Under the pieces are notes generated by a model, which was not told the DNA's origin, made no database searches, and saw nothing but the letters and a program-made list of their open reading frames with translations. 64,000 nucleotides of DNA. Origin: a virus. Position 1 is the stretch's first letter; every line of letters starts with the position of its first letter. This document shows, one piece after another, positions 1 to 64,000 of the stretch. A program made the position numbers and the translations under genes. The stretch covers positions 1-64,000 of the IMG/VR virus record IMGVR_UViG_3300019458_000005. One strand, written 5' to 3'.

Positions 1-59
1 AGGGCGTCGCGGTCTCCGGTCAGTGCCTGCCGTTCAAGCGTTCGGGTCCGTTCGTCCAC
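1..59 (-). CDS. hypothetical protein, N-terminal part only (gene runs off the left edge)
   Basis: GTG at 59..57 lies 1 nt after the TAG of the upstream ORF. The frame stays open to position 1 (VDERTRTLERQALTGDRDAL...). Confidence 0.25.
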   Translation of the reverse strand, partial: MDERTRTLERQALTGDRDA

Positions 60-60
60 G

Positions 61-243
61 CTAGGTTGCGCGGCCCAGGAGACCCTGCCGCTTCTTGAGC
101 AAGCGCTCAAGGATCGACTCGCGGCCCTCGCGTTCGGCCAGAAGCGTGGCGGCGATGTACTTCTTCGACTTCCCGGCCGGCGTCAGCCGGCCCTGCTTCC
201 GGCGCAGGCGACGAAGCCGGCGTACGTTGCGTTCGTGACCCAT
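61..243 (-). CDS. small basic hypothetical protein (60 aa)
   Basis: ORF track. ATG at 243 has GGAGG 5 nt upstream. N-terminus is Arg/Lys-rich. Confidence 0.45.
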   Translation of the reverse strand: MGHERNVRRLRRLRRKQGRLTPAGKSKKYIAATLLAEREGRESILERLLKKRQGLLGRAT

Positions 244-274
244 CGAAGCCTCCAGTGAGTCCGGAGCATATCAG

Positions 275-300
275 GTGGCTTCGAGTGCTGTCGAAGCCAC
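275..300. other. intergenic hairpin (possible terminator or 5'-UTR structure)
   Basis: Perfect 10-bp stem GTGGCTTCGA / TCGAAGCCAC with a 6-nt loop, between the 814-aa gene and the 60-aa gene. Confidence 0.35.
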
Positions 301-554
301 TGCATCCGAGGTCATCTTCATCAGTACTGGTACGTGTGGGAACGAATGTGAGTGCGTGCGCACGCGTGCGCGCCTGCACGCACTTCTTGAACAGGCGTCC
401 GAAGAACGGAATCGTTTGGCGCGCCCCTTCCGGGCTGGGCCCGTACGTGGAGCGAGCCGGCCTAGCTGGCCGGCACCTTGGAACCGAGAACCTCGCCGGG
501 AGCGCGCATCCTGGGCAGGCCGACGGGACCCTGGCCAGGCGACACGCGGTGGGC

Positions 555-2999
555 CTACGGGTCTGGCGGGGGCATTTGCGCTGCCTCGTTCTGGAAGTCA
601 GCGCGCTGGAACTGGCCGTTCTCCTTGAGGCGCTGGTAGCGCCACTCGCGCTGTGTGGGCCAGAGGACCAGGTTCGCGAGCATCTGGTTCCGGATCGACT
701 TCGAGGTGGGCGGGTGCTTCGAGGTGGAGATCCTGGAGTGACTGACCTGATCCCAGGTCTCCCACTCCACGAGCCCGGCCTTCTCGCACTCCTCGCCGCA
801 CTCCTCGCCGTGCTGGTGGTCGTCCTCGAGCGTGCCCTTCTGGAGGCGGTACTCGGCGGTCATCTGGCTGCGCGTGACCCAGGGCAGGCCTTGGCGGCCG
901 TGCTTGGGACGCGACGAGCCCGTACAGGGCTGGCGGAAGACCTGGTCCATGAAGGCGCAGAACTCGTCCCAGCTGGTATAGAACAGCCCGGCAGCTACGA
1001 CCCGAGGTGAGAGGTAGGCCACCCGCACGCGGTCCATGACCTCGTCGAGCGAGAGCATCCGCGCGTTCTGCCGGACGGTCTCGCTCATGTGCTCGAGGAG
1101 CGCCGTGCAGGTGTTGTCGTCGTCATGGGTGACCAGGTACATCACGAACCGATCAGGGCCGCGGGTCGCAGTCAGCCAGCGGAAGGCGAGCTTCTTGCTC
1201 ATCTGGTTCGCCTTCTTCCAGGCCCACAGCTCCTTCCGGGTCTTGAACTCCGGGCTCTCGATCCAGAGGAATCGCTTGTGTCCCTCCCACTTCTTCCGTA
1301 GGCAGGCGATCAGCATGTCTGAGTAGAAGACCGCGCATGGGATGCACGGGAGCCGGTCGCAGGGCCAGGAGCGGTACTTCCCCGGGCCGTGCGAGCTGCA
1401 GGTCCTGCGCGTGAACGTGCCACAGGGCTGCATCTCCTCGAGCGTCTTGCGGTACCTGTGGTCGACCGGACACTGCGGGTTGTCGCCGCGGCAGTACTGT
1501 TCGGATTGCCTCTGCATCGCCGAAGCCCCGTCGGAGGTCTTGGTGGGCAGGAGCTGACGGATGACATCCTTGAGGTCTAGTCCAGGGAGCTCCTTCTTGC
1601 GGTCCTGGTAGTAGGCCTGCGCGAGCTCGAGCAAGAACGAGCCCCCGTAGAAGAAATCGCGCAGGATCTTGCTCTTTCCACCCAGACGGACGCCGCTTCC
1701 TCCGCGCTTCAAGGCCTCGATGTCACGGGAGATCATGCTCCAGCTGTCGGCCGCCTTCAGGTCGAAGCTCTTGTAGACGACGTGCTGAACCTGGCGCGAC
1801 GATAGACGCAGTTGTCCGTGCAGGAGTCGGGCCGTACACATGCGTAGAAGGTGACGCTGGTCCGGAGACGAAGGCATGAAGCTGCGGTAGACCTCAGCGA
1901 CGTTCGTGAACTTGCACTTGTCGATGCCAGCGGCCAGTCGCTCCTCGACCTCGCTCTTGGGGCGAGCAATTCGGTTGCGCGCAGACTCCCGAGATCTCGC
2001 TTCGGCGATCAGTCCAGGCCTGCCGATCGCGGCCTGCTGGGTCTCGAACAGCCGCTCCCCGCGGGTCACGAGATCCTTTTGGATCGGGCTGCCCATGAGC
2101 GGCTCGCCTTCGAGGCGGGTCTTCCTGTGGACCTTCTCCTTATGGAGGCCTCCATCGGGCCGGAACATGCCGCCACGACCAGCGGCGCTCTTGTTCAGGT
2201 TCGAGAGGTCGACGGCTCCGAATTGTTGGCCGTGCGGATCGTCAGAGAAGACCCAGAACTCGTAGCTGGGCTTGGTGGAGACCCTTCTCTTCTTTGTTCC
2301 GGGTTTGTCGTCGTCGTCGTCCTTGTCCTTTTCGAGATCTGGCTGCGGAATGCGCGGCTGGAGTCCGATCTTCTGCATCACGTCGCGGCAGTAGCCCAGC
2401 ATGCAGCGCAGGAGTTCGGGCGTTTCTGCGCCTGGCTCGCATGGACCGAACTCTCCGTGGAAGCGTGGCGCTTCTGGCTTTCCGGATCTGCACCAACGCA
2501 GCCTGAATCCGTCGGCGCCCACAACGTCGTTGATCAACGACATCACGCGCTCCGCGCGCGGGAAGTCTTTCATGTCCAGATCGAATCCCGGCGCCGTCAA
2601 GCGCGGGATGTTGGTCATGAACTCCCTGTGCTCTTCTGATTCTGGAGTTCCTTTGTATAGTTTGTTGTCGTCAAGGAAGACGAACCTGGACAGTGACTTT
2701 TCGTCCGCGATGACTCCGTAGTCGTAGACTTGGCCTAGTACGTGGGCATCGCCCACGGACTCGCCCGTCTCCTCGATCACGATCTTGTTGCTGGAACAGT
2801 AATGGTCTGAGAGTACATCCACGTGATTGTCAGCGAACGTGGGGACCCAGCGCGCCCACTTAGAATCAGGGACCAATTGTGCGCGGACCCGCAGAGGGGC
2901 GTGGTCTCGGTTCTTGGCCTTGCGGTACTCAGCCCAGCGGGCCTTGAAGGCCTCGATGTCCTCTTGGGTCCAGAGCGCAGGCACGCGGGTGGTGTTCAT
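555..2999 (-). CDS. large Cys-rich hypothetical protein (814 aa); candidate replication-associated protein
   Basis: Long ORF. Start set at ATG 2999 (MNTTRVPALW), which forms an ATGA overlap with the stop of the upstream 90-aa ORF. Contains an acidic DKDDDDDK linker and a C-terminal Cys/His cluster (CRGDNPQCPVDH..CSSH..CDRLPCIPC). No family recognised. Confidence 0.6.
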   Translation of the reverse strand: MNTTRVPALWTQEDIEAFKARWAEYRKAKNRDHAPLRVRAQLVPDSKWARWVPTFADNHVDVLSDHYCSSNKIVIEETGESVGDAHVLGQVYDYGVIADEKSLSRFVFLDDNKLYKGTPESEEHREFMTNIPRLTAPGFDLDMKDFPRAERVMSLINDVVGADGFRLRWCRSGKPEAPRFHGEFGPCEPGAETPELLRCMLGYCRDVMQKIGLQPRIPQPDLEKDKDDDDDKPGTKKRRVSTKPSYEFWVFSDDPHGQQFGAVDLSNLNKSAAGRGGMFRPDGGLHKEKVHRKTRLEGEPLMGSPIQKDLVTRGERLFETQQAAIGRPGLIAEARSRESARNRIARPKSEVEERLAAGIDKCKFTNVAEVYRSFMPSSPDQRHLLRMCTARLLHGQLRLSSRQVQHVVYKSFDLKAADSWSMISRDIEALKRGGSGVRLGGKSKILRDFFYGGSFLLELAQAYYQDRKKELPGLDLKDVIRQLLPTKTSDGASAMQRQSEQYCRGDNPQCPVDHRYRKTLEEMQPCGTFTRRTCSSHGPGKYRSWPCDRLPCIPCAVFYSDMLIACLRKKWEGHKRFLWIESPEFKTRKELWAWKKANQMSKKLAFRWLTATRGPDRFVMYLVTHDDDNTCTALLEHMSETVRQNARMLSLDEVMDRVRVAYLSPRVVAAGLFYTSWDEFCAFMDQVFRQPCTGSSRPKHGRQGLPWVTRSQMTAEYRLQKGTLEDDHQHGEECGEECEKAGLVEWETWDQVSHSRISTSKHPPTSKSIRNQMLANLVLWPTQREWRYQRLKENGQFQRADFQNEAAQMPPPDP

Positions 3000-3268
3000 G
3001 CGTACCCTCCCCACGCGCCGTTGTCTCTCGCCCATTCCATCAGTTCTTCGTACGTGAACTCATCGAGTGCGTTGCCGTAGCAGGTCGCGAACGAAACTGG
3101 GTCCAGGTCCCAGGCCTCATCGATGGCCTGGATGTAGGTCTTTCTTTCTGACCTGTCTATGTAGGAGATGTAGGCCGCCACACAAGACAACTCTTGGATG
3201 GTGCGGTCTTTCTGAGGGATGCCTTTTGGTTTGAAGTTTGCGGCCTGGCGGGTAGCCCTCACGGGCAC
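2996..3268 (-). CDS. hypothetical protein (about 88-90 aa)
   Basis: ORF track. GGAGG lies immediately upstream, so the real start may be the second GTG at 3262. The stop overlaps the next start (ATGA). Confidence 0.5.
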   Translation of the reverse strand: MPVRATRQAANFKPKGIPQKDRTIQELSCVAAYISYIDRSERKTYIQAIDEAWDLDPVSFATCYGNALDEFTYEELMEWARDNGAWGGYA

Positions 3269-3357
3269 CTCCCCGTGAAACTATGGCTTGACAGGTTCTG
3301 ATCGGTTGGAATACGCTCTGGCACGTCAGCACCTCCGATGCTGGCGCCTTTGATCGA

Positions 3358-3382
3358 GGGCCACCGAGTTCAGGCGGTGGCC
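3358..3382. terminator. GC-rich hairpin downstream of the HTH gene
   Basis: GGGCCACCG-agttcag-CGGTGGCCC: 9-bp perfect stem, about 50 nt after the stop at 3432. No clear U-tract. Confidence 0.4.
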
Positions 3383-3431
3383 CTCAACCTGTACGCGCAG
3401 AACCATCGTTACCTGCTGGACCCACCGTTCG

Positions 3432-3746
3432 TCAACAGGCTTCGTTGGCTAGCTTCGCAAGTCCAGTAGCCAGCGTCGCGAGCGCTTCCTGGTGGATCAG
3501 ATTCGGGACGCTTCGTCCGTGGAACCAGTTCAGCACGGACGCGTCCGTGACGCCCAGCGCTCGAGCCACCGCGGCCGCTGAAGTCTGCCCCACCAGCCGC
3601 CACACGAGCTCCCTGGAGGCTCGCGTCCAGCGCTTCCGGTGACGCTTGGGCCGCGAGCAGCTGCGTGAGCATGCGAGTTGGGTCAGCTCCCAGGGCCGGA
3701 GTATGACCCCGCATGAGCACACGATCTCGCGCTTGAGCCGGGCCAT
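3432..3746 (-). CDS. helix-turn-helix DNA-binding protein (104 aa)
   Basis: Internal ATG of the 256-aa ORF at 3746 (MARLKREIVCSCG...) overlaps the DUF1643 stop (TGATG). HTH-like segment TSAAAVARALGVTDASVLNWFHGRS. The longer N-terminal extension is Arg/Gly/Pro junk overlapping the DUF1643 gene. Confidence 0.6.
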   Translation of the reverse strand: MARLKREIVCSCGVILRPWELTQLACSRSCSRPKRHRKRWTRASRELVWRLVGQTSAAAVARALGVTDASVLNWFHGRSVPNLIHQEALATLATGLAKLANEAC

Positions 3747-4735
3747 CAGTCCGGGTCCATGCCGCCTTCGTCGGCCGCTCGAGCCTCGTCGTCCTCGTCC
3801 GAACAGCCACGGCAGCCGCGGAACAGCGCTCCGGCCGTCTCCTTGACGTGGATGGCCGCCACCCGCTTCTCGTTGGTCTTCTTGTCCTTGCTTCCCCAGC
3901 AGCGCTCCCCCGGGGGCGGGTCGAGCTCGAGCGAGCGGCTCGAGCGAGTGAGCCGGATCTGGCTCTTGCCGACCTTCTTCAGGGTCACGACCTCGACTAC
4001 GTGACCGGCGCGGCCGTCGGCCCAGAGGCCTGAGACCCACTCCACCCGGACCTGCGCCCAGGGGTGCCAGGCCGCGTTGTTTCCGCCGTCGTTGAACTTG
4101 GTCCAGGCCAGGTCGCCGACCTCCCACACGTCCGGGCGCGGACGCTGCTCGGTGGGCTGCTTGGCCGGCCGCTCGGGAAACAGGTCCTTGGTCTGTTCCC
4201 AAAGGACCTCGGCGTTGGTCTTGGGCTTGGGCGGAGCTTTCCTGGGCTCGTACGGCTCCGGATTGGTGTCCTTGGCCAGATAGAGCGGGTGCTTGGGCGT
4301 GCCGTCCTTGTTGCGGCCCAAGCAGCGTACCCGAGCTCCAGCCTCCTCGAGGATCTTCTCGACCTGGTCTGAGCGGTTACGAACGGTAGCGATCGTGCCC
4401 CATGCCGCGAGGACGGCACGGCCTGCGCAGGCCTCGCGGAGGACCCGGTCGTTCTCAGGTCCGATGGCTCGCTCGAGCAGGTCGCACTTGAGCAGCTGGA
4501 GGAGCTCCTTGGGGTCGGTAGCCCGGTAAGCGAATGCGTTGACCTTGAGCAGTCCGCCGTAGCCCCACAGCTGCGCGAAGCCGATCTCGCGGGTCACGGT
4601 AGGGTCGTTTTTCTTCTCGTCGGCCGTGCTGGGATTCAGGCCGATCACCACCAGGACCGGCTTGCTCTCGTCCCAGATGCGCGTGAGCGAGTAGCGCCAG
4701 ATCCTACAGGGAGAAAACATCGCGTTGGAATACAC
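3746..4735 (-). CDS. DUF1643 domain protein with ~150-aa C-terminal extension
   Basis: RYSLTRIWDE..LVVIGLNPSTAD..DPTVTREIGFA..GYGGLLKVNAFAYRATDP..AAWG..GTPKHPLYL matches the DUF1643 signature as I remember it. GTG start directly follows the SNF2 stop. Confidence 0.8.
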   Translation of the reverse strand: MYSNAMFSPCRIWRYSLTRIWDESKPVLVVIGLNPSTADEKKNDPTVTREIGFAQLWGYGGLLKVNAFAYRATDPKELLQLLKCDLLERAIGPENDRVLREACAGRAVLAAWGTIATVRNRSDQVEKILEEAGARVRCLGRNKDGTPKHPLYLAKDTNPEPYEPRKAPPKPKTNAEVLWEQTKDLFPERPAKQPTEQRPRPDVWEVGDLAWTKFNDGGNNAAWHPWAQVRVEWVSGLWADGRAGHVVEVVTLKKVGKSQIRLTRSSRSLELDPPPGERCWGSKDKKTNEKRVAAIHVKETAGALFRGCRGCSDEDDEARAADEGGMDPD

Positions 4736-6484
4736 CTACCCCACCTCACCGTCAACCGCCGCGATCAGGCCGACCTTCTCGAGGTTGACCTCCTCGACGC
4801 GTTCGTCCAGCGCGTGGTCCGCGAACAGGTCGATGATCGTGACGTCCTGCAGCTGCCCGAACCGGTAGATGCGGTTCTCGCTCTGCTTGTTGACCCCAGG
4901 CGTCCACTCGCGGTCGACGCGGATCGCGTAGCGAGCGCGGTGGAGCGTGATCCCGACCCCGCCTGAATCGATGGTCAAGGCGATCCCGAGCAAGTCGCCG
5001 GCCTGGAAGCGGTCGATCGCCTTCTGTCGGGCCGCGTCCGAGGTCTTGCCCTGGATCGTGGCCCAGCGCCGCCGAGATCCCAGGATGTCGACCGGGGCGC
5101 GGTGGGCTGAGAACACGACCACGGGTTCCCCGTGCTCCTCGTAGCGCTCGACCAGCTCGAGGAGGCCGGGGATCTTGGCGGTGGCTAGGGCCTTTCGGAC
5201 CTCCATCAGCACGCGCTGGCCGGGCGAGAGCTTCTTCCACTTCAAGGCCAGGTCGATCGCCTTGCGAGCCTCGGCCGGGCTGGGCTCCTTGAGCTCCGAG
5301 AAGATGTGCTCCGCGTGGGCCTCGAGGTGCTCGTAGCGCTTGGCGCGCTGGTCCTCGTTGAGGCTTTTCTCCTCGGGGTTCTTGATCAGGCCGGACCGCA
5401 CGGCCTCCCAGGCCTTGGCGTGAGCCACGAGCTTCTTCGTAGCCAGCGTGAGCTGGCTGGCGTCCTCCTTGGTGATCTCGACCTCGACCTGCTGGTAGCG
5501 CTTCTCGGGCAGGTCCGGGATCACGTCCTGCAGGCGACGGATGCGGATCGCGGTTGGTCCTGGGTCCGGTCCTACATGTCCGATGCGGTCGAAGAGCTGC
5601 TTCAGCTTCGAGCCGGACGGCGGAGCTCTCTCGTCGCGCTCCTTCAGGTTGTACCAGTCCTCGAACATGGCGTCGAACTCGGCCCAGCCGGTCTGTGGGA
5701 AGGCTGCGAAGCCCAGGAGCGCGTTCTGCCACACCGACCACAGCTCCATGGGGTTGTTCTCCCATGGAGTGGCGGTCGAGAGCCACACGTAGCCGCCGGT
5801 CTCGAGGACCACGTCGCGGAGAACCCGGATCGCCTGACAGGTCTTCTTGTCCGGATTCTTGGCCTTTTGCGCCTCGTCGAGCACGAGCACGATCGGGCCC
5901 TTGGGTTTCACGATGCGCGTGAGGCCACGGATCCAGTCGTAGGTGCGGTAGGTCGCGAAGTTAGGCCCTCCTGGCGTCCACTTGTCGCGGTCGAGATCGA
6001 GCGTGAGCAGCTCCGGCCTCCACTCGCGGACCTCTTTCTGCCAGTTCCTCGTGAGTGACTTGGTGGCCACGAGGCACAGCCCGAAGCCTTCGGGGATTGC
6101 ACGCAGAAGCTGCGGCGTCTTGCCCACTCCGGTGGCGTCCTGAATGAGCGCGATTCGGCGCGAGGCCAGGAAACGCACCCCGTCCCGCTGGTAGTCGTAG
6201 AGCGTGCGCTTCGTGCCGTCGAGCACGCCTGAGCTGGGCCGCGTAGCGCGGTCCTCGACGTTGCCAGGGTTGACGCCCTTGAGCATGAAGCAGCGCCCGC
6301 ACACGTATTCGTGTCCGCTGGGGAGCTTGAGGGTCATGTCGGCCGGGATGCGCAGCCCGCAGGCCTCGCAGTCCCAGGTCTTCGTCCACTCGGGGAAGTC
6401 GACCAGCAAGCGGCTGCGGATTACGCCCTTCTTGCGGCGGGTGGCACGCGGCCCGGTCTCGTCGCCGACGATCTCGATGGCCAC
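4736..6484 (-). CDS. SNF2/DEAD-like helicase with N-terminal zinc ribbon
   Basis: YDYQRDGVRFL, DATGVGKT (Walker A), LVLDEAQKAKN (DEAQ box), and a C-terminal helicase lobe (VVFSAHRAP, QSENRIYRFGQ). CEACG..CGRC ribbon. Start set at GTG 6484, which overlaps the TAG of the upstream ORF. Confidence 0.85.
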   Translation of the reverse strand: MAIEIVGDETGPRATRRKKGVIRSRLLVDFPEWTKTWDCEACGLRIPADMTLKLPSGHEYVCGRCFMLKGVNPGNVEDRATRPSSGVLDGTKRTLYDYQRDGVRFLASRRIALIQDATGVGKTPQLLRAIPEGFGLCLVATKSLTRNWQKEVREWRPELLTLDLDRDKWTPGGPNFATYRTYDWIRGLTRIVKPKGPIVLVLDEAQKAKNPDKKTCQAIRVLRDVVLETGGYVWLSTATPWENNPMELWSVWQNALLGFAAFPQTGWAEFDAMFEDWYNLKERDERAPPSGSKLKQLFDRIGHVGPDPGPTAIRIRRLQDVIPDLPEKRYQQVEVEITKEDASQLTLATKKLVAHAKAWEAVRSGLIKNPEEKSLNEDQRAKRYEHLEAHAEHIFSELKEPSPAEARKAIDLALKWKKLSPGQRVLMEVRKALATAKIPGLLELVERYEEHGEPVVVFSAHRAPVDILGSRRRWATIQGKTSDAARQKAIDRFQAGDLLGIALTIDSGGVGITLHRARYAIRVDREWTPGVNKQSENRIYRFGQLQDVTIIDLFADHALDERVEEVNLEKVGLIAAVDGEVG

Positions 6485-6753
6485 TACTGACTCGCCGGAC
6501 GCCAGGTGAGCGGTTCGCGGCGCAAGAGGTCGATCAGTTCCCCGTACCCGAATCCGCCCCTTTGAGCGAGGCTCTCTGCGCTCTGGCTGCGGCTGCGGCC
6601 ATAGGCGGAGACGTAGTTGCCCCAGGCCTCGAGGTGCTCGGCCCACGAGACCGTGCCTAGGCCGCGCTTCAGGTGTCGGTCTTCCTGCACTGGAGCGCGT
6701 CGACCGCAGGTACAGGAAGCACAGTGCGGAGCGGCAGGGTCTGGTTCGGTCAT
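6484..6753 (-). CDS. hypothetical protein (89 aa)
   Basis: ATG 6753 (MTEPDPAAPHCASCTCG...) with AAGGAGGAG 8 nt upstream. The stop overlaps the SNF2 GTG. Confidence 0.55.
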   Translation of the reverse strand: MTEPDPAAPHCASCTCGRRAPVQEDRHLKRGLGTVSWAEHLEAWGNYVSAYGRSRSQSAESLAQRGGFGYGELIDLLRREPLTWRPASQ

Positions 6754-6881
6754 CAGTCCCGCTCCTCCTTGGTGTCGTGGAACAGGAGGATGACCTCCTC
6801 GCGCGGGTAGTTCTCGAGCGCCCAGCCCGCACACCAGGCCGACGTTACGCCACCCGAGAAGCCGACGATGACTCGCCTCAC
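6753..6881 (-). pseudogene. 42-codon ORF carrying only a PP-loop N-terminus (possible remnant of a PAPS-reductase / ATP-pyrophosphatase-like gene)
   Basis: VRRVIVGFSGGVTSAWCAGWALENYPREEVILLFHDTKEERD*. Contains an SGGxxS P-loop plus a DT..E motif, then a stop. GTGA overlap upstream and TGATG overlap downstream. Too short for the ORF track. Confidence 0.35.
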
Positions 6882-7099
6882 TTCTTCGCCTTCTTCTTGC
6901 GCTTCTCGCCGCCGCAGGCCTTCTCGACCATCCTCTTCGACAACTCCACCACCTCAGCATCGCACGGGCTGGAAGCGTCGATCTTGCCTGAGCTGTCGTA
7001 CCAGCTCAGGAGGCCGTGCCTCGAGCTGATGACCTGGAGCGTGAAGTCCTGTGCGTGTCCGGCCACGATGCGGATGAGGATCGTCTCGCCCGGCTTCAC
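6878..7099 (-). CDS. hypothetical protein (73 aa) with Lys-rich tail
   Basis: GTG 7099 forms a GTGA overlap with the DUF3310 gene stop. Ends GGEKRKKKAKK. Confidence 0.5.
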   Translation of the reverse strand: MKPGETILIRIVAGHAQDFTLQVISSRHGLLSWYDSSGKIDASSPCDAEVVELSKRMVEKACGGEKRKKKAKK

Positions 7100-7557
7100 G
7101 GCTTGGCCGTCTCCTTGGCCTCGAGCTCCGCGATCTCGCGCTGGAGGTACCACGCGGCCTTGCGCAGGTCGTCGAGCGTCGACTCGCCCGGCTTGAGGCC
7201 GGCGCGGCAGATGTACTTCAGCGCGGAGCCCAGGCAGAAGCCTAACTTCCAAGCCACGATGACCTTGATCGCTTCGTAGGGGTTGTCGGCTCCTCCGTAG
7301 TGGGCCGGATGGTCTACCTTTTCTGCTGTGTCACGCTTCTCGATGAACGACAGCAACTGAGCATGAATCAGCTCAGCGGGTTTGCGTTTCAGGCACTCCT
7401 GGCAGGTGACCGCTTCCCACACTTGAGTGAGGCTTTCTGCCAGAGAGGACCCGCAGATTGTGATGGGATAAGACGGAATCCCTATCTGCGGGATCTGGTG
7501 ATTTAGTTCCGGGTGCTGGTAGTGAGTTCCGGCTCCAGGTCCAGAGTATTGTGTCAC
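7096..7557 (-). CDS. DUF3310 domain protein
   Basis: HPAHYGGADNPYEAIKVI..LGSALKYICRAGLK..DLRKAAWYLQREI matches the DUF3310 signature from memory. GTG 7557 forms a GTGA overlap with the upstream stop. Confidence 0.75.
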   Translation of the reverse strand: MTQYSGPGAGTHYQHPELNHQIPQIGIPSYPITICGSSLAESLTQVWEAVTCQECLKRKPAELIHAQLLSFIEKRDTAEKVDHPAHYGGADNPYEAIKVIVAWKLGFCLGSALKYICRAGLKPGESTLDDLRKAAWYLQREIAELEAKETAKP

Positions 7558-8198
7558 GCGCCCTCCTCGACCTGATCCCAGATCCACAGCTCACGCGAGA
7601 GGCTCTTGCCGGACCGGTCGATCTTGACTGACCACCGGGTCAGCTCGCGCCACTCGCGGACTGATCCGGTCTCCTTGTTCTTCTTCTGATGTTTGTTCCA
7701 GCTCCACACCTCGAGCCGGTTGCCGCACCTGAGCCAGGCCATTACCTCCGAGTCCTGGAGCTCGAGCAGCTGGTCGATCTTTTTCCGCCGGGCCGCGGAG
7801 TCGCTTGAGCTGCTGGTCGCCTGGATGCCCAGCACACCCGCGTATCCCGGACAGATCTGGTTGCCGATCTGAACCGACTTGAGATTCGAGTCGTCGTCCT
7901 GCAGCACCACCAGGTCGATGCACCCGAACAGATCGATGGTCGTCTGGTCGCGCCAGTTGCCGTGAGCTTGTCGTCCTCCGAAGTGGATCCGGCGCTCGAC
8001 GATCCCGGCGTGCCAGCCGCGCTTCTTACACTCCGCGAGCGCGGCCTTGGTCGCCGAGAACTTGGTCTTTCGCGCCGGCTTGGCCGCCTTCTCGTGCGGG
8101 GCGTCGGTGTCGCTATGGAGGTAGAGCCCGGCGCACTGAGACTCGTGGTCTGTGCGCAGGCCTGCCGCAACCCCGCAGTTGCAGGCTGCGAGCTTCAC
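7554..8198 (-). CDS. hypothetical protein; possible PD-(D/E)xK-type nuclease/resolvase
   Basis: GW..GIVERR..TIDLFGCIDLVVL..LGIQATS resembles the E..D..D/E.K-like core of Hjc/VRR-NUC-type nucleases. The match is weak. GTGA-coupled start. Confidence 0.35.
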   Translation of the reverse strand: MKLAACNCGVAAGLRTDHESQCAGLYLHSDTDAPHEKAAKPARKTKFSATKAALAECKKRGWHAGIVERRIHFGGRQAHGNWRDQTTIDLFGCIDLVVLQDDDSNLKSVQIGNQICPGYAGVLGIQATSSSSDSAARRKKIDQLLELQDSEVMAWLRCGNRLEVWSWNKHQKKNKETGSVREWRELTRWSVKIDRSGKSLSRELWIWDQVEEGA

Positions 8199-8425
8199 TG
8201 GGTTGGTCTTTCGAGCTCGGACTCTATCGTGAGGGCGCAGGCCAACGCCTCGATGATCTGCGGGTCGTTTGCCTTATTCTTGCCCAGACGGATGCGCTCG
8301 TCGACCCAGTGGCGGATGGTCGACGGCGCAGCCGCGTCCCGGCCCAGGAGCACGAACAGCATCTCGTCCTCGCGGGCGCGGTTGAGGCAGCTGGTCGGAT
8401 AGGTTACTTCGTCGGTTTTGCGCAT
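8195..8425 (-). CDS. hypothetical protein (76 aa)
   Basis: ORF track. GGAG 7 nt upstream of ATG 8425. Confidence 0.55.
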   Translation of the reverse strand: MRKTDEVTYPTSCLNRAREDEMLFVLLGRDAAAPSTIRHWVDERIRLGKNKANDPQIIEALACALTIESELERPTQ

Positions 8426-8434
8426 GATGGTCTC

Positions 8435-9742
8435 CTACTTCTCGGTGATGTCTTGCGAGCCACGCCGGTCACTCCACGTGTCCGGCGACATGTCGTGATG
8501 CATGGCGATCCCAGGCACGGCCTGTTTGATCGCCTCGCCCATCTGCTGGGCGACCGCGCGGAGGGTCGGGTGGACGGTTTTCCCCGAGCGCAGCTCGGCG
8601 ATGTAGACCGCCGAGGGCAGCGTGCAGGACATGACGATTGGCACCTGGAGCCCCATAGGCAGGTAGTACTGTCGGGTCTTCGGGTCTTCGCGCTCGAGCC
8701 ACTTCGAGACGCTGTTCAGCGATTTCTGAGCGGAGGCTGTGATCGCCGGAGGCAATTGCTCCAGGTACCAGGGGTGGAAGCCCCACTCGGGCCGGAGGAG
8801 CGGCATTCCTTGCACGCTCGAGCGCTGCCGCTGCAGGTCGCGGTAGCTACCGAAGTCGAGCATGAACTCGAACACGAGGTGGCCGAACATTCGGAAGCGT
8901 TGGTGGAGCTCGGTTCTAGGAGGCCTGGTTTGGAGAAGGATGCGTCGCTTGGGGTCCTTGTCGAGCTCGGCGAGCAAGTTGACGCACTCGAACTCGTATG
9001 GCCTGTTTTTGAGGCAATCCGGCGTCCAGTAAGCGAACTGATCCATGCTGTCGAGCAGGTACTGGCACTGCTCGTCCGAGAGCGTCTGGCCGAAGCTCGA
9101 CGGGTAGCGCTCCATGAGCTCGCTGCGCATCTGAATAGCCAACTGCTCGACCTCGTGGAGTGGGTGGTGGCGGAGCTCCTCGAGGTGGTCGTGAGCCTGT
9201 CGGAGGTTCGTGGTCCAGGCCACGTTGGTGCTGGCTCCAGCCGGCAGGAGCGCACGACAGATGTCGAACGTGCGCGCGTTGATGGCCTTCTGGTGGACTT
9301 CCGGCTTGATGTCGTCCGGGCAGGGGTGCTTGAGCTTTAGGACCTCTCGCACGCGCTCTTGGGCCTCCGTGTAGAGCTCGCGCCAGGTGTCCTGGATCTG
9401 CGTTCCGCGCTCCGTGCCTAGCGGGTTCAGGAACTCTACGGTGCTCATGTCCATGTAGCGGGTCGAGGCCTCCTGACCGCTGTAGAGCGGCGTATCCTGG
9501 ATGGCCTTGGCGGCGAGCATGGAGACACCCTCGAAGAACATCGCGATGTGCCCGCAGTCGCCGATGCTCTTATGTCCGTAGCCGATATAAAACCGCTCGT
9601 GGAATGCAGCTGAGCCCCTTTTCTTGACCTGTTCTATATGCTCCGTAACGGTTCTAGGGCTACGTGAATAGAGGGCCATGAGCATGGCCAAGTCTTGCGG
9701 GTTGGGAACGTCACGTCCGTCTAGAACGACGATCTTGGGCAC
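8435..9742 (-). CDS. thyX: ThyX-like (Thy1-domain) flavin-dependent thymidylate synthase homologue, long tandem-domain form
   Basis: GYGHKSIGDCGHIAMFFEGVS..QEASTRY resembles the ThyX core, followed by a second Thy1-like half with YRDLQRQRS where ThyX has RHR. GTG start. The first ~60 codons use A/T-ending codons, unlike the rest. Confidence 0.55.
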   Translation of the reverse strand: MPKIVVLDGRDVPNPQDLAMLMALYSRSPRTVTEHIEQVKKRGSAAFHERFYIGYGHKSIGDCGHIAMFFEGVSMLAAKAIQDTPLYSGQEASTRYMDMSTVEFLNPLGTERGTQIQDTWRELYTEAQERVREVLKLKHPCPDDIKPEVHQKAINARTFDICRALLPAGASTNVAWTTNLRQAHDHLEELRHHPLHEVEQLAIQMRSELMERYPSSFGQTLSDEQCQYLLDSMDQFAYWTPDCLKNRPYEFECVNLLAELDKDPKRRILLQTRPPRTELHQRFRMFGHLVFEFMLDFGSYRDLQRQRSSVQGMPLLRPEWGFHPWYLEQLPPAITASAQKSLNSVSKWLEREDPKTRQYYLPMGLQVPIVMSCTLPSAVYIAELRSGKTVHPTLRAVAQQMGEAIKQAVPGIAMHHDMSPDTWSDRRGSQDITEK

Positions 9743-10736
9743 GCGCTAGCCTCCTGAGTTTACGTGTCATGGTTTTCCAAGAGAGTCGATACCAGTCAGG
9801 TAGGTCGATGTTTTGGCCGCGGTGAATGACCATCAGGCGGAGTCCGTAGCCAGCCGCGACCACGGCTCGACCTTTCGCTCGAACCTGAGCGAAGATGGCT
9901 TGGTCGTAGAAGCCAAGCGTCACGAAACTCTTGACCTCTACTACCTGTGCTGTTGACAGAATGAAGATATCCGGGATGTAGCGACGCGTTCTATTGCGGA
10001 ATCGGTAGCGGAAAGTGGGCTTCCCTTCGGACGCAGTGAAGGCCAGATCATTGGGTTTTGCGCCTTTGGCGAGCAGGAACGCCACGGCCTTTCCTTCGGC
10101 GCCCTGAACCAAGACAGTGCGAGACCCGACCTTGATCGGGCGCCGACGGTACTGGGACGTGTCACACAGCGGACAGCCGTTACCGGATAGCAGCTGATTT
10201 GGTGATGTGCTCCAGATGTGACCTTTCGAGCAGCGATGACGTAGAGGCACGAGCGCGGTGATGTAATGGTCGAGAACGCAAGCGCCAAGGGAACGAGCTT
10301 CGGCGATGTAAGTCTCGTGCGTCTTCCGGCTTCGCGGGCCAATGGTCTCCTCGTAGCATCTACGACAGCCGGACCGCCGGTGAATCACGTTTGCTGGTTT
10401 TGTCTCGAACTCGCCGTGCTTGAAGCAGGTATAGACGAGCTTGATGTTGGCGCCGCGGTAGGTGCCGACGACGCGGAGACGATCGCCGTGGATCTGTCGA
10501 ACTGCCGAGACGTGGTCGTCGTGTTTGGTGCGGTGTCTGTCGTGAGCGCATAGAGCGCAACCATGACCGACCTCGATGTTTGACGCCAGCGCCTTGAAGC
10601 GACCGTGTATTGGGCACTCGTAGGTGACGCGACGGAGCGAGTGCTTGTAGATACTGACTACTGCCAGCGCAGAGCCGTGCCGAAGCTGGACCCTGCGGAG
10701 GTGTTCATTGTGGGTTTTGGTCATGTCATTACCAGC
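9550..10736 (-). mobile_element. free-standing homing-endonuclease cassette including a foreign-looking 5' tract of thyX
   Basis: Visibly lower G+C and A/T-ending codons from about 9550 to 10736. The tract contains the endonuclease ORF and the first ~60 codons of the ThyX-like gene. A displaced native 5' copy lies just upstream (10737-10868). Confidence 0.5.
9711..10724 (-). CDS. homing-endonuclease-like protein (three zinc-ribbon repeats plus PD-(D/E)xK core)
   Basis: Three repeats of Y/H.C..HG.F......G.GC..C (YECPIHGRF..GHGCALC, YTCFKHGEF..RSGCRRC, HRCSKGHIW..GNGCPLC). C-terminal YIPDIF..VVEVKS. Low-GC codon usage. The 3' end overlaps the thyX start by 32 nt. Confidence 0.55.
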   Translation of the reverse strand: MTKTHNEHLRRVQLRHGSALAVVSIYKHSLRRVTYECPIHGRFKALASNIEVGHGCALCAHDRHRTKHDDHVSAVRQIHGDRLRVVGTYRGANIKLVYTCFKHGEFETKPANVIHRRSGCRRCYEETIGPRSRKTHETYIAEARSLGACVLDHYITALVPLRHRCSKGHIWSTSPNQLLSGNGCPLCDTSQYRRRPIKVGSRTVLVQGAEGKAVAFLLAKGAKPNDLAFTASEGKPTFRYRFRNRTRRYIPDIFILSTAQVVEVKSFVTLGFYDQAIFAQVRAKGRAVVAAGYGLRLMVIHRGQNIDLPDWYRLSWKTMTRKLRRLARAQDRRSRRT

Positions 10737-10868
10737 TTAGCCAACGCAAGCACTGACCTTCTCGAGGTGCTCGGTCACCGACTTCGGACTGCGCGAGTAA
10801 AGCGCCTGGAGCATCGCCAGATCCTCGGGGCTAGGCACGTCGCGACCATCGAGCACGATGAGCTTCAC
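10737..10868 (-). pseudogene. displaced 5' fragment of the ThyX-like gene (43 codons then stop)
   Basis: VKLIVLDGRDVPSPEDLAMLQALYSRSPKSVTEHLEKVSACVG*. 28 of 37 aligned residues are identical to residues 3-39 of the intact gene (PKIVVLDGRDVPNPQDLAMLMALYSRSPRTVTEHIEQV). It is written in GC-rich codons. GTGA-coupled to the upstream gene. Confidence 0.7.
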
Positions 10869-11098
10869 GCGTCGTCGTCCTTCACGTAGTTGCTTCCCGA
10901 GTCGCAACCCGAGTTACAGAGAGCCCCTGACCGGATCGCGTCGGTCAGCCGGCCGAGAGCGATCAGTAATGCGTCCTCCTCGTTGTGGTTGTGCGTAGAA
11001 GTCACTCCGGCTACGAGCTCTCCGTCGATCCTCAGGCTGAGGTCAGCGCGCTTGAGTTTCGTGTCCTTGTAGGTCGCTCCCGAGATCTCGACCTTCAC
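10865..11098 (-). CDS. hypothetical protein (77 aa)
   Basis: GTG 11098 forms a GTGA overlap with the nuclease stop (VKVEISGATYKDTKLKRADLSLRIDG...). Confidence 0.5.
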   Translation of the reverse strand: MKVEISGATYKDTKLKRADLSLRIDGELVAGVTSTHNHNEEDALLIALGRLTDAIRSGALCNSGCDSGSNYVKDDDA

Positions 11099-12441
11099 GC
11101 GTCCCCTCCGTCCTTCTCGCGCACCTCGACCCAGGTGGCCGTGTCGAGCGACTCGTGCCTCTTGAGCTCGTTGAGCGCGAACTGGTTGTTCTTGCAGTAG
11201 GCCAGCGTGGCCTTGCGCTCGAGGCCGTTGGTTCGGACCACGAACTCGTACACGTCTACGCCCATGAGCGTGGGCGTCTTTTCGAGCGCGGTCCAGTGGA
11301 ACCCCGTCAGCGGCCGCCGGCCGATCTTGGCCTTCCACGCTCCCCAGTTGCGCTGGCCGTTGCCCAGCCGCTTCCGGATCTCGCTCGCGACCGCGCTCTT
11401 GATCGAGCCAGCGCTGTCCTGGAGGGTCTTGGCGCGGTGGAACCAGGCGGCCAGTTCCTCGTTGGTCTTGTCCTCGGCCAGCGCGTCGGCGACGGCCAGC
11501 TCGAACGGACTGGCGCCTTCTCTGGGCGTGGGACCCAGGAGGCTCTGCGCGACCCAGCGCGAGCCTTCCTTGCAGCGGAGCACGTAGGGGCACCCCGCGC
11601 AGTGGTCCCCGGTGGTGGCCTTGAGCGCCAGGTCCGGGTTCTGCATGTCCCGCACGATGCGGCGCACCTCCATGATCCCGTAGCCCATGAGCTCGTCGTC
11701 GTAGGGGATCTCGACCACCGCCCGCTCGAGCAGGAAGTAGTAGCGCATCTTGAGCGCGCGCCCCGGCCACATTTCGCGTCCGATCGCGAAGTAGATGAAG
11801 GTCTGAGGGGCGAGCTCGAGCTCGAACTTGCGACGCAGCACGCCGCTCTTGTAGTCGCCGATCACGGTGAACTGATCCTCGATGTCGACGCGGTCCAGGA
11901 CTGCCGCCACCACGACCGGGTTGTCCTTGCTCCCGAGGTTCACGGTGGCCTCGAGCTCGGCCGCCTTGACGTGGGTCATGTCGATCGGAGCCACCAACTT
12001 GATCGCCTCGAGCACGGCGTCGTAGAGGAGCTTGTGCCAGCCCATCGCGTCCGTGAGGTGAGCCAGGTACTTGGTAAGCTCGCGCTTCCCGGCCTTGGGT
12101 GAGTCGAGCACGTGACCGTCGATCCGCACGCGCGCAGCGGCCTCGAGGACCGCGTGGAGCGCGATCCCGATCTCGGACTTGGAGGCCTGCGGTGGGTGCT
12201 TGGGGTCTGCGTCCGCGGGGAGCTCCTGCGGCTCCTGGAGGTGCGACCTCCAGCGGAATGCCCAGCGACGCGGACAATCGCGCCACACGTTGATCTGACT
12301 GACCGAGACCCCGCGCGGCGGCACGAAAGCCTGCGCGTCCCGAGCCAGCTGGCTGGCCAGCTCGGACGTGACTCCGGCTGGTATGGGTGGATCTTCGGCG
12401 GCCTTGAACTCGGTCGAGTCCGCCGGTTTATGAACGCGCAT
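11095..12441 (-). CDS. Cas4/RecB-like PD-(D/E)xK exonuclease
   Basis: C.RRW near the N-terminus, VLDRVDI..VIGDYKSG (D..DYK core), and a C-terminal Cys triad GDHCAGCPYVLRC typical of the Cas4/AddB Fe-S cluster. The alternative 473-aa frame is Arg/Gly-rich junk. Confidence 0.7.
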   Translation of the reverse strand: MRVHKPADSTEFKAAEDPPIPAGVTSELASQLARDAQAFVPPRGVSVSQINVWRDCPRRWAFRWRSHLQEPQELPADADPKHPPQASKSEIGIALHAVLEAAARVRIDGHVLDSPKAGKRELTKYLAHLTDAMGWHKLLYDAVLEAIKLVAPIDMTHVKAAELEATVNLGSKDNPVVVAAVLDRVDIEDQFTVIGDYKSGVLRRKFELELAPQTFIYFAIGREMWPGRALKMRYYFLLERAVVEIPYDDELMGYGIMEVRRIVRDMQNPDLALKATTGDHCAGCPYVLRCKEGSRWVAQSLLGPTPREGASPFELAVADALAEDKTNEELAAWFHRAKTLQDSAGSIKSAVASEIRKRLGNGQRNWGAWKAKIGRRPLTGFHWTALEKTPTLMGVDVYEFVVRTNGLERKATLAYCKNNQFALNELKRHESLDTATWVEVREKDGGDA

Positions 12442-12462
12442 GGTTTGACCTGGAGTGGAAGC

Positions 12463-12530
12463 GCGACCCGCCGCCCGTAGGGCGCAGTCTTGGAAAGTGG
12501 GGACGGAACCCCAACCGAGCGGCGGGTCGC
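12463..12530. other. 12-bp inverted repeat flanking a 44-nt spacer (terminator or regulatory structure)
   Basis: GCGACCCGCCGC (12463-12474) and GCGGCGGGTCGC (12519-12530), between the SSB-like stop and the nuclease start. Confidence 0.3.
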
Positions 12531-12536
12531 TATGTA

Positions 12537-13229
12537 CTAGAACGGAATGTCGTCGTCAGCCGGCGGCGGGTCGTCGTTGTCCTGCGACGGAGCCGGCTGC
12601 GGAGCCGTGCCGGCCTTGGACGGCTTACCGGAGCCCTGCGGAGTGGCCTGCGGCTTCCCGTTGGTCGCTTGCGGCTTGCCGCTGGGCTTGTTGTTGCCAG
12701 GGTCGGTCTTCTGGCTCGGGCCGGCCTTGACCCAGCTGGCCGACGGGGCTACGAACTGCGTGATCTTCGGCCGCCACTCGTTGGAGCCCTTGGGGTACTC
12801 CTCGTTCACGATCACGGCCTTGATCAGCCGGCCGGTCGCGAGCGCCTCGCGCACGTTGTAGCCCTCGGTGTCGTCGTCCGGGAGAGCCAGGATCTTCGCG
12901 AACTCGTCCGGGAGGACGAACTCGACGAAGTTCCACCACCACCCACCGTCGGCCACGGCGTAGTAGTCGACCTGCACGTAGCCACCCTGGTCGGTGTCTC
13001 CTCGGAACCCGACCACGACCCGGATCATGGGTTCGTGGTTCCTGGAGAGCAGCGGCTTCTTGTCCTTGTCCTTGAACACCACGCTCAGGATGATCCCGTG
13101 GTGTTCGTCGTCGCTCAGTCCGTAGCGGCTGTAGTCCTTGAACTCCATCGGGAATCCGAACCGCATCTGCGTGCGGTCGATCTGTCCCACTACCGGTGGG
13201 CTCTTGGCTCCTTGCTTCGTCGCTCTCAT
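12537..13229 (-). CDS. single-stranded-DNA-binding-like protein with bacterial SSB C-terminal tip
   Basis: ATG 13229 with AAGGAG 9 nt upstream. Gly/Pro/Gln-rich linker, then PPADDDIPF*, identical to the conserved SSB tail tip. The N-terminal body is not a canonical SSB OB sequence. Confidence 0.6.
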   Translation of the reverse strand: MRATKQGAKSPPVVGQIDRTQMRFGFPMEFKDYSRYGLSDDEHHGIILSVVFKDKDKKPLLSRNHEPMIRVVVGFRGDTDQGGYVQVDYYAVADGGWWWNFVEFVLPDEFAKILALPDDDTEGYNVREALATGRLIKAVIVNEEYPKGSNEWRPKITQFVAPSASWVKAGPSQKTDPGNNKPSGKPQATNGKPQATPQGSGKPSKAGTAPQPAPSQDNDDPPPADDDIPF

Positions 13230-13270
13230 GTCGTCGATCTCCTTCTGCTGGTTGATGGTGACGGCCAGTC

Positions 13271-14287
13271 CTACGTGGGCTGCGCCTGCTGTTCGCTCTC
13301 GACCCGCGCGGCCTTGCTGGCCGCGTAGAGGATCTTCCGGTACGTGTAACCGGTCACGTTGTCCCCGACCTTGACGTCCACACCCAGGCGGGCGCAGCAC
13401 TGCGCGAGCTGATCCGTGCCCAGGTTTGGCCCGAGCGCGGTCATGGCCTTGAGGAACCGGTCCTGCGGGACCAGTTGCGTGGACGGGTAGCCCATGAGCC
13501 GCTCGAGCATGTCGCCTTCGAAGCCGACCTCGATCAGGGCCGCGCGAGACTTCTCGAGGTCTTCCGTCCCCTCGGAGACGCGAGCTGGCGTCGGAAGCTC
13601 GGCGCGCTTGGGCGGTCCTGAGGAAGCTGCCGGTGACTGGCCGTTCGCCTTGGTCGGCCGTCCGGAGGCCTGAGGCGACGTGCTGGGCTCGTTGTCGTTC
13701 TCGGGCACGGTCTCGTCTTCGTCCTCGTGGGGCTGTTGTGCGCGCCGCTCGGCTGGACTCTCGGACTGCGGTTGTTCGCCGCCCTGCTCGAGGCCCAGGC
13801 CCAGGTTCACGCCGAACGTGAGCCCGATGCGCTTCCAGGCGTCGCTCTCGGCCGCCTTGAGCGCCTTCTCATAGGCGCTGCCCTGGTCGCGGTCGTAGCT
13901 GGTGTGAGCGCCGAAGGCCTGCCGCTTGGTGACGGAGAACAAGAACGGCATGTCTGGTCTCTTGTCGGCGTCGTCGTAGCGCGCCCGGAGTTCGAGCTTC
14001 AGCTTCACGGTGACCGTGCAGTACCAGCTCCGGCCGTTCTCGGAGCGACCCTCCTTGGTGGCGAGCTGCTCGACCTCGCAGTCGAAGTCGAGCCCGAACA
14101 GCGAGGCGAAGCGGCCCCGCACGTAGGTGTGCTCGACGTACTCGTAGAACTGCGTCTCGAGCTCCCCGGTCTTCTTGTTCTTGACCTTGGCTCCCTCGCG
14201 GGCCTGGATCGTGCCGTCGGGAAGAGGCACCTCCAGCGCAATCTCGATCTCGCGCTTGGAGAGCTTCTTGGTGGTTTCGGTGCTCAT
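13271..14287 (-). CDS. Rad52/Sak-like single-strand annealing protein
   Basis: YVRGRFASLFGLDFDCEV.. and SAYEKALKAAESDAWKRIGLTFGVNLGL resemble the Rad52-family core. GGAG upstream of ATG 14287. Confidence 0.6.
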   Translation of the reverse strand: MSTETTKKLSKREIEIALEVPLPDGTIQAREGAKVKNKKTGELETQFYEYVEHTYVRGRFASLFGLDFDCEVEQLATKEGRSENGRSWYCTVTVKLKLELRARYDDADKRPDMPFLFSVTKRQAFGAHTSYDRDQGSAYEKALKAAESDAWKRIGLTFGVNLGLGLEQGGEQPQSESPAERRAQQPHEDEDETVPENDNEPSTSPQASGRPTKANGQSPAASSGPPKRAELPTPARVSEGTEDLEKSRAALIEVGFEGDMLERLMGYPSTQLVPQDRFLKAMTALGPNLGTDQLAQCCARLGVDVKVGDNVTGYTYRKILYAASKAARVESEQQAQPT

Positions 14288-14372
14288 GTAAGGCGTCACT
14301 CCTTCGTTGCTTGCGTATTGGCAGGGATGCTCGTATCCTGACCGGGTCCTCTGATTGCTTCTGCTGCGTTGT

Positions 14373-14402
14373 CCGGCCCCGGGAGCGTCACCCCGGGGCC
14401 GG
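14373..14402. terminator. GC-rich hairpin between helicase and annealase genes
   Basis: CCGGCCCCGGG-agcgtcac-CCCGGGGCCGG: 11-bp stem. The T-run (GCTGTTTTCT) follows on the plus strand only. Confidence 0.35.
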
Positions 14403-14425
14403 GCTGTTTTCTGATGCGCAGCCGG

Positions 14426-15862
14426 TCACACGCACCCTTCCATGAGCCCGCCCATGCCCTCGTTCTTGAGACACCAGGCGCGAACCTTGGGATGCATCGA
14501 GACCTTCCGTCGGCCGGGCCAGCCAGTCAGGTAGAGCCCGTCCAGCGATCGCACGCGAGAGAGCGCCACGTAGGCCTGCCCTGGCGCGAACGTGCGCGAG
14601 AGGTCGAGCGAGACTTGGTCGAGGGTCATGCCCTGGGTACGGTGGACAGTCAGCGCGTAGCTGAGCTTCAGGGGGAACTGTTCCATCTCGGCCAGGACCT
14701 TCTTGTTCCCGTAGGCGTCTCGCTCGGTGAGCTTCCAGGTGTGCTTGCTGACCCGGATCGGGTTCTCGGTGATCGGCCGGTCGAGGAGGACCAGAATGTG
14801 GAACTCCTCCAGCTCGACCACGGTCCCCAGGCTGCCGTTCACGTAGCGGTCGGAGTTGTTGTGGGTGCAGATCACACGCGCGCCGATCCGCAGGCGCAGG
14901 AACTCCGGAGACGGGCAGTCGCGCACGACTTGGTCCACGAGCCCGTCGTGCTCCGTGTAGATGTCGGCCTCGTAGACTCGCTCCGTAAGCGGGTCGCAGC
15001 TTTCTAGCCCGCGCTCATTGGCTTCTGCGGCTTGCGCGTTGGTGGTGACCACGAACACCGGGGGCCGGGTCGGGTCGTGAGGGATCCTGCGAGCCAACAA
15101 CGTGCGCTCGTCGTCGACTGAGAGCACGCCCAGGCGAGCGCGGTTGAGGAGCCCGATGAATTGCGCGTCGTGCTGACGCTGCGGCTCGAGGAGTCGGCAG
15201 ACCGTCAGGCCGGCTGCTTCGAGGGCTTTCCAGGCGCCACTTTCGAATGGGAAGAGAGGCTCCTGACTCTGCCCTTTCCGGTGGCGGTCGGCCTTATCTA
15301 CGGGCGGCAGTTGGCCCAGGTCGCCCACGAGCACGACCTGGAGGCCTCCGAACGGGAGGTGAGACGATCCTAGGCGCGCCTCGCGGCATACGCCGTCGAT
15401 CAGGTCGAGGATCTTGGCCGAGGCCATCGAGATCTCGTCCACGATCAGGGTGGTGGCCCGCCAGATCCTGGTCGCCACGTAGTCGCGCCAGCCTGGGCGG
15501 ATCACGATCTCCTCGAGCGTGTTCTCACCGATGCCGACTCCGGCCCAGCGATGCACGGTGCAGCCGTCGATCGCCAGCGCCGCGATCCCGGTGGTCGCAC
15601 ACACCGCGACCACCTTCTCGCCGCGAACGGGGTGCTTGCCAGGCTCCTCGATGAATCGCCGCAGGACGAAACTCTTTCCGGTGCCCGCGACGCCGGTCAG
15701 GAACACGTTCTTGCCGGCCTGGAGGGCTGCAAGCGCGCGAGCTTGAGAAGGAGACAGAGGCGCCGGAAGCACGACTTCCTGCGCCTTCTCCTGTTGGGCC
15801 GCAAGGAGCTCCTCCCAGCCTTTCCCCTGGCTATCTGCCTGGATGTCCGCTTGGCTGGTCAC
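14426..15862 (-). CDS. PIF1/RecD-like (Dda-type) DNA helicase
   Basis: FLTGVAGTGKS (Walker A), LIVDEISMAS (Walker B), LVGDLGQLPPV, YALTVHRTQGMT, YVALSRVRS. GTG 15862 forms a GTGA overlap with the upstream stop. Confidence 0.85.
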   Translation of the reverse strand: MTSQADIQADSQGKGWEELLAAQQEKAQEVVLPAPLSPSQARALAALQAGKNVFLTGVAGTGKSFVLRRFIEEPGKHPVRGEKVVAVCATTGIAALAIDGCTVHRWAGVGIGENTLEEIVIRPGWRDYVATRIWRATTLIVDEISMASAKILDLIDGVCREARLGSSHLPFGGLQVVLVGDLGQLPPVDKADRHRKGQSQEPLFPFESGAWKALEAAGLTVCRLLEPQRQHDAQFIGLLNRARLGVLSVDDERTLLARRIPHDPTRPPVFVVTTNAQAAEANERGLESCDPLTERVYEADIYTEHDGLVDQVVRDCPSPEFLRLRIGARVICTHNNSDRYVNGSLGTVVELEEFHILVLLDRPITENPIRVSKHTWKLTERDAYGNKKVLAEMEQFPLKLSYALTVHRTQGMTLDQVSLDLSRTFAPGQAYVALSRVRSLDGLYLTGWPGRRKVSMHPKVRAWCLKNEGMGGLMEGCV

Positions 15863-16161
15863 GGAACCCGCTTGGCGCGCTTCTGGAGGAGCTCCAGGAA
15901 CAGCGCCGGGTAGTAGTCGATTGGCCGCTTGGTATCGCTGACGAGGTCGGCCTTGACCCGGAGCATGAGCAGCTTTCGGGAGTGGTCCCAGGCCTGCTGG
16001 TTCACCTGGATGATGATCCCGGCTGGACGTCCGCCCTTCTTGCTGGGCTTGGCGCCCAGTCGCAGCCTGATCCAGCGCCCCTGCTGGCTGACGATCTGCT
16101 CGCGCACCGACTCCTCGGCCGAGCGCACGAAGAGCTCGTGCGTATGGAGGACAGCTGACAT
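15859..16161 (-). CDS. hypothetical protein (100 aa)
   Basis: ATG 16161 (MSAVLHTHELF...) with GAGG 7 nt upstream. Confidence 0.5.
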   Translation of the reverse strand: MSAVLHTHELFVRSAEESVREQIVSQQGRWIRLRLGAKPSKKGGRPAGIIIQVNQQAWDHSRKLLMLRVKADLVSDTKRPIDYYPALFLELLQKRAKRVP

Positions 16162-16222
16162 GGGAGGACCTCGCTTGTAACCGATCAGGCTCGCTGGTCG
16201 CAAGAGGCACACGGTAGAGGAG

Positions 16223-16238
16223 GCAGTGAGTTTTTCAG
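16223..16238 (-). promoter_or_regulatory. promoter-like box CTGAAAAACT-N3-TGC (copy 1)
   Basis: Minus-strand CTGAAAAACTCACTGC, about 60-70 nt upstream of the operon start at 16161. The same 16-nt pattern recurs at 18225 and 24951. Confidence 0.45.
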
Positions 16239-16247
16239 GCAAACCAC

Positions 16248-16493
16248 TTATGCGCGGCGCTCGATGTGTCCGCCTGGATCTTGCTGAATCGGTTGACCGT
16301 CAGCGAACCACGCGCGCTTGCATGTCCGACAGTCGCACAGGCACACGAGCGGTAGCTTGGCGTTCATGTTCGCAAGCGCAGGGCCTACTGCGCTGCTGTC
16401 TCTGTGCTCGAGCACGACTCCGCAGTCCATGTGGACGTATGCTCCGGGCGTGATGTCTCCCCAGAACGGACACCAGGTGTCTGGGTCGCTCAC
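16248..16493 (-). CDS. Cys-rich hypothetical protein (81 aa)
   Basis: GTG 16493 forms a GTGA overlap with the methyltransferase stop (VSDPDTWCPFWG..CLCDCRTC). Confidence 0.5.
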   Translation of the reverse strand: MSDPDTWCPFWGDITPGAYVHMDCGVVLEHRDSSAVGPALANMNAKLPLVCLCDCRTCKRAWFADGQPIQQDPGGHIERRA

Positions 16494-18175
16494 GCCCGCA
16501 TCCTTCTGAACTCCGGCCGGAGCATGTCCGCGTCGTGCGTCGCGCACATGGCCGGGTCTCCGCCCAGCTTCACGCAGCCGCAGCCCACGTAGCGCTCGCG
16601 CTTGTCCTGCTCCGCGAACAGCTGGTGAACGAGCGCGGTGGCCGTACGCACCGCGACTGCGTTTCCGATCTGCCGGGTTACCTCGGTCTTGTTGCCGGCG
16701 AACTCGTAGGTGGTCTCGTCGTCCGAGAACCCCATCGCCTTGGCCAGCTCGTGGGGTTGGAGCATCCGGAACAGGATGTCCCACTGTGCCTCGAGGTCGC
16801 CCTCGACGAGAGGCACGCGGCCCTGTGCGCAGATCGCCGGGACGGGCTGGCTGAGGTCATGAGTCCTGGGCGTCTGGCCTGGCCGTTCGCCGAAGGCCGC
16901 GATCGCGAAGGCCAGCTCGCCCCGGTTCGCGCCCGTGATCATGTGGAGTGGCTCGTGGCTCGAGCGGACGCGCCGGCCGTCCTTGTCGGTGTGAGTCACC
17001 GGAACCACGAGCGAGAGGCGGTCTTTGGCCGTGATCGTTGCCACCGGCTCGTCGGCGGTCCGGTTGCCGCCGTTCCCGTAGTAGGTCGAGACCAGCGCGT
17101 GCGCCCCGCGGCCTGGGATCGTGGGCATGGGGTTGGTGGTGGGTCGCGCGCGTCCGCCCTGGCCCTGAGCCAGGATCACCGGCTCGGTCACGCCCATGCC
17201 GTTGCTCGTGGTGATGGTCGCGAGCGGGGACACGGCCGGGTCGCGCACGCACATCGCGTTCGAGAGGTGCATATCGGTCCTGGCGATGAGCGGGATCCCG
17301 GCCATCCCGTCCGGCTTCAGCCCGCGCCCCTTGAAGTCCTTCAGGATCGCCGTGTAGGCCTCGCCCGTGATGTAGCGCTCGAGCAACTCCACGAACGGTG
17401 CCGGCCAGCCGAACTTGACCGCTCCGGCGAGGATCCTGGCCAGCGTCTTGGTCGAGAGCCGCTTCTCCTTGCCCTTCTTGGTGACGCCGCGCCGGAAGAT
17501 CGAGTTGCCCTTGAGCGACCAGTCGATCACTTCGCGCGCAGCTCGCCAGCGGGGGAGGCCGCTGCCTCCGTCCTGGTCGTGCGAGGCCAGGGGCCAGGTG
17601 ACGAGCTCCCCGTCGCTGCGCCCGACCAGGAAGAACCGCTCACGGGTGGTCGCGTCGCCGTAGTCGGCGGCGTTGAGCACGCGGTACTCGAGCTGGAACC
17701 CGAGCCCTTCGATGGCGCGGACCCAGGCCTTGAAATACTCCCCGCGCCGGCTCTTGAGCGCCTTGCCAGTCTTCGGGTCCACCGGGCCCCACTGCTGAAA
17801 CTCGGGCACGTTCTCGACGATCAGCGATTTTACCCGCAGCTCGGTGAGCCAGTTGATGATCACCCAGGGACTCATGCGCTGCTGATCAGAGGTCGGCTTG
17901 CCTCCACGAGCCCGAGAGAAGTGGATGCAGCTGGGCGAGGCCATAAGCAGGTCGAGCTTGCCGGACGGGACGAGCTCGGACGGACGGGCATGCTCTAGGT
18001 CCACGCAGAAGTGCTGGGCATCCGGATGCATCTTCGAGTGCGTCTTGATCGCGGTCGGCCAGTGATTGACCGCGATCAGCTTCATCCGGATGCCCAGCCG
18101 CTCGAGCGCGCGGCGGGTTCCCGTGCTCGAGCCGCCGGCCCCACAGAATAGATCAGCCACAGTCACAGTGCGCAT
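16490..18175 (-). CDS. DNA (cytosine-5) methyltransferase
   Basis: Motif I DLFCGAGGSS, catalytic SPSCIHFS (PC motif variant), ENVPEF (motif VI), QIGNAVAV (motif X), and a long variable region. Confidence 0.85.
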   Translation of the reverse strand: MRTVTVADLFCGAGGSSTGTRRALERLGIRMKLIAVNHWPTAIKTHSKMHPDAQHFCVDLEHARPSELVPSGKLDLLMASPSCIHFSRARGGKPTSDQQRMSPWVIINWLTELRVKSLIVENVPEFQQWGPVDPKTGKALKSRRGEYFKAWVRAIEGLGFQLEYRVLNAADYGDATTRERFFLVGRSDGELVTWPLASHDQDGGSGLPRWRAAREVIDWSLKGNSIFRRGVTKKGKEKRLSTKTLARILAGAVKFGWPAPFVELLERYITGEAYTAILKDFKGRGLKPDGMAGIPLIARTDMHLSNAMCVRDPAVSPLATITTSNGMGVTEPVILAQGQGGRARPTTNPMPTIPGRGAHALVSTYYGNGGNRTADEPVATITAKDRLSLVVPVTHTDKDGRRVRSSHEPLHMITGANRGELAFAIAAFGERPGQTPRTHDLSQPVPAICAQGRVPLVEGDLEAQWDILFRMLQPHELAKAMGFSDDETTYEFAGNKTEVTRQIGNAVAVRTATALVHQLFAEQDKRERYVGCGCVKLGGDPAMCATHDADMLRPEFRRMRA

Positions 18176-18224
18176 GCAGTCCCCTTTCGTGAGGCTAAAC
18201 TGTAGCAGCGCCGGCAGGTGCGCT

Positions 18225-18240
18225 GCAAACAGTTTTTCAG
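18225..18240 (-). promoter_or_regulatory. promoter-like box CTGAAAAACT-N3-TGC (copy 2)
   Basis: Minus-strand CTGAAAAACTGTTTGC, about 50-60 nt upstream of the methyltransferase ATG at 18175 and directly downstream of the repeat array. Confidence 0.45.
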
Positions 18241-18292
18241 GAGAACCTCACCAGCCGCGTCATCCTGGCAGGACCTCGCCACGTCTTGAGTT

Positions 18293-19576
18293 GCCTGCCC
18301 GTCCACGTCAAGCCTGATCTCGCCCAACCTTACCTTGCCAGCCCCGCCATCCACACCCTGCCTCGTCACGCCATCCGATCAGGTCCATGCCTGCCCCGCC
18401 CGGTACTGACCGGACGTGCCCGTCCAAGCCCTGCCTGCCGTGTCATGCCCTCGCTGTCCCGCCTATCGAGCCCCGCCTGCCATGCCGGAACGCTCACCAC
18501 CTGGTCGCGCATTTACAAGCCGTGCTTGCTTGCCGCGTCACGTCGGGCCGCCAGCGCCTCAAACTTGCCACTCCATCCCCGCCTGCCGAGCCGGGCCCCG
18601 CTTGTCCAGGACGGACCCATCCCCGCCTTGCCTGCCGTGTCATGCAGCGCCTATCCGAGCCTCGACGAACCGGTCCTGCCATGCCCTACCATCCGCCAGC
18701 TCCGGGCGTTGACGGTCCTGGCCTGCCTGTTCCTGCCTGTCCGTGCCCATCCCCGTCTTGCCTGCCGTGCCACCTGATGCCCACCCATGCCTCGCCACGC
18801 CGGCCGTGCGCAGAGTTCCGGTCCCTGTCACTCCCTGGATCGTCGGCCGTGACGTACCACTCGATGCCCAACCACTTCCAGCCCCGCCGGCCATGCCACT
18901 TCTGGCCTGTCCGTAAGCGCCGAAGGAGGCCTGCCCAGCCTGGCCGGTCGCGGCCCCGCCTTCGCAAGCCTGCCGTGATCTCTTCCGCGAGCTCCGCCCT
19001 GTCTCACGCCCCGTCCGGCCCGTCCATGAACTGCCTGCCGTGTCCTGACAGTCCCGGCCCTGTCTGGCCTTCCTAGCCTGCCGTGTCTCACCCAACCGTG
19101 TTCGGCCGTCTACGTCTTGCCTGTCCGAGCCTGCCCCGCCTCTCCGTTGCCTGTCCTACCTATCCCAGCCTGCCATGCCTCTCGATTGCTTGCCTTGCCT
19201 CGCCCTTCACGCCTGCCAGACCTCGTCACTTCGGTCCGGTCCCAAACACTCCATGCCTGCCGCTACATACCTGTCCCGACCCTGTCGCACCAAGCCTGCC
19301 GTTCAGCTCCGCCCACGTCGTCCATGCCCCGTCGTGCCTGCCGAGCCTTGCCGGTCCGAGATCGTGACTGTCGTGCCTTGCAATGACGAGCCGGGCCTGC
19401 CTGTCCAGGCCATGTCATGCCCAACCTTGCGATGTCTAGCCTGCCCAGCCATTCCCTGCCGTTCCTGGTTGGTCCGCGAGCGCCTTGCCTGCCGACCCAC
19501 GTTGGTCCATTCCACTTCCAGACTGGCCTTGCCTGCCTTTCCGTGGCCATCCCGACCTGGCACGGCCACGCCTGCC
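18293..19576 (+). repeat. non-coding array of 23 same-orientation GCCTGCC(GTG) boxes, mostly 39-49 bp apart
   Basis: Exact heptamers start at 18293, 18389, 18433, 18475, 18581, 18630, 18721, 18760, 18929, 18968, 19033, 19076, 19129, 19168, 19211, 19255, 19294, 19336, 19395, 19439, 19487, 19531 and 19570. The spacers are unrelated. The plus strand is C/T-rich. No frame is open across the region. Confidence 0.85.
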
Positions 19577-19668
19577 GTGTCTCGTTCTGTTCTGCCTGGC
19601 CAAGACAGGCCGTGTTCTAGAGCCAGCTCGAGGACCTCGAGCGATCCCCGAGCTGGCTCGTGAAGTCT

Positions 19669-20496
19669 CTACCCGAGGATCTCGAACAATCCCCAGCCCT
19701 GGCCGCCCGAAGGGCTGTCAGGTCGGCCCTCGCCCACCCCGACCTGCATGCCGGCGCGGAGGAGGAGGTTCGCCACGTCCTCGGTCGAGAAGATGTCCGC
19801 GTCGTGGCGGACCTTCACCGTGGCCTCCCAGCCCGGCTCCCAGAACGGCCGGACGCGGATGTCGGTCGACGACATCTGCAGCCGCACGAGCGTCTCGAAG
19901 CGCGCGGGCGTGCCTTTGGTGATCCGGATCAGCCCAGACTTGTCGTGCGGGTCGGCCGACCAGCCGTCCGGCAGGACGAACAGGCCCAGCCGAGCCACGG
20001 TCATCTTGAAGTCGACCATCCGGCAGCTCGAGACCATCGCCTTGTAAAACGCGACCGCCGGGATGCCGTGCCAGCCGTTTACGCTGCGGTGCATGGCCGC
20101 TTCGTAGGCCGCGTTGAAGTCCTTGGGTTCCTTTACGCGGCCCTTCTTCTTGGCGAGCGAGCCGGCCTCCTGCGCGGCCTTCATCATGTTCAGCGCCTTC
20201 TCCGAGAACTTGTTCTGGACGTAGGGCGCGGTCCCGCGGATCTGGAACTGCGCGATCTGGAGGTTCGGCCGCGGGATGCGCACGTTCTTGGTGCTCTCCT
20301 GCGCCTTCTTGAGGTCCTTGGCGCTCTTCGGGTCCTGGAGGTGCGACCCGAGCTCCATGTCGTCGACCCCGGTGCCATCGTCGTCCAGCTCCTCGGTGGG
20401 CTTGACCTTGGGTGGACGCCCGCGCCTCTTCTTGGGCGGGTCCTCGACCGCCGTGGCTGTGGGACCGTTGCCGTTGCCGTTCTTCAGCCTGTTCAT
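19669..20496 (-). CDS. hypothetical protein with N-terminal AT-hook-like basic segment
   Basis: ORF track. KKRRGRPPKVKP near the N-terminus. ATGA-coupled to the upstream gene. Confidence 0.6.
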   Translation of the reverse strand: MNRLKNGNGNGPTATAVEDPPKKRRGRPPKVKPTEELDDDGTGVDDMELGSHLQDPKSAKDLKKAQESTKNVRIPRPNLQIAQFQIRGTAPYVQNKFSEKALNMMKAAQEAGSLAKKKGRVKEPKDFNAAYEAAMHRSVNGWHGIPAVAFYKAMVSSCRMVDFKMTVARLGLFVLPDGWSADPHDKSGLIRITKGTPARFETLVRLQMSSTDIRVRPFWEPGWEATVKVRHDADIFSTEDVANLLLRAGMQVGVGEGRPDSPSGGQGWGLFEILG

Positions 20497-20975
20497 CGCT
20501 TGCTCCTCTGCTTCTGCTTCTTCGTCACTGCTGCGTTGGCCGCAACGGTCATCGCGTCGAACACCAACGCGAGCTCGCTGAGGCGTGCGTACTTGTTCTG
20601 AAAGGCGCGCATCTCGCGCTGGGCGTCCGCCAGCAGGATCGCGCGCAGTTGTTCGTCGGACATTACCTCGGCCGTGGCCCGGTATCCGCCGCCCCCGGTG
20701 ATCTGGCCCTTCACGCCCTGTGGCCGGTCCTCCGAGAGACTTACGTAGGCGCGCACCTCCTGGTCCGTGCCCGGGATCAGCGTGACCGTGACCCGTATCA
20801 GCTGTCTCGCCTCCTCGAGGCGGTGCCTCCTGGCAGCCTCCGTGTCGTCCCAGGTGAACAGCTCGTGGAGCGGGCTCCTAGGCGACTGCGCGGCCCTGAC
20901 TACCTCCTCAGGGATGAGGAGCTCCTCTGGGTGGAGGTGACGGATGCGCTCGAGCTCAGCGTGGACGGCGTTCAT
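20493..20975 (-). CDS. hypothetical protein (160 aa)
   Basis: ORF track. GAGG 7 nt upstream of ATG 20975. Lys/Arg tail. Confidence 0.6.
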   Translation of the reverse strand: MNAVHAELERIRHLHPEELLIPEEVVRAAQSPRSPLHELFTWDDTEAARRHRLEEARQLIRVTVTLIPGTDQEVRAYVSLSEDRPQGVKGQITGGGGYRATAEVMSDEQLRAILLADAQREMRAFQNKYARLSELALVFDAMTVAANAAVTKKQKQRSKR

Positions 20976-20984
20976 GGTGGGACC

Positions 20985-21821
20985 TCAGTTGTCGAAGAAG
21001 AAGCACAACCGCGCTCCGTCGAGACCGAACCGGTCAGAGAGCTGCTGACACATCAGCCTGAACTTGGCCGCGAAGGCGCTCTTGTGGACCTTCCAGGAGG
21101 CCTCCACGAGCGGGCCGCTGCCACCGAACGGAGGCTGGTTCTCGACCTCCAGGATCTTGGCCTTGGACATCTTCGCGAGTCGCTCGAGCGCCTGTGACTC
21201 GCTCAGGATCTGTGGCCCGAAGGCACCCCTGGACCACGAATCAGGAATCGTGCCGCGCTGGAGCTTGCTAAATGCGCCCAGCGACACGAGGCCACTGCGC
21301 GTGAACTCGCCCGAGAGATCTGCTTCGAGGACCTGGCGTATGGTCAGCCAGCGATGTGAGTGGGCGTCGTCGTCCCAGTCATCCACTTCCTGTTTGTAGG
21401 CCTCGGTGGCGTTTCCTGGGACTCCGCTCTGAGTGAGCACGAAACCACCAGTGGTTTGTTGTACTGCGGTGGACAGGATGGGCTGGATCCCGTCGTAGTT
21501 CCGGACGTTCGCCAGCCACGCGAAGAGCGCGTAGTGGCGGCTGTCGTAGAGCACGATCTCAGGCTCTAGCAGCTGTCCGTCTGGACCGCGCAGCAGTTCG
21601 TCGAGATCGGTGAGCGGACCTTCCGTAGCTCGCGGTCCGCCGCGTCTCTTGGTCCTGAGCATCTGCCACGGACCCCATGGGGTCAGCCTGTCGATGTTCG
21701 CTACGGCTTCCTGGTCCTCTGGATGGGCGCGGACACGCCGGTAAGCCTCTTGAAGCTGGGCGTCTCCGCAGGCCACACCGCGCTCGCGGACCTCGACGTA
21801 GAGGTGGATGTCGCAGCCCAC
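20985..21821 (-). CDS. hypothetical protein (278 aa)
   Basis: Start set at GTG 21821 (VGCDIHLYVEV...), 2 nt after the upstream TAG. Confidence 0.55.
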   Translation of the reverse strand: MGCDIHLYVEVRERGVACGDAQLQEAYRRVRAHPEDQEAVANIDRLTPWGPWQMLRTKRRGGPRATEGPLTDLDELLRGPDGQLLEPEIVLYDSRHYALFAWLANVRNYDGIQPILSTAVQQTTGGFVLTQSGVPGNATEAYKQEVDDWDDDAHSHRWLTIRQVLEADLSGEFTRSGLVSLGAFSKLQRGTIPDSWSRGAFGPQILSESQALERLAKMSKAKILEVENQPPFGGSGPLVEASWKVHKSAFAAKFRLMCQQLSDRFGLDGARLCFFFDN

Positions 21822-21823
21822 AG

Positions 21824-22423
21824 CTAGGCCTTCACGCGCAAGAACAGCCGCTGGAGGCGCAGGACCTCCGACCACAGGTCAAACAGCGCGCGGTGGACCT
21901 CGGCCTTGGGCGGCATCTGCTCGCGCTGCTCCTTGGCCATGAGCAGGTCAAGGCCAGTGACATCGAAGTGGCGATGCGAAAACCGGTACGCGCACTTGAT
22001 CCCGCCGCGCTCCTCGATCCAGCGCCGATCGAAGCGGGCCACGTTGCGCCCAGCCAGGATCACGTCGCCAGTCCTGCCCATCGTCTCTTTCCAGTGCCGT
22101 TCGAGCAGTGGCTCGATGAGCCCGTCCAGGTTGTCCCAGGGGGATCCCAGACACTCTTCCATGAGGCCGGAGCGCTCGTGCGAACTGGCCACGCTAGGGC
22201 TTTCCTTGTGGAACTCGTCCCAGCGGACCCTGGCCACCTTGAGGATCCGCGAGGCCTGGTCGACCACGTTGAGCTGCTGATCGGTGACCAGGAAGGCCGC
22301 CTCGAGGAGCATGTCGGCCGACGGGTCCAGGCCAGAGGTCTCCACGTCGCACCAGAGTAGTTTGGGCGGACACACAGCCATCGACAGGTGCAGGGGGGCA
22401 GCTTCGATCTTCTCGTTGATCAT
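21824..22423 (-). CDS. oligoribonuclease-like DEDDh 3'-5' exonuclease
   Basis: LWCDVETSGLDPSADMLLEAAFLVTD, LAGRNVARFDRRWI, SHRHFDVTGL and VHRALFD align by eye with E. coli Orn ([54 protein letters not shown]). ATG 22423 forms an ATGA overlap. Confidence 0.75.
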   Translation of the reverse strand: MINEKIEAAPLHLSMAVCPPKLLWCDVETSGLDPSADMLLEAAFLVTDQQLNVVDQASRILKVARVRWDEFHKESPSVASSHERSGLMEECLGSPWDNLDGLIEPLLERHWKETMGRTGDVILAGRNVARFDRRWIEERGGIKCAYRFSHRHFDVTGLDLLMAKEQREQMPPKAEVHRALFDLWSEVLRLQRLFLRVKA

Positions 22424-22824
22424 AGGCACTTCTCCAGGTTTTTGATCAGTGGTCCGATTCCGCCGCAGCTGTCGGCGTGGATCTCGTTGCTCAGGCGTCC
22501 GCACTTCGGACAGCGCTGCTTGATTAGGCCGATGATCTGTCTGAGATCGCTGGAGGAGACGATCACGCCGCGATGCTTGAGGCGGGAGTGGCGTTGCGCG
22601 CGGTCGAGCGCCAGCTGCGCCAAGCCGACCGGGATGTTCACGACCAAGCTGCCCTTGGTAGCGGTGGCCATCACGCTCTGGCTGCGCGGCTCGGTAGCGA
22701 TGACCAGGTTCCACTCGAGTGCTTTGGCTCTCCACATCACGATCTCGCCGTCGGTCTGCTCGGCGAGCGTCCAGTCGTCGGCGGCCACGATGGCGTCGAT
22801 CAGGGAAGCAACGACTGGGCTCAC
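22420..22824 (-). CDS. hypothetical protein (134 aa) with C-terminal CxxC..C motif
   Basis: GTG 22824 with GAGG 7 nt upstream. Forms a GTGA overlap with the preceding micro-ORF. Confidence 0.5.
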   Translation of the reverse strand: MSPVVASLIDAIVAADDWTLAEQTDGEIVMWRAKALEWNLVIATEPRSQSVMATATKGSLVVNIPVGLAQLALDRAQRHSRLKHRGVIVSSSDLRQIIGLIKQRCPKCGRLSNEIHADSCGGIGPLIKNLEKCL

Positions 22825-22925
22825 GTGGTCACCTCGTAGGGCTCTGGAGGAGGCGGAGGCACCCAATAGGGGTCCTTGACGCTGCCGATGTAGACGCTCT
22901 TCCAACCTGGGGTGGCGTCTCCCAT
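22821..22925 (-). CDS. micro-ORF (34 aa, Pro-rich)
   Basis: ATG 22925 directly follows the upstream TGA. MGDATPGWKSVYIGSVKDPYWVPPPPPEPYEVTT*. The stop overlaps the next GTG. Below the ORF-track length cutoff. Confidence 0.3.
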   Translation of the reverse strand: MGDATPGWKSVYIGSVKDPYWVPPPPPEPYEVTT

Positions 22926-23081
22926 TCAGCTGTGCATCCAGATCTTGCGCCCGCGCTTGTTGCTGTCAGGACCAGAGATCTGGTCGACGAACGTGGCCAG
23001 GAAGCTCCGATCGTTCTGGTCTTCGGCCGAGATCGTGAAGGCCACGAAGCCGGCTGAGTCGAGGCCTACGGAGAGCTTCAC
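22926..23081 (-). CDS. micro-ORF (51 aa)
   Basis: GTG 23081 forms a GTGA overlap with the upstream stop. VKLSVGLDSAGFVAFTISAEDQNDRSFLATFVDQISGPDSNKRGRKIWMHS*. Confidence 0.35.
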   Translation of the reverse strand: MKLSVGLDSAGFVAFTISAEDQNDRSFLATFVDQISGPDSNKRGRKIWMHS

Positions 23082-23332
23082 AGTTCGTCCGTGAGCCCGA
23101 GTGTCTCGAGCGCACTGAGGCTCTTGAGGACCGCGTTGCTGTGCGGGATACCCTCGTCATAGCACTCGCGGTACCACCGCAGATGTCCGTTCTCGTGCGA
23201 CTCTTTCCAGCCGATCAAGCGCAAGAAGCGCACTTCGCTTTGAACGAGCTCGTCGTTCAGGGCTGCCATGCGCCGCTTGATGTCGGCCCAGGACCTGGAC
23301 TCCTTGAGCGCCTCTTGGAGGTTCTCGTTCAT
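23078..23332 (-). CDS. hypothetical protein (84 aa)
   Basis: ORF track. ATGA-coupled start. Confidence 0.55.
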   Translation of the reverse strand: MNENLQEALKESRSWADIKRRMAALNDELVQSEVRFLRLIGWKESHENGHLRWYRECYDEGIPHSNAVLKSLSALETLGLTDEL

Positions 23333-23748
23333 GCGTCTCCCTGCTCCAGTTCTCCGTTCAGAAGCGTGCGGATCTCTACTTCAGCGACCTTGGCGCGGCG
23401 CGCTTCCTCGTTGCGGTCGATTACGTCCCCGCAGCGCTCGCACACGTCGTGGACGTAGGTCTTCTGGGGCTCGAGTCTGTCGACCATGAACTTGAACCAG
23501 TGGTCGCGGTGACTCGTGATGTAGAGCTTGGTCTGCCCGCTCGGGTGAATTTCCGTGGTAGCCATGGCCTCGGCCTGCCTGTTGACGGTCTGCAGTTGCT
23601 CGAGCGTGAGCTTGGCCTCGTCGTAGCGCGGCCGGTAGCGGTGCCGGCACGTTCTGGGGTCTGGAGCCCTCAAGAGCCCGCGCGCCCACCAACCCAGCGT
23701 GTAAGCGAACACGAGCATGGCGCCCACGCAGACCATGATCCCGATCAC
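23329..23748 (-). CDS. membrane-anchored hypothetical protein (139 aa)
   Basis: N-terminal hydrophobic helix IGIMVCVGAMLVFAYTLGWW. GTGA-coupled start. Confidence 0.55.
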   Translation of the reverse strand: MIGIMVCVGAMLVFAYTLGWWARGLLRAPDPRTCRHRYRPRYDEAKLTLEQLQTVNRQAEAMATTEIHPSGQTKLYITSHRDHWFKFMVDRLEPQKTYVHDVCERCGDVIDRNEEARRAKVAEVEIRTLLNGELEQGDA

Positions 23749-24593
23749 TGAGCGCTCCTCTTTGGTGGCCTCTGCCCGAGCTCCCGCAGCGCTCGCCTGG
23801 CTCGCTTGCTCCGGGCGAACGACCAGGCGTACTTGTGGTTGCCGGGGTGGGCCTGAGGCCTGGTGACGGTGGCCAGCGCGAGCCGCAGCCAGGCCGCGCG
23901 GTCCTGGCCCGCCTCGAGCTGAGGAGCTCCCCAGCTGACCAGGCGCTCGTAGGGCTCCCTGCTCGAGCGCTCGTCCGCGCGGACCTTGCTCATGGATCGG
24001 CGGTCGAAGCTGGTCCCGTCAGGGAGGAGACGCAGCGTGTTCCGTGCCCCACGGCCCAGGTAGATGCCGTTGTGGGCCTGGTAGATCCCGCCTGTGTGGC
24101 CCGGGAACACCACCGACCCGTCGGCGCGCTTGCGCGGTTGGTCGTCAGAGAACGAGACCACGCCGTTGTATCCTTCTTTGCGCAGGACCTCGAAGCAGCG
24201 GGCCAGGAACCAGGTCTCGGCGTTCTTCTCGAGCTCGTCCAGGAGCACGAACCGTCCGAGCTCGAGCGAGTCGGCGGCCTGTCCGCCGAACACGTTGGTC
24301 ACGGTCTTCGGGTTCGTGCCCGGCCCGAACACGGCCACACCCGCAAGCAGCCCGTCGCGCAAGATCGCGAACCGGCGCGACGCCGCACAGTAGCTGCCGC
24401 TGTAGTGGTGCTGCTGGACGAACTTCTTGGCGGTCGTGTTGTCGAACAGCTCGGCGACCTCGTGCCTAGCCGGGTCGAAGTAGACCTCGTCCTCGGGGCG
24501 GAAGCTGCTGTCCTTGTCGAGCCAGCGCTGGGTCACTTGGGCGCTTCTTTCTTGGCCTTCTGTGATCGGTGTGCTTGCGATCTTCTTCTTCAT
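23745..24593 (-). CDS. Mom-like GNAT-fold acyltransferase (candidate DNA base-modification enzyme)
   Basis: QQHHYSGS..LAGVAVFGPGTNP..LELGRFVLLD..NAETWFLARC..VVSFSDD..GHTGGIYQAHNGIYLG matches the pattern I remember for the Mom (adenine methylcarbamoylation) family. Confidence 0.5.
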   Translation of the reverse strand: MKKKIASTPITEGQERSAQVTQRWLDKDSSFRPEDEVYFDPARHEVAELFDNTTAKKFVQQHHYSGSYCAASRRFAILRDGLLAGVAVFGPGTNPKTVTNVFGGQAADSLELGRFVLLDELEKNAETWFLARCFEVLRKEGYNGVVSFSDDQPRKRADGSVVFPGHTGGIYQAHNGIYLGRGARNTLRLLPDGTSFDRRSMSKVRADERSSREPYERLVSWGAPQLEAGQDRAAWLRLALATVTRPQAHPGNHKYAWSFARSKRARRALRELGQRPPKRSAQ

Positions 24594-24907
24594 TCGTCGA
24601 GCCCCTGCTCGCTGGCCGAGGTTGCGCAGCGGTTCTTGATCTTGTCCGGCACACCCGACAGCTCACAGAACCCGCTGAGCGAGTAGCCGTGGAGCTGCGT
24701 GAACTGCGCGTATTCCTCCGCCGTGAACATGCCGCGGTCGAGCATGCACGCGAGCATGTTCAAGTCGAACGCGCGAGGCTGCTGGTTTTGGAGCAGGTTC
24801 AGCATGTAGGCCACGATCCGATTGGGCGTGAACCGCAGTACGCCGTCTGGGTCGACGCGCATGGGCTGATCAGGCAGTTGGTTGTAAGCAGCTCGCTTCG
24901 TGCCCAC
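24590..24907 (-). CDS. hypothetical protein (105 aa)
   Basis: ORF track. GTG start with TGGAGG upstream. First gene after the promoter-like box at 24951. Confidence 0.55.
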   Translation of the reverse strand: MGTKRAAYNQLPDQPMRVDPDGVLRFTPNRIVAYMLNLLQNQQPRAFDLNMLACMLDRGMFTAEEYAQFTQLHGYSLSGFCELSGVPDKIKNRCATSASEQGLDE

Positions 24908-24950
24908 AGTCCACCTCCAGGTGGCGGACTGTATCAGATCTCCACGTCTC

Positions 24951-24966
24951 GCAGCAAGTTTTTCAG
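24951..24966 (-). promoter_or_regulatory. promoter-like box CTGAAAAACT-N3-TGC (copy 3)
   Basis: Minus-strand CTGAAAAACTTGCTGC, about 45-55 nt upstream of the GTG at 24907. Confidence 0.45.
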
Positions 24967-24987
24967 TAGATCTATCTGATTCTCGCG

Positions 24988-25395
24988 TTAGCGCCCGTCG
25001 CCAATTGGCTTTGCGTCCGTCTCAGGCCGTCCCCCGAGGAGCTCCTCGAGCGCCTCCGCGTAGGTGATCCAGTCACGCAGCGCGCGGAGGAGCGCCTGAT
25101 CGTCTCCGGGCTGCAGAATCACACAACCGCGTTGGACCATCGAGCGCCGCTCGAGCGGCTGGCCGTCGAGCAGACCTTGCTCGAGCAGCTCGGCCGAGCG
25201 CCACTCGACGGCCTGACCGTTCTCGAGCCAGCGTCTGGGGACGTCGCGCCAGAGCGTGATCTTGTGCAGCAGCTCAGCTCGGGGGTCCTCCGGCCTCCAC
25301 GCCGGGAGCTGCGCCTCCGCTCGCGTCTCCGAGCAGCAGCCGCCGAGCGTCGGCAGCAGCATCAGGATCCCCGCCCACAGCCCGCGCTTGCGCAT
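24988..25395 (-). CDS. lipoprotein; o-spanin-like
   Basis: MRKRGLWAGILMLLPTLGGC has a signal peptide plus a lipobox (L-G-G-C). The start lies inside the 3' part of the preceding TM/coiled-coil gene in another frame (overlapped Rz/Rz1-type layout). It is longer than typical o-spanins. Confidence 0.45.
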   Translation of the reverse strand: MRKRGLWAGILMLLPTLGGCCSETRAEAQLPAWRPEDPRAELLHKITLWRDVPRRWLENGQAVEWRSAELLEQGLLDGQPLERRSMVQRGCVILQPGDDQALLRALRDWITYAEALEELLGGRPETDAKPIGDGR

Positions 25396-25618
25396 CGGCC
25401 ACCTTCTTGTCGTTTTCGAGCAGTTCCGCGACCTTGCCTCCGGCGCTCCGCTCACGTTCGAGCGTGCGTTCTAGTAGCGCGACTCGGTCGCGCGCGTCCG
25501 TCAGCTGCGAGACCAGGAGCGTGACCTCTGCCGCTCGCAGTCCCCAGCCTATGGCGCAGCCGATGCCCAGCAGCACAAGCACGACTGCGGCTCCGACTGC
25601 GAGCGACGTGAGGTCCAT
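25274..25618 (-). CDS. N-terminal TM plus coiled-coil protein; i-spanin-like
   Basis: SLAVGAAVVLVLLGIGCAIGW transmembrane helix followed by a coiled coil (LVSQLTDARDRVALLERTLERE..). Confidence 0.45.
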   Translation of the reverse strand: MDLTSLAVGAAVVLVLLGIGCAIGWGLRAAEVTLLVSQLTDARDRVALLERTLERERSAGGKVAELLENDKKVADAQARAVGGDPDAAADARRLLLGDASGGAAPGVEAGGPPS

Positions 25619-25839
25619 CAGTCAGCCTCCATCTCATCATCGATCCAGGTCAGTCTGAGTGCGCCTTCGACCGTGGACGGGGGTCGCACGTAGCCCGGCA
25701 GCGTCTCGGTCTTGAGCTGGGCCTCGGCGCGCTTGAACACGTGTTCCTTGGCGGCTCGACGAGCCTCCATGTAGTCCATGGGGCCGTCGAGCTCGATCTC
25801 GCCGCCCAGGACGATGTCGAACGACCAGCGCCGCTTCAC
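25618..25839 (-). CDS. hypothetical protein (73 aa)
   Basis: ORF track. GTGA-coupled start and TGATG-coupled stop. Confidence 0.5.
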   Translation of the reverse strand: MKRRWSFDIVLGGEIELDGPMDYMEARRAAKEHVFKRAEAQLKTETLPGYVRPPSTVEGALRLTWIDDEMEAD

Positions 25840-26213
25840 TTGGGCGTGCCCTTGGCCAGCCCGGCGTCGGTCACGATCTTGTGCAGGCCTTCCTCAGCAC
25901 CGGCGCGCACGGCCGCGACCTGGATCTCGGCCTTGTCGTTCTTGGTGGCCCAGGTCTCGATCCAGGTCGCGATGAACTTCGCGCCCTTCTCGATGAGCAC
26001 GTTCTGTGCGGTGGCTTCGCGCTTGGCGCGGTTCTCAAGGAACGCGACTACGAAGGCCAGGACGGCCAACCCGATCGGCACGAGCTGGATTTTCCAGTCG
26101 AGCTCGGCGGCCTGTCCGGAAGCGGACATGGTGGTCACCGCAGACACATCCTGCGCGACCGCCTGTATGACCAGAATCAGGAACAGAGCGATCAGGAACC
26201 CGAACAGGCGCAT
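25836..26213 (-). CDS. two-helix membrane protein; holin candidate
   Basis: Hydrophobic segments FGFLIALFLILVIQAVA and LVPIGLAVLAFVVAFL. AAGGAGGAG upstream of ATG 26213. First gene of the leftward arm. Confidence 0.4.
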   Translation of the reverse strand: MRLFGFLIALFLILVIQAVAQDVSAVTTMSASGQAAELDWKIQLVPIGLAVLAFVVAFLENRAKREATAQNVLIEKGAKFIATWIETWATKNDKAEIQVAAVRAGAEEGLHKIVTDAGLAKGTPK

Positions 26214-26282
26214 GTCTCCTCCTTAGATAGACACGCGAGCCGCAGCGCCTCTCCAGGCGGCCGCTACCTCTCGGTGACCTAA

Positions 26283-26296
26283 CGTGGTATACCACG
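26283..26296. promoter_or_regulatory. perfect 14-bp palindrome CGTGGTATACCACG (operator-like) in the divergent switch region
   Basis: Read directly from the sequence. It ends 3 nt before the GTG of the first rightward gene (26300). Confidence 0.5.
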
Positions 26297-26299
26297 CAG

Positions 26300-26815
26300 G
26301 TGCCCCCCAAGCGCATCGAGCTCGACCTCAGGCCTGGCGTCGTCGGGGCCGGGCGCTATGTGATCTGTCCCGCGAGCGAGCATCTGCACGAAGAGGCGCT
26401 CGCGTGCGAGGTCTACCCCAGCTCGAACAAGCAGGTCCCGACCGCTCAGTGCGACTGCGAGACCCGGATCTGGGTCTCGCGCCGCGCGAGCATCGATCAG
26501 CTGCTGAAGTTCGAGGACCTGGCCGGGAGCTTCGACCTGGTCCAGCGCCGCCCTAAGCTCGAGCCGCTCGTGGCCGAGAACAAGGACGAAGCGCGCTATG
26601 TGATCTGCCCCCACTCGGGGCGGATGCACCCCACGGTTCACGCGCTCCTGGTCAAGGAGACAGTGGCCAAGCAGCGGAACGGCAAGACCAGGCCGTGCTT
26701 CTACGCCTACTGCGCCAGCTGTTCGAGCCGCTCATTCCTGGGCCCGCGTTGGAAGCGCGGCTTCGGTTTCTCACTCGAGATGGCGATCGCTCGCAACATG
26801 AGCGTCGCCGGTTAG
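26300..26815 (+). CDS. hypothetical Cys-rich protein (171 aa)
   Basis: ORF track. Internal repeat (G)RYVICP(A/H)S. First gene of the rightward arm. Confidence 0.55.
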   Translation: MPPKRIELDLRPGVVGAGRYVICPASEHLHEEALACEVYPSSNKQVPTAQCDCETRIWVSRRASIDQLLKFEDLAGSFDLVQRRPKLEPLVAENKDEARYVICPHSGRMHPTVHALLVKETVAKQRNGKTRPCFYAYCASCSSRSFLGPRWKRGFGFSLEMAIARNMSVAG

Positions 26816-26823
26816 GAGACCAC

Positions 26824-28407
26824 ATGACCGCCCCTGTCCCGGAGAACGGCAAGTCCGCCACCCACACCGACGAGGAGCTCCCGCGCGCAGAGGTCGCCGT
26901 CGAGGTCCAGGCCCCCAAGAAGATCGGCGGCAAGAAGCGGCGCGCGGCTCCCACGCCCGGAGAGGACGCCCCAGAGCTCGCCGCGGCCGCCGGGGGCTCC
27001 AACTCGCTCGACCTCCTCGCGGCCGAGGAGTCGAACACGATCAAGGTCGAGCGCATGAAGCCCTCCAAGGAGGGCGGCTCGACCCAGACCGGCTCCTGCG
27101 GAGAGATCGACGCCCAGGGCGAGGACCTCTCCAGGGCCATCGAGCGCGAGTGGGGCGGCGGCGAGTACCGCGTGACCGGGTTCCTCTCCGACGGGCGCCC
27201 GGCCACGAAGACGCTGCGCATTCCTGGTCCGTCGCGCTCGCTCACGGAGGACGACCCGTCGATGGACGAGTACGAGGTGCCTACCCAGCGCTACTCGCGC
27301 AGCGCGCCCTACGAGCACTCGCCCTACGGGCCTCCGGGCTACCAGGCGCCTCCGGGGCCGTACATGCCCCCGCAGGCAGGACCTCCGTCCAGGCCCGACT
27401 GGTACAACACCGCTTTCAACCCGAACAGCCGGGTCGAGTTGGACGCGCTCAAGGACCGCCTCACGCAGCTTCAGCGCGACTACGACCAGGAGAAGATGGC
27501 TCACGCTGCGACCCGGGGGCAGCTCGAGGCGGCCCGCGAGCAAGCGCGCAGCGAGGCCACCAAGCGCGAGATGGAGGCGCGGTTCGGGCCGATCACCGCG
27601 CAGCTCGAGGCGCTCCGCTCCGGCCTCGGACGTTCGGGCGGCAACGAGGCCCAACAGATGTTCATGCAGCTCATCCAGCACGCGCAGACTCAGAGCTCGG
27701 CCCAGGCCGAGCGCGAGAACGCGGCTCGTCGTGCGGAGGCCGAGAACTTCCGGGCCATGATGCAGCAACAGGTCTCCCTGCTCTCGAAGGGTCACATCGA
27801 CCCGACCCAGATGATGGCCAACATGATGACGGCCATGCAGCCGATCATCGCGGCCACCCGCGCCCCCACAGCCGACCCGATGGAGATGCTCGAGCGGCTC
27901 GACCGCATGCGCTCCGGTCGCTCGGACGAGGACGACGACCCGGAGGAGCCGCCCCACCCGGCCGTGGCCTTCGCGCAGGCCGCGCTCGAGGCCGTCCAGA
28001 CCTGGAGGGCGCAGAACCAGCTTCCGGCCGCCAACCCACCGCAGGCCTTGCCGGGTCCCGCCCCGCAGGCCCAGTCCCAGGGGGACGACATGACCGACGA
28101 GCTCAAGTGGCTCGCGCTGATCAAGGAGGTCAGCACCTACATCACGGCCGGCGATTCGCCGCACACGGCCGCTCACAAGCTGGCGGCCTGGGCCAACGGC
28201 ACCCAGAGCGTGGGCCACGTCCAGAAGGTGATGGTCATGCCCATCGCCGACCTGGCGCAGCTGCTCGAGAGCAAGGCCGGCGAGGTCAAGATGTCCTTCC
28301 TGCCCGAGATCAAGAAGGAGCTCGAGACCTTCGCGCGGATCCTCCGCGACCCGGGCGGTGCGCAGTGGGTCCAGCAGATGGTCTCCACGCTCAAGACCGG
28401 CAAGTAG
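26824..28407 (+). CDS. hypothetical protein (527 aa), Pro-rich linker plus coiled coil
   Basis: ATG 26824 with AGGAGA 4 nt upstream. PYGPPGYQAPPGPYMPPQAGPP segment, then long helical Gln/Ala/Arg-rich regions. Confidence 0.65.
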   Translation: MTAPVPENGKSATHTDEELPRAEVAVEVQAPKKIGGKKRRAAPTPGEDAPELAAAAGGSNSLDLLAAEESNTIKVERMKPSKEGGSTQTGSCGEIDAQGEDLSRAIEREWGGGEYRVTGFLSDGRPATKTLRIPGPSRSLTEDDPSMDEYEVPTQRYSRSAPYEHSPYGPPGYQAPPGPYMPPQAGPPSRPDWYNTAFNPNSRVELDALKDRLTQLQRDYDQEKMAHAATRGQLEAAREQARSEATKREMEARFGPITAQLEALRSGLGRSGGNEAQQMFMQLIQHAQTQSSAQAERENAARRAEAENFRAMMQQQVSLLSKGHIDPTQMMANMMTAMQPIIAATRAPTADPMEMLERLDRMRSGRSDEDDDPEEPPHPAVAFAQAALEAVQTWRAQNQLPAANPPQALPGPAPQAQSQGDDMTDELKWLALIKEVSTYITAGDSPHTAAHKLAAWANGTQSVGHVQKVMVMPIADLAQLLESKAGEVKMSFLPEIKKELETFARILRDPGGAQWVQQMVSTLKTGK

Positions 28408-28413
28408 GCCAGC

Positions 28414-28689
28414 GTGCCAGCCCGCCACATGCCGGAGGAGGAGTTCGCGAAGCTGTCCGACGGACAGAAGCTCGAGCTCCTGCTCCGCAGCTACGCGGGC
28501 GCGTTCGCGCGGATCATCCAGCTGCTCGAGCAACAGAACGAGCTGCTCGAGCAGCTGGCGGTCGACAAGAATGGCCGGGCGCCCGTGCGGCGACGCAGGG
28601 CGTCCGAGCAGCCTGAGCTGTCTCCACAAGAAGAGATGGCTGAGCGCGCGTTTCGGACCATCTTTCATGGATTCTTCCCAGGCAGGTAG
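28414..28689 (+). CDS. hypothetical protein (91 aa)
   Basis: ORF track, GTG start. Confidence 0.5.
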   Translation: MPARHMPEEEFAKLSDGQKLELLLRSYAGAFARIIQLLEQQNELLEQLAVDKNGRAPVRRRRASEQPELSPQEEMAERAFRTIFHGFFPGR

Positions 28690-28694
28690 GTCCT

Positions 28695-28877
28695 GTGCCC
28701 GAGCACTACGAGTTCCCGGCCGATATCTTGGACACGCGTCCGACCATCACCGAGATCCTCTACAACGCCGGTCGGAAGACGGTCACGTTACTCTCGTGCG
28801 GCCACCGCGCCGTGCTCGAGCGTGCAGACACCAGGACCGGAGACCGGGTGCGTTGCGCCAAGTGCGAGCACCTGTGA
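28695..28877 (+). CDS. hypothetical protein (60 aa), zinc-ribbon-like
   Basis: ORF track. SCGH..CAKCEH. Confidence 0.45.
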   Translation: MPEHYEFPADILDTRPTITEILYNAGRKTVTLLSCGHRAVLERADTRTGDRVRCAKCEHL

Positions 28878-29086
28878 CCAAGGCCAAGCGTCGAGCCATC
28901 GCGAGCAAGCGCGCTCTCAACGCTGACCTGCATGTCACCAGCGAGCGTGTAGGACTCAGCAGGAGCTGGACCACGCGCGGAGGGTGGTGGTTCAAGTCCG
29001 GGCTCATGAAGTCTGGGCGTGTCTACTACAGAAGGCACGGAGCCAGCTGGGCAACCGGGATCTGGAGAGGATTCAGGAACCTGTGA
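28874..29086 (+). CDS. basic hypothetical protein (70 aa)
   Basis: GTG 28874 forms a GTGA overlap with the upstream stop. Confidence 0.4.
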   Translation: MTKAKRRAIASKRALNADLHVTSERVGLSRSWTTRGGWWFKSGLMKSGRVYYRRHGASWATGIWRGFRNL

Positions 29087-29253
29087 GCTGCCGCATCAAG
29101 GACTGGGTTCGCCAAGAGCTCGACGAACCCACTGAGCTCGAGTGCCCTGAGAAGCCCGACGAGTCGGTAGACGGCCACGAGCTCTGCAAGACCCACGCGT
29201 TCGCGGTCCGCGCCTTCGCCCGGAGCTGGGAGCCTGCTACGCTGCCGGCATGA
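29083..29253 (+). CDS. hypothetical protein (56 aa)
   Basis: GTG 29083 forms a GTGA overlap. The stop overlaps the next ATG (ATGA). Confidence 0.4.
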   Translation: MSCRIKDWVRQELDEPTELECPEKPDESVDGHELCKTHAFAVRAFARSWEPATLPA

Positions 29254-30890
29254 CCCAGCCTCGCCCAGTCGTCGCAGCGGCCATGCGTTCGATCTACGCG
29301 CCTCCAGCCACAGCTCACAGCATGGGAGACTTCTTTGACCCGCCGCTCGAGGGGTTGCCCTCGCACCGCCGCAAGGGCGGAGGCGAGGCCGCGCCAGGGT
29401 TCGACTACCGCTGGATCGGCGACAAGGACGTCGGCACCGCCGCCACGATCGACGTGATGAAGAAACTGGCGGTCGACGGGAGCACGCACCCAGGGATCAT
29501 CGCGGCCGCGCAGCGAGTCACGCGTCGCCTCCCTAGCAAGGACTACGAGGCCGAGCTGCGCGCGCTGTTCGAGCTCGTGCGGGAGAACGTGCGCTACAAC
29601 CTCGACCCGCGCGCGATGGAGATGGTCCAACATCCGGCTTACACGATGTTCGTGAGCGGAGTCGGGGACTGCTTCGTGGCCGGGACGCAGGTCCTGCTCA
29701 AGGACGGATACCGCACGATCCCGATCGAGGAGGTGCGAGCTGGGGATCAGATCTGGGGAAAGGACCGCTGGTCTCGCGTCGAGAGGTCCTGGTCCAAGGG
29801 ACGCCTGAGGACCTGGCTCGTTCGGCTGAACAACGGGTCGACCATGCGCCTGACTCCAGACCACAAGGTCTACGTGCTCGATCCTGATTCCGGAGAGGAG
29901 TCGAGGATCACGCTTCGTGAGCTCAGGCCTGGCATGCTGCTCACTCAGCCGGAATCTGTGGCTACCGGGACCGGCGAACAGGACCCGGACATGGCCTACC
30001 TGGACGGGGTCTACCTGTCGGATGGATGGGCCGAGCAGAGCCGGTTCGCGATCTCAGGCAAGGACGGGCACCCGAAAGAGGAACAGAAGCGTAGGGTGCA
30101 GGGGATCTGCTCCCACCGTGGGATCCGTACCAGGTGGGCCAAGAAGTACATCTCGATCCTAGATCGTGATCTCGCCCAGCGCATGCTGAGTATGGGCAGT
30201 AGGGCCTTCAACAAGAAGGCGCTCACAATTGACCTCGAACCGCTCGCCTCCACGCAGCTCCTGTCCGGGATCATGGCCGACTCTGGGCGGAACACTTCCA
30301 GAAAGGAGGCTGAGCTACTAGCTTCGGATCAAAACCTCACAGGCAGGACGTTCACGACCACGTCCTACGCTTTGGCTCTCCAGGTGAGAATTCTCCTCAA
30401 ACAGCAGGGAATCAGCTGCGGAGAGAGCTACGTGCCTGACCATGGAGGCGAGGGTACGCATCCGATCTGGCGACTCCAAACGAGACTTCGTGAGCATGAG
30501 ACCAAAACGCATGTCAAGCGGCTCAAGGTGGTCGAGATCATTCGCGACAACGACCCGCGCGAGTGTTTCGACATCTCCACGGACGACCACTACGTGTGGT
30601 TGCCGCAGGCCGACTGGACGGTCTCGAACTGCGACGATAGCGCGGTCCTCCTGGCCGCCCTCTCGATGGCCGCCGGACACGGCGCGCTCTACCGCACGAT
30701 CCGCACCGACCCGCGTCGCATGGACGAGTTCAGTCACGTCTACCCGCTCCTGGGCTACCGCAACAAGGACGGCGCGTTCTGGTTCTCAAGCGACGTAACC
30801 CACCCGCGCCCCGAAGACGCGCGCTGGGGCTGGGAGGCCCCGCAGGAGGTCCGCTACGGCACGGCCGACTGGATGGTCGCGGGGGTCTAG
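29250..30890 (+). CDS. transglutaminase-like cysteine protease interrupted by an intein
   Basis: The extein reads ..YTMFVSGVGD|CDDSAVLLAALSMAAGHG..FSHVYP..FWFSSDVTHP (Cys-His-Asp transglutaminase-core pattern) once residues 141-460 are removed. Confidence 0.7.
   Translation: MTQPRPVVAAAMRSIYAPPATAHSMGDFFDPPLEGLPSHRRKGGGEAAPGFDYRWIGDKDVGTAATIDVMKKLAVDGSTHPGIIAAAQRVTRRLPSKDYEAELRALFELVRENVRYNLDPRAMEMVQHPAYTMFVSGVGDCFVAGTQVLLKDGYRTIPIEEVRAGDQIWGKDRWSRVERSWSKGRLRTWLVRLNNGSTMRLTPDHKVYVLDPDSGEESRITLRELRPGMLLTQPESVATGTGEQDPDMAYLDGVYLSDGWAEQSRFAISGKDGHPKEEQKRRVQGICSHRGIRTRWAKKYISILDRDLAQRMLSMGSRAFNKKALTIDLEPLASTQLLSGIMADSGRNTSRKEAELLASDQNLTGRTFTTTSYALALQVRILLKQQGISCGESYVPDHGGEGTHPIWRLQTRLREHETKTHVKRLKVVEIIRDNDPRECFDISTDDHYVWLPQADWTVSNCDDSAVLLAALSMAAGHGALYRTIRTDPRRMDEFSHVYPLLGYRNKDGAFWFSSDVTHPRPEDARWGWEAPQEVRYGTADWMVAGV
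29670..30629 (+). mobile_element. intein (320 aa) with LAGLIDADG homing-endonuclease domain
   Basis: Starts CFVAGTQVLLKDG. Block B is LTPDHKV. LAGLIDADG-like motifs YLDGVYLSDGW and LLSGIMADSG. Ends DHYVWLPQADWTVSN followed by the +1 Cys. The central part has lower G+C. Confidence 0.75.
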
Positions 30891-31078
30891 GACTGGTTCT
30901 GCGTAAAAACCACTCAACTCCCGCTCGTCAAGCCTCTTCTGGTTCGTCTTGAGCTGCAGCGCACCCGCTGGTAACTTGCACCGCACTGTCCGGTAACCGC
31001 ACTGCGCGCTTTGCCGCGCTCGCGTTGCCGGGTACGTGACGCAGACTCGCAGCAGCAGCAACAGCAGAGAGGACACCG

Positions 31079-31660
31079 GTGCAAGACGTCATCCAAGTGG
31101 TCGTCGTCAGGAACGCGTGGACGGGCGCCAAGGTCAAGGTCGAGCGGCAGGAGCTGTCCGACACTCCGACTTGGATGGACGGCGGAAGCGAGGGTCAGCG
31201 GCAGCCTCCGGCCGGCTTCTCGCTCCCACCCAAGGTGCAGAACACCGTCGAGGTGCTCGAGAACCTCGATCAGGTGCGCGCTTGGCTCAATTCCAGCGCG
31301 TTCGACATGTCCGAGCCAGACACCGTGAGCCGCTCTCCATCTCTGGTCGAGGTGGAAATGCGCACCTACCCCGGCGCCGAAGCAGTACTGCAGGTGCGGC
31401 GCATGAACGGCTCCTCGGCGTACGTGGTCACCGTGCAGCGACTGCGGGTCACGCTCAAGCCGTCGAAGGACCAGCCGCCAGCGAACATCGTGACCCTCAT
31501 TGCCGGGGCGCTTCACGACCGAGGGATTGTGGATCCTACGGCGATGGCTCCTGAGAGCTACGCCTTCAGCTCGCACAAGGCGATGCTCGAGTTCTGCGTC
31601 GACTGGCTGAAGCAGTGCATGCCAGCCATCCACCAGCACTCCAACCGGGCGGAGGACTAG
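31079..31660 (+). CDS. hypothetical protein (193 aa)
   Basis: ORF track. GTG start with AGAGGA upstream. Confidence 0.55.
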   Translation: MQDVIQVVVVRNAWTGAKVKVERQELSDTPTWMDGGSEGQRQPPAGFSLPPKVQNTVEVLENLDQVRAWLNSSAFDMSEPDTVSRSPSLVEVEMRTYPGAEAVLQVRRMNGSSAYVVTVQRLRVTLKPSKDQPPANIVTLIAGALHDRGIVDPTAMAPESYAFSSHKAMLEFCVDWLKQCMPAIHQHSNRAED

Positions 31661-31662
31661 CC

Positions 31663-34600
31663 ATGAGCGCTGTTGCCGCCGCCCAGGGCCGCATTCAGAT
31701 CAAGCGCTGGTTCACCGCGGCCGCGCGAGACGTGTACGCGGACCTCGAGTGGAAGAAGGTCGACGTCAAAGTCGGTCCGTTCGAACAGAAGGACGTCGAG
31801 GCGCCCACCTTCTGGAGCGAGAGCGCGGTGGGAATTGCCGCCTCCAAGTTCTTCCGCAAGGCCGGCGTGCCTGATGCCGGCACCGAGACCAGCGTGAAGC
31901 AGCTGGTCGAGCGTGTGGTCCAAGCGATCAGGTTGGCCGGAGAGCGCAATGGATACTTCGGAACAAACGCAGGCAGCGCAGACGACTTCATGCGCTCGAA
32001 AATCTTCGAGGACGAGCTCCGCTACCTGCTCATCACCCAGCGCGCGGCCTTCAACAGCCCGGTGTGGTTCAACGTCGGCCTGAAGGAGGCCTACGGGATC
32101 GCCGGAGAACCCGCCGGTAACTGGCGCTACGACGTCAACACCCAGTGCGTTTTACCGACCAAGGACTCCTACACGAACCCCCAGTCGTCGGCCTGCTTCA
32201 TCCAGTCCATCAAGGACGACCTGATGGACATCGCCGAGCACGTTCAGCGTGAGATGCGGATCTTCAAGTACGGCTCGGGCTCCGGGACCAATTACTCGAG
32301 CTTGCGCGCCAAGAACGAAAAGCTCAGCAACGGCGGCTCGAGCTCGGGCGTGCTCTCGTTCCTCGAGGTGTTCGACAAGTCGGCCGGCGCGATCAAGTCC
32401 GGCGGCACCACCCGGCGTGCGGCCAAGATCTGCATCCTCGACGTCGACCACCCGGACATCGAGGAGTTCGTGACCTGGAAGGCGCGCGAGGAGAAGAAGG
32501 CCAAGGCTCTGATCGCCGCCGGCTACGAGAGCGACTTCAACGGCGAGGCCTACCGCACGATCTCGGGCCAGAACGCCAACAACTCGGTTCGCGTGACCGA
32601 CGCCTTCATGAAGGCCGTCGAGACCGACGGCGAGCACGCGCTGCGCTGGAGGACCTCCGGCGACATCGCGAACCGCGTCTCGGCCAAGGCCCTGTTCCGC
32701 ACGATCGCCCAGGCCGCGTGGGAGTGCGCGGATCCGGGCCTCCACTTCGCGGACACGACCAACCGCTGGCATACGTGCCAGGACACGAGCGAGATCCGCG
32801 CGGCCAATCCGTGCGTACCTGGTCACACGCTGATCCTGACCCGGGACGGGGACAGGCGGATCGACAGCCTCGTGGGTCAGCTGGTGGACGTCTGGAACGG
32901 ACTGCAGTGGTCGGCGGTCAGTCCGCGCGTGACCGGCACCAACCAGCCGCTCGTGCGGGTGACCCTGAACGACGGCGCCTTCCTTGACTGCACGCCCACG
33001 CATCAGTTCATCCTCGCGGACGGATCTCGCAGGCCTGCCGGAGAGCTCGCGAAGGGCGAGGAGTTGGGCAAGTTCGAGATGCCACAGGTGGAACCAGGAC
33101 AGCCTCGCTCCCAGTCGCGGACCGTCGAGTCTGTCGAGAGCATCGGCACCGCCGAGAAGGTCTACTGCTTCACGGAGCCGCTGAACCACTCTGGCACGTT
33201 CAACGGCATCGTGACGGGGCAGTGCCAGGAGTACCTCTTCATCGACAACTCGGCCTGCAACCTCGCGAGCCTGAACCTGGTCAGGTTCCAGAAGGACGAC
33301 CTGAGCTTCGACCACGAGGGCTTCGCGCACGCCTGCAGGGTGATGTTCCTCGCGCAGGAGATCCTGGTCGACTACGCCAGCTACCCCACGGCCGAGATCT
33401 GCGAGAACTCGCATCTGTACAGGCCACTGGGCCTGGGCTACGCGAACCTGGGCGCGCTGATCATGCGCTGCGGGCTGCCATACGACTCGGACGACGCGCG
33501 GCAGCTCGCGGCCGAGATCACCTCGCTCATGACCGCGACCGCCTACGAGACCAGCTGCGACATGGCGGCCGCGATGGGTCCGTTCGAGCGCTGGAAGGCC
33601 AACCGGAAGGGCGCGCTCTCGGTTCTGGAGGCGCACTACCTGGCCTTCCGCGATCTGGACCACGACTACTCGCCGATCGGTAGGCGCGCGGTCGACACCT
33701 GGAGTCGGGTCGTGGGCAAGGCGCAGCTCACCGGAATCCGGAACGCCCAGGCGACCCTGATCGCGCCCACCGGCACGATCTCGTTCCTCATGGACTGCGA
33801 CACCACCGGCCTCGAGCCAGAATTCCAGCTGGTCAAGGAGAAGCTCCTGGCTGGGGGCGGCACGCTCTACATCGAGAACCGCTCGATCCGAACCACGCTC
33901 GAGAGCCTTGGCTACATGAACGGCGCCGTGGACCAGATCGTGGACCACATCCGCATGGGCGAGGGGCTCGAGACCTGCAAGCAGCTCGACAAGGCGCACG
34001 TGCCCGTGTTCGACTGCGCGGTCAAGCCGCCCAAGGGCACGCGCGCAATCGACCCCATGGGTCACATCCGGATGCTCGAGGCGATCGCGCCGTTCATCTC
34101 GGGCTCGGCCTCGAAGACGGTCAACTGCCCCCACGAGACCACCGTCGAGGAGATCGAGAAGCTCTACCTCGAAGCCTGGCGACGCGGTCTCAAGGCGATC
34201 GCGGTCTACCGCGAGTCGTCGAAGGGCTGCCAGGTCCTGACCGGAGGCAAGTCGGCACTTCTGCCGGAGACAAAGAGCGCGCAGACCCTGCCACATCCTG
34301 TCGAGACCAAGCGGATGCGCCTCCCCAAGAAGCGCACCGGCTTCACGCAGGAGGCGCGGGTCGCCGGGCAGAAGATCTATGTGCGCACGGGCGAGTATCC
34401 CGACGGGCGCCTGGGCGAGATCTTCATCGACATGGCCAAGGAGGGCGCGACCATGCGGAGCATGGTCAACACCCTGGCTATTGCGGTCTCGCTGGGTCTC
34501 CAGCACGGCGTGCCCCTCGAGGAATACGTGGACGTGTTCACGTACACCAACTTCGCCCCCAACGGAGTCGTGACCGACCACCCGAACATCAAGCTCTGCA

Positions 34601-34857
34601 CGAGCCCGGTCGACTACATCTTCAGGATGCTCGCGCTGGAGTACCTCGGGCGCGAGGACCTCGTACAGCTCCCGCCTAGCGAGATCGACAGCGAGGGCGA
34701 CACGAAGCTCGACCTGCCGCTGCTCAAGCCAGTACAGCCCAGCGCTACCCGCTTCTCGGACGGCAAGCTGTGCCTGAACTGCGGGAACATTGCGACCCGC
34801 CGGGCCGGCAGCTGCTACGTGTGCGAGGTGTGCTTCTCGCAGACCGGCTGCGCCTGA
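31663..34857 (+). CDS. nrdJ: class II (B12-dependent) ribonucleotide reductase interrupted by a mini-intein
   Basis: GGAGGA upstream of ATG 31663. Typical class II blocks include FNSPVWFN, ACFI, GSGSGTNYSSLR, GGTTRRAA, the active-site NPC..SACNLASLNL (once the intein is removed), APTGTIS and SKTVN. C-terminal CLNCG..CYVCEVC ribbon. Confidence 0.85.
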   Translation: MSAVAAAQGRIQIKRWFTAAARDVYADLEWKKVDVKVGPFEQKDVEAPTFWSESAVGIAASKFFRKAGVPDAGTETSVKQLVERVVQAIRLAGERNGYFGTNAGSADDFMRSKIFEDELRYLLITQRAAFNSPVWFNVGLKEAYGIAGEPAGNWRYDVNTQCVLPTKDSYTNPQSSACFIQSIKDDLMDIAEHVQREMRIFKYGSGSGTNYSSLRAKNEKLSNGGSSSGVLSFLEVFDKSAGAIKSGGTTRRAAKICILDVDHPDIEEFVTWKAREEKKAKALIAAGYESDFNGEAYRTISGQNANNSVRVTDAFMKAVETDGEHALRWRTSGDIANRVSAKALFRTIAQAAWECADPGLHFADTTNRWHTCQDTSEIRAANPCVPGHTLILTRDGDRRIDSLVGQLVDVWNGLQWSAVSPRVTGTNQPLVRVTLNDGAFLDCTPTHQFILADGSRRPAGELAKGEELGKFEMPQVEPGQPRSQSRTVESVESIGTAEKVYCFTEPLNHSGTFNGIVTGQCQEYLFIDNSACNLASLNLVRFQKDDLSFDHEGFAHACRVMFLAQEILVDYASYPTAEICENSHLYRPLGLGYANLGALIMRCGLPYDSDDARQLAAEITSLMTATAYETSCDMAAAMGPFERWKANRKGALSVLEAHYLAFRDLDHDYSPIGRRAVDTWSRVVGKAQLTGIRNAQATLIAPTGTISFLMDCDTTGLEPEFQLVKEKLLAGGGTLYIENRSIRTTLESLGYMNGAVDQIVDHIRMGEGLETCKQLDKAHVPVFDCAVKPPKGTRAIDPMGHIRMLEAIAPFISGSASKTVNCPHETTVEEIEKLYLEAWRRGLKAIAVYRESSKGCQVLTGGKSALLPETKSAQTLPHPVETKRMRLPKKRTGFTQEARVAGQKIYVRTGEYPDGRLGEIFIDMAKEGATMRSMVNTLAIAVSLGLQHGVPLEEYVDVFTYTNFAPNGVVTDHPNIKLCTSPVDYIFRMLALEYLGREDLVQLPPSEIDSEGDTKLDLPLLKPVQPSATRFSDGKLCLNCGNIATRRAGSCYVCEVCFSQTGCA
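32812..33222 (+). mobile_element. mini-intein (137 aa, no endonuclease domain) in the NPC active-site motif of nrdJ
   Basis: ..EIRAANP|CVPGHTLILTRDGD..CTPTHQFIL..VYCFTEPLNHSGTFNGIVTGQ|CQEYLFIDNSACNL. The C-terminal residue is Gln and the +1 residue is Cys. Confidence 0.7.
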
Positions 34858-35264
34858 TGCGGCGCACGTTCTACCTGGCAGGCTCGAGCGAGCGCGCCAC
34901 CGGTCTCAAGCGGAAGGCGCAGGAGCTCGAGCAGCGCATGTTGCGCTGCTTGTGCATGTGGATGAACGACGTGCCCAAGTTCGGAGCCTCGGGGTTCGAA
35001 GGGAGCTCACCGGCCGAGCAGAGCGCGATGGTTTACGAGGACATCCTCGCCTGTCAGGCCGCCGACCTGTTCGTAGCCGTGATCGGAAACGAGACGCACA
35101 GCCGCGGGACCTACATGGAGATCGGCGCACGCCTGGGCGTCAACAAGCCCGTCCACATCGTACTCGACTGTCCGGAGGCGCCGATCCACCTGTTCTTCAA
35201 GCATCCTCTAGTCACGGTTCACGAGGGCTGGTTCGCCTTCCTGAACCGCGAAGTAGCTTCATGA
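34857..35264 (+). CDS. nucleoside 2-deoxyribosyltransferase-like protein
   Basis: FYLAGS..DLFVAVIG..SRGTYMEIGARLGVNKPV pattern. TGATG overlap with the nrdJ stop. Confidence 0.5.
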   Translation: MRRTFYLAGSSERATGLKRKAQELEQRMLRCLCMWMNDVPKFGASGFEGSSPAEQSAMVYEDILACQAADLFVAVIGNETHSRGTYMEIGARLGVNKPVHIVLDCPEAPIHLFFKHPLVTVHEGWFAFLNREVAS

Positions 35265-35554
35265 GAACGCTCGAAGAGATCGCGAACGCGCCGTGCTCGG
35301 GTGACGTGATCGTGCTGCGCAGCGGACACGTGACCTACGAGGTGCTCGAGGCCTCCTTGAGCATGCAGCCGCTTCTTCGGTTGAGCGACGCGGTCCTGGC
35401 CCGCCGCACCTCGGTCCGAAACGACGTCTACGAGGGCGTCGGGCAGGTCTTGCTCTCGAAGGCGGCCTGGCGCGACCTGGTCCTGTTCGGGGCGTGCGCC
35501 GCGGTTCAGGTCAGCAACTCGGCGACGGTCGAGAACGTCGAGTCGCTTCAGTAG
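35261..35554 (+). CDS. hypothetical protein (97 aa)
   Basis: ATG 35261 forms an ATGA overlap. Confidence 0.5.
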   Translation: MRTLEEIANAPCSGDVIVLRSGHVTYEVLEASLSMQPLLRLSDAVLARRTSVRNDVYEGVGQVLLSKAAWRDLVLFGACAAVQVSNSATVENVESLQ

Positions 35555-35684
35555 CGTTCCCCCCTTGTAACCCCTGTCACCTCTCGGCTACGCTTCTCCC
35601 CACGCAGCCGAGGCCGAGCCCGAGACGCAACCCGAGCGCTGGCAACGTCAGTGCTCTTGTTGAACACGGGCAAGGCGGGTTACC

Positions 35685-36212
35685 TTGGGTCCGGAGACCA
35701 CGCCGTCCACCGTCGCGAAGCTAGGGAGAGTCGTTCCGCCGTCCACACGTCTACGAGAAGATGGCCGCGAGTTCCGTCCGACCTACAAGACCTCTCGCTG
35801 CTTTCAGCTCATCGACGCTTGCTCTGCGGAAGCTGACCCGGCCCGTCGCGCGCTCCTTCTCGCCGAGCTCGAGCTGGAGCTGGGAAACCTGGAGGTGCGC
35901 CAAGGCGTGGCTGCGGCCCGCTACGCGGTCGAGGCGCTCGAGGCCTTGGTCGACTACACGGTCAGCAACGGTGGGGTCAAGGTGGGTCGGCGCGGACAAA
36001 AGCCGGCTCCCGAGTACCTGACCAGGCTGCTCGAGCAAGTCGACCTGGCAGAGAGCACCCTCGATCAGATCTCGGAGGCCCTGCGCTCCTACCTCCAGCT
36101 GAAACCTCACCAGGATCGGTTGGAGATGTGGCGCTTGGCTCGGACGGCCCGGAACCTGCTCCGGGCAGCCGCCAAGAGATTCCAGCGTCTGCGGAACCCG
36201 TCAGCCAGCTAG
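35685..36212 (+). CDS. hypothetical helical protein (start uncertain, TTG)
   Basis: ORF track. Ends ..FQRLRNPSAS. Confidence 0.4.
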   Translation: MGPETTPSTVAKLGRVVPPSTRLREDGREFRPTYKTSRCFQLIDACSAEADPARRALLLAELELELGNLEVRQGVAAARYAVEALEALVDYTVSNGGVKVGRRGQKPAPEYLTRLLEQVDLAESTLDQISEALRSYLQLKPHQDRLEMWRLARTARNLLRAAAKRFQRLRNPSAS

Positions 36213-36240
36213 GCGCCCCTCGAGGCCCCTGGAGGCTCGC

Positions 36241-37803
36241 GTGGCCAACGGGATCCTGGTCAATAACCTGATCGCCGCCGGGCTCGTCCGTCCGCCGGCC
36301 TGGCAGTCGGCCGCGATGCGCGGCTTCGGGATGGGGGGCCTGGGGAAGGGTCCGGCCGGACCCAGCCAGGAGGCCGTGTCCGCCTCCCAGCGGACCTACG
36401 AGACTACCTACCAGGCGATCGTGTCCCTGATCAACCAGATCCAAGGCGCAGCGCGCGAGGTCGATCAGGCCAGCGGCGGCCTCGACGAGCCGGCGGTGCG
36501 CTCGCTGGTCGACGACGCGATGCTGATCTCGCAGGACGCGCAAGACCGCCTCTCGGAGGCGCGCTCGATCTACGAGCTCGAGCAGGGCTGGGTCGAGTCG
36601 GCCGTTGCCGAGCAGGCGCACGGCGGGTGGGCCTTCGGGCGCGAGTTCGTGCTCACCGCGGCCGGCGCGAGCGCGCAGGGCAACCGCTCAGGCGTGCCGC
36701 TCATGGCCTGGAACAAGGACCAGATCCTGGGCGCGGCCGCCAAGGCCCTGACCTCGATCCAGCGCGGCCTGGCCACGAACCTGGGCCAGCTGCGCGGGCT
36801 GCGCGAGGCCGTCCTGACCAAGGTCAAGCTCACCAAGCAGGCTGCGGCGCAGCAGGCCACGATCGACCTGCGTCAGCAGCAGGAGCAGGCCAAGGTCGAT
36901 CAGCTGGCCGCGATCCGCCAGAAGATCGAGGAGGACAAGCTTCGCCGTGAGGAGGAGGCCGCGACCCGAGCGCAGCTGTTCGCCGAACAGCAGGCGCAGC
37001 GCGCGCAGGAGCTCGAGGAGCGCCGGCAGCAGGCCGCGATCGACAGCGAGAACCGCCGCATCGCGATGCAGGAGCAGCTCGAGCAGTCCCGCATCCGCGC
37101 CGAAGAGCAGCGCCTCAACGCGCAGCTCCAGGCCGAGGCGCAGTCGGCCGCGCTCGAGCAGGCCCGCCTTCAGCAGGAGGTCCAGACCTCGCAGGCTGCC
37201 TCGCAGTTCCAGCTCCAGCTGGAGCAGCAGCGGCAGGCCGCGCTCGTCCAGGCCGAGCTCTCGAAGCTCATGCCTCCTCCGCCACCACTCTATGGGGCGG
37301 GCGCGCTCGCAGTACCCGGCTACGGGATGCCCCAGGGCGCGATCCCGCAGCCCATGATCCCGCCGGGCTGGGACGCCTACTCGGCCGCGGCACAGGCCGG
37401 GGCCACGGCGGCGTTCCCGCAGGTGTGGTCGCCGATCGGCCCGCAGGAGCTCCCCACCATGGCCATGCCGGCCCCTCAGGGCGGCTGGTCGCCCGGAGGC
37501 GAGATGTTCGGCATGGGCGCCATGGCTCCCGGGACGTTCTCTCCCGCCTCGGCGGGTCGGATCCAGCCGACCGGCCTCGAGTCGGTAGCCAACTTCCTGA
37601 GCACGTTGGCGGCTCCGGCCGCGAATGTGATCGACGCGGTCCGCGGGACTCCGCGAGCGCCGGCCATGTCGTCCTCGAGCTCGGGTCCGGACCTCGGGAA
37701 CCTGCTCCTGGCCGGCGTCGCGATCGCTGGCGCGATCTACGTGGGCAAGAAGGTCCTGGGCGGCAAGAAGACGAGCCGCTCCCGCAGCCGGCGGCGCCGG
37801 TAG
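36241..37803 (+). CDS. Gln-rich coiled-coil protein with C-terminal membrane anchor and Arg tail
   Basis: GGAGG 5 nt upstream of the GTG. About 170 aa of Q/E/R/A coiled coil. Ends LGNLLLAGVAIAGAIYVGKKVLGGKKTSRSRSRRRR. Confidence 0.7.
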   Translation: MANGILVNNLIAAGLVRPPAWQSAAMRGFGMGGLGKGPAGPSQEAVSASQRTYETTYQAIVSLINQIQGAAREVDQASGGLDEPAVRSLVDDAMLISQDAQDRLSEARSIYELEQGWVESAVAEQAHGGWAFGREFVLTAAGASAQGNRSGVPLMAWNKDQILGAAAKALTSIQRGLATNLGQLRGLREAVLTKVKLTKQAAAQQATIDLRQQQEQAKVDQLAAIRQKIEEDKLRREEEAATRAQLFAEQQAQRAQELEERRQQAAIDSENRRIAMQEQLEQSRIRAEEQRLNAQLQAEAQSAALEQARLQQEVQTSQAASQFQLQLEQQRQAALVQAELSKLMPPPPPLYGAGALAVPGYGMPQGAIPQPMIPPGWDAYSAAAQAGATAAFPQVWSPIGPQELPTMAMPAPQGGWSPGGEMFGMGAMAPGTFSPASAGRIQPTGLESVANFLSTLAAPAANVIDAVRGTPRAPAMSSSSSGPDLGNLLLAGVAIAGAIYVGKKVLGGKKTSRSRSRRRR

Positions 37804-37818
37804 AAGCGAGCGCGCTCC

Positions 37819-38700
37819 ATGCTTCTCACGCTCGATCAGCTGGAGCGGCTCGAGTCGCTCAAGCAGCTCGCCAAGCGAGATCCGCGCTGGGCCATGGCGC
37901 TCGGGCACCGGAACGCCGGCTACACCGGCATGGGTGCCTGGCACGCCAACCACGGGGCGATCTTGCCCGCGCCCATGAATCCTCTGGAGACCAGCGGCGT
38001 AGGCCTGCTTGACCCGCAGGCCTACGCCGTGTTGCCAGCGGCCGCGAACCTGGTGATCAACCCGCCTCGAGCGGTGAACCAGATCAGCGGCATGGGCGCG
38101 CTTCCGGCTATGCGCACGGGCGCGCTCTCCCCGGCAGCCAAGGGAGCCGCGCCAACCAAGCCGAAATCGAACTCGGACTTCGACAGGCCGGTGCCGGACT
38201 CTACCAAGGCCAGCTACACGAGCGCGGTCAAGCAGCTCGATGGCATGGACCCAGGCCCCGAGAAGGTCGCGATGGCCAACTCGCTTCGGAGGCAGCTCGA
38301 CGGGCTGCCGGACTGGGGTCCGGACACGAACAGCTACTTCTTCAAGGACTACGACAGCTGGCTCGAGCTCAGTCAGCGCGTGGACGCGGCCCGGATGTCC
38401 TACGTCCCCTCGGGCGCACAGAGCCCGCTCGGACCCGGCGCAGGAGACGGGGGCGGTGGTGGCGGAGGGTTCGGCTCGGCGCTCGACTCGATCGGGAGCT
38501 TCCTCTCCACGATCTCGGGCCCGGCGGCCGACATCATTCGCTTCTCGCGGAACCAGCCGTCACAGCCCAGCTTCGTGGCTCCTCCGCCTGATCCAGGCTT
38601 CCCGTGGGGGAAGTTCGCGATCGGGGTTGGAGTGGCCGCCGGGGTCACGCTGGCTCTTCAGGCCACGAAGAAGCCCGCACACAAGGGAAGGAGCCGCTAG
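37819..38700 (+). CDS. tail-anchored membrane protein (293 aa)
   Basis: Ends FAIGVGVAAGVTLALQATKKPAHKGRSR. Shares the module L(E/D)S(V/I).(N/S)FLST...PAA(N/D)(V/I)I with the preceding protein. Confidence 0.65.
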   Translation: MLLTLDQLERLESLKQLAKRDPRWAMALGHRNAGYTGMGAWHANHGAILPAPMNPLETSGVGLLDPQAYAVLPAAANLVINPPRAVNQISGMGALPAMRTGALSPAAKGAAPTKPKSNSDFDRPVPDSTKASYTSAVKQLDGMDPGPEKVAMANSLRRQLDGLPDWGPDTNSYFFKDYDSWLELSQRVDAARMSYVPSGAQSPLGPGAGDGGGGGGGFGSALDSIGSFLSTISGPAADIIRFSRNQPSQPSFVAPPPDPGFPWGKFAIGVGVAAGVTLALQATKKPAHKGRSR

Positions 38701-39029
38701 TGCCATCGCTCACCGAGACCATCGGCCTGGCGCGCATGGAGCAGGAGAAGGTCAAGATGATGCTCTCGGCCGCCTCGGCCGCGAGCGCCATCGGCCGCCC
38801 TGCCCAGGCCGCCGCTATCGGCTCCCAGGCCGCGCAGCAAGCCTCAGTCGGCGAGAAGCTGATCATGAAGGTGGCCAGCGCTGGCCAGGCTGCGTTCGCC
38901 GACGAGGCTGCCGAGATCATGCGGCCAAAGCGGTCGCCGCTGCCTTGGCTGATCGGCGGTGTCGTCGGACTCGTGGGCCTGGGGATCCTGTGGAGAAGGA
39001 GCCGGAGCTCCAAGAAGCGCAAGAAGTAG
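38700..39029 (+). CDS. tail-anchored membrane protein (109 aa)
   Basis: GTG 38700 overlaps the upstream TAG. Ends LPWLIGGVVGLVGLGILWRRSRSSKKRKK. Confidence 0.6.
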   Translation: MPSLTETIGLARMEQEKVKMMLSAASAASAIGRPAQAAAIGSQAAQQASVGEKLIMKVASAGQAAFADEAAEIMRPKRSPLPWLIGGVVGLVGLGILWRRSRSSKKRKK

Positions 39030-39033
39030 CTCC

Positions 39034-39390
39034 ATGCTCGCCGACCTGACCTACCGCATGCTCCAGTCGAAGCAGGTCCAGCCGGCCCTCCAGGGAGTCG
39101 GCCTGGGGATCCTGCCCGCGATCCTGGGCGTGCTGGGGGCGGTCGGGCAGGTCGGGACCTCGCTGGCGAGCCCGTTTCTTGAGGAGGCCTCGAAGGGCGA
39201 ACAGCGTGTGGTCGACGCGGCCGCCAGGACATCGATCGCGCAGGAGCTGCAGGTCAGAGCTCAACAGAAGGCGCTCCGAAACCAGCAGCTGGCGCTCGTG
39301 GGCGCCGGACTCCTGGTGATCGGAGGCGTGGGGTACTTCTTCTACCGGCGGCGGAGCCGCTCAACGACCAAGAAGCGGGGGCGCAAGTGA
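39034..39390 (+). CDS. membrane protein with C-terminal anchor (118 aa)
   Basis: Hydrophobic GVGLGILPAILGVLGAVG, plus a C-terminal LALVGAGLLVIGGVGYFFYRRRSRSTTKKRGRK. Confidence 0.6.
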   Translation: MLADLTYRMLQSKQVQPALQGVGLGILPAILGVLGAVGQVGTSLASPFLEEASKGEQRVVDAAARTSIAQELQVRAQQKALRNQQLALVGAGLLVIGGVGYFFYRRRSRSTTKKRGRK

Positions 39391-39701
39391 GCGGCATGGG
39401 CTACATCTCGGCGGGCTACCTGGCTGGCGCCGCCCCCTCGGGCTTCGGCTACCTGGGACAGGATCAGCGGCAACCGCAGTTCATGCAGTCGCAATCGCAG
39501 CAGACCAGCCAGTCCACGTCCGTGAACGCCTCGGCGACCGGCGGGTCGGTGACCGGCTCAGCCAACGTGGGCAGCCGTGTTGGTCCCACCACCTACTACG
39601 GCGGGGGAGGCGGGGGAGGCCAGATCAACTGGGTCCCGATCGCGCTGGGTGTAGCGGTGGGCGTGGCGCTCATGATCTACCTGAGGAGCCGAGGCAAGTA
39701 G
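39387..39701 (+). CDS. tail-anchored membrane protein (104 aa)
   Basis: GTGA-coupled start. Ends INWVPIALGVAVGVALMIYLRSRGK. Paralogue of the next gene. Confidence 0.6.
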   Translation: MSGMGYISAGYLAGAAPSGFGYLGQDQRQPQFMQSQSQQTSQSTSVNASATGGSVTGSANVGSRVGPTTYYGGGGGGGQINWVPIALGVAVGVALMIYLRSRGK

Positions 39702-39703
39702 CC

Positions 39704-39991
39704 ATGCCGCTCTCGGTCGAGGCCATGCAGAAGCTGCAGCACATGTCTGGCTTGCGCCAGATGGGGCGGTTCTCTGGCCTCGGTCAGAGCGCCGCTCAGC
39801 AGTCCTCGCAGCAGACGAACCAGGCCACGACCGTCAACGTCTACGCAGGCGGCGGCAACATCAGCGACTCGGCCAACGTGGGCAGCTCGGTCGGGAAGGT
39901 GATCCAGGCCGCGCAGCTGAACTACGTCCCGATCATGCTCGGTCTCGCGGGAGCCGCCGCGCTGTGGCTCCTGACCGGGAGGCGGCAGTGA
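39704..39991 (+). CDS. tail-anchored membrane protein (95 aa)
   Basis: Ends LNYVPIMLGLAGAAALWLLTGRRQ. Shares QQ.SQ.T...T.VN..A.GG....SANVGS.VG with the preceding protein. Confidence 0.6.
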   Translation: MPLSVEAMQKLQHMSGLRQMGRFSGLGQSAAQQSSQQTNQATTVNVYAGGGNISDSANVGSSVGKVIQAAQLNYVPIMLGLAGAAALWLLTGRRQ

Positions 39992-40308
39992 GGCTCAACG
40001 CTCCAGCGACCAACCGCGGCATGTTCGTGATCGCGATGCCAAGTCGCGGATCCAGCGGTCTGGGAGCTTCCGCGATCCAGGAGATGTTCGACAAGCTCTT
40101 CAACAAGAAGAAGTCGAAGGCGCGCGAGGAGAAGCGCGATCTCGCGGTCAAGAACTACGGCGAGACCGAGCAGGTCGCGCAAGCCGCCACCTTCCAGATC
40201 CAGCAGGCCTCACAGAAGAACGTCATGACCTACCTGGTGGCCGGAGCAGCCGCAGCCGGAGCGCTGGTTCTCCTGGCTGAGCTGCTCTCGCCCCCGAGGG
40301 GACGCTAG
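39988..40308 (+). CDS. tail-anchored membrane protein (106 aa)
   Basis: GTG 39988 forms a GTGA overlap. Ends MTYLVAGAAAAGALVLLAELLSPPRGR. Confidence 0.55.
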   Translation: MRLNAPATNRGMFVIAMPSRGSSGLGASAIQEMFDKLFNKKKSKAREEKRDLAVKNYGETEQVAQAATFQIQQASQKNVMTYLVAGAAAAGALVLLAELLSPPRGR

Positions 40309-40309
40309 C

Positions 40310-41317
40310 GTGCAGGCCGAACAGGAGCTCTCTGACGCCGAGTGGCTGCGGAGGATCCGGCTCAAGAATCGCCAGGAGCTCGGGCTCGAGGGCCCGCAGG
40401 GAGTCGCGACGATGGACGGCAACGTGAACGGCATCGGCGACTTCATGTACATGAACGCAGCCGCGGGGGGCGTGCCCAGCCCCGAGCAGGACCTGCTCGC
40501 GTACTACGCCGGTCGCCAGGGCGGGAACGCGGACGGCTGGCAGCCGTCCATGATCGACCCCAGGCAGGGCACCTACCACCAGATGCAGATGCCCACCCAC
40601 GCCAACTACGTCGGCCAGGAGGTCGCCGGACAGGCCGTCTCAGGCCTGGGCTACATGGGCGCGGTGGGCGTCTCGGCTGATCAGAAGGCTCAAGCCACCC
40701 TGGCGGTCGAGGGCGCGATCCGCGAGTCCGACCTGCTGTCTCAGCAGACGAACAACGTCTCGGCGGCGCGCCTGATCCTCGAGGCGCAGCGCTCGAGGCT
40801 CTCGAGCCTGAACTGGACCGACAGCTCGTGGGGCGTCGTCGGGCCGCGCTACTCCAGCCGCGCCGACCTGCTCAAGAAGCTCACCGAGGCACAAGCGCGC
40901 GTGATCGCCCGCTCGGGCGCGGTCCGTGAGGACGGCAAGGCGATCTTCGACCCTCGCTCCGTCAACCCGACCACCGGCAAGGCGCGCGTGGACAGCCAGA
41001 TCGGCGCAGCCGCTGGGTCGCTGGTCCAGTCCGGCAAGGAGACTGCGGCCGAGGTCGGTGGCCTCCTGGGAAGCCTCTCCAAGGTCACACAGTTCTTCCT
41101 GGGCTCTCCAACCAGAATCCTGGTCACGACCAGCATCGGACTCGGGGTCTACGGCCTGGTCTACACCGACCTAGGCAAGAAGATCAGCCGGAAGGTCTTC
41201 GGTAGCAAGAAGAAGAACCCTCCGGCTCGTAACCGCCACAAGAAGGCCGCGGTCCGCAAGAACCCCAGCCGCAAGCGGCGCAAGCGCTACCACGAGAACG
41301 ACTCGAGCGACGAGTAG
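40310..41317 (+). CDS. membrane-anchored protein with long Lys/Arg tail (335 aa)
   Basis: ILVTTSIGLGVYGLVYTDLG followed by KKISRKVFGSKKKNPPARNRHKKAAVRKNPSRKRRKRYHENDSSDE. Confidence 0.65.
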   Translation: MQAEQELSDAEWLRRIRLKNRQELGLEGPQGVATMDGNVNGIGDFMYMNAAAGGVPSPEQDLLAYYAGRQGGNADGWQPSMIDPRQGTYHQMQMPTHANYVGQEVAGQAVSGLGYMGAVGVSADQKAQATLAVEGAIRESDLLSQQTNNVSAARLILEAQRSRLSSLNWTDSSWGVVGPRYSSRADLLKKLTEAQARVIARSGAVREDGKAIFDPRSVNPTTGKARVDSQIGAAAGSLVQSGKETAAEVGGLLGSLSKVTQFFLGSPTRILVTTSIGLGVYGLVYTDLGKKISRKVFGSKKKNPPARNRHKKAAVRKNPSRKRRKRYHENDSSDE

Positions 41318-41362
41318 GCGGCTCGCAACCCCGCATGTTCTTCAGTAGAATGCGAGCTCGTC

Positions 41363-42277
41363 ATGCGGAATGCTTCATCGGATCATAGGGCTCGCCGCGC
41401 CAGTCGTGACTCGGATCGCGTGCAGGAGGCCCAGGAGGCCGTCCGACGCGGGGACATCCAGCGCTACATCGAGCTCCGCGCCGGCTACGACAAGCCGTTC
41501 GGGGTATGGGCGCGTTGGGCGGCCAACTTCGGCGATCCGGTGTGTCGTGCGGCGCTGCCGGTTGAGCACGAGTGGCTGGAGTGGGCTCACGAAGAGAGCT
41601 TCAACAACGTCGGAGACGGCAGGGCGCGCTGGCCTGAGCGCGGACACAGGCCCAAGCGTGGGCGCAACCCATCTTGGCCTTTGACTCTGTACCAGATCCG
41701 CAGTCGTGCTGGGACCTGGAAGAAGCCAGAAGGTTGGAGCCTGTTCGAGTCCGGCGAACACGGCCTCGAGATCGAGCGAGACGACGACGATACAGACTTC
41801 AAGTACGACGACGACGCGCAGCAGTTCGTGTTCGATCGCGCTTGCGAGGGAAGCGTCTTGCACCTCTCGGCGCTCCTGTGGGTGCGGCTCTACCACTACC
41901 TGTTCTCGGTGGACAGTATTCAGACGCTTAGGGTTCTGTATTCGGACGTAGCGACCGCTGAAACTCTGCAGAGTCTATATCCGGACGGAGGTCCAGCTGA
42001 GCACGCACGACTCGCTGAACAAGCTGAGCTCCTGAGGCCTAGTCCGGTGATTTACTACGACGAGATCTACTCATCTCGGTTCGGCAGAACGTTTCAGCCG
42101 GCACTAACGTCCTACGGTCTTATGCTCGAACACCTCAAGAACGACAAGATTGGCACCGGAGTCGCTCCAGAAGCCTACCTGGTCGAGCGTTTCTTCTGGA
42201 ACGCGGTCCTCGAGTCCGCGCCGCCCTACACAGCAGCTCAAGCCGGCGCGCTGCGCCGCGAGAACGGATGGTGGTAA
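41363..42277 (+). CDS. hypothetical protein, member of the RN(A/P)..D.R.RRA.R-leader family
   Basis: Starts MRNASSDHRARRASRDSDRVQEAQEAVRRGDIQRYIELRAG. Confidence 0.65.
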   Translation: MRNASSDHRARRASRDSDRVQEAQEAVRRGDIQRYIELRAGYDKPFGVWARWAANFGDPVCRAALPVEHEWLEWAHEESFNNVGDGRARWPERGHRPKRGRNPSWPLTLYQIRSRAGTWKKPEGWSLFESGEHGLEIERDDDDTDFKYDDDAQQFVFDRACEGSVLHLSALLWVRLYHYLFSVDSIQTLRVLYSDVATAETLQSLYPDGGPAEHARLAEQAELLRPSPVIYYDEIYSSRFGRTFQPALTSYGLMLEHLKNDKIGTGVAPEAYLVERFFWNAVLESAPPYTAAQAGALRRENGWW

Positions 42278-44326
42278 GTGAAGTCTCGCGTGCAGGTCTC
42301 GCAGCTCACGGGTCGTTCGCACTTAGACCACTGGGCGGTGTGCCAGGTGCCGATCATCAAGGGTGGCTACATGCCGAACCCGCCCCGCCAGCTGCCGGTC
42401 GCTCCCGGGGGGCTCGTGCCTCTCGAACAGGTGCCTCTCGCGCCCAAGACGAAGTTCCGGCGCCCTCCCTGGAATGGCTGCGTGATCTACGAGGGGCCCA
42501 GCCTGATCACCGGCAAGCCGATCGTGGCTATCGCGATCGGCTTCCAGGACGGGAGCGAGAACCGGAAGACCGGACCCATGATCCAAACGTTCATCCTCTG
42601 CGCTGATATGCCTCCACAGGAGGCGATCGACACCGGCGCAGACGACGCGATCTGCGGGGAGTGCCCGGCTCGCGGGGTCGGAATCGCGCCTCTCGAGCGA
42701 CCGCGTCCGCGCGCCTACCGGAAGCGCGGCTCGGGCTGGGAGCACGGAGAGGGCGTCGGTCAGGCCTGGCAAGCGCCTGAGGGGCGGTTCTGCTACGTGG
42801 TCGTGGCGCAGTCGCCCACGAACGTGTGGTGGAAGTACTGGAACGGCGGCTACCCGCGCGTGAGCCTCCAGGAGCTCGCCTACTACACCTGGGGACGTAA
42901 CGTGCGCTTCGGGACCTACGGAGACCCGGCCGCCGTACCCACCGAGGTGTGGGCGACGATGGCCGAGTCCGCCAACTACGTGCTCGCCTACACCCATCAG
43001 TGGCGGCTGCCCAGCGCGCAGCCGCTGCGGCAGTGGGCCATGGCCTCCACCAACAGCGAGGAGGATCTGCGCGAGGCCACCGCCATGGGCTGGCGCTCGT
43101 TCCGGATGCTCAAGGCCGGCGAGCAGCTGGTTCCTGGGATCGAGATCACCTGCCCGGCCAGCGACGAGCACGAGGAGAAGAAGGGCAAGAAGGCGAAGTG
43201 CATCGAGTGCCGCAGCTGTCAGGGTCTCGCTTCGAAGTCGCGCCGAAGCGTCGCGATTCGCGAGCACGGCTACCTGGTCGATCCAGGAGGCCGGAAGAAG
43301 CGCACACGGAGGGAGAAGGAGAACCCCGACGAGGACCTGCGCGCGCTCGAGCGCCGCGTTCAGCTCGGTGATCAGGAGGCCTTGGCGCGCCTCCAGGCTG
43401 CGCAGCTCCGCAGCGGCGTTCGGCAGCCCCAGCGCAAGTATCTGATAGACCTGGCTGGCGAAGTCCTGGGTGAGATCGGCGGCGCGGGGCTGGCCTCGCG
43501 CTCGGACTACCTGGACCGGAAGATCCACGCGGCCGCCATCAAGGCCGTGCTCAAGCAGATCGGAGTCAAGGCGAGCGTGACCACGCCCAATTACGCCTGG
43601 GCGAGCTCGGTAGAGATCAAGTCGGCGCGCAAGGTTCCTGGTTGGCTCGGAGAACCGACCCACGACCACCTGAACTTCGACGAGTCGCGCACGATCTGGG
43701 ACGCCTTCGGACTCGAGTCGTGGGAAGAGCCCAAGGAAGAGCGACGCGCGAATTGGCGCGGAATGCAGAACTTCTCGCTCTACCCCAACGCGCGCGAGGA
43801 CCGCTCGGACCCGCGCACAGACTACTTCAGTCCCGGCGGTCCGCGTCTCCGAGAGGACCTGTGGGATGTCTACAAGGCCGCTTTGCGAAAGGAGCTGGCC
43901 AAGCCGCCCCGAGCCAAGAAGCCCAAGAAGCAGAACCCGTGGGTCAGCGGCTCGGACGGGATCCCGGAGAACGTTCGGGCTCACGTCGAGCTCACCGACG
44001 CGGACGGGATCCCCTACTGGCGCTACGCGATCGGAGAGGGTCAGCTGGCGGAGCTCGACGACGAGGACCCGCTCATGCAGAACTACGAGGAGATCGAGGG
44101 CGTGCTCCGCTCCCACCTCGAGGCCGCCGTGGCGTTCGGAGCTTCTCACCCGCACGACGGGAGCGTGCCTCACCCACGAACCGGAGACATGGCTCACTTC
44201 GCGATCGGCAACAGGCGCTGGGCCACGATGGTCACGATGTACGAGCCGGGAGTGATCAAGCTGGGCACGTTCCCAGAACGAGGGAACCCGCGCCGCCCGA
44301 GCCGCAGGAAGCGCGGCCGTCGGTGA
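42278..44326 (+). CDS. mosaic protein: N-terminal Cys-rich conserved phage domain plus internal leader-type module plus C-terminal domain
   Basis: ICGECPARG..CYVVV..FGTYGDPAAVP..YTHQW..MAS..CPAS..CIECRSCQG block. Internal ENPDEDLRALERRVQLGDQEALARLQAAQLRSG at 43319-43417. Ends RGNPRRPSRRKRGRR. Confidence 0.7.
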   Translation: MKSRVQVSQLTGRSHLDHWAVCQVPIIKGGYMPNPPRQLPVAPGGLVPLEQVPLAPKTKFRRPPWNGCVIYEGPSLITGKPIVAIAIGFQDGSENRKTGPMIQTFILCADMPPQEAIDTGADDAICGECPARGVGIAPLERPRPRAYRKRGSGWEHGEGVGQAWQAPEGRFCYVVVAQSPTNVWWKYWNGGYPRVSLQELAYYTWGRNVRFGTYGDPAAVPTEVWATMAESANYVLAYTHQWRLPSAQPLRQWAMASTNSEEDLREATAMGWRSFRMLKAGEQLVPGIEITCPASDEHEEKKGKKAKCIECRSCQGLASKSRRSVAIREHGYLVDPGGRKKRTRREKENPDEDLRALERRVQLGDQEALARLQAAQLRSGVRQPQRKYLIDLAGEVLGEIGGAGLASRSDYLDRKIHAAAIKAVLKQIGVKASVTTPNYAWASSVEIKSARKVPGWLGEPTHDHLNFDESRTIWDAFGLESWEEPKEERRANWRGMQNFSLYPNAREDRSDPRTDYFSPGGPRLREDLWDVYKAALRKELAKPPRAKKPKKQNPWVSGSDGIPENVRAHVELTDADGIPYWRYAIGEGQLAELDDEDPLMQNYEEIEGVLRSHLEAAVAFGASHPHDGSVPHPRTGDMAHFAIGNRRWATMVTMYEPGVIKLGTFPERGNPRRPSRRKRGRR

Positions 44327-45927
44327 AGCTAAGGAACGCAGACGCACGCGGTCGGCGCGCGGAGCGAGACGGAGATCGCGAACGCGCCTGGCGTGAGGCC
44401 GTGCGCGCTGGGCATGTGTTGACGCCGATCAGATCAGGCAGCTTCGCTGGAGGCCTCGAGGCGAGGTTCTTTGGCCTGATGTTCCGCGACGGCGGGCCCG
44501 GTCCAGGCATTGCCGTTGACTACTTCGAGGAGTATGCGCTGATCCAGATCCTCTTCTGGCAGAGGCACGGAGAGGTAGCTCAGCCCGACGGCTGGACGAT
44601 CGGCGAAAGCTCGCGAGACACAGGTCCGGATGCGGGCTGGACCGTCTGGGTCCGCAGGAACCATCGCCCGGACGTGGTGCCATGGTGGGCGGACCGAGAG
44701 ATCCAGATGGCCGTCCGCGAAGCCATGCAGCGCCGTCTGGTGCAGGACGATTCGGCGCAGGAGAACCCAGTGAGGCGGAACGGACCCGACGAACGAGCAC
44801 GGCGCGCAGAGCGTTCGGTGTCCGGCTCACTCTCGCTCGAGGAGCGCCAAGCCGCAGAGGCTCAGATCCTCCGGGCTCACGGCATGGAGTGGCGGGGTCG
44901 CGTGCCCAGCCCCAAGTTCGTGTGGCGTGGGGGAGCTCGCGGGGTTCTCTATCAGCCAGGCGAGGGCGACGACGGGCACTGGACGTGGCACAGCTGCTTC
45001 GACCCGCTCACCACCCTGGACAACGACTACCAGGCCGTACTGGTCTCCAGGCAGATCGAGCGCTGGCTGTTGAATCGCCTGATCCTGGGCGACTTCGACG
45101 AGGACGATGCACTCGCCCTCTGGCACAAGTGGGCCGTGAACAGTAAGGACCTCCTGGGGTTCACAGGGACCTACGGCTCTCGCAAGCAGGTCCTAGAGGC
45201 CGCCGAACTCCAACAGAACGCACGCTTCCTGGACATGTCCCGAGGCGGCTGGACCGAAGTGGAGGTCGGCCTCATGCTGCAGCGACCGCTCGAGAAGCCA
45301 GACGGGCGTCCGTATACGAACCCTCCCAGCGGAGACCAGCGTATGCGCGCTCTCGAGCGCCGCGCCCAGCTCGGTGACCAGGAGGCGCAGGCACAACTCC
45401 ACGCCGCTCAGAAGCGCAGCGCTACCGTGCCCACGGTTCGTGCTCCGGTGAGCTACGAGAACCTCATGCAGTTGGGCATGGGGCCGTGGCATCACAGCAC
45501 GCCATGGCTCGGTCCGTGGCCCAAGGAGACCGCTCACGTCGTCATGTGGGCCGCTCAGCAGGCCCAGTCTGGTCACGCGGCCGTCGCCAACGAAGACAAC
45601 AGCGGCCGCCTGGTACAGAACCTCGGTTACCTGATGAAGAACAACCGCAGCGTCACGGCCATGGAGTTCGTGCGCGGAGACCCATCTCAGGACAATCTCC
45701 TGTTCGTCTACCTGGACCGCGACTGCCGCAGCCAGGGAATCTACGTGACCCGCTACGCGAGCGAGGCCTTGTTCCGGCGCTGGGTCTCGCGGCGGATTTT
45801 CTCGGGCGTGCTGGTCTCGTTCCGCGACCCGGACTGGGTCGTCACCGAGCACGGCCGCGTCGAGAAGAACGGCACGCGCTGGTGGCCGGCTGACACCGAA
45901 TGGACCCACCGCGGGGAGCTCCGATGA
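44323..45927 (+). CDS. mosaic hypothetical protein (534 aa) with three leader-type modules
   Basis: GTGA-coupled start, VKLRNADARGRRAERDGDRE.. Internal copies at 44761-44817 (ENPVRRNGPDERARRAERS) and 45319-45420 (NPPSGDQRMRALERRAQLGDQEAQAQLHAAQKRS). Confidence 0.7.
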   Translation: MKLRNADARGRRAERDGDRERAWREAVRAGHVLTPIRSGSFAGGLEARFFGLMFRDGGPGPGIAVDYFEEYALIQILFWQRHGEVAQPDGWTIGESSRDTGPDAGWTVWVRRNHRPDVVPWWADREIQMAVREAMQRRLVQDDSAQENPVRRNGPDERARRAERSVSGSLSLEERQAAEAQILRAHGMEWRGRVPSPKFVWRGGARGVLYQPGEGDDGHWTWHSCFDPLTTLDNDYQAVLVSRQIERWLLNRLILGDFDEDDALALWHKWAVNSKDLLGFTGTYGSRKQVLEAAELQQNARFLDMSRGGWTEVEVGLMLQRPLEKPDGRPYTNPPSGDQRMRALERRAQLGDQEAQAQLHAAQKRSATVPTVRAPVSYENLMQLGMGPWHHSTPWLGPWPKETAHVVMWAAQQAQSGHAAVANEDNSGRLVQNLGYLMKNNRSVTAMEFVRGDPSQDNLLFVYLDRDCRSQGIYVTRYASEALFRRWVSRRIFSGVLVSFRDPDWVVTEHGRVEKNGTRWWPADTEWTHRGELR

Positions 45928-46163
45928 GACGACCGATCGCGCCTAACAGCCCGCTCTCGCGGCTCAAGATCGCCGGCTACGTGGTCTCGGCGGTGCCGTT
46001 CCGCTGCGGGACCTGCCAGTACGCCGGGCCGGCCGTGCCAGGCCTCCTGACTCTTGACGACCGGCCCATGCACCACTGCAAAAAGCTCGACGCAGGCGTC
46101 GACCCGGACAAGGGCTGCTGCGACCTGTGGAGCAATCCGAACGAGGAGCTAGCTCGCGCATGA
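45924..46163 (+). CDS. Cys-rich hypothetical protein (79 aa)
   Basis: ATG 45924 forms an ATGA overlap. CGTC..HHC..CC motif. Confidence 0.5.
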   Translation: MRRPIAPNSPLSRLKIAGYVVSAVPFRCGTCQYAGPAVPGLLTLDDRPMHHCKKLDAGVDPDKGCCDLWSNPNEELARA

Positions 46164-48127
46164 GCACCGACGAGCGCATGAGGCGCGCAGAACGCGACCG
46201 AGACCGTCACCGCTCCGAGCTCGAGGCGCGCCGTCGGGGAGTCGTGCCCAACTTCCGGCTGTTCTTGAAGTCGCTGGGGGGCCTGCGCGACTACGGTCCC
46301 AACTTCGCGCGCATGGAGTTCAGCGACGGTTGGTCGCTCTCCATCCAGCCGTCTCGGATCTACCTGAACTCGTGGGAGCTGATGTGGATCCCGCCGCCAT
46401 TCGCTTCATCGCTCAGACCTTCCCAGTGGAAGTCTCCTCCTACGCGCAAGCGTCCCGAGGGAGACGACGAGATCACGCCCAGCACTGCGCTCTCTGATCA
46501 GGAAGTTCAGGAGATCTTCGAGATGGTCGTGCAGAGACACGGTCTGCCGATCTACCCGCTCGAGCAGCGCCAGAACCCGCCCTACTCCCCGGAGGAACTC
46601 GAGCGCCGCCGGCAGGAGTTGCTCGACGACGGCCACAGCACAGGGCTCGCGGACATGCTGCTGCGTCGCGAGGTACGGCCGGTCGCGCGTACGGACCTGC
46701 GCGGACACCAGCGCTCTGGTCAACCCTACCGCGGCCAGGGACGCGGTCAGGCCGAGCCGCAGCGCCAGCATGAGGGCTGGATCACGAACCCGTCAGACGA
46801 GCGCATGCGGCGCGCCCAAAGAGACGGAGACCGTCTCCGTTTTTCCCGCGAGTCGAAACGGGCTGGAGATCCGATGCCGATGGAGCGCCTGCACTGCCCG
46901 TGGTGCGGCGGAAGCCCTCCGCCGCCAGAGCTCTTGCAGCGCGGAAGGCTCGGCCAGCGCTACCGTCGCCACCTATCTCGTCACGGAGATCCAGACGTGA
47001 AGCCGAACCCCGACGAGCGCATGCGCGAGCTCGAACGCCGAGCCCGACTGGGTGATGCCGAAGCGCTCTCTCAGCTCCAGGCGCTTTCGCGTCGCACGCA
47101 GGACTGGAAGGCTCCCAAGACCGTGCGGCCATACATTGGTCATCGTCCTGGTGGACCAGTCTTCGAGGGCGAGATCGTGTGGGGCGACGAGATCAAGGTC
47201 CTGAAGACGCTCGGGCCAGGCCTCGTGCTCACGCGCTCGCTGGAGGGCGATTTCGAGTCTGAGCGCCTGAAGATCCAGAACCGCGAGCGCCGTTTAAGGC
47301 TGGGTAAATTCACGATCATGGCTCCTGCGTCCGGAATGGCGCTCGTAAGCTGCGTTTCGCGCCCGTTCGCGGAGATGTTCGCCCCGCAGGTCGCTACGGC
47401 CTGCAGCTGGCTGAACGAGAACGTAACCGAGATCCTGGCCGACAAGCCGTGCGTCGATCGCATCTACGAGCTGTTCGCGCAGTACGGGATCCGGGTCGGC
47501 CTTCGCAGTAACCCCGACGCCGGTGACGCCGACTGGGATCCGACCGAGTGGCTTACCGGGCGCATGAAGAAGGCGCGCAAGGAGCGCCTCTCGAGAGACA
47601 CCGCCTGGTGGGACACGCCCGAGCGTCGCGCAGCTCATGCTCGCGAGGAACAGGAGCACCGCATCAGGTCCGCCCAGCAGCACGCCGCCTGGGAACAGAT
47701 GCCGCCGATCCGGGTGTGCCTGGTCCAGTGTTCTGACTCGAAGTTGCCGCACCCAGCTCCGGCGCGAGACCTCTACATGGCCAGCCAGCTGTTCCAGCAG
47801 GCGCGCGGCTTCGCGGAGCGTCGCTGTCAGGACTGGGTAGTGCTCTCCGCCCTACACGGGATGGTCACGCCGGACCAGGTGATCGCGCCCTACAACCTCG
47901 AGCTCAAGAAGCTCTCCAAGGAGGAACGCGCTCGCTGGGGCCACCGGGTCAGCTATGCGCTCCGGCAGCGCTTCGGCCCGCGCGCGACATACGTCGGTCT
48001 GGCCAGCGCGCTCTACCTCGAGCAGCTCGACCCCGACATCCAAGCCGTGCTCGAGAAGCCGCTCACAGGCATGGGAATCGGCACGCACAAAGGCTGGCTA
48101 AAGCGGAACCCGCGGAGGAACTCGTGA
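46160..48127 (+). CDS. mosaic protein (655 aa) with three leader-type modules and a C-terminal DUF6884-like domain
   Basis: MSTDERMRRAERDRDR at the start. Internal NPSDERMRRAQRDGDR (46787-46834) and NPDERMRELERRARLGDAEALSQLQALSRR (47006-47095). The C-terminal CSDSK..ARDLY..VLSALHGMV..APYN..GMGIG pattern is recalled as DUF6884-like. Ends KRNPRRNS. Confidence 0.7.
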   Translation: MSTDERMRRAERDRDRHRSELEARRRGVVPNFRLFLKSLGGLRDYGPNFARMEFSDGWSLSIQPSRIYLNSWELMWIPPPFASSLRPSQWKSPPTRKRPEGDDEITPSTALSDQEVQEIFEMVVQRHGLPIYPLEQRQNPPYSPEELERRRQELLDDGHSTGLADMLLRREVRPVARTDLRGHQRSGQPYRGQGRGQAEPQRQHEGWITNPSDERMRRAQRDGDRLRFSRESKRAGDPMPMERLHCPWCGGSPPPPELLQRGRLGQRYRRHLSRHGDPDVKPNPDERMRELERRARLGDAEALSQLQALSRRTQDWKAPKTVRPYIGHRPGGPVFEGEIVWGDEIKVLKTLGPGLVLTRSLEGDFESERLKIQNRERRLRLGKFTIMAPASGMALVSCVSRPFAEMFAPQVATACSWLNENVTEILADKPCVDRIYELFAQYGIRVGLRSNPDAGDADWDPTEWLTGRMKKARKERLSRDTAWWDTPERRAAHAREEQEHRIRSAQQHAAWEQMPPIRVCLVQCSDSKLPHPAPARDLYMASQLFQQARGFAERRCQDWVVLSALHGMVTPDQVIAPYNLELKKLSKEERARWGHRVSYALRQRFGPRATYVGLASALYLEQLDPDIQAVLEKPLTGMGIGTHKGWLKRNPRRNS

Positions 48128-48918
48128 TCCGCACCCGGCGGAACGCTGACGACCGAGCGCGTCGTGCCCAGCGCGATCTCGCGCTCGATCCGCACAGCGT
48201 CGAGGCGCGCGTCCGCTCGCTCCAGGAGCTCCTTCGGCAGGGCCTCGTGTCAGCCACGATCCTGAGGAAGTGCGCCAAGATCGACTGGGCGCCGGCCGTG
48301 GCTCTGTTCCCCAAGGAGGCGCACAAGGGCAGCAACCTGCGTCAGAGCCCGCGCTGGATCCTCGATCACCCCTGGTGGAGGAACGCCAACCAGAAGGTCC
48401 AGGTGTGGTGGGCGGCCGCGCAGGTAGCCCTGCCGTGGATCACGTCGGAGTGGGTCAAGAACGACCTGACGTTGGGCTACCAGCAGGAGTTGGGCTCCAG
48501 CCTCTCATCGCAGGACGTCTACGACATGCTCGTGGCCGGCCTGCAGGCCTCGGCGATGTACGCCGAGAGGCAGCTCACGCGGAGCAAAATCATCCCTCTG
48601 GCTGACCAGATCGGAGCTTGGCAGGAGATGACCCAAGTCTGGGAAGTTGGAGACGCGCTAGCGAACGCGATTGACATCGTGGACATGATCATCTTCTCGG
48701 CGGTTTACGGACCACAGACAGGCAGTCTCGACAGCTTTCGCGAAGTGACATTCATCGACCGCGCGGTGTGGCGCCTGTTCGACTGGCACTGGGCCGACGA
48801 GCGCTTCGAGCTTCGTGAGCGCGTCGAGCGAGTCAACGGCCTGCGCGACCAGCTGTGTGAGGCGATGGTTCGGTTCGACGTCGAATCGAGACAGAAGAAG
48901 TTGAGCGGTGGTCGGTGA
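48124..48918 (+). CDS. hypothetical protein, leader-family member
   Basis: GTGA-coupled start. IRTRRNADDRARRAQRDLALDPHSVEARVRSLQELLRQG. Confidence 0.65.
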   Translation: MIRTRRNADDRARRAQRDLALDPHSVEARVRSLQELLRQGLVSATILRKCAKIDWAPAVALFPKEAHKGSNLRQSPRWILDHPWWRNANQKVQVWWAAAQVALPWITSEWVKNDLTLGYQQELGSSLSSQDVYDMLVAGLQASAMYAERQLTRSKIIPLADQIGAWQEMTQVWEVGDALANAIDIVDMIIFSAVYGPQTGSLDSFREVTFIDRAVWRLFDWHWADERFELRERVERVNGLRDQLCEAMVRFDVESRQKKLSGGR

Positions 48919-49892
48919 GAAAGCTGAGTCACAGGAACCCGCGCTCGAGTGATCAGCGCTACCGAGAGCTGCTTCGCGCTGGAGCTTCAGGAGACGTGGA
49001 GGCCGCCCTCCAGGCGATCGTCGAAGCGGTGCGGCACGGCATGTATCTGTCGCCGACAACCGAACGCGACTGGCACAGCGTGGCCCAGCAGAACGGATTC
49101 AGGGTCGCGCAGTTGCGCTTGCTGGCCTGGGCCGGCTGGAAGCCGGCGCTAGGGCTCTTGAAGTCTCTGCCTACTGACATGGACTTCATGGTGATGGGAC
49201 GCACGGGACGACAACGAGAACGGCCGCCAGCAAGTAAGCGTATAGACGACCCACAACCACCGTATCCCTACTACACCCACAAAAAGGACGACCCAGACGC
49301 CGTCAAGGCCTACGAGGACTGGGGTCGCCGTCACGCGTTCGCGTGGCGCGACAAGATTCCGCTCGACGCCTTCAAGAAGATCGGGCCCAAGATCGCCGAG
49401 GAGGTCGGCGCGCGGGTAATGCGCGCGGTTGCTTGGGCTGTGCTCGGGCTCACGCGAGACACGATGAAGAGTCTCTATGGCTTCGATCCTGTTGAGATCG
49501 TGCGCGTGCCATACAAGGACAATCCGGAAGGATCCGAGGCGCTGCGGCGCGCGTCTTATCCACCAGAGCACAACTGGACTACTTCGAGCACGTATGCCAA
49601 CGACATGGCCCGGATGGCTCGCGGTTGGCATGAGGCATACTTCTGGCAGGTGATCCCACACCAAGAACACCGTCAGTGCCACGAAGCCGCAAACATCCTC
49701 GAGTGGGTCCTGGACGGCCTGGCAGCTGAACAGATGCATCTACTTGGGATCAAGTCTGCGCGCCCGCCGATCACGGTCGTGCGACCAATCGCCAAGCAGA
49801 TCAAGGACGTGGCAAGCAAGGCTGCCGCGATCGCGATCGCACAAGAACTGGCAGGCGTTCCTGACGAGCTCGAACAGTACCGCAGCCGATGA
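48915..49892 (+). CDS. hypothetical protein, leader-family member
   Basis: GTGA-coupled start. RKLSHRNPRSSDQRYRELLRAGASGDVEAALQAIVEAVRHG. Confidence 0.65.
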   Translation: MRKLSHRNPRSSDQRYRELLRAGASGDVEAALQAIVEAVRHGMYLSPTTERDWHSVAQQNGFRVAQLRLLAWAGWKPALGLLKSLPTDMDFMVMGRTGRQRERPPASKRIDDPQPPYPYYTHKKDDPDAVKAYEDWGRRHAFAWRDKIPLDAFKKIGPKIAEEVGARVMRAVAWAVLGLTRDTMKSLYGFDPVEIVRVPYKDNPEGSEALRRASYPPEHNWTTSSTYANDMARMARGWHEAYFWQVIPHQEHRQCHEAANILEWVLDGLAAEQMHLLGIKSARPPITVVRPIAKQIKDVASKAAAIAIAQELAGVPDELEQYRSR

Positions 49893-50875
49893 CCAAACAG
49901 AGAGACGTTCGTCCGGAGCTGCTCGAGCTCGAGCGGCACGTATCTTCGCGTTGGCCCGAACAGGTCCTGCTCGCAAGGCGCGGCCTGTGGGTGGTTCACA
50001 TCTACCCCCAGCAGTGGCTGGCCCTGATCGAGTCCGGCTCCCAGAACGCCGCCTCCAAAAAGAAGGCCTGGGAGCGCTGGAAGCGCCGCGTGCGCGATCT
50101 GGGTCTCGAGGCCAAGCCGCACGAGAGCCTCCAGCCCCCCGTGTTCGCGTTCTTGGTCGAGGCGCTGGGTCAGCCAGCTCAACACGAAGATATCGAGACC
50201 AGGTTCGAGAGGGTCGCCGACCGGTCCTACAAGCCCAAGGGAATCTCCAGACGCAAGGCTGGCCTGGCTGGCATGTCCGGCCACCCGATCCCAGCCTTCC
50301 AGGCGGCCATCAGACTCGAGGAGATCCGCGACTACCTGGGCCTGACCCAAGCGCGCATGGCCGAGCTCCTGGGGCTGACCACCAACGCCTACGCCAAGAT
50401 GATCTGCAACGGCCGGCTTGGACGAAACAAGACCGCCGACTCTGATCTACTGGAGCGCGCCGAGGAGCTCCTCGACGAGGTGGTGATCCAGCCCAAGTGG
50501 TCATCGACGCGCCTTCAGCGCATCACCCCCGAGATCCTTCACGCGGCTCTCGTGGCGTGCGACTGGAAGGTCCAACCAGCCACGGCTCTACTTGGCTACA
50601 AGAGCGACGATCCGATCAAGAAGCTGGCCATCGAGTACGGATTCGGTCCCATGCTGCGGAAGAAGTCACACGTGGCCTCTCGGATCTCCAAGGACGAGAT
50701 CCGCGCAGCCATGCGAGACGCCTCCTGGAGCATCACCAGGTGCGCCAAGCGCATGGGTATCTCGGCCAGCACGCTCCGGCGCGCGATCGTAGCTCACGGG
50801 ATGCAGGCCGAGCTCAAGCCGCACATGCGCTACTACAGCGGAAAGAAGCGCAGCTCGAGCTGGCTCGACGGCTAG
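49889..50875 (+). CDS. multi-HTH DNA-binding protein
   Basis: ATGA-coupled start. XRE-like IRDYLGLTQARMAELLGLTTNAYAKM, plus further HTH-like segments (QPATALLGYKSDDPIKKLA; ITRCAKRMGISASTLRRAI). Confidence 0.6.
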   Translation: MTKQRDVRPELLELERHVSSRWPEQVLLARRGLWVVHIYPQQWLALIESGSQNAASKKKAWERWKRRVRDLGLEAKPHESLQPPVFAFLVEALGQPAQHEDIETRFERVADRSYKPKGISRRKAGLAGMSGHPIPAFQAAIRLEEIRDYLGLTQARMAELLGLTTNAYAKMICNGRLGRNKTADSDLLERAEELLDEVVIQPKWSSTRLQRITPEILHAALVACDWKVQPATALLGYKSDDPIKKLAIEYGFGPMLRKKSHVASRISKDEIRAAMRDASWSITRCAKRMGISASTLRRAIVAHGMQAELKPHMRYYSGKKRSSSWLDG

Positions 50876-50902
50876 AGACCAAAACAGCTAGTATGCCCAG
50901 GC

Positions 50903-51148
50903 ATGCACCACCTGAAAAACGGCCTCCACGTGGAGCGCATCGAGACCCCCGAGGGTCCGAAGATCAGGTTCGTGCTCAAGGCGCTGTTCGAGACGGGCAC
51001 GGTCTTGTGCGAGATCTCGCTCAGAGAGTGGGCCACGGCCGTCGCCAATACCGCAGCTCGCGGCGAGTCGTTGACCTACCAGACGATCCTCGACGCGCTC
51101 ACCGAGCCGCTCCTTCCCAAGTGGCGACCAGGCGACGCAGGAGCGTGA
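50903..51148 (+). CDS. hypothetical protein (81 aa)
   Basis: ORF track. Contains a fourth CTGAAAAAC 9-mer (plus strand, 50912-50920). Confidence 0.45.
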   Translation: MHHLKNGLHVERIETPEGPKIRFVLKALFETGTVLCEISLREWATAVANTAARGESLTYQTILDALTEPLLPKWRPGDAGA

Positions 51149-51150
51149 AC

Positions 51151-52503
51151 ATGGCCAGACGACATCCCAAGAAGAACCCCCAGCTCCTGGCCGTGGTCGG
51201 CGCGGCCGGCCTGCTGGGGATTCCGAACCCGCCCCGCAAGCACCATCCGGCCTCCATGTGGCCGACACTTCGAGAGTCGATTGGCGCCCTGCACGCCAAG
51301 TGGAGCGGAGTTCCTGGCGCAGAGCCACAGCTCTCGCAGGCCCAGATGGAGAGCCTGATGCAGCACTTGGCGAGCTGCCGGTCCTGCGCCAAGAAGGCGG
51401 TCGCCAGCGGCATCCCTGAATACTCGATCCAGGCCTACCAGCGTCCCGCCTGGAAGACGAACCCATCCAGCGCTCGAGCTTGCGACCCCTGCAGGACCGG
51501 CAACCACGCGGCCTGTCACTCGGACATGGCCCCCGGGGCGTGCGGTTGTTGGTGCTGCGCGACCGGCACCCAGCGCTACGAGGGATCGGCGCCGGTGGTG
51601 CCCAGGAAGCAGCGCGTGTGGCTGCAGGGGAAGCGGAACCCGCTCAAGACCTGCGATCCGCACGCACGGCCCATCCAGCCGTCGGTCGCGCAGAAACTCC
51701 TGGGCAAGAAGGTGCGCGTCCACTTGAACCTCCACAACGGCTGCTACGTGATCAGCCTCCAGGGGAAGGTTGTCGGCTACACGCGCGCGCTGGGGCTCGC
51801 GAACGTGAGGAGCAAGGTCAGCAAGGCCGGACACCGTCGCTGTCGGGACGAGATGACCCGTAACGTCCACGCCCACCTCGAGGGCCATCTGATCGACGTG
51901 GGTGATCACCTGCTGAGCGAGTCACCTCCGCCGGGGTCTCGCGCGATCACCTACAACTGCCTCACCCATCCGCCGTGCTTCTTCTACCGCGACAGCGGCG
52001 AGTGCTTCGAAAGCGCGGCCGTGGCGTTCTTCGGTCCACGCGGGGTGGTCGTGGGCGGCGGTCGTGCGGAATCCAGGAGCAAGCGCCGAAACGCCCCCAC
52101 GAAGCCCTCGAAGCGCAACCTGGGCCCCATGCCCAAGGTGGTCGGCGAGGTCGACATCTCCGAGTTCGAGCGCATGTTCCCAGGTAGCGAGCTCCGCCAG
52201 GGCCAGGACCGCTACGGCCTCTGGCACGGCGAGGAGGCCGACGCCGGGATTGTGATCCGCCAGGACGACGGAAAGCCGGGCACGACCCGGAAGCTAGTCG
52301 TAGGCCTGGGCGCGACGCCCAAGACCACCTACCAGGTCCCATGGGACGGCACGACCAAGGAGGACCACGTGTGGGAGCACGAGCACCCACCCGGCAAGGA
52401 GCCACTCTTGGTTCTCGACCCGACCACCAACGTCGTCAGCCAGCTGCCTCGGAATCCCCGAGCGCGGATCGACGACTTCTTCCGCGATCCGGGGCACGAC
52501 TGA
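51151..52503 (+). CDS. Cys-rich hypothetical protein (450 aa)
   Basis: ATG 51151. MARRHPKKNPQ.., CRSC..CDPC..HAAC..CGCWCC cluster. Several (K/R)NP motifs. Confidence 0.6.
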   Translation: MARRHPKKNPQLLAVVGAAGLLGIPNPPRKHHPASMWPTLRESIGALHAKWSGVPGAEPQLSQAQMESLMQHLASCRSCAKKAVASGIPEYSIQAYQRPAWKTNPSSARACDPCRTGNHAACHSDMAPGACGCWCCATGTQRYEGSAPVVPRKQRVWLQGKRNPLKTCDPHARPIQPSVAQKLLGKKVRVHLNLHNGCYVISLQGKVVGYTRALGLANVRSKVSKAGHRRCRDEMTRNVHAHLEGHLIDVGDHLLSESPPPGSRAITYNCLTHPPCFFYRDSGECFESAAVAFFGPRGVVVGGGRAESRSKRRNAPTKPSKRNLGPMPKVVGEVDISEFERMFPGSELRQGQDRYGLWHGEEADAGIVIRQDDGKPGTTRKLVVGLGATPKTTYQVPWDGTTKEDHVWEHEHPPGKEPLLVLDPTTNVVSQLPRNPRARIDDFFRDPGHD

Positions 52504-52940
52504 TGAACCGCCGCAACGCCGAAAGCTCCGACGCTCGAAGACGGCGCGCTTCACGCGGCCGCCGTCAGACCGGTTCGCGCGAGGACGCGGAGCGCGAGTA
52601 CCTCGAGCTACTGAGGCAAGGCAGGCCTCCGGACTTCACAGAGCGCGCACGGCAGGTCATCGAGGAAGGCTGGAACGGCCAAGACTGGCGCTCAGCAAAC
52701 TGGCAAGAAAACAGTGGAGATATCCCATCTGAGAGATTCCTGGTAATCACCAGCGCAGTCGACTACGACGCCGAACACTGGTTCAACGGCGCGAACACCC
52801 TCGCTGAAGCAGCGCACTTCTTGATTGACGCTCTTCACTCCGAGTACCCTGACATGGTGAGTTACGTCATCGACCTGATGTTCATGGAAGAGGTGCCGGC
52901 CCGCTACCGCGCCGAGGTCGGCGGGATCCTGTCTCCGTGA
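52503..52940 (+). CDS. hypothetical protein, leader-family member (145 aa)
   Basis: TGATG-coupled start. MNRRNAESSDARRRRASRG..EREYLELLRQGRPP. Tandem paralogue of the next gene. Confidence 0.6.
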   Translation: MNRRNAESSDARRRRASRGRRQTGSREDAEREYLELLRQGRPPDFTERARQVIEEGWNGQDWRSANWQENSGDIPSERFLVITSAVDYDAEHWFNGANTLAEAAHFLIDALHSEYPDMVSYVIDLMFMEEVPARYRAEVGGILSP

Positions 52941-53434
52941 GACATCGAAACGCCAGCTCGGATGACCGTGCGCGCCGAGCTGAGCGCTACGCTCGAGGAG
53001 GGGACCGCGCCCAGTTCGAGGTGCATTACCAGGAACTTCTCCGGCAGGGTCGGGCGCCGTACTACAACGCCCAGGTGGCCGAGCTCCTGAACTCGGAGTT
53101 CAATCTGCCGTTCGTGCCGGAGTGGATCCGAGATCTAGACCTGTCTGAGTTCATTCAGGCCGAGGTGGTTGGGCCAGGAGAGCTGGGCGGCGTATGGTTC
53201 CGCTACCTGGTGGTCGTGTGCGGCGTAGTCCACAGCTCGGCTGATGCGTGGCTGACCAGCGGCAAGACGCTCAAGGAAGCCGCAGAGCAGTGCCTGATCC
53301 AGCTGCGCGGCGACATCGATCTTCCTTGGCAACCGGTCCTGGTGATCGACCTGGCGTTCATGGAGCCAGTCCCGTTCGACATCGGGATCAGCGTAGGAGG
53401 CGAACAGGCCTGGCAGAGCGAATGGGATCGCTGA
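52937..53434 (+). CDS. hypothetical protein, leader-family member (165 aa)
   Basis: GTGA-coupled start. MRHRNASSDDRARRAERY..VHYQELLRQGRAP. The C-terminal ..LKEAAEQCLIQL..VLVIDLAFMEPVP parallels ..LAEAAHFLIDAL..SYVIDLMFMEEVP in the previous protein. Confidence 0.6.
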   Translation: MRHRNASSDDRARRAERYARGGDRAQFEVHYQELLRQGRAPYYNAQVAELLNSEFNLPFVPEWIRDLDLSEFIQAEVVGPGELGGVWFRYLVVVCGVVHSSADAWLTSGKTLKEAAEQCLIQLRGDIDLPWQPVLVIDLAFMEPVPFDIGISVGGEQAWQSEWDR

Positions 53435-53595
53435 CCACGATCCCCCTTGCCAACTCGCCACCTGAAAGGCTAGCCTAATCCTTCGTCGATAGCCCTTGCG
53501 CCCGCAGGCCAGTCATCCGGCCCCACGCGCTCCGAGGCTCAGCTAGATCCGGCCGTCTCCTAGACCGCCTGTGATCGCGAGCTCGGAGACGCAAC

Positions 53596-54888
53596 ATGAT
53601 CGAGTGGTGGGCGCTCGCGAACCCCCCGCGCCGGAGTCGGCGCCGTCGTCGCCGCTCGAATCCGCTCCCCGCAGGCTGGGGCGGAACCAAGAAGCCCAAG
53701 AAGGCCAAGAAGCGCTCCGGCAAGTCGGCCGCCAAGGCCCGCGCTGCTCAGCAGCAGCGCGACCGCGAGTCGCGCGCCAAGAACCTGCTCTCGGCCTGGA
53801 ATCGCGCTTCGAAGAAGAAGAAGCGCAAGAAGAGCAAGGCGACCAAGAAGTCCAAGAAGAAGTCGGCGCGTAAGGTCGCGCCGAAGCGCAAGAAGAAGGC
53901 CGCGCGTTCGCGCCGCGGCGCTCAAGGAGGGCCCGTGGCCAAGAAGAAGCGGAAGAAGTCCGGCAAGAGGAAGAGCTCCAAGCGCTCGGCCGCCGCCCGC
54001 AAGGGCGCGCGTACCAAGGCGCGCAACAAGGCTAAGCGGAAGGCCGCCGCCAAGAAGGCCGCCCGCAGCCGCGGGAAGAGCGGCGGGGGAGTGCGCAAGG
54101 CCGCGCGTCGTCGCGGCCGGAAGCGCCCGGCTCGCGCCAAGGTCCGGAAGACCCGAGGCGGGAAGGGCCGCATCGTCTACGCCAAGGGCAAGCGCCTGCG
54201 CTGGCGCCGCACCGGCCGCCACTCAGGTCGTCTCGTGATCCGCGGAAATCCGGGCGGGTCAGGCGGGATCCAGGGGAACCTCAAGGCCCTCCTCAAGCCC
54301 GAGCTGTACATCGACGCGGCCCAGGTCGCGCTCGGGCTCGGTGGAGCGCTGGCGCTCCCGGCGCTCCTCGCCCAGAAGATGGGCAAGCCGATGCTCAACC
54401 GCGGCCTCGTGGGCGTGGCGGCGACCGCCGTCTCGTCCGCGGTTCTCGCGGCGGCCGCGGCCGCGGCCGGACAGCGCGCGCTCTCCGGTCGCCTGTTCGC
54501 CGGTGGCGTGCTCGCGGCGGTTGTCAAGCTCGCCGTGCAGGTCATCCCGCCGTCGCTCCTCCAGAAGATCCTCCCGCTCAACGAGCTCAACCGCGGCGCG
54601 ATCGCTGCGGCTCCGGCCGCGAGCGGTGCGGTCAACGGGATGGGCTACTACGGGAGCGGCGTGGGCAACCTCGTGCCCTACTCCGCGATCAACGGCATGG
54701 CCGACCTGCTCACGCCCGAGCAGATGATCGCAGGCGAGGCGTTCTACGGGCGCATGAACGGCATGGGTCGCACCGGCGACTACCTGCAGCTGGGCATGGG
54801 GGACTACCTCCAGTTCGGCCAGGCGGCCAACGTGCCCCAGTTCACGTCCGTGCTCGACAGCTTCAACCCCGGGGGTGAGGCCTTCTAG
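53596..54888 (+). CDS. H1/protamine-like Lys/Arg-rich domain fused to a multi-helix hydrophobic domain
   Basis: GGAGA upstream of ATG. About 200 aa of KKPKKAKKRSGKSAAKARAA..KKKKRKKSKATKKSKKKSARK..RRRGRKRPARAKVRK. Then hydrophobic helices (AQVALGLGGALALPALLA; GLVGVAATAVSSAVLAAAAAAAG; LFAGGVLAAVVKLAVQVI). Confidence 0.7.
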   Translation: MIEWWALANPPRRSRRRRRRSNPLPAGWGGTKKPKKAKKRSGKSAAKARAAQQQRDRESRAKNLLSAWNRASKKKKRKKSKATKKSKKKSARKVAPKRKKKAARSRRGAQGGPVAKKKRKKSGKRKSSKRSAAARKGARTKARNKAKRKAAAKKAARSRGKSGGGVRKAARRRGRKRPARAKVRKTRGGKGRIVYAKGKRLRWRRTGRHSGRLVIRGNPGGSGGIQGNLKALLKPELYIDAAQVALGLGGALALPALLAQKMGKPMLNRGLVGVAATAVSSAVLAAAAAAAGQRALSGRLFAGGVLAAVVKLAVQVIPPSLLQKILPLNELNRGAIAAAPAASGAVNGMGYYGSGVGNLVPYSAINGMADLLTPEQMIAGEAFYGRMNGMGRTGDYLQLGMGDYLQFGQAANVPQFTSVLDSFNPGGEAF

Positions 54889-54971
54889 CTCGAGAGGGCC
54901 GGCCCGAGTGCGTTCCGGCCCGCATCCAACCAGCGCTGATCTCGGTCAGAGCTGGGTGGTCTCCAGAGCCT

Positions 54972-55006
54972 CCCCCGAGGACACGGATGGTCCGGGTCCT
55001 CGGGGG
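54972..55006 (+). terminator. hairpin downstream of the Lys-rich protein gene
   Basis: CCCCCGAGGAC-13 nt-GTCCTCGGGGG: 11-bp perfect stem. Confidence 0.4.
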
Positions 55007-55135
55007 GCAAAGGCTCCGGCGACATGACAGCGCGAGAGGGATCTGGCAGCGAGGCGCTCCGCCCCTGACCGGAACAGCGACCCGGCGCAATCCACAGTGG
55101 CTCACCCGATGAGGGAAGCCCAAGGAAAGAACAGC

Positions 55136-55801
55136 ATGGGTCCTCAAGGCATGCCGGTCGTCGCGCTGCCCACTCCCGGAGTGGTCGGCGGGCGTCCTCG
55201 CAAGCAGCCTCTCGTCGACACCGAGGTGATCGGTGGGACGGCGGCTGTCCCGGCGGAGATCAACATCTACGCCAACTTCAGCCAGTTCCGCATCGCGCCC
55301 ATCGTCAACACGAACATCACCCAGACGAAGCAGTACGGGCGCGATACGAACCTGAAGAGCTCCGGCGGCGGCACCTTGCCGCAGTCGTCGTTCTTCTACT
55401 GGTACAAGAGCCGGATCGTCCTCAAGACGTACCTCACCGCGCTCAACACCAGCGGGAACTGCGTCGCGTACGAGGAGATCCAGCGCCTCAGGTTCCTGGG
55501 CGCCTGGTTCTTCAACTTCCAGCAGACCGAGCTGGTCGTGATGCCGCTCGACGAGCTCCCCTCGGGCGTCGGCTCGGCCGCCGGCTCGACCAGCTCGATC
55601 AACAACATCAACGCCCCGAGCCTCACCTGGGGCCCGTGGGACGGTCGTGACATGACCGTCTCGGGTCGCCCGGTTGGCATCGAGGCGCTGCAGCAGTTCA
55701 ACGTGAACATCAAGTGGCCGCAGACCACCGGCTTCACGCCGACCCTCGACTACTTCATCTCGTCGCGTCTCGACGGCCTGCTGCTCCTGGGCATCAGCTA
55801 G
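55136..55801 (+). CDS. beta-rich structural protein (221 aa); candidate single jelly-roll capsid/penton protein
   Basis: AAGGAAAG upstream of ATG 55136. No helix-rich or low-complexity regions. Followed by the strongest hairpin in the window. Confidence 0.5.
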   Translation: MGPQGMPVVALPTPGVVGGRPRKQPLVDTEVIGGTAAVPAEINIYANFSQFRIAPIVNTNITQTKQYGRDTNLKSSGGGTLPQSSFFYWYKSRIVLKTYLTALNTSGNCVAYEEIQRLRFLGAWFFNFQQTELVVMPLDELPSGVGSAAGSTSSINNINAPSLTWGPWDGRDMTVSGRPVGIEALQQFNVNIKWPQTTGFTPTLDYFISSRLDGLLLLGIS

Positions 55802-55838
55802 TCGACCTACCCGACCGCGTAGTTCCGCTCGTTCCTCT

Positions 55839-55868
55839 CAGCGGCCCTGGATCACTCCAGGGCCGCTG
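55839..55868 (+). terminator. strong hairpin terminator after the 221-aa structural gene
   Basis: CAGCGGCCCTGGA-tcac-TCCAGGGCCGCTG: 13-bp perfect stem, 4-nt loop. Confidence 0.6.
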
Positions 55869-56022
55869 GTCTGTACGCGCTTCCCCGCCCGCGCTCGACC
55901 TGCTAGGCTGTTCCGTAGCCCGAAGCGCCCCAAGGCTTACCAGCCCACACGCGCTTCCTCGAGGCCTCACCCGCAGCCGGAGCTCCACAGGACCTCTCGC
56001 TCGAGCGCGGAGAGGTCTTCCC

Positions 56023-57084
56023 GTGCAGGCTCAGCTCCACGTCGGCGAAAACGCCTGGAACCCCTACGCGAACGTGCCCTTGCTTATGCGCGGGCCCGAT
56101 CCGCGCACCGGCAAACAGAAGACCTACGTCAACCGCGGCAAGTACTCGCAGAAGTTCTGCGAGTTCACCACGCAGACCTACCCGATCACGGTGCCCGCCA
56201 ACGCGCGGAACCGGACCTCGATCGTGCCTCAGGCAGACCAGGGCGGCGCGGGCGACGTCGAGTTCTACCAGTGGTGGTCGGCCTCGACCGGGCAGTACGC
56301 GGTGATGCTCACGAACCTGGCCATGGGCGGGATCAAGCTCATGAACCAGCCGGTCGAGAGCTCGCTGATCTTCGGCAACGGCCCCCAGCTCCCCGGAAAG
56401 CTCCTCCAGCCGGTGTTCGTGGCCGCGACCGACGCGCTCGACGTCGAGCTCACCGACCTCTCGGGCCTCTCGAACGACGTGCGCCTGGTCGCGCATGGCT
56501 GCCAGATCGTCGACCCCATGAACACCCTGGGCGTCACCCAGCAGCAGGTTCGGGCCGCGATGTACAACCCGAACGTCGTCCCCTACTGGCTCACGTTCGA
56601 CTCGGGCTCGCAGGTGACCGTGGCCGGTAGCGCCTCGGGCACCGAGTTCACGATGACCATCCCCTCGAACGGCGACTTCAACAGCTGGTCGCTCGTGGGC
56701 CGAACCACCGCGCCCACCGCTCTCACGGTCGAGATCTTCGAGGGAAACCGCCGCAGGTTGATGAACGGCCCGATCCGCTTCGACCAGTGCATGTCGACCA
56801 CCGGCCAGACGGCCTCGCTGAACGCGGCCTCGATCCCGTTCGTGTGGAACTTCTCGCACACGTTCGAGCGAAAGACCCAGCTCGTGTTCCGCTTCACCGA
56901 CACCAGCGCCTCGCCCCAGGTGATCTCCTGCGCGCTATGGGGACAGATCGTCTACTACGATCAGAGCCCGCCCTCGCTCACTGCGATCAACAGCCTGCGC
57001 GGAGTAGCACAGGCCATGGCGCCGGCTTACGCGGCGCCGTCCGGCCAGATGGTCGGCATGCGCGGCCTCCGGGGCCGGCGGTAA
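56023..57084 (+). CDS. beta-rich structural protein (353 aa) with internal tandem duplication; candidate double jelly-roll major capsid protein
   Basis: GAGAGG 7 nt upstream of GTG 56023. The two halves share IKLMNQPV..(L)TDLSG..GCQIV and RRLMNGPI..(F)TDTSA..GQIVY at similar spacing. Confidence 0.45.
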   Translation: MQAQLHVGENAWNPYANVPLLMRGPDPRTGKQKTYVNRGKYSQKFCEFTTQTYPITVPANARNRTSIVPQADQGGAGDVEFYQWWSASTGQYAVMLTNLAMGGIKLMNQPVESSLIFGNGPQLPGKLLQPVFVAATDALDVELTDLSGLSNDVRLVAHGCQIVDPMNTLGVTQQQVRAAMYNPNVVPYWLTFDSGSQVTVAGSASGTEFTMTIPSNGDFNSWSLVGRTTAPTALTVEIFEGNRRRLMNGPIRFDQCMSTTGQTASLNAASIPFVWNFSHTFERKTQLVFRFTDTSASPQVISCALWGQIVYYDQSPPSLTAINSLRGVAQAMAPAYAAPSGQMVGMRGLRGRR

Positions 57085-57093
57085 GAGGCCACC

Positions 57094-58317
57094 GTGCTCA
57101 ACCACCGCGTCTCGCCGCCAGTGCCGTTCCACCTGCTTCCGCCCCACATCCAGGCGGCGATCGCGGCTCGCGCTCAGCGCGTGAACGGTCCGTCCGGTCC
57201 TCCCGGCGGAGGCACAGCTCCGGGAGGTATGGCTGGCCTGGGGAACTTCGGCATCGCTGGCTCGCCTGAGCCATGGTCCCTGCCTCCCTACGCTCAGCGC
57301 CTTCCGCTGGTCGCTCGAGCCGGCCAGCTGGGACAGGCCGGCGCGGCCCCGGAGCTCCTTCCGGCCGGCCCGGACGCGGCCAACCTCCAGGCCGCCGATC
57401 CGGTTGGCCCCGCGAACCCTTGGGCCGGGACGCCGCTCGAGGACCTGCCGCTCCTTGAGGCGCTGAAGCTCGCGTCGCGTCAACTGGTGTGGATCCAGCA
57501 CCCGTCGCCGATCGACAGCAAGCCGCTCCTGGGCACGCGCGAGCAGTACACCGAGACGGCCGTGATCGCCCCGCCCACCGACATCGCTTCCGCTGGCGCG
57601 ACCGCTGGAGCTCAGGCCTTGGCCGATGGCTACAGCTCGAGCTCGGGAGAGGTGACCGCGGTTCTCACGCCAGCCAACGCCGCCGACTTCGAGACGATAT
57701 TCCAGTTCACTGTCCCTCCGGGGCGCGCGTTCCTGGTGTGGTCGGTGGCCGGCGAGTGCCACGACTACCTGGGCATGGCGAACGTGATCAAGTTCCGGGT
57801 CCGGGTGGGCACGACCCTGATCGTCCCCGAGACGCAGCTGGGCTTGATCGGCGCGCCCTCGAACCAGCTCGTCGTGCAGGAGATGGCCTACGAGAACCAG
57901 ACGGTGTTCTTCGAGGGCCGAAACCTCGACGGCGAGTCCGGCACGCTCGTGACCGCTTACCTCCTGGGCTGGAGCTTCCCACTCAAGGGCACCGGCCTCG
58001 ACTGGGGCGACCTCTCGAGCAGCGGCAGCTCGACCTGGGGCGAGCGCGAGGGACCCGAGGCCATGGACCCCGGCGAGCCGGTTCGGATCCCGCTCTCGCA
58101 GGCTGCGCCAGGGAACCCACGCTACGGCGGCCTCCCGGTGTGGACTCACCCGCTCAACGGCGAGGCCGTATGGGCGCCGGTCCAAGGCATCCCTGGCCTC
58201 TCCGACCCGCGTTGGGCGGGTTACCGCATGACCTGGACCGGGACCATGTTCGTGGTCGATCAGCACAGCCAGCCGCTGCCTGGGTTCGACCTGGCCACGA
58301 TGACGATCTACGGGTAG
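57094..58317 (+). CDS. structural protein (407 aa): Gly/Pro/Ala-rich N-terminus plus beta-sandwich-like C-terminal domain
   Basis: AAGAGG upstream of the GTG. FQFTVPPGRAFLVWSVAG..VIKFRVRVG..NQTVFFEGRNLDGESGTLVTAYLLGWSFP. Confidence 0.55.
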   Translation: MLNHRVSPPVPFHLLPPHIQAAIAARAQRVNGPSGPPGGGTAPGGMAGLGNFGIAGSPEPWSLPPYAQRLPLVARAGQLGQAGAAPELLPAGPDAANLQAADPVGPANPWAGTPLEDLPLLEALKLASRQLVWIQHPSPIDSKPLLGTREQYTETAVIAPPTDIASAGATAGAQALADGYSSSSGEVTAVLTPANAADFETIFQFTVPPGRAFLVWSVAGECHDYLGMANVIKFRVRVGTTLIVPETQLGLIGAPSNQLVVQEMAYENQTVFFEGRNLDGESGTLVTAYLLGWSFPLKGTGLDWGDLSSSGSSTWGEREGPEAMDPGEPVRIPLSQAAPGNPRYGGLPVWTHPLNGEAVWAPVQGIPGLSDPRWAGYRMTWTGTMFVVDQHSQPLPGFDLATMTIYG

Positions 58318-58320
58318 CTC

Positions 58321-58686
58321 ATGAGCGTCTCGATCGGACACTTCTGGCTGCGAGTCAAGGACGTGAGCGCCTCCGAGCGCTTCTACGTACTCCTGGGGCT
58401 CGAGCTGGTCGAGCGCCTGCGAAATGTGACGGTGCTCGGGGCACGCGGCCACTCGCATGTGTGCCTCCAGAAGAGCCTGACCACCCAGCCGCGTCGGCTT
58501 CCGATCGACTTCATGGTCGACAACCTGGAGGAGACGCTGTCCGTATTCAAGCAGGCCGGGTTTGCTCCTTCACAGATCGAGCGCGACCGCGAGTCCGACC
58601 ACCGCTCGTTCGTGGTCAAGGACCCCGACGGACACGAGGTCGAGGTGATCTCCAGCCATATCCCGATCCCACAGGCAGTGGAGTAG
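58321..58686 (+). CDS. VOC (glyoxalase/bleomycin-resistance/dioxygenase) family protein
   Basis: IGHFWLRVKDVSASERFYVLLGLELV.. ..SFVVKDPDGHEVEVI, the classic VOC pattern. Confidence 0.65.
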   Translation: MSVSIGHFWLRVKDVSASERFYVLLGLELVERLRNVTVLGARGHSHVCLQKSLTTQPRRLPIDFMVDNLEETLSVFKQAGFAPSQIERDRESDHRSFVVKDPDGHEVEVISSHIPIPQAVE

Positions 58687-58689
58687 CCC

Positions 58690-59466
58690 ATGCCCATTCA
58701 GATCATGGAGGGGCCAAGCCTCTCGGTGGTGTTGGCTGGCGACGGCGCGGCCAACACACCTCCATCTCTGCGCTGGCGAGTGGTGGGGTGCGCGCGCCTG
58801 GTCGGACTCCTCGAGGTCACGGCTCCAGAGCTCACTCCGGCGCTGGTGATCTCGGACAAGGACTACACGCAAACCGAGATCATCGAGCTCCAGCAGGACG
58901 ACGAAGGGAACTACGTCATCGGGGCCGAGCTCACGATGCCATACGTGGAGCTCTTCCCCGGCGGAGTCACGCTGGTCAAAGGCACGCCAGATCCCGGCGA
59001 CTACACCGACATGTCCTTCACCGCGCAGATCCTGCCTGGATCTGGCGCAGGGTCAGGAGGCGGAGGTGGCGGAGGTGGCGGTGGCGTCGCCTACGAGGTC
59101 GAGAACGACTTCTCGGGCGCGATCGCGCAGAACGCACAGACCGTAGCCGAGCTGGCCCTCCAGGCCCGCAAGGTCACGATCGAGCTCATCTCGCTCACGG
59201 CTTCCGACCTGCTCGACTACGAAGTTCTGATCTACGACGCAGCTGGCGGATCAGCCAGCGACTTCGTGGGCAAGGTGAGTATGTCTTCTGCGAACGCTGT
59301 GCTAGTCGTGGGCGACTCGCTCTACATGTACGAGGCCACATGCTCGATCTCGTACATCGCGCCCCCGCTGGGAGATCAGAGCCTGTGGGTCGGGCTCTCG
59401 CCCAGGAGCGGAGGGAAGAACGCCAAGACCTGCCTCACCAAGGTCACCTACCGGACAGGGGCCTAA
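58690..59466 (+). CDS. structural-block hypothetical protein (258 aa) with poly-Gly linker
   Basis: ORF track. GSGAGSGGGGGGGGGG separates two beta-rich halves. Confidence 0.6.
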   Translation: MPIQIMEGPSLSVVLAGDGAANTPPSLRWRVVGCARLVGLLEVTAPELTPALVISDKDYTQTEIIELQQDDEGNYVIGAELTMPYVELFPGGVTLVKGTPDPGDYTDMSFTAQILPGSGAGSGGGGGGGGGGVAYEVENDFSGAIAQNAQTVAELALQARKVTIELISLTASDLLDYEVLIYDAAGGSASDFVGKVSMSSANAVLVVGDSLYMYEATCSISYIAPPLGDQSLWVGLSPRSGGKNAKTCLTKVTYRTGA

Positions 59467-59469
59467 GCC

Positions 59470-59901
59470 ATGGCCGCACTCACCCAAGCTGTCGAGGCCT
59501 ACGCGCGCGGCTGCCAGAACGGATCGAACTCGGTCACCACGACTCCGTACCGCACCGGACTCACAACCGCCGACTCGTTCAACCTCACCTCGCCTCTCTC
59601 GGGCGGAGCGTTGCTCAAGAAGGTCGGCGGGCGAACCACCGCCTACGTGGCCGGGTCGTTTTCGGCGGCCAGCGCCACGGTGGTCCTGGTCGTCGTGTTC
59701 TACGGCCAGTCCGGGAGCTCCACGGGCGCGATGATCGGTCACGCCAAGATCACGCTCACGGCCGACGCGAATCTCTTGCGCGACGGCACGCGCTTCGACG
59801 CGCCGCCAATCCCGGTGGATTGCCTCTCGGAGAACTACGAGGTCCGCGTGTACAGCGCACCCAGCTCGGGCAACGTGCAGCTGTTCACCTGGGTCGAGTA
59901 A
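59470..59901 (+). CDS. structural-block hypothetical protein (143 aa)
   Basis: ORF track. Tightly packed after the previous gene. Confidence 0.55.
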   Translation: MAALTQAVEAYARGCQNGSNSVTTTPYRTGLTTADSFNLTSPLSGGALLKKVGGRTTAYVAGSFSAASATVVLVVVFYGQSGSSTGAMIGHAKITLTADANLLRDGTRFDAPPIPVDCLSENYEVRVYSAPSSGNVQLFTWVE

Positions 59902-59941
59902 CGCAAAAAACAGCGCAGGTCAGCGCGAGGAGTAGTCAGCC

Positions 59942-62089
59942 ATGGGTGTCGGCAAGATCCTCGCAGTGATGGGCGGCGCCAATATCGCCCCTGTGTTGGG
60001 CGGACCGCTCACGCTGGGCGACGGCACGGTCTCGAAGGGCCTCAAGCTGGGCCAGGCCGCGGCGGACCCGCTCCATATCAAGGGCTCTGCCGACCCTAAC
60101 GGGAGCGTGACCGCCCCAGCTGGCTCGCTCTACCAGCGAACCAACGGCAGCGCGTACATCAACACCAACAGCGCGACCACGTGGGCTCAGGTCCAGGCCG
60201 GGGCGGTGGCCACATGGGCGGCCACGCTGGCTTCAGGAAACGTGACCGGGGGCACCTCGCCAGTCCTCTCGAGCGGCGACACGTTCCGGGGGGTGGACGC
60301 AGCGACCGGGACGCCCATGGCGATCCGGGGCGGAAACTCGAGCGGGGCTGCCACGGCGGGCGGCGCGGTCACCGTCACCGGCGGCAACTCGACCACCTCG
60401 GGGGCCGGGGGCGCGGTCACGATCAGAGGCGGCACGCCGACCTCTGGGATAGGCGGAGCGATCACGCTGTCTATCCCAACCTCCACTTCTGGTGCTGGCG
60501 GCGCGGTCTCGATCTCTGCTGGCGACGCTGACGGGTCCAATGCCGGAGGAGCGGTCACGATCGAGGGCGGCGCGCGCGGGAACGTCGGAAACGCGGACGG
60601 CGGGCGACTCACGCTCGCTGGCGGCGTGTCTGGTACTGGAGGTGACGCAACCCTTGCCGGAGGCGCTCAGGGCCCAGGCGGTTCGGGCTCGACCAACGGA
60701 GGCGCCGTAATCGTCACAGGAGGGACGCCCAGTACCACCGGAAGCGGCGGAAACGCGACGCTGCAGGGCTCTGCTGGCGGCTCCTCCGGCAACCGCAACG
60801 GCGGCAACGTCACGGTCACGGCCGGCAACGCCGGTACGGGTGGCACGGGGGCCGCCGGCACGGTCACGATCACCGCGGGCCAGGGCGGGACGACCTCGGT
60901 CGGCGGAACGGCCTCGCTCGTGGCTGGCCAAGGCGGCTCTGGCAACTCGGCTGGCGGTGCGGCCTCGGTGACCGGCGGGCAAGGTGGCGCGACCGGCGGC
61001 AACGGGGGAAACGTCACGATCTCTGGCGGCCTGGGCGTGGCTACCGGGGCGCCGGGCGGGAACGTCACTATCCAGGGCGGGGCAGGAACGGACGGCCCTG
61101 GCTCTCAGCTGACCCTCCAAGGCCGCCCTGGCGTGGGCACAAACCGCGCGGGTGGTGCGGTCACCGTGTCCGCGGGTGCCTCGACTGGGAATGCGACCGG
61201 CGGCAGCGTCAACATTACCGCGGGCGCAGGCGGCGCGACCGGAACCGCGGGAACTGCCTCGCTCACGGCCGGAGCAGGCGGCACGGGTGCGGCGACCGGC
61301 GGCCCGATCACGATCACCTCAGGGGCAGGCGGGGGGACCTCTGGCGCGTCCGGGACGGTGACGCTCGCCTCGGGAACGACCACCTCGGGCAACTCGGGCG
61401 CGATCACGGTCCAGCCTGGCGCGCCAACCGCAGGTAACGGTGGAGCGATCAACGTCACCGGGGCCGCGGGCAACGGCTCCAACAACGTCGGCAGCACGAT
61501 CACGATCCTGGCCGGGGCTTCGGTGGGCACCGGGACGGGCGGCGCGGTAGCAGCCACGGCCGGAGCGGGCGGCGGGGGAGCGGCCACCGGCGGAGCCGTC
61601 ACGCTCACCTCCGGCGCGGGCGGCGGCACCTCCGGCAACTCCGGCGCGATCTCGCTGGTCACCGGCACGACCACCTCGGGCAACACGGGCGATATCAACC
61701 TCACTTGCGGAGCCCCGACCGGTGGCACGCGCGGGCGGATCGTCCACACCGGGAACGTGATCCCCGCGGCCGACAACACCTACTCGCTGGGGATTGCGGG
61801 CACGGCCTGGTCGGACCTGTTCCTCGAGGCCGTGATCGACACGACCGCGGGCGATGCCGCCACGATCGACGCGCCAGCGGGCAGGTTCCGGAAGGACACC
61901 AGCGGGACCACGTTCACGTTGACGAACAACCGGATTAGCGCGAGCTCAATCATTCTGCTCACGTTCGTGGACGTGGACGTGACGGCCTTCAATATGGCAG
62001 TGGCCGCTGGAGCCGGGAGCGCGGTGATCACGTTCAACGCGGCGCCTACCGCGAATTGCAACGTGAACTTCCTGGTGATCAACGCGTGA
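59942..62089 (+). CDS. Gly-rich repeat fibre/spike protein (715 aa)
   Basis: GAGGAG upstream. N-terminal GSLYQRTNGSAYINTNSATTW. About 30 degenerate repeats of GG(A/N)(V/I)T(V/I).(G/A)G...(T/S)G. Distinct C-terminal domain. Confidence 0.7.
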   Translation: MGVGKILAVMGGANIAPVLGGPLTLGDGTVSKGLKLGQAAADPLHIKGSADPNGSVTAPAGSLYQRTNGSAYINTNSATTWAQVQAGAVATWAATLASGNVTGGTSPVLSSGDTFRGVDAATGTPMAIRGGNSSGAATAGGAVTVTGGNSTTSGAGGAVTIRGGTPTSGIGGAITLSIPTSTSGAGGAVSISAGDADGSNAGGAVTIEGGARGNVGNADGGRLTLAGGVSGTGGDATLAGGAQGPGGSGSTNGGAVIVTGGTPSTTGSGGNATLQGSAGGSSGNRNGGNVTVTAGNAGTGGTGAAGTVTITAGQGGTTSVGGTASLVAGQGGSGNSAGGAASVTGGQGGATGGNGGNVTISGGLGVATGAPGGNVTIQGGAGTDGPGSQLTLQGRPGVGTNRAGGAVTVSAGASTGNATGGSVNITAGAGGATGTAGTASLTAGAGGTGAATGGPITITSGAGGGTSGASGTVTLASGTTTSGNSGAITVQPGAPTAGNGGAINVTGAAGNGSNNVGSTITILAGASVGTGTGGAVAATAGAGGGGAATGGAVTLTSGAGGGTSGNSGAISLVTGTTTSGNTGDINLTCGAPTGGTRGRIVHTGNVIPAADNTYSLGIAGTAWSDLFLEAVIDTTAGDAATIDAPAGRFRKDTSGTTFTLTNNRISASSIILLTFVDVDVTAFNMAVAAGAGSAVITFNAAPTANCNVNFLVINA

Positions 62090-62346
62090 GCGAGCGCGAC
62101 GATCCTATGAAGGTCGGCCACTGGGCCATGGTCGCGATCGCCGTTGTGCTGGGGATCGGCTGGGTCCTGATCTGCAGCATGGTCCTCATGGGCTGCGCCA
62201 CCAAAGAGGCCTCACAAGAGCGGTGCCCGGCCCCATATCCCTGCAACCATCCGCACAAGCGGATCACCTTCCGCACCGAGTGCCGAGACTGCGACACCTG
62301 CCTGATAGAGCTCCAAGAGGTCGTCCACGACCAGCGCGTCAGGTAA
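62086..62346 (+). CDS. small lipoprotein/membrane protein
   Basis: GTG 62086 forms a GTGA overlap with the fibre stop (alternative ATG at 62107). AMVAIAVVLGIGWVLICSMVLMGC has a lipobox-like LMGC. Cys-rich tail. Confidence 0.5.
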   Translation: MSERDDPMKVGHWAMVAIAVVLGIGWVLICSMVLMGCATKEASQERCPAPYPCNHPHKRITFRTECRDCDTCLIELQEVVHDQRVR

Positions 62347-62355
62347 CATGCCCGC

Positions 62356-62778
62356 ATGAGCAAGAACGGCAAGCCGCTGAAGTTCCCGGACACGAAGCAG
62401 CCCGAGCGCCGCCAGGCCAGCTCCGAGCAGTTCCTGGCCACTCGCCTCATCAACGCGCTCTCGGCCAACCAGGCCAAGAACGAGCGCATCTCGCAGCTAG
62501 AGCGCGAGCTCGCGCAGGCCGCCGAGAAGATCGCCAACCTCGAGGCGCAGGTCTCGGCCCAACTGAACCGCGGCGAGCAGGACGTGATCGACGAGCTCCG
62601 GAAGACCTACAGCCTCCCTATCGAGCCCTACCAGATCACCGCTCCGGACCGCAACGGAGCGCGCTTCTTCCTGAAGCTGGGCGAGGAACTCGCTGTGGCT
62701 GCCCCTGCAGTTCCTCCGCTCGAGCCGGATCCGACCAGCGATCCGCCGACCAACCGCATTGACAACCAGGAGAGCTGA
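62356..62778 (+). CDS. hypothetical coiled-coil protein (140 aa)
   Basis: ORF track. Confidence 0.55.
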   Translation: MSKNGKPLKFPDTKQPERRQASSEQFLATRLINALSANQAKNERISQLERELAQAAEKIANLEAQVSAQLNRGEQDVIDELRKTYSLPIEPYQITAPDRNGARFFLKLGEELAVAAPAVPPLEPDPTSDPPTNRIDNQES

Positions 62779-62839
62779 CCCAAGGGTTTATCTCAGAGGA
62801 GGTTGCCGCCTGGTCACCTTGCCGGATACCCTGTAGGTC

Positions 62840-63373
62840 ATGCCCACAACGTCCGATCAGGGACAGGTCCAGGCCGTTGCCAACGGCGCGCAAAACGCCG
62901 GGGTCGTGACCAAACTACTCACCGCAGCTGGTGCCGTCTCGGGGTCAGCTTCGGCGGTCGGGATCCTGGGCGGGGGACGCGAGTGGGCCGCGCTAGCCCG
63001 AGATCTCGGGCTCAAGACGACAGCCGTGATTTTCGGAATGCTCGCAGTCACGATGTTTTTGCGTTGGTGCGCGACCCACCTGGTCGTGCCGCTTGTCACC
63101 ACGCACGTGCGCTACGTGAACAAGTCAGAACAGCAGGGCGAACGCCTGACCCTGGCCAACGAGCGGCAAGCTGGTTCGATCGAGCGCCTCGAGACCACCG
63201 TCACAGGCCTGGCGCGCGGACAGAGCGAGATCAAGCAGGAGCTCCTTACGCAGGCGCGCGCGCAGACTGAGCTGCGCGCGGACTTCGTCAACCACACCGC
63301 GCGAATCGAGAACGCGGTCGAGCGCCTGATCAGCGGCGCCACACCCAATCCGCCTCCCAAGAAGAACACCTAG
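62840..63373 (+). CDS. membrane protein with coiled-coil C-terminus (177 aa)
   Basis: Hydrophobic VVTKLLTAAGAVSGSASAVGILG and TAVIFGMLAVTMFLRW. Confidence 0.55.
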   Translation: MPTTSDQGQVQAVANGAQNAGVVTKLLTAAGAVSGSASAVGILGGGREWAALARDLGLKTTAVIFGMLAVTMFLRWCATHLVVPLVTTHVRYVNKSEQQGERLTLANERQAGSIERLETTVTGLARGQSEIKQELLTQARAQTELRADFVNHTARIENAVERLISGATPNPPPKKNT

Positions 63374-63382
63374 GAGACCACC

Positions 63383-63715
63383 ATGCAGCCGTGCCCAGGC
63401 GTTCGGTATCCGAACGGACAAGTCCAGCCCTGCGGATCGCAGAACTTCACGCCCGTACAGGGAGAATCGACCACGATCGCTGGGTTCGTCCACGCGATCG
63501 CGCTGTGCGAAAACGGCCACCGCGTGGCCGTGCCGGTCCTCGGCCCGCGCTGCAGCAACTGCGGCCATCAGGAGGCGATCCGGGCCGGAGGCGACCAGCA
63601 TGTCCCTACGGGCGCGCTGAATCCGCTCGCGGTCCAGCGCTTCGAGCAGGGCGGCTCGCAGCGCCAGACGATGCAGAACGCAGCTCGAGCCGCCGGCATC
63701 GGCGGCGTGATCTAG
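63383..63715 (+). CDS. Cys-rich hypothetical protein (110 aa)
   Basis: AGGAGA upstream of ATG 63383. C..C...C..C zinc-ribbon-like spacing. Confidence 0.5.
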   Translation: MQPCPGVRYPNGQVQPCGSQNFTPVQGESTTIAGFVHAIALCENGHRVAVPVLGPRCSNCGHQEAIRAGGDQHVPTGALNPLAVQRFEQGGSQRQTMQNAARAAGIGGVI

Positions 63716-63716
63716 C

Positions 63717-64000
63717 TCACCAGCCGAGCGTATCGTATAGAGGCTCGCGACGCGGGCGACCTATGACCATGCCAGGCTGCGGCAACTGAACGATCCTGAC
63801 GCGACGACCGTTCACGTACACGTCCCTTCCCAAGAACGTGAGTAGGCGCGACGGCAGCCACGGCCCGTCGGCCGTGCGCCGGAGCTCTGCGTCAAGCGCC
63901 GCGAGGTCACTCGGGTCGACCGGCCCGCGCACGTCCTGGAACGCGTCGAGGTGAGCCTGGGCGATCAGCGAGCGCCGGCCGATCGTACGCTGCCAAAGGC
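63717..64000 (-). CDS. hypothetical protein, C-terminal part (gene enters from the right edge)
   Basis: The minus-strand frame is open from position 63998 down to the TGA at 63719..63717. It converges on the last rightward gene with a 1-nt gap. Confidence 0.4.
   Translation of the reverse strand, partial: LWQRTIGRRSLIAQAHLDAFQDVRGPVDPSDLAALDAELRRTADGPWLPSRLLTFLGRDVYVNGRRVRIVQLPQPGMVIGRPRREPLYDTLGW

Follow-up and report, generated by a model that had tools for sequence, protein, structure and literature searches.

We propose, with a probability of about 0.6, that the DNA analysed here is part of a complete circular genome of 81.7 kb, that of a large bacterial virus of the tailless type, related to SSIP-1, a morphology that we infer. 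SSIP-1, a tailless, membrane-containing, icosahedral phage, provides the sole links of this genome to a cultured virus.

Genome organization

The earlier note on this DNA proposed recovery of the complete element. We obtained a circular assembly, 81,667 bp long, which contains the entire window, i.e. the 64-kb stretch of DNA analysed (78% of the genome). On one contig of 81,695 bp, whose ends are spanned by the window, two loci map to the window with offsets 81,667 bp apart. Further assemblies measure 81,790 and 81,808 bp; compared with 81,667 bp, these lengths imply that the end overlap differs between assemblers. The 17.7 kb beyond the window encode a tyrosine integrase, methyltransferases, a 1152-aa glycosyl-/methyltransferase and orphans. 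In the genome as a whole, orphans make up about half of the proteins and include some of 814, 527, 520, 503 and 407 aa.

Two arms diverge over an 86-nt gap. The leftward arm (61-26213, minus strand) is devoted to replication, recombination, nucleotide metabolism and DNA modification, with the Pfam families SNF2, DUF1643, ThyX, PD-(D/E)XK, Rad52-like, PIF1, C5 methyltransferase and Mom. The rightward arm (26300-63715, plus strand) was delineated by codon-bias gene calls, Pfam and PHROG scans and synteny with relatives. It contains 44 co-oriented genes, in agreement with the 45 or so tightly coupled genes counted earlier, and only 9 of its 43 gene junctions exceed 60 nt, so that most genes are closely spaced. 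The description of this arm as "late-looking" stands in part: virion-module genes are present, mixed with auxiliary and regulatory genes. Among the latter is a class II (B12-dependent) ribonucleotide reductase (RNR; 31663-34857, plus strand), an auxiliary and not a virion gene, identified by Pfam (Ribonuc_red_lgC, E 4e-124; Ribonuc_red_2_N; TSCPD) and PHROGs (phrog_84). Other non-structural genes of the arm correspond in Pfam to a nucleoside deoxyribosyltransferase-like protein, a DUF6884 domain, HTH regulators, an L5 gp82-like domain and a glyoxalase. The families in common with phages are RNR, phrog_2554, 4652, 10141, 586, 5935, 15946, Mom and L5 gp82.

A circular molecule with an integrase, in which no capsid or packaging family is recognised, could also be a non-viral plasmid or integrative element whose "virion" genes encode cell-surface or secreted proteins. 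This reading is highly improbable: conjugation, partition and plasmid replication families were not found with Pfam, a search among 72,556 plasmids gave zero matches, many families are shared with phages, one protein is homologous to a proven virion protein (see below), and the divergent two-arm layout with tightly coupled genes is phage-like.

Tailed-phage hallmarks and packaging genes

Pfam covered every called gene of the genome, by scan or through precomputed matches; PHROGs covered the right-arm proteins of at least about 140 aa and, from the left arm and the 17.7-kb extension, the larger orphans. Among all right-arm proteins, Pfam revealed no terminase, portal, prohead protease, HK97 capsid, tape measure, sheath/tube or baseplate family, and the same head, tail and packaging families were not found when PHROGs were applied to the proteins of this arm from about 140 aa upwards. 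The absence of tailed-phage hallmarks reported from the first inspection of this arm is therefore borne out. So is the absence of a Walker A motif from the arm, since canonical P-loops occur in the entire element only in two left-arm helicases, PIF1 and SNF2. Terminase large subunits are usually the easiest phage proteins to detect.

The earlier note had considered two options. The first, a tailed phage with its head and packaging genes beyond the window, is disfavoured, as the remaining 17.7 kb contain no terminase, portal or capsid family (Pfam and PHROGs) and are devoid of head, tail and packaging genes. The second, an unusually large virus that lacks a tail and has an internal membrane, gains from the jelly-roll protein, the gp34 homologue and the membrane-protein cluster described below, and loses from the fact that no packaging ATPase of any kind, including the A32/FtsK-HerA type, was found in the whole element. 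Such an ATPase is present in most viruses of the PRD1-adenovirus lineage. An FtsK/HerA-type ATPase and a terminase-portal pair had been suggested as the discriminator between the two options, and neither was recognised in the complete element.

It is unlikely that the genome is that of a very divergent member of the Caudoviricetes, with head and tail genes among the orphans and with the jelly-roll protein, the 221-aa protein and the fibre acting as tail, baseplate or receptor-binding parts. The orphans, which include large proteins, could escape profile HMMs, and tailed phages typically have a genome of this size, an integrase and many auxiliary genes; against this, the complete genome yields zero head, packaging, connector or tail families with Pfam and PHROGs, its P-loops are restricted to two helicases, and it has no long tape-measure-like gene.

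A tandem jelly-roll protein and its neighbours

Results obtained with AF2, Foldseek and hhalign indicate that a 353-aa capsid-like protein (56023-57084, plus strand) is composed of two homologous jelly-roll-type domains. The AF2 model consists of two beta-sandwiches (pLDDT 71.5, pTM 0.70), and the N-terminal half aligns with the C-terminal half (hhalign 99.7%, E 4.6e-26). To our knowledge, the barrels of canonical double jelly-roll proteins have no detectable sequence similarity to each other. The family comprises 523 cluster representatives; its only near-invariant positions are four glycines, and no catalytic-type conserved residues were found in it.

The best Foldseek match of the model in BFVD is a 256-aa viral protein (I1ZBI0; E 6e-10, TM 0.65). 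Judging from its length and a weak profile match, this protein is probably SSIP-1 gp47, which is the best of 57 SSIP-1 proteins against the 353-aa profile (P about 1e-3; runner-up 0.06). Weaker matches (probability 0.97-1.0) are the double jelly-roll capsid proteins of SGIV, PBCV-1, PM2 (P2) and Gluconobacter phage GC1; TM-scores against solved capsid proteins of this fold are low (0.3-0.4), and equal to that of PHM, a non-viral enzyme with two jelly rolls. P23-77 capsid proteins are not within the top 50 PDB fold matches. Tail fibres often carry tandem beta-sandwiches, many of the low-TM BFVD matches are tail proteins, and in a distant relative (L014) a tailspike-like beta-helix protein is encoded near the 353-aa homologue, as might be expected of a tailed phage; the best structural match, however, is a protein of the size class of gp47 and not a tail protein.

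A 221-aa protein (55136-55801, plus strand) is, from its conservation and position, a candidate small or second capsid protein. Its gene is the most conserved of the module (48-86% identity to relatives), and in relatives the duplicated jelly-roll gene always follows it directly. Stable 14-bp GC hairpins are found downstream of it in the window and in three relatives (z -3.0 to -4.7). Two paralogues occur elsewhere in the genome, an unusual feature in a capsid protein. Of the jelly-roll-like trio proposed in the earlier note, only the 353-aa member is validated by its AF2 structure; the AF2 model of the 221-aa protein failed (pLDDT 41).

The gene directly after that of the 353-aa protein encodes a 407-aa protein (57094-58317, plus strand) whose N-terminus is rich in Pro/Gly/Ala and whose C-terminal domain is beta-rich, a candidate vertex (penton-like) protein from its sequence and position; homologues of 269-290 aa occupy the same position in three relatives (L011, L013 and L016). 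Two orphans of 258 and 143 aa (58690-59901, plus strand) separate the capsid-like genes from the fibre and are, by position alone, candidate minor virion proteins. Neither has a significant PHROG family match; the 143-aa orphan has a homologue in L016. The fibre noticed previously on this arm is real: it is a repetitive Gly/Ala/Thr-rich protein of 715 aa (59942-62089, plus strand) ending in a globular domain, and a candidate vertex spike or receptor-binding fibre. Searches with Pfam, PHROGs and tblastn against phages gave no match for it, and its equivalent position in relatives is taken by proteins of 515-618 aa, one of them tailspike-like. The arm ends with four small genes (62086-63715, plus strand), two of which encode one transmembrane helix according to gene calls and hydropathy.

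A transglutaminase-like virion protein interrupted by an intein

A 546-aa transglutaminase-like (Cys-His-Asp) virion protein (29250-30890, plus strand) is a homologue of SSIP-1 gp34 (phmmer E 1.5e-9; hhalign probability 95%). Its residues 141-460 (29670-30629, plus strand) form an intein with LAGLIDADG-like motifs, recognised by Pfam Intein_splicing and Hint and inserted directly 5' of the catalytic Cys in the transglutaminase-like core. From the gp34 alignment, the junctions (slashes) are GVGD/C...SN/CDDSAVLLAAL versus MADCDGMSTLAAAL. The spliced extein has SSIP-1 as its sole match by tblastn among 50,697 phage records. The only cultured virus with a common virion protein is tailless, which argues against a tailed phage.

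Orthologues of this protein in relatives are free of the intein and contain Pfam Transglut_core. The gp34-like gene, the ~220-aa gene and the duplicated jelly-roll gene co-occur on metagenomic contigs of 40-82 kb, those of relatives measuring 40-64 kb (L004, L009, L016 and L099 among them, GC 70-72%); one contig with this triad, of 50,729 bp, is present in 12 samples.

Membrane and basic proteins

The many small membrane proteins claimed for the right arm were found. Eight proteins (36241-41317, plus strand) carry one transmembrane helix each, at the C-terminal end, and behind it a tail rich in K/R, as defined by hydropathy and tail composition. At least six pass the hydropathy threshold in 36241-40308, and the helices of two more (37819-38700 and 40310-41317) were read from the C-terminal sequences. 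Three of the tails contain 8/14, 8/12 and 9/14 K/R. The 520-aa member and several small ones are conserved in relatives. In addition, a 430-aa protein (53596-54888, plus strand) has a basic N-terminus (44% K/R and 3 acidic residues in 215 aa) followed by three transmembrane helices; its gene is conserved in relatives immediately upstream of the 220-aa gene. The tail-anchored proteins are candidate internal-membrane proteins and the 430-aa protein a candidate protamine-like, DNA-condensing membrane anchor, and both are compatible with an internal membrane.

The same membrane proteins could populate the envelope of a non-icosahedral virus (pleomorphic, spindle-like or new), with the jelly-roll protein and the fibre as spikes and the basic membrane-anchored proteins serving as nucleoproteins; the circular genome with an integrase and the missing packaging motor would fit. 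We regard this as quite improbable, as the best matches of the tandem jelly-roll protein are capsid proteins from icosahedral viruses, the virus linked through gp34 is itself icosahedral, and the bacterial pleomorphic and enveloped DNA viruses known to us are small.

Proposed virion

For the tailless SSIP-1-related virus that we favour, the shell would be built from the 353-aa protein, whose fold and duplication are observed, probably joined by the 221-aa protein, presumably highly expressed, in a two-capsid-gene arrangement like that of SSIP-1 gp46-gp47. The 407-aa protein and the Gly-rich fibre may form the vertex structures. An internal lipid vesicle would be populated by the eight tail-anchored proteins, and the 215-aa protamine-like domain, together with the basic membrane-protein tails, could condense the circular DNA against the membrane. 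The transglutaminase-like cysteine enzyme, shown to be a homologue of gp34 that an intein interrupts, may act in entry via cell-wall cleavage or in maturation. Packaging would proceed without a terminase-portal machine, either by co-assembly around condensed DNA or with an ATPase too divergent for detection. The left arm and the outer 17.7 kb would provide replication, recombination, DNA modification and the tyrosine integrase.

Comparison with known viruses

The genome resembles Caudoviricetes in size, divergent early and late arms, auxiliary metabolic genes, integrase and several PHROG families, but has no recognisable terminase, portal, HK97 capsid, protease/scaffold, tape measure, tube, sheath or baseplate.

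With the Bamfordvirae (PRD1 and GC1 of the Tectiviridae, PM2 of the Corticoviridae, FLiP, autolykiviruses, STIV) it shares two jelly-roll-type domains in one polypeptide. Vertex fibres and an internal membrane rich in small membrane proteins are features of these viruses for which candidate counterparts are encoded here. They differ in that TM-scores reach only 0.3-0.4 here, and that neither an FtsK/HerA packaging ATPase nor a protein-primed DNA polymerase is recognisable. Genomes of prokaryotic double jelly-roll viruses measure 9-18 kb (PMC6260650).

SSIP-1 has been assigned to the Helvetiavirae-type structural subgroup (PMC4958249, PMC5332951, PMC6356626). Viruses of this type, i.e. P23-77 and IN93 of Thermus and the haloarchaeal SH1, HHIV-2 and HCIV-1, have two vertical single-jelly-roll capsid proteins. 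Their genomes are of 17-31 kb and encode a conserved packaging ATPase, unlike the present one, in which moreover the large protein consists of two domains that are duplicates, homologous in sequence. The adjacent genes for a small and a large capsid protein (candidates in the present genome), the large one with two beta-barrel domains, are common to both, and the internal membrane of these viruses is a candidate feature here.

Compared with SSIP-1 itself, the present genome is 1.9 times larger and only two related proteins are detectable out of about 100 genes. The SSIP-1 gp40 ATPase (Walker A GEKGSGKST) and the 2319-aa gp43 have no counterpart here, and no similarity was detected between the 221-aa family and gp46; conversely, the integrase, RNR, ThyX, helicases, recombinases, DNA-modification genes and giant glycosyl-/methyltransferase are extras of the present genome. 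Both viruses nevertheless have circular dsDNA, a homologous transglutaminase-like virion protein (gp34) and many small membrane proteins among mostly orphan genes. The structural protein gp47 has, with 256 aa, the size of the closest structural match of the 353-aa protein, and in both genomes a gene of about 210-220 aa lies directly upstream (gp46-gp47 versus the 221-aa and 353-aa genes).

Organization of the element

The window has a G+C content of 65% and carries no tRNA. Gene calling from codon bias placed minus-strand genes at 61-26213 and 44 plus-strand genes at 26300-63715, the two divergent arms being separated by 86 nt. Only nine intergenic gaps of the right arm exceed 60 nt, and these gene calls confirm the coordinates, gene number, co-orientation and tight coupling which the earlier note gave for this arm. 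The arm is not uniformly "late-looking", however: it is a mosaic rather than a pure late operon, since it also carries non-structural genes. Pfam and PHROG scans identified on it a class II ribonucleotide reductase (RNR; 31663-34857, plus strand, E 4e-124), a nucleoside deoxyribosyltransferase-like gene, a DUF6884 domain, Fis- and Xre-type HTH domains, a mycobacteriophage L5 gp82-like domain and a glyoxalase. The left arm contains genes of replication, recombination, nucleotide metabolism and DNA modification (SNF2, DUF1643, ThyX, PD-(D/E)XK, Rad52-like, PIF1, C5 methyltransferase and Mom). A scan of the virion block for consensus promoters and terminators gave nothing above chance.

Two window proteins were traced in public assemblies, both to a single 81,695-bp contig, which has the same DNA as the window wherever the two overlap. 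The two mappings of the window onto this contig are offset by 81,667 bp and the window crosses the contig ends, which makes the assembled molecule a circle of that length. The same genome is 81,790 and 81,808 bp long in other assemblies; such an assembler-dependent end overlap would be expected of circular closure, not of a fixed terminal repeat. The genome sequence examined was the whole element minus 132 bp. Beyond the window lie a further 17.7 kb, transcribed leftward almost throughout and containing a tyrosine integrase, methyltransferases, a 1152-aa glycosyltransferase/SAM-methyltransferase fusion, an Imm5-like protein and orphans.

Among cellular proteins, the RNR is closest to those of Bacteroidota (Chitinophagaceae) and Sumerlaeota MAGs, at about 50% identity. 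[quoted passage not shown] The largest left-arm protein (814 aa, 555-2999, minus strand) is nearly an orphan: 5.8 billion clusters yielded a single homologue, and Pfam, PHROGs and the PDB gave no match. An unrecognised replicative polymerase or primase is a possible identity. DNA-modification genes, located at 16490-18175 (-) and 23745-24593 (-) of the window and about 70770-71489 (-) of the full element, encode C5-cytosine methyltransferase, Mom-family and Methyltransf_24 proteins, and suggest heavy anti-restriction modification of the genome. About 1.3 kb without a convincing gene (18290-19600) is strongly C-rich on the plus strand (GC skew -0.2). The sequence TGCCTGCCGTGTC occurs there eight times in the same orientation, with at most two mismatches and irregular spacing, and only once more in the 64 kb. 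This iteron-like array may act in cis, as a replication origin, a partition site or otherwise. Residues 66-331 of a 682-aa protein (42278-44326) fall in phrog_2554, a family of unannotated function common to 151 phage records (phages of Mycobacterium, Gordonia, Klebsiella, roseobacters and Caulobacter), usually near a genome end. Finally, a motif of about 30 aa, NPxDERMRRAER...LGD..A, is present in at least eight proteins, often N-terminally, and three times in a 666-aa protein. It is found in the window at 42278-53434 and in the full element at 64019-64324 (-) and 80866-81726 (-), the last N-terminally in a paralogue of the 221-aa protein described below, and could be a shared docking/targeting peptide or an oligomerisation module.

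Search for tailed-phage and packaging functions

All right-arm proteins were compared with Pfam, and those of about 140 aa or longer with PHROGs. Neither library gave a terminase, portal, protease/scaffold, HK97 capsid, tape measure, tube/sheath or baseplate family on this arm. The larger orphans of the left arm and of the 17.7 kb matched no head, packaging or tail PHROG. Over the whole 81.7-kb element, no gene belongs to a Pfam or PHROG family of terminase large subunits, at the level of profile HMMs and not of folds. The same two libraries gave no portal or HK97-fold major capsid family, and no tail-category family (tape measure, tube/sheath, baseplate). A megablast of 24.7 kb gave no match in phages.

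The only canonical P-loops across the whole genome are those of PIF1 (GVAGTGKS) and SNF2 (DATGVGKT), and no packaging ATPase of the FtsK/HerA superfamily (A32-like) was found in the element. A P-loop ATPase split by an intein was considered and rejected, as the sole intein found lies in a transglutaminase-like gene. SSIP-1 gp40, which has a Walker A motif (GEKGSGKST), has no homologue anywhere in the element by phmmer, and none by hhalign among nine virion-module family profiles, the only ones run. In the virion-module segments of relatives that were examined, no P-loop ATPase motif or family match and no head or tail family was found, with the exception of a tailspike-like beta-helix protein in one metagenomic contig (L014).

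The earlier note had weighed a divergent tailed phage with its hallmarks outside the window against an unusually large tailless virus with an internal membrane, and proposed to recover the complete element and look for an FtsK/HerA ATPase or a terminase and portal. Neither was found, and the 17.7 kb outside the window contain no terminase-portal-capsid-tail module detectable with Pfam or PHROGs. That the element is a very divergent tailed phage seems to us rather unlikely: about half of its proteins are orphans and two were modelled, which leaves some room for it, but every hallmark, terminase included, would have to escape both libraries. Less likely than this is a virion of another morphotype, and a non-viral element is quite improbable. 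The reading that we develop below is that of a tailless virus with an internal membrane.

A duplicated jelly-roll protein

The only portal or HK97 candidate that was modelled, the capsid-like protein of 353 aa (56023-57084), is an all-beta double sandwich and not an HK97 fold. It has few close homologues; an AF2 model built on ten sequences (pLDDT 71.5, pTM 0.70) contains two beta-sandwich domains. Its fold matches in the PDB were peptidylglycine hydroxylating monooxygenase (PHM, two jelly rolls) and the double jelly-roll capsid proteins of SGIV, PBCV-1 and PM2, all at TM 0.3-0.4 and PHM as good as the capsid proteins. Among predicted viral structures the best match, well apart from the rest, was I1ZBI0 (256 aa, E 6e-10, TM 0.65, rmsd 5.8 Å); below it came the capsid protein of tectivirus GC1 and capsid-like proteins of giant viruses. 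The only near-invariant positions in an alignment of 93 sequences are four glycines, a pattern that favours a structural role over a catalytic one. A PHM-like enzyme was rejected on the same alignment, in which no metal-ligand pattern is conserved.

The N- and C-terminal halves of the family are mutually homologous (hhalign 99.7%, E 4.6e-26, 120 columns): a jelly-roll-type domain of about 140 aa has been duplicated in tandem to give the 353-aa protein. An exhaustive profile search collected 523 cluster representatives of 280-490 aa, 228 of them at E ≤ 1e-10. None of 20 sampled members bears a functional name, and Pfam gave only scattered chance matches on the 93 family members. The profiles of the 353-aa and 221-aa families matched nothing meaningful among PDB sequences. 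Searches with a closer alignment of the capsid protein (A1) gave no relative in IMG/VR or in 185,579 species genomes (GTDB), and tblastn with the family found no match in plasmids or cultured phage records. A metagenome scan added one locus.

The virion module and its conservation

Contigs carrying homologues keep one gene order and reach 40-64 kb. The order is: transglutaminase-like gene, coiled-coil protein of about 500 aa with a C-terminal transmembrane helix, small membrane proteins, basic/hydrophobic protein, 215-221-aa protein, duplicated jelly-roll protein, 180-400-aa protein, further orphans including a large fibre-like protein and, in several relatives, a giant glycosyl-/methyltransferase. 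The G+C content of family members ranges from 48 to 72%. A 50,729-bp contig recurred in 12 samples; its length stays the same and its break points vary, which points to a further complete circular genome. The giant gene, a fusion of a family-2 glycosyltransferase and a SAM-methyltransferase (1084-1152 aa), lies beside the virion module in this element (about 71560-75020, minus strand, of the full element) and in the contigs L004 (16434-19712) and L009 (14758-18012); the contig L016 has a smaller 456-aa Glycos_transf_2 protein in its place. Possible targets of the fusion protein are virion proteins or host envelope glycans.

The 221-aa gene (55136-55801) is the most conserved of the module, and its position before the 353-aa gene is kept in all relatives whose contig reaches upstream of the latter. 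An AF2 model of its family (7 sequences) was unusable (pLDDT 41). Neither the jelly-roll domain nor any SSIP-1 protein matched the 221-aa, 407-aa, 143-aa or basic-protein families by hhalign, the best P being 0.013 for the C-terminus of the 407-aa protein (57094-58317). Behind the 221-aa gene, the window (55838-55869) and three relatives (L004, 9947-9981; L009, 9947-9983; L012, about 4007-4037) have very stable GC-rich hairpins, whose stems are perfect over 13-16 bp and whose folded segments score z -3.0 to -4.7. Their position is conserved, their sequence is not, and in the window there is another behind the basic-protein gene (54889-55015). Stabilisation or attenuation of transcripts may be their role; hairpins behind the most conserved gene fit a highly expressed structural gene. 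Outside the virion module, two paralogues of the 221-aa protein are encoded on the opposite strand of the full element: 350 aa at 66335-67387 (-), and 286 aa at 80866-81726 (-), which ends at window base 59. A 101-aa protein (63717-64022, minus strand) has a short motif related to the 221-aa protein, and L012 also has two copies.

The module encodes eight tail-anchored membrane proteins and a basic protein with three transmembrane (TM) helices. The former (36241-41317) each have one C-terminal transmembrane helix followed by a K/R-rich tail, e.g. RRRSRSTTKKRGRK. The latter (430 aa, 53596-54888), just upstream of the capsid genes, is 44% K/R over its N-terminal 215 aa, before the three helices. 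The 546-aa protein (29250-30890) has Hint/intein signatures in Pfam. Its intein (29670-30629, 320 residues, LAGLIDADG-like motifs) lies directly before the catalytic Cys of the transglutaminase-like gene, its C-terminal junction is SN|C rather than HN|C, and the orthologues of relatives have no intein.

Links to SSIP-1

I1ZBI0 is presumably a protein of SSIP-1. The SSIP-1 record (JN880423) lists a structural protein, gp47, of exactly the same length (256 aa), and the two are probably the same protein. Among 57 SSIP-1 proteins, gp47 is also the best hhalign match of the 353-aa family profile, with a weak P of about 1e-3 (runner-up 0.06). A second link, independent of gp47, is the match of the 546-aa protein to the SSIP-1 structural protein gp34 (phmmer E 1.5e-9 proteome-wide, hhalign 95%), an alignment which places a predicted transglutaminase-like Cys-His-Asp core in the 546-aa protein. 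Compared with 50,697 phage records, the spliced 226-aa extein matched SSIP-1 only (E 3e-6). The transglutaminase-like protein of L099, a contig of a distant subgroup (about 290 aa), also matches gp34 (E 5e-8). The element thus has both a gp34 homologue and, as assembled at 81,667 bp, a circular dsDNA genome, two traits of SSIP-1-like viruses, which form no formal taxon. Four SSIP-1 proteins were checked against 15 billion proteins, and each proved to be a singleton.

Proposed virion and implications

The most economical reading would be an SSIP-1-type virion. Its shell would be made of the duplicated jelly-roll protein, probably with the 221-aa protein, and its vertices of the 407-aa protein and the 715-aa fibre (59942-62089). 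An internal membrane would bear the tail-anchored proteins, basic domains would hold and condense the DNA, and the virion cysteine enzyme would act in entry or maturation. As no packaging motor is recognisable, we propose that membrane and shell co-assemble around condensed circular DNA, which is the weakest step of the model; the alternative would be an unrecognisably divergent ATPase.

The boldest version of this reading, with a probability of roughly 0.3, is that large (40-82 kb) tailless bacterial viruses with a membrane form a new lineage at the family or order level, of which this would be the first complete genome. The lineage would comprise at least 523 metagenomic capsid-protein clusters, none found in IMG/VR or cultured phage records. 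Its double jelly-roll, a tandem duplication visible in sequence, would be an extant stage between single and double jelly-roll capsids, and its capsid would be filled without terminase or FtsK/HerA ATPase, the circular DNA being condensed on protamine-like membrane-anchored proteins.

Tailless viruses with an internal membrane are a known kind; what would be new is the lineage, the genome size, the visible capsid-protein duplication and the fact that a packaging ATPase seems to be missing. If the tailless reading is right, the genome-size ceiling of tailless membrane-containing phages is nearly doubled. SSIP-1 would join a widespread lineage not captured by viral databases, given that the closer capsid-protein profile has no IMG/VR relative and that cultured phage records gave no match. 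A capsid protein with still-homologous jelly-roll halves would bear directly on the long-standing hypothesis that double jelly-rolls arose by duplication of a single one, and it would have to be explained how 82 kb of circular DNA are encapsidated when no packaging ATPase is recognisable. In practice, detection pipelines that rely on tailed-phage hallmarks will overlook such viruses.

Comparison with known systems

SSIP-1, still unclassified, is a tailless icosahedral phage (T=49) whose circular genome measures 44 kb and whose virion contains an internal membrane; it has been an orphan without known relatives, and the genomes of cultured bacterial viruses that lack a tail and contain a membrane span 9-44 kb (PMC6260650, PMC6356626). 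It differs from the element in its gp40-type ATPase with a Walker A motif, of which no counterpart was found in the element. Most viruses of the PRD1-adenovirus lineage (Varidnaviria) likewise have an FtsK/HerA (A32-like) packaging ATPase, whereas none was found here. An internal virion membrane is another trait of that lineage; the eight tail-anchored proteins and the basic three-TM protein would be an indirect sign of one here. The 353-aa protein is predicted to have two jelly-roll-type domains, and double jelly-roll capsid proteins, which in this lineage form pseudo-hexameric capsomers, are among its fold matches, at TM-scores of 0.3-0.4 that PHM equals. Adjacent small and large capsid genes are known in Helvetiavirae, whose capsids have two single-jelly-roll proteins, and the adjacent 221-aa and 353-aa genes may correspond to such a pair. 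The genome of the element is 1.9 times that of SSIP-1 and 5-8 times that of PRD1 or PM2.

Follow-up and report, generated by a model that had tools for sequence, protein, structure and literature searches.

Why would a virus carry eight consecutive genes whose products all have a hydrophobic segment and then a Lys/Arg tail at the C-terminus? The locus lies in a window of 64 kb (the whole stretch of DNA analysed), part of a circular metagenomic virus genome of 81,667 bp that carries phage-type replication genes and an integrase. A reading of the sequence alone had likened these genes to the membrane-protein clusters of internal-membrane viruses. We think it probable that they form an operon for the internal-lipid-membrane proteins of a tail-less, icosahedral, temperate phage with a jelly-roll capsid and a circular 81.7-kb genome, distantly related to Salisaeta phage SSIP-1, although lipid and the presence of these proteins in virions are inferred. 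SSIP-1 and PM2 are proven internal-membrane phages. The virus is most likely an undescribed tail-less, lipid-containing virus of bacteria. The cluster comprises the following genes.

36241-41317, plus strand: the cluster, eight tightly packed genes (P1-P8)
36241..37803, plus strand: P1, 520 aa; C-terminal hydrophobic segment at 485-501; tail GKKVLGGKKTSRSRSRRRR (+10)
37819..38700, plus strand: P2, 293 aa; hydrophobic segment at 266-282 (marginal); tail TKKPAHKGRSR (+5)
38700..39029, plus strand: P3, 109 aa; Ala/Gln-rich N-terminal part; hydrophobic segment at 81-97; tail WRRSRSSKKRKK (+8)
39034..39390, plus strand: P4, 118 aa; hydrophobic segments at 21-45 and 86-102; tail FYRRRSRSTTKKRGRK (+9)
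39396..39701, plus strand: P5, 101 aa; Gln/Ser/Gly-rich with a G7 run; hydrophobic segment at 80-96; tail RSRGK (+3)
39704..39991, plus strand: P6, 95 aa; FSGLG at residue 25; Gln/Ser-rich; hydrophobic segment at 75-91; tail GRRQ (+2)
39988..40308, plus strand: P7, 106 aa; SSGLG at residue 24; charged helix; segment at 83-99; tail LSPPRGR (+2)
40310..41317, plus strand: P8, 335 aa; VSGLG at residue 112; hydrophobic segment at 270-286 (marginal)

Adjacent genes are separated by 0-15 nt or overlap by 1-4 nt, and are therefore read as one operon. The best 17-residue Kyte-Doolittle window of every protein (1.55-2.40) sits 4-49 residues from the C-terminus, with net tail charges from P1 to P8 of +10, +5, +8, +9, +3, +2, +2 and +14. 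Under one fixed criterion applied to all genes of the complete genome, a C-terminal segment with a Lys/Arg tail was found in 8/8 cluster genes versus 3/102 other genes (Fisher p=4e-10), the three outside positives being weak cases. This enrichment bears out the initial description of a hydrophobic helix followed by a short, strongly basic tail on all eight proteins, but not in every detail: the tails of P6 and P7 carry just +2, that of P8 is 49 aa long (19 K/R, 5 D/E) and acidic at its end, and P4 is not strictly tail-anchored because it has two hydrophobic segments, which flank a 40-aa charged helix. On a crude Hessa-type scale the segments of P4 to P7 are good (0.2-2.8 kcal/mol), that of P7 being the best of the eight, and those of P1, P2, P3 and P8, which are rich in Gly and Ala, are marginal (3.9-5.9 kcal/mol). 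P1 runs from an N-proximal FGMGGLG through a Gln-rich coiled coil and a Pro/Gly-rich region to a second motif, MFGMG, and then a FLSTLAAPAANVI motif; P2 combines two xGMG motifs, a Gly run and a FLSTISGPAADII motif common to P1, to which it is similar over the C-terminal ~100 aa (E 5e-7). P5 and P6 are paralogs with 41% identity.

Two diverged relatives, L006 and L012, whose capsid proteins are 49% and 42% identical to that of this genome, hold a run of C-terminally anchored, basic-tailed proteins between a transglutaminase-like (Transglut) gene and the capsid genes. Their gene orders, with products in aa, are Transglut - 88 - 534 - 99 - 363 - 86 - 91 - 206 - 229 - 460 - 221 - capsid in L006 and Transglut - 78 - 484 - 100 - 114 - 121 - 185 - ... 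- 373 - 220 - capsid in L012. All 11 of 11 cluster proteins in these relatives finish with a hydrophobic segment and then a mostly short basic tail, which is weakest in the L006 206-aa, L012 121-aa and L012 185-aa proteins. P1 is homologous to the L012 484-aa protein (phmmer 2e-12) and has motifs in common with its L006 counterpart of 534 aa, which is not a phmmer match; both finish with the hydrophobic segment and basic tail. P3 has positional counterparts of 99 aa in L006 (...GKRRRRRR) and 100 aa in L012 (...GKRKRRRRR), the L006 363-aa protein has a P4 homolog as its C-terminal part (7e-11), and P8 has homologs in L006 (206 aa, 5.5e-6) and in P0022 (57% identity). The P4 design recurs in the L012 114-aa protein and in SSIP-1 virion protein gp53. 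More broadly, 10/25 SSIP-1 late-module proteins, including virion proteins gp34, gp41 and gp53, have a C-terminal hydrophobic segment, and PM2 P3 (...VLGLVMRGNK), P8 (...GLFLVIKRK) and gp j have the C-terminal-anchor design of the cluster, P5 resembling PM2 virion membrane protein P8 in composition as well. Against the internal-membrane reading, no cluster protein is significantly homologous to a membrane protein of SSIP-1 or PM2.

These comparisons weigh on the possibility, unlikely in our judgement but deserving consideration, that P1-P8 go to the host membrane as non-structural proteins and are absent from the virion, acting in lysis (holin- or antiholin-like), superinfection exclusion or membrane remodelling for replication. 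Small one-segment proteins with a highly charged C-terminus do resemble holins, but no endolysin adjoins the cluster, a candidate lysis pair recognised by eye lies elsewhere, at 62107-63373 (a lipobox protein and one that combines a hydrophobic segment with a coiled coil), and eight members, among them proteins of 520, 335 and 293 aa, far exceed the needs of a lysis cassette. P1-P8 also matched no PHROG, Pfam or PADLOC family. The positive-inside rule, which puts basic tails in the host cytoplasm, favors a host-membrane role, as does gene position: here 12 kb separate the cluster from the capsid genes, and its neighbours are nucleotide-metabolism genes, with ribonucleotide reductase and a deoxyribosyltransferase preceding it. 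In L006 and L012, however, it lies inside the morphogenetic module, and its design is common to SSIP-1 and PM2 virion proteins.

The capsid genes themselves lie downstream, together with a basic membrane protein.

53596..54888, plus strand: 430-aa membrane protein; basic N-terminal 235 aa, three hydrophobic segments, C-terminal domain
55136..55801, plus strand: beta-rich protein of 221 aa, conserved as a partner of the capsid gene
56023..57084, plus strand: candidate major capsid protein, 353 aa; two beta-sandwich (jelly-roll-like) domains in the AlphaFold2 model
57094..62089, plus strand: remaining genes of the conserved capsid module, for proteins of 407, 258 and 143 aa and a Gly-rich repeat protein of 715 aa
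58321-58686: glyoxalase-fold gene within the capsid module

The AlphaFold2 model of the conserved 353-aa protein (pLDDT 69, pTM 0.67) matched PRD1 P3 (E 2e-4, probability 1.0), PM2 P2 (probability 0.99, TM 0.43) and the iridovirus capsid protein SGIV MCP (probability 1.0) in the PDB by Foldseek, which also matched it to STIV, with TM scores of 0.35-0.43 against PRD1 and PM2. Its top BFVD match was I1ZBI0 (256 aa, E 1e-9, TM 0.51/0.67), which is probably SSIP-1 gp47, an identity resting only on the agreement in length of 256 aa; profile comparison was weak (E 1.2e-3, probability 20%). The protein family comprises 523 representative clusters, and HMM matches in which sandwich 1 of one member aligns to sandwich 2 of another point to an internal duplication. 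With moderate confidence we assign the protein a jelly-roll capsid fold; the model, at the same moderate level, is compatible with a side-by-side double jelly roll or a P23-77-type stacked large capsid protein, which it cannot separate. The 221-aa protein (AlphaFold2 pLDDT 42, no meaningful match for the model in the fold search) is a candidate small capsid protein or penton of undetermined fold. Homologs of the remaining module genes follow the capsid gene of a further relative, L010, in the same order, and apart from the glyoxalase their products had no match in Pfam or PHROGs; the 715-aa protein is a candidate spike or fibre.

The 430-aa protein, whose gene is always immediately upstream of the capsid genes, has 97 K/R and 3 D/E in its N-terminal 235 aa, and a membrane protein with such a +94 protamine-like domain is a new feature. 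Homologs were found by phmmer in L010 and L012, and the 460-aa protein of L006 is its counterpart by position, an identical ...GGE(A/S)F end and a similar charge pattern. Its C-terminal domain bears NGMG and LGMG motifs, the basic and G[L/M]G parts being separated by three spans here and by one span in 7/8 cluster proteins (P4 has two).

The G[L/M]G motif is likewise a new feature, conserved and enriched in the cluster (11 per 1677 aa versus 17 per 23,233 aa elsewhere, ~9-fold); shuffled cluster sequences gave 2.35 ± 1.5, and 0/2000 shuffles reached 11. Motif positions are equivalent among orthologs, and M, L, I, F or V often stands four residues ahead of the last Gly. A possible processing enzyme is encoded upstream.

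29250..30890, plus strand: transglutaminase-like (papain-fold) cysteine protease or peptidase homolog, split by an intein (Intein/Hint Pfam hits)

The intein sits just ahead of the catalytic Cys (GVGD|intein|CDDS), and L006 and L012 have intein-less homologs with the Pfam Transglut_core domain, placed directly before the cluster. Once spliced in silico, the protein had a single match among 50,697 phage records (2.3 Gb), SSIP-1 gp34, a 'structural protein' (E 3e-6; 1.5e-9 by phmmer). We consider it a candidate protease for maturation at the G[L/M]G motifs, cleavage being inferred.

Such motifs would also suit a jelly-roll capsid without lipid, as in adenovirus, in which the cluster and protamine-like proteins are core or cement proteins matured at G[L/M]G by a virion protease. 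Their contexts resemble the adenovirus protease consensus, (M/L/I)XGX|G, the basic domains are very large, and several hydrophobic segments are marginal. We nevertheless find this quite improbable. In P4 to P7 and the 430-aa protein, W/Y and K/R flank well-formed hydrophobic stretches of 17-20 residues, and the PM2 and SSIP-1 analogs come from lipid-containing virions. To our knowledge, every prokaryotic virus with a vertical jelly-roll capsid characterised so far contains an internal membrane. A review (PMC6356626) reports one in every such virus that it covers.

Under the internal-membrane interpretation, the C-terminal helix would anchor each P1-P8 protein in the viral vesicle, with the N-terminal Gln/Ser/Gly-rich or coiled-coil part on one bilayer face, where it might bridge to the capsid shell or act as its template, a role also put forward for PM2 P3 and P6, which are described as capsomer-registering transmembrane proteins (PMC6356626). 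On the other face, the Lys/Arg tails and the protamine-like domain of the 430-aa protein may neutralise and tether packed DNA, and G[L/M]G, on the non-basic side, would probably serve the transglutaminase-like cysteine protease, whose gene neighbours the cluster, as a site of docking or processing. Orientation and DNA binding are inferred here, and the earlier suggestion that basic tails face the DNA has gained only indirect support, from the odd span number of 7/8 cluster proteins and the 430-aa protein. It also meets a topology problem, because the lumen of a vesicle pinched from the cell membrane is equivalent to the periplasm, whereas the positive-inside rule would keep tails of +8 to +14 and the +94 domain cytoplasmic, and the large N-domains lack a signal peptide.

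A tailed phage or non-viral integrative element with structural genes too diverged to recognise, the cluster then encoding ejection, inner-capsid or conjugation-type membrane proteins, would account for the integrase, the fibre-like 715-aa Gly-rich protein and the replication and nucleotide-metabolism genes (Dda-like helicase, SNF2, ThyX, and mycobacteriophage GP88 and L5 gp82 domains), which are typical of tailed phages. We hold this to be very unlikely. The window, ENA contig k141_894885 (81,808, or G+141) and Logan contig SRR7811943_8512 (81,695) have different breakpoints and join as the 81,667-bp circle, and scans together with precomputed Pfam annotation revealed no terminase, portal, HK97 capsid or tail gene among all proteins of at least 200 aa in this closed genome. 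Few phage families are detected as readily as the terminase large subunit and portal. Moreover, the capsid-module fold is jelly-roll and not HK97, and among phages only tail-less SSIP-1 has a homolog of the transglutaminase-like protein. A point against the internal-membrane reading is that neither an FtsK/HerA-type packaging ATPase nor an SSIP-1 gp40 homolog was found in the genome, where an 814-aa protein holds the sole Walker-A-like site left unassigned, a poor one; at 82 kb, the genome is about twice the size of that of the nearest studied relative. The internal-membrane reading is supported, with lipid itself inferred, because independent evidence agrees: the absence of tailed-phage genes, the capsid fold, the gp34 match, the L006/L012 synteny and the SSIP-1/PM2 design.

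Finally, an artefact of spurious ORFs, conceivable since 65% GC yields many long false ORFs on all strands, is refuted by the architecture conserved in the L006, L012 and P0022 orthologs, by high third-position and low second-position GC confined to the called frames, and by identical P1-P8 calls from two public pipelines. Our own codon-usage caller agreed with these independent calls on two public assemblies, and all eight C-termini originally quoted are present in the sequence, so the eight consecutive genes are real. P1 to P4, the cluster frames listed by the GC3 filter, have GC3 values of 0.81-0.90, and P3, P4, P5 and P7 start downstream of their longest-ORF starts.

The sequence-only reading had proposed that eight consecutive genes each encode a protein ending in a single hydrophobic helix followed by a short, strongly basic tail. 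We found eight consecutive plus-strand genes at 36241-41317, for which a codon-usage caller and the pipeline calls on two public assemblies of the same genome agree. They are separated by 0-15 nt or overlap by 1-4 nt, and third-position GC is 0.81-0.90 in the frames of P1-P4, the four listed by the GC3 filter.

36241-37803, plus strand: P1, 520 aa, tail net charge +10
37819-38700, plus strand: P2, 293 aa, tail net charge +5
38700-39029, plus strand: P3, 109 aa, tail net charge +8
39034-39390, plus strand: P4, 118 aa, tail net charge +9
39396-39701, plus strand: P5, 101 aa, tail net charge +3
39704-39991, plus strand: P6, 95 aa, tail net charge +2
39988-40308, plus strand: P7, 106 aa, tail net charge +2
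40310-41317, plus strand: P8, 335 aa, tail net charge +14

In each protein the most hydrophobic 17-residue window lies near the C-terminus and is followed by the tail, which contains acidic residues only in P8. Under a scoring rule that required a last hydrophobic window of at least 1.5 with no more than one charged residue inside it, and a tail of at most 50 aa with a net charge of at least +2, all eight cluster proteins were positive, against only 3 among the genome's 102 remaining genes (Fisher p=4e-10). The architecture is far from chance, and the proposed run of eight such genes is borne out. The stricter description, one helix and a strongly basic tail in every protein, holds only in part: in seven of the eight the only hydrophobic helix lies no more than about 50 residues from the C-terminus, as expected of tail-anchored membrane proteins, but P4 has two hydrophobic segments, and the tails of P6 and P7 reach only +2. 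The Gly/Ala-rich hydrophobic segments of P1, P2, P3 and P8 score as marginal on a crude Hessa-type scale. A C-terminal region of about 100 aa, containing an FLST..PAA..I motif, is common to P1 and P2, and P5 and P6 are paralogs. No sigma-70 promoter was found around the operon, and terminator-like sites showed no excess there.

Beyond the relatives described below, searches with the cluster proteins yielded a single homolog, that of P8 in a large protein database, encoded on a 2.8-kb contig. Pfam, PHROGs and PADLOC returned only sub-threshold noise for P1-P8, the concatenated proteins had no tblastn match in 50,697 phage genomes, the locus had no blastn match, scans of IMG/VR with P8 and P2 found no match, and P8 against PDB sequences gave noise. 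Three relatives (L006, L012 and L010) were recovered via their capsid proteins. Three further genes of the window enter the comparison with them:

29250-30890, plus strand: transglutaminase-like cysteine-protease homolog, split by an intein
53596-54888, plus strand: 430-aa protamine-like protein, whose first 235 residues include 97 Lys/Arg and 3 Asp/Glu
56023-57084, plus strand: 353-aa putative major capsid protein

The gene orders of two relatives, with proteins given by their length in amino acids, are:

L006: Transglut_core - 88 - 534 - 99 - 363 - 86 - 91 - 206 - 229 (L5 gp82-like) - 460 - 221 - capsid
L012: Transglut_core - 78 - 484 - 100 - 114 - 121 - 185 - 483 - 897 - 373 - 220 - capsid

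The capsid proteins of L006, a 63.5-kb contig, and L012 are 49% and 42% identical to that of the window, and in both the cluster lies inside the morphogenetic block. The block of the window is split, compared to these two, by insertions: the ribonucleotide reductase gene and its neighbours between the protease gene and P1, and some 12 kb of accessory genes that part P8 from the capsid genes. The capsid module is also kept in L010, and the cluster was not within the 20 kb examined there. By phmmer, the 484-aa protein of L012 is a homolog of P1, and the 363-aa and 206-aa proteins of L006 are homologs of P4 and P8; the 534-aa protein of L006 is the P1 counterpart by common motifs, and the remaining counterparts were assigned by position. 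All 11 cluster proteins of L006 and L012 have a C-terminal hydrophobic segment followed by a basic tail, which is short in most (for example ...FFLMKKK, ...GKRRRRRR, ...GRRRRRGRR, ...LLLLLKR, ...GRKKAGGRRRGR, ...GKRKRRRRR and ...RTKTRRRR), the weakest tails being those of the L006 206-aa and the L012 121- and 185-aa proteins. The architecture is thus conserved despite sequence divergence.

The block downstream of the cluster (53.6-62.1 kb) is without family matches. Its 353-aa protein had 10 relatives in an indexed database, and an exhaustive profile search recovered 523 representative clusters at E<=1e-3 (228 at E<=1e-10), defining a family of at least 523 clusters at 50% identity that has no Pfam family; none of 86 sampled members gave a capsid-related Pfam hit. 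An AlphaFold2 model (pLDDT 69, pTM 0.67) predicts two 8-stranded beta-sandwiches linked by a helix. Foldseek matched it in the PDB to peptidylglycine hydroxylase, a known two-sandwich fold, and to the Singapore grouper iridovirus (SGIV) capsid protein, PRD1 P3, PM2 P2 and STIV, with probabilities of 0.69-1.0 (0.99-1.0 for PRD1 P3, PM2 P2 and the SGIV major capsid protein) and TM-scores of only 0.2-0.43. Among predicted viral structures the best match by far was I1ZBI0 (256 aa, E 1.2e-9, TM 0.51/0.67), followed by giant-virus proteins. I1ZBI0 has the same length as gp47 of the internal-membrane Salisaeta phage SSIP-1, although the identity of the accession is unconfirmed. Profile comparison with SSIP-1 gp44-gp48 was weak (86-sequence profile against gp47, hhalign E 1.2e-3, probability 20%), without any signal for gp45 and gp46. 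In many HMM hits sandwich 1 of the query aligned with sandwich 2 of the target, as expected from internal duplication. On the strength of this moderate model, we read the 353-aa protein as a major capsid protein of the PRD1-adenovirus structural lineage; the model does not discriminate between a double jelly roll with side-by-side domains and the stacked P23-77/SSIP-1 type of large capsid protein. Profiles of the capsid protein (A1, A3) and of its 221-aa upstream neighbour (A2) had no real hit among PDB sequences, A1 had no match in IMG/VR or in a first GTDB genome scan and found a single 10-kb locus without the cluster in JGI metagenomes, and tblastn of the capsid protein against phages found no match.

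The 221-aa protein is conserved and beta-rich, a candidate for a single jelly-roll penton or small capsid protein, although its AlphaFold2 model (pLDDT 42) is unusable and gave no meaningful fold match. It has two paralogs, one of 101 aa on the minus strand at 63717-64000, continuing to 64022 past the window, and one of 286 aa at 80866-81726 (minus strand) of the closed genome (12941-13801 of L004, one of the two sequences joined to the window to close the circle); all three have the N-terminal arm motif GRPRK.PL.D. At 59942-62089 (plus strand) a 715-aa protein consists almost entirely of repeats rich in Gly/Ala/Thr/Ser (GGAVT.., GNAT..), followed by a C-terminal domain without repeats; it has no family match and is likely a beta-helical vertex spike or fibre.

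A second connection to SSIP-1 came from the transglutaminase-like gene, in which an intein of about 315 aa sits exactly before the catalytic Cys (GVGD|C...SN|CDDS). The splice junction GVGD|CDDS corresponds to GCGDCDDM in the intein-less homolog of L006, and the L012 homolog also lacks the intein. The spliced protein had a sole match in a six-frame search of 50,697 phage genomes, SSIP-1 gp34 (tblastn E 3e-6, 31% identity over 134 aa; phmmer 1.5e-9), which is annotated as a structural protein. This homology is a firm link to SSIP-1, independent of the capsid match.

In the 430-aa protein the basic N-terminal part is followed by three hydrophobic segments and a C-terminal domain with NGMG and LGMG motifs. 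The protein is conserved directly upstream of the capsid genes in all three relatives, with basic charges of +98 (L006), +76 (L012) and +66 (L010), and G[L/M]G recurs in the C-terminal domain of these counterparts. The motif is about 9-fold enriched in the cluster, with 11 occurrences in 1677 residues versus 17 in the remaining 23,233 of the proteome; shuffles that preserve composition predict 2.35 ± 1.5, and none of 2000 reached 11. It lies near the N-terminus of P1, P2, P6 and P7 and at residue 112 of P8, while P5 has the variant FGYLG in its place. Positions are equivalent in orthologs (36241-41317 and 53596-54888 of the window, 2730-8995 of L006, 443-9071 of L012): P1 and its orthologs have RGFGMGGLGKG, ITGGLGKGEG and RLEGLGALG at a first site and MFGMG, FGISGLG and FGLRGLG at a second. 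In about 16 of 26 sites the fourth position ahead of the final Gly is M, L, I, F or V. The adenovirus protease, a virion cysteine protease, cuts sites of the consensus (M/L/I)XGX|G. By this analogy G[L/M]G may be a cleavage or docking motif; cleavage is untested, and the idea is attractive because a cysteine-protease homolog adjoins the cluster in L006 and L012 and is itself homologous to an SSIP-1 structural protein. In the 430-aa protein, as in the single-span cluster proteins, the basic part and the G[L/M]G part are an odd number of spans apart, which suggests that the basic parts share one side of the membrane and the G[L/M]G parts the other. The simplest explanation of the +94 domain of the 430-aa protein is DNA condensation, although DNA binding is inferred. 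Together with span parity, this would place the basic tails on the DNA side, as the sequence-only reading had proposed, with orientation undetermined.

We compared this arrangement with known systems by repeating the cluster scan on SSIP-1, PM2 and PRD1. SSIP-1 is an isolated tail-less phage with an internal membrane, a T=49 capsid, two capsid-protein types and a 44-kb circular dsDNA genome (PMC6356626, PMC6260650, PMC4958249). Of its 25 late-module proteins, 10 have a hydrophobic segment at the C-terminus, among them the annotated structural proteins gp34, gp41 and gp53. The two phages share the transglutaminase-like protein, with a Gln-rich coiled-coil gene upstream in both genomes, and a long run of proteins ending in one hydrophobic segment, several with an N-proximal G[M/L]G; SSIP-1 gp53 has the two-segment design of P4. 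However, the SSIP-1 genome is 44 kb compared to 82 kb here, its tails are short and barely basic (QSSK, SKKLSA, YSKKGQ), it lacks a protamine-like membrane protein, its P-loop structural protein gp40 has no homolog here (BLAST and phmmer between proteomes), and it has two paralogous 210-aa proteins (gp45, gp46) where this virus has one 221-aa protein. The capsid and membrane proteins of the two show no significant sequence similarity; family profiles of P1, P3, P4 and P8 gave nothing above probability 5% against SSIP-1 proteins (hhalign, all but the 2319-aa gp43), and the cluster proteins had no significant similarity to SSIP-1 or PM2 proteins.

Among the virion membrane proteins of the corticovirus PM2 that were compared (P3, P8, gp j and P7), PM2 P3 (104 aa, ...LLVLGLVMRGNK) and PM2 P8 (75 aa, ...VVIGLFLVIKRK) match the cluster design exactly, with a soluble N-terminal part, one C-terminal hydrophobic helix and a short basic tail (RGNK, KRK). 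PM2 P8 is Gly/Ser/Gln-rich, as are P5 and P6 here, and both genomes are circular. It has been proposed that PM2 P3 and P6 bring the capsomers into register on the membrane, and that the phage-specific membrane patch interacts with DNA during vesicle formation or concurrent assembly (PMC6356626). PM2 differs in its 10-kb genome, in tails of only +2 to +3 compared to +8 to +14 here, in its P9 packaging ATPase and in having few such proteins, interleaved with capsid genes and without sequence homology to the cluster. The tectivirus PRD1 also has many small virion membrane proteins (P18, P20, P22, P32, P34, P16, P7/P14) beside a double jelly-roll capsid gene, but these mostly have N-terminal helix anchors and no basic tails, and its linear genome has terminal proteins and a packaging ATPase, P9. 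Adenovirus resembles this virus in its jelly-roll capsid, in its highly basic DNA-condensing core and cement precursors (pVI, pVII, pX) and in a cleavage consensus that the G[L/M]G contexts fit in those 16 or so cases, but it has no membrane, and its protease belongs to clan CE rather than the transglutaminase-like fold.

These data lead us to consider it probable, though not settled, that P1-P8 belong to the internal membrane of the virion of a tail-less, SSIP-1-like phage with an unusually large genome for its capsid type. The internal-membrane interpretation of the cluster made from the sequence alone gains support from the jelly-roll capsid model, the gp34 homolog, the synteny of the relatives and the PM2 and SSIP-1 precedents. 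Scans and precomputed Pfam columns of the closed genome found no terminase, portal, HK97 capsid or tail family in any protein of at least 200 aa. Set against the internal-membrane icosahedral viruses with vertical jelly-roll capsid proteins (PRD1-adenovirus lineage; Varidnaviria, P23-77/SH1-type), the virus would have the jelly-roll capsid, if the model is right, and it shows neither a tailed-phage module nor a recognisable FtsK/HerA ATPase. No FtsK/HerA-superfamily packaging ATPase appeared in any Pfam, PHROG or NCBIfam scan, a Walker-A scan of the genome and its relatives found no convincing P-loop outside the helicases, and an 814-aa protein searched against the PDB and NCBIfam was not identified as a packaging ATPase. 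The FLiP and Odin groups of the lineage are also without this ATPase (PMC5894146).

The main rival is that P1-P8 are non-structural proteins of the host membrane. Virion presence and lipid are both inferences, a bilayer beneath the capsid being suggested only by the membrane-protein complement and by analogy to known members; the synteny and the SSIP-1 and PM2 precedents favor virion proteins. Holins are small membrane proteins whose genes adjoin that of an endolysin within a lysis cassette, which the cluster does not match: three members are 293-520 aa long, the cluster sits among capsid genes in the relatives, and no lysin family was found beside it. At 62107-62346 (plus strand) a 79-aa protein has an N-terminal hydrophobic segment and then a lipobox-like VLMGC, and at 62840-63373 (plus strand) a 177-aa protein has a hydrophobic segment and a coiled coil; this spanin- or holin-like pair probably places the lysis genes there and not in the cluster.

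If P1-P8 are virion membrane proteins, their topology poses a puzzle. If the viral vesicle buds from the cell membrane, as described for PRD1, its lumen is equivalent to the periplasm, and the positive-inside rule predicts that strongly basic segments remain in the cytoplasm. The N-terminal domains of the cluster proteins, up to 484 aa, are without signal peptides, and charges of +8 to +14 speak against passage of the tails through an energised membrane. Three solutions are conceivable: the tails cross the membrane in breach of the rule, the basic side is the one that meets the capsid, or the membrane is built around the DNA by another route, as discussed for PM2. The conflict between the basic segments and the rule makes the formation of viral internal membranes in bacteria directly testable.

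Prokaryotic jelly-roll, internal-membrane viruses are considered to be narrowly constrained in genome length. Those known as double jelly-roll viruses from prokaryotic metagenomes are reported at 7-18 kb (PMC5894146), and SSIP-1, at 44 kb, is the largest prokaryotic example tabulated (PMC6260650); the 60-82 kb reached by genomes of the present lineage are about twice the latter and about 5-10 times the former. An exact-protein look-up matched the window to ENA contig k141_894885 (81,808 bp) and Logan contig SRR7811943_8512 (81,695 bp), which break at different positions, the window spanning the Logan contig ends. Joining the window to L003 and L004, two further sequences, closes an 81,667-bp circle, which the ENA contig exceeds by exactly 141 bp, its assembly k-mer. 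A closed 82-kb genome with a jelly-roll capsid type breaks the presumed limit and bears on why some jelly-roll viruses grow large. It encodes a ribonucleotide reductase of its own as well as ThyX, helicases, methyltransferases and an integrase, and contains two inteins.

More tentatively, and as a possibility rather than an expectation, the combined evidence could describe a large, diverse and undescribed lineage of tail-less membrane viruses of 60-82 kb, with a DNA-condensing membrane layer made of the +94 three-span protein and the basic-tailed proteins, G[L/M]G maturation by a transglutaminase-fold protease and no recognisable FtsK/HerA ATPase, in which case the genome would be enclosed by some other means. 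If true, such maturation would parallel, in a bacterial virus, the core and protease of adenovirus. The basic-tailed anchored proteins, with the protamine-like protein, provide a concrete hypothesis in which a long genome is condensed against the viral membrane, and G[L/M]G with a conserved cysteine-protease homolog suggests an adenovirus-like maturation system. The class of C-terminally anchored proteins is already known from PM2 and SSIP-1; the lineage, its genome size, the very basic tails, the protamine-like membrane protein, the G[L/M]G motif and the intein-split protease gene appear undescribed, and we found no paper combining double jelly-roll, transglutaminase and phage.

The genome, at 65% G+C, also encodes SNF2 and Dda-like helicases, a PD-(D/E)XK exonuclease, Rad52, ThyX, an HNH endonuclease, a cytosine methyltransferase, a Mom-like protein, a class II ribonucleotide reductase, a nucleoside deoxyribosyltransferase, phage proteins of the GP88, L5 gp82 and DUF6884 types, an integrase and a 1152-aa glycosyl- and methyltransferase; no tRNA and no Rfam family was found. 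By eye, the ribonucleotide reductase (31663-34857, plus strand) seems to contain a mini-intein before the conserved NPC(G/Q)E cysteine (ANP|CVPGHTL...IVTGQ|CQEY), with Gln rather than Asn as its final residue; the Pfam barrel match spans 674 residues against a 523-position model, and no intein family was reported. In a pattern scan of GTDB genomes (L020-L099) the closest cellular ribonucleotide reductases, at 48-55% identity, came from Bacteroidota, mostly Chitinophagaceae. The SSIP-1 host also falls within the wider Bacteroidota grouping. We did not accept a Bacteroidota or Chitinophagaceae host for this virus because the G+C content of Chitinophagaceae lies well below 65%.

Transcription diverges at 25400-26300, with nearly all genes of the first 25.4 kb on the minus strand and those from 26.3 to 63.7 kb on the plus strand, and the AT skew changes sign at about 26 kb of the window. 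A 1.5-kb gene-free stretch at 18175-19669 is C-rich on the plus strand (GC skew -0.2), holds many degenerate direct repeats of 25-60 nt and contains 10 of the 11 TGCCTGCC sites of the window, all on the plus strand; it is an iteron-like array and a candidate replication origin or partition site.
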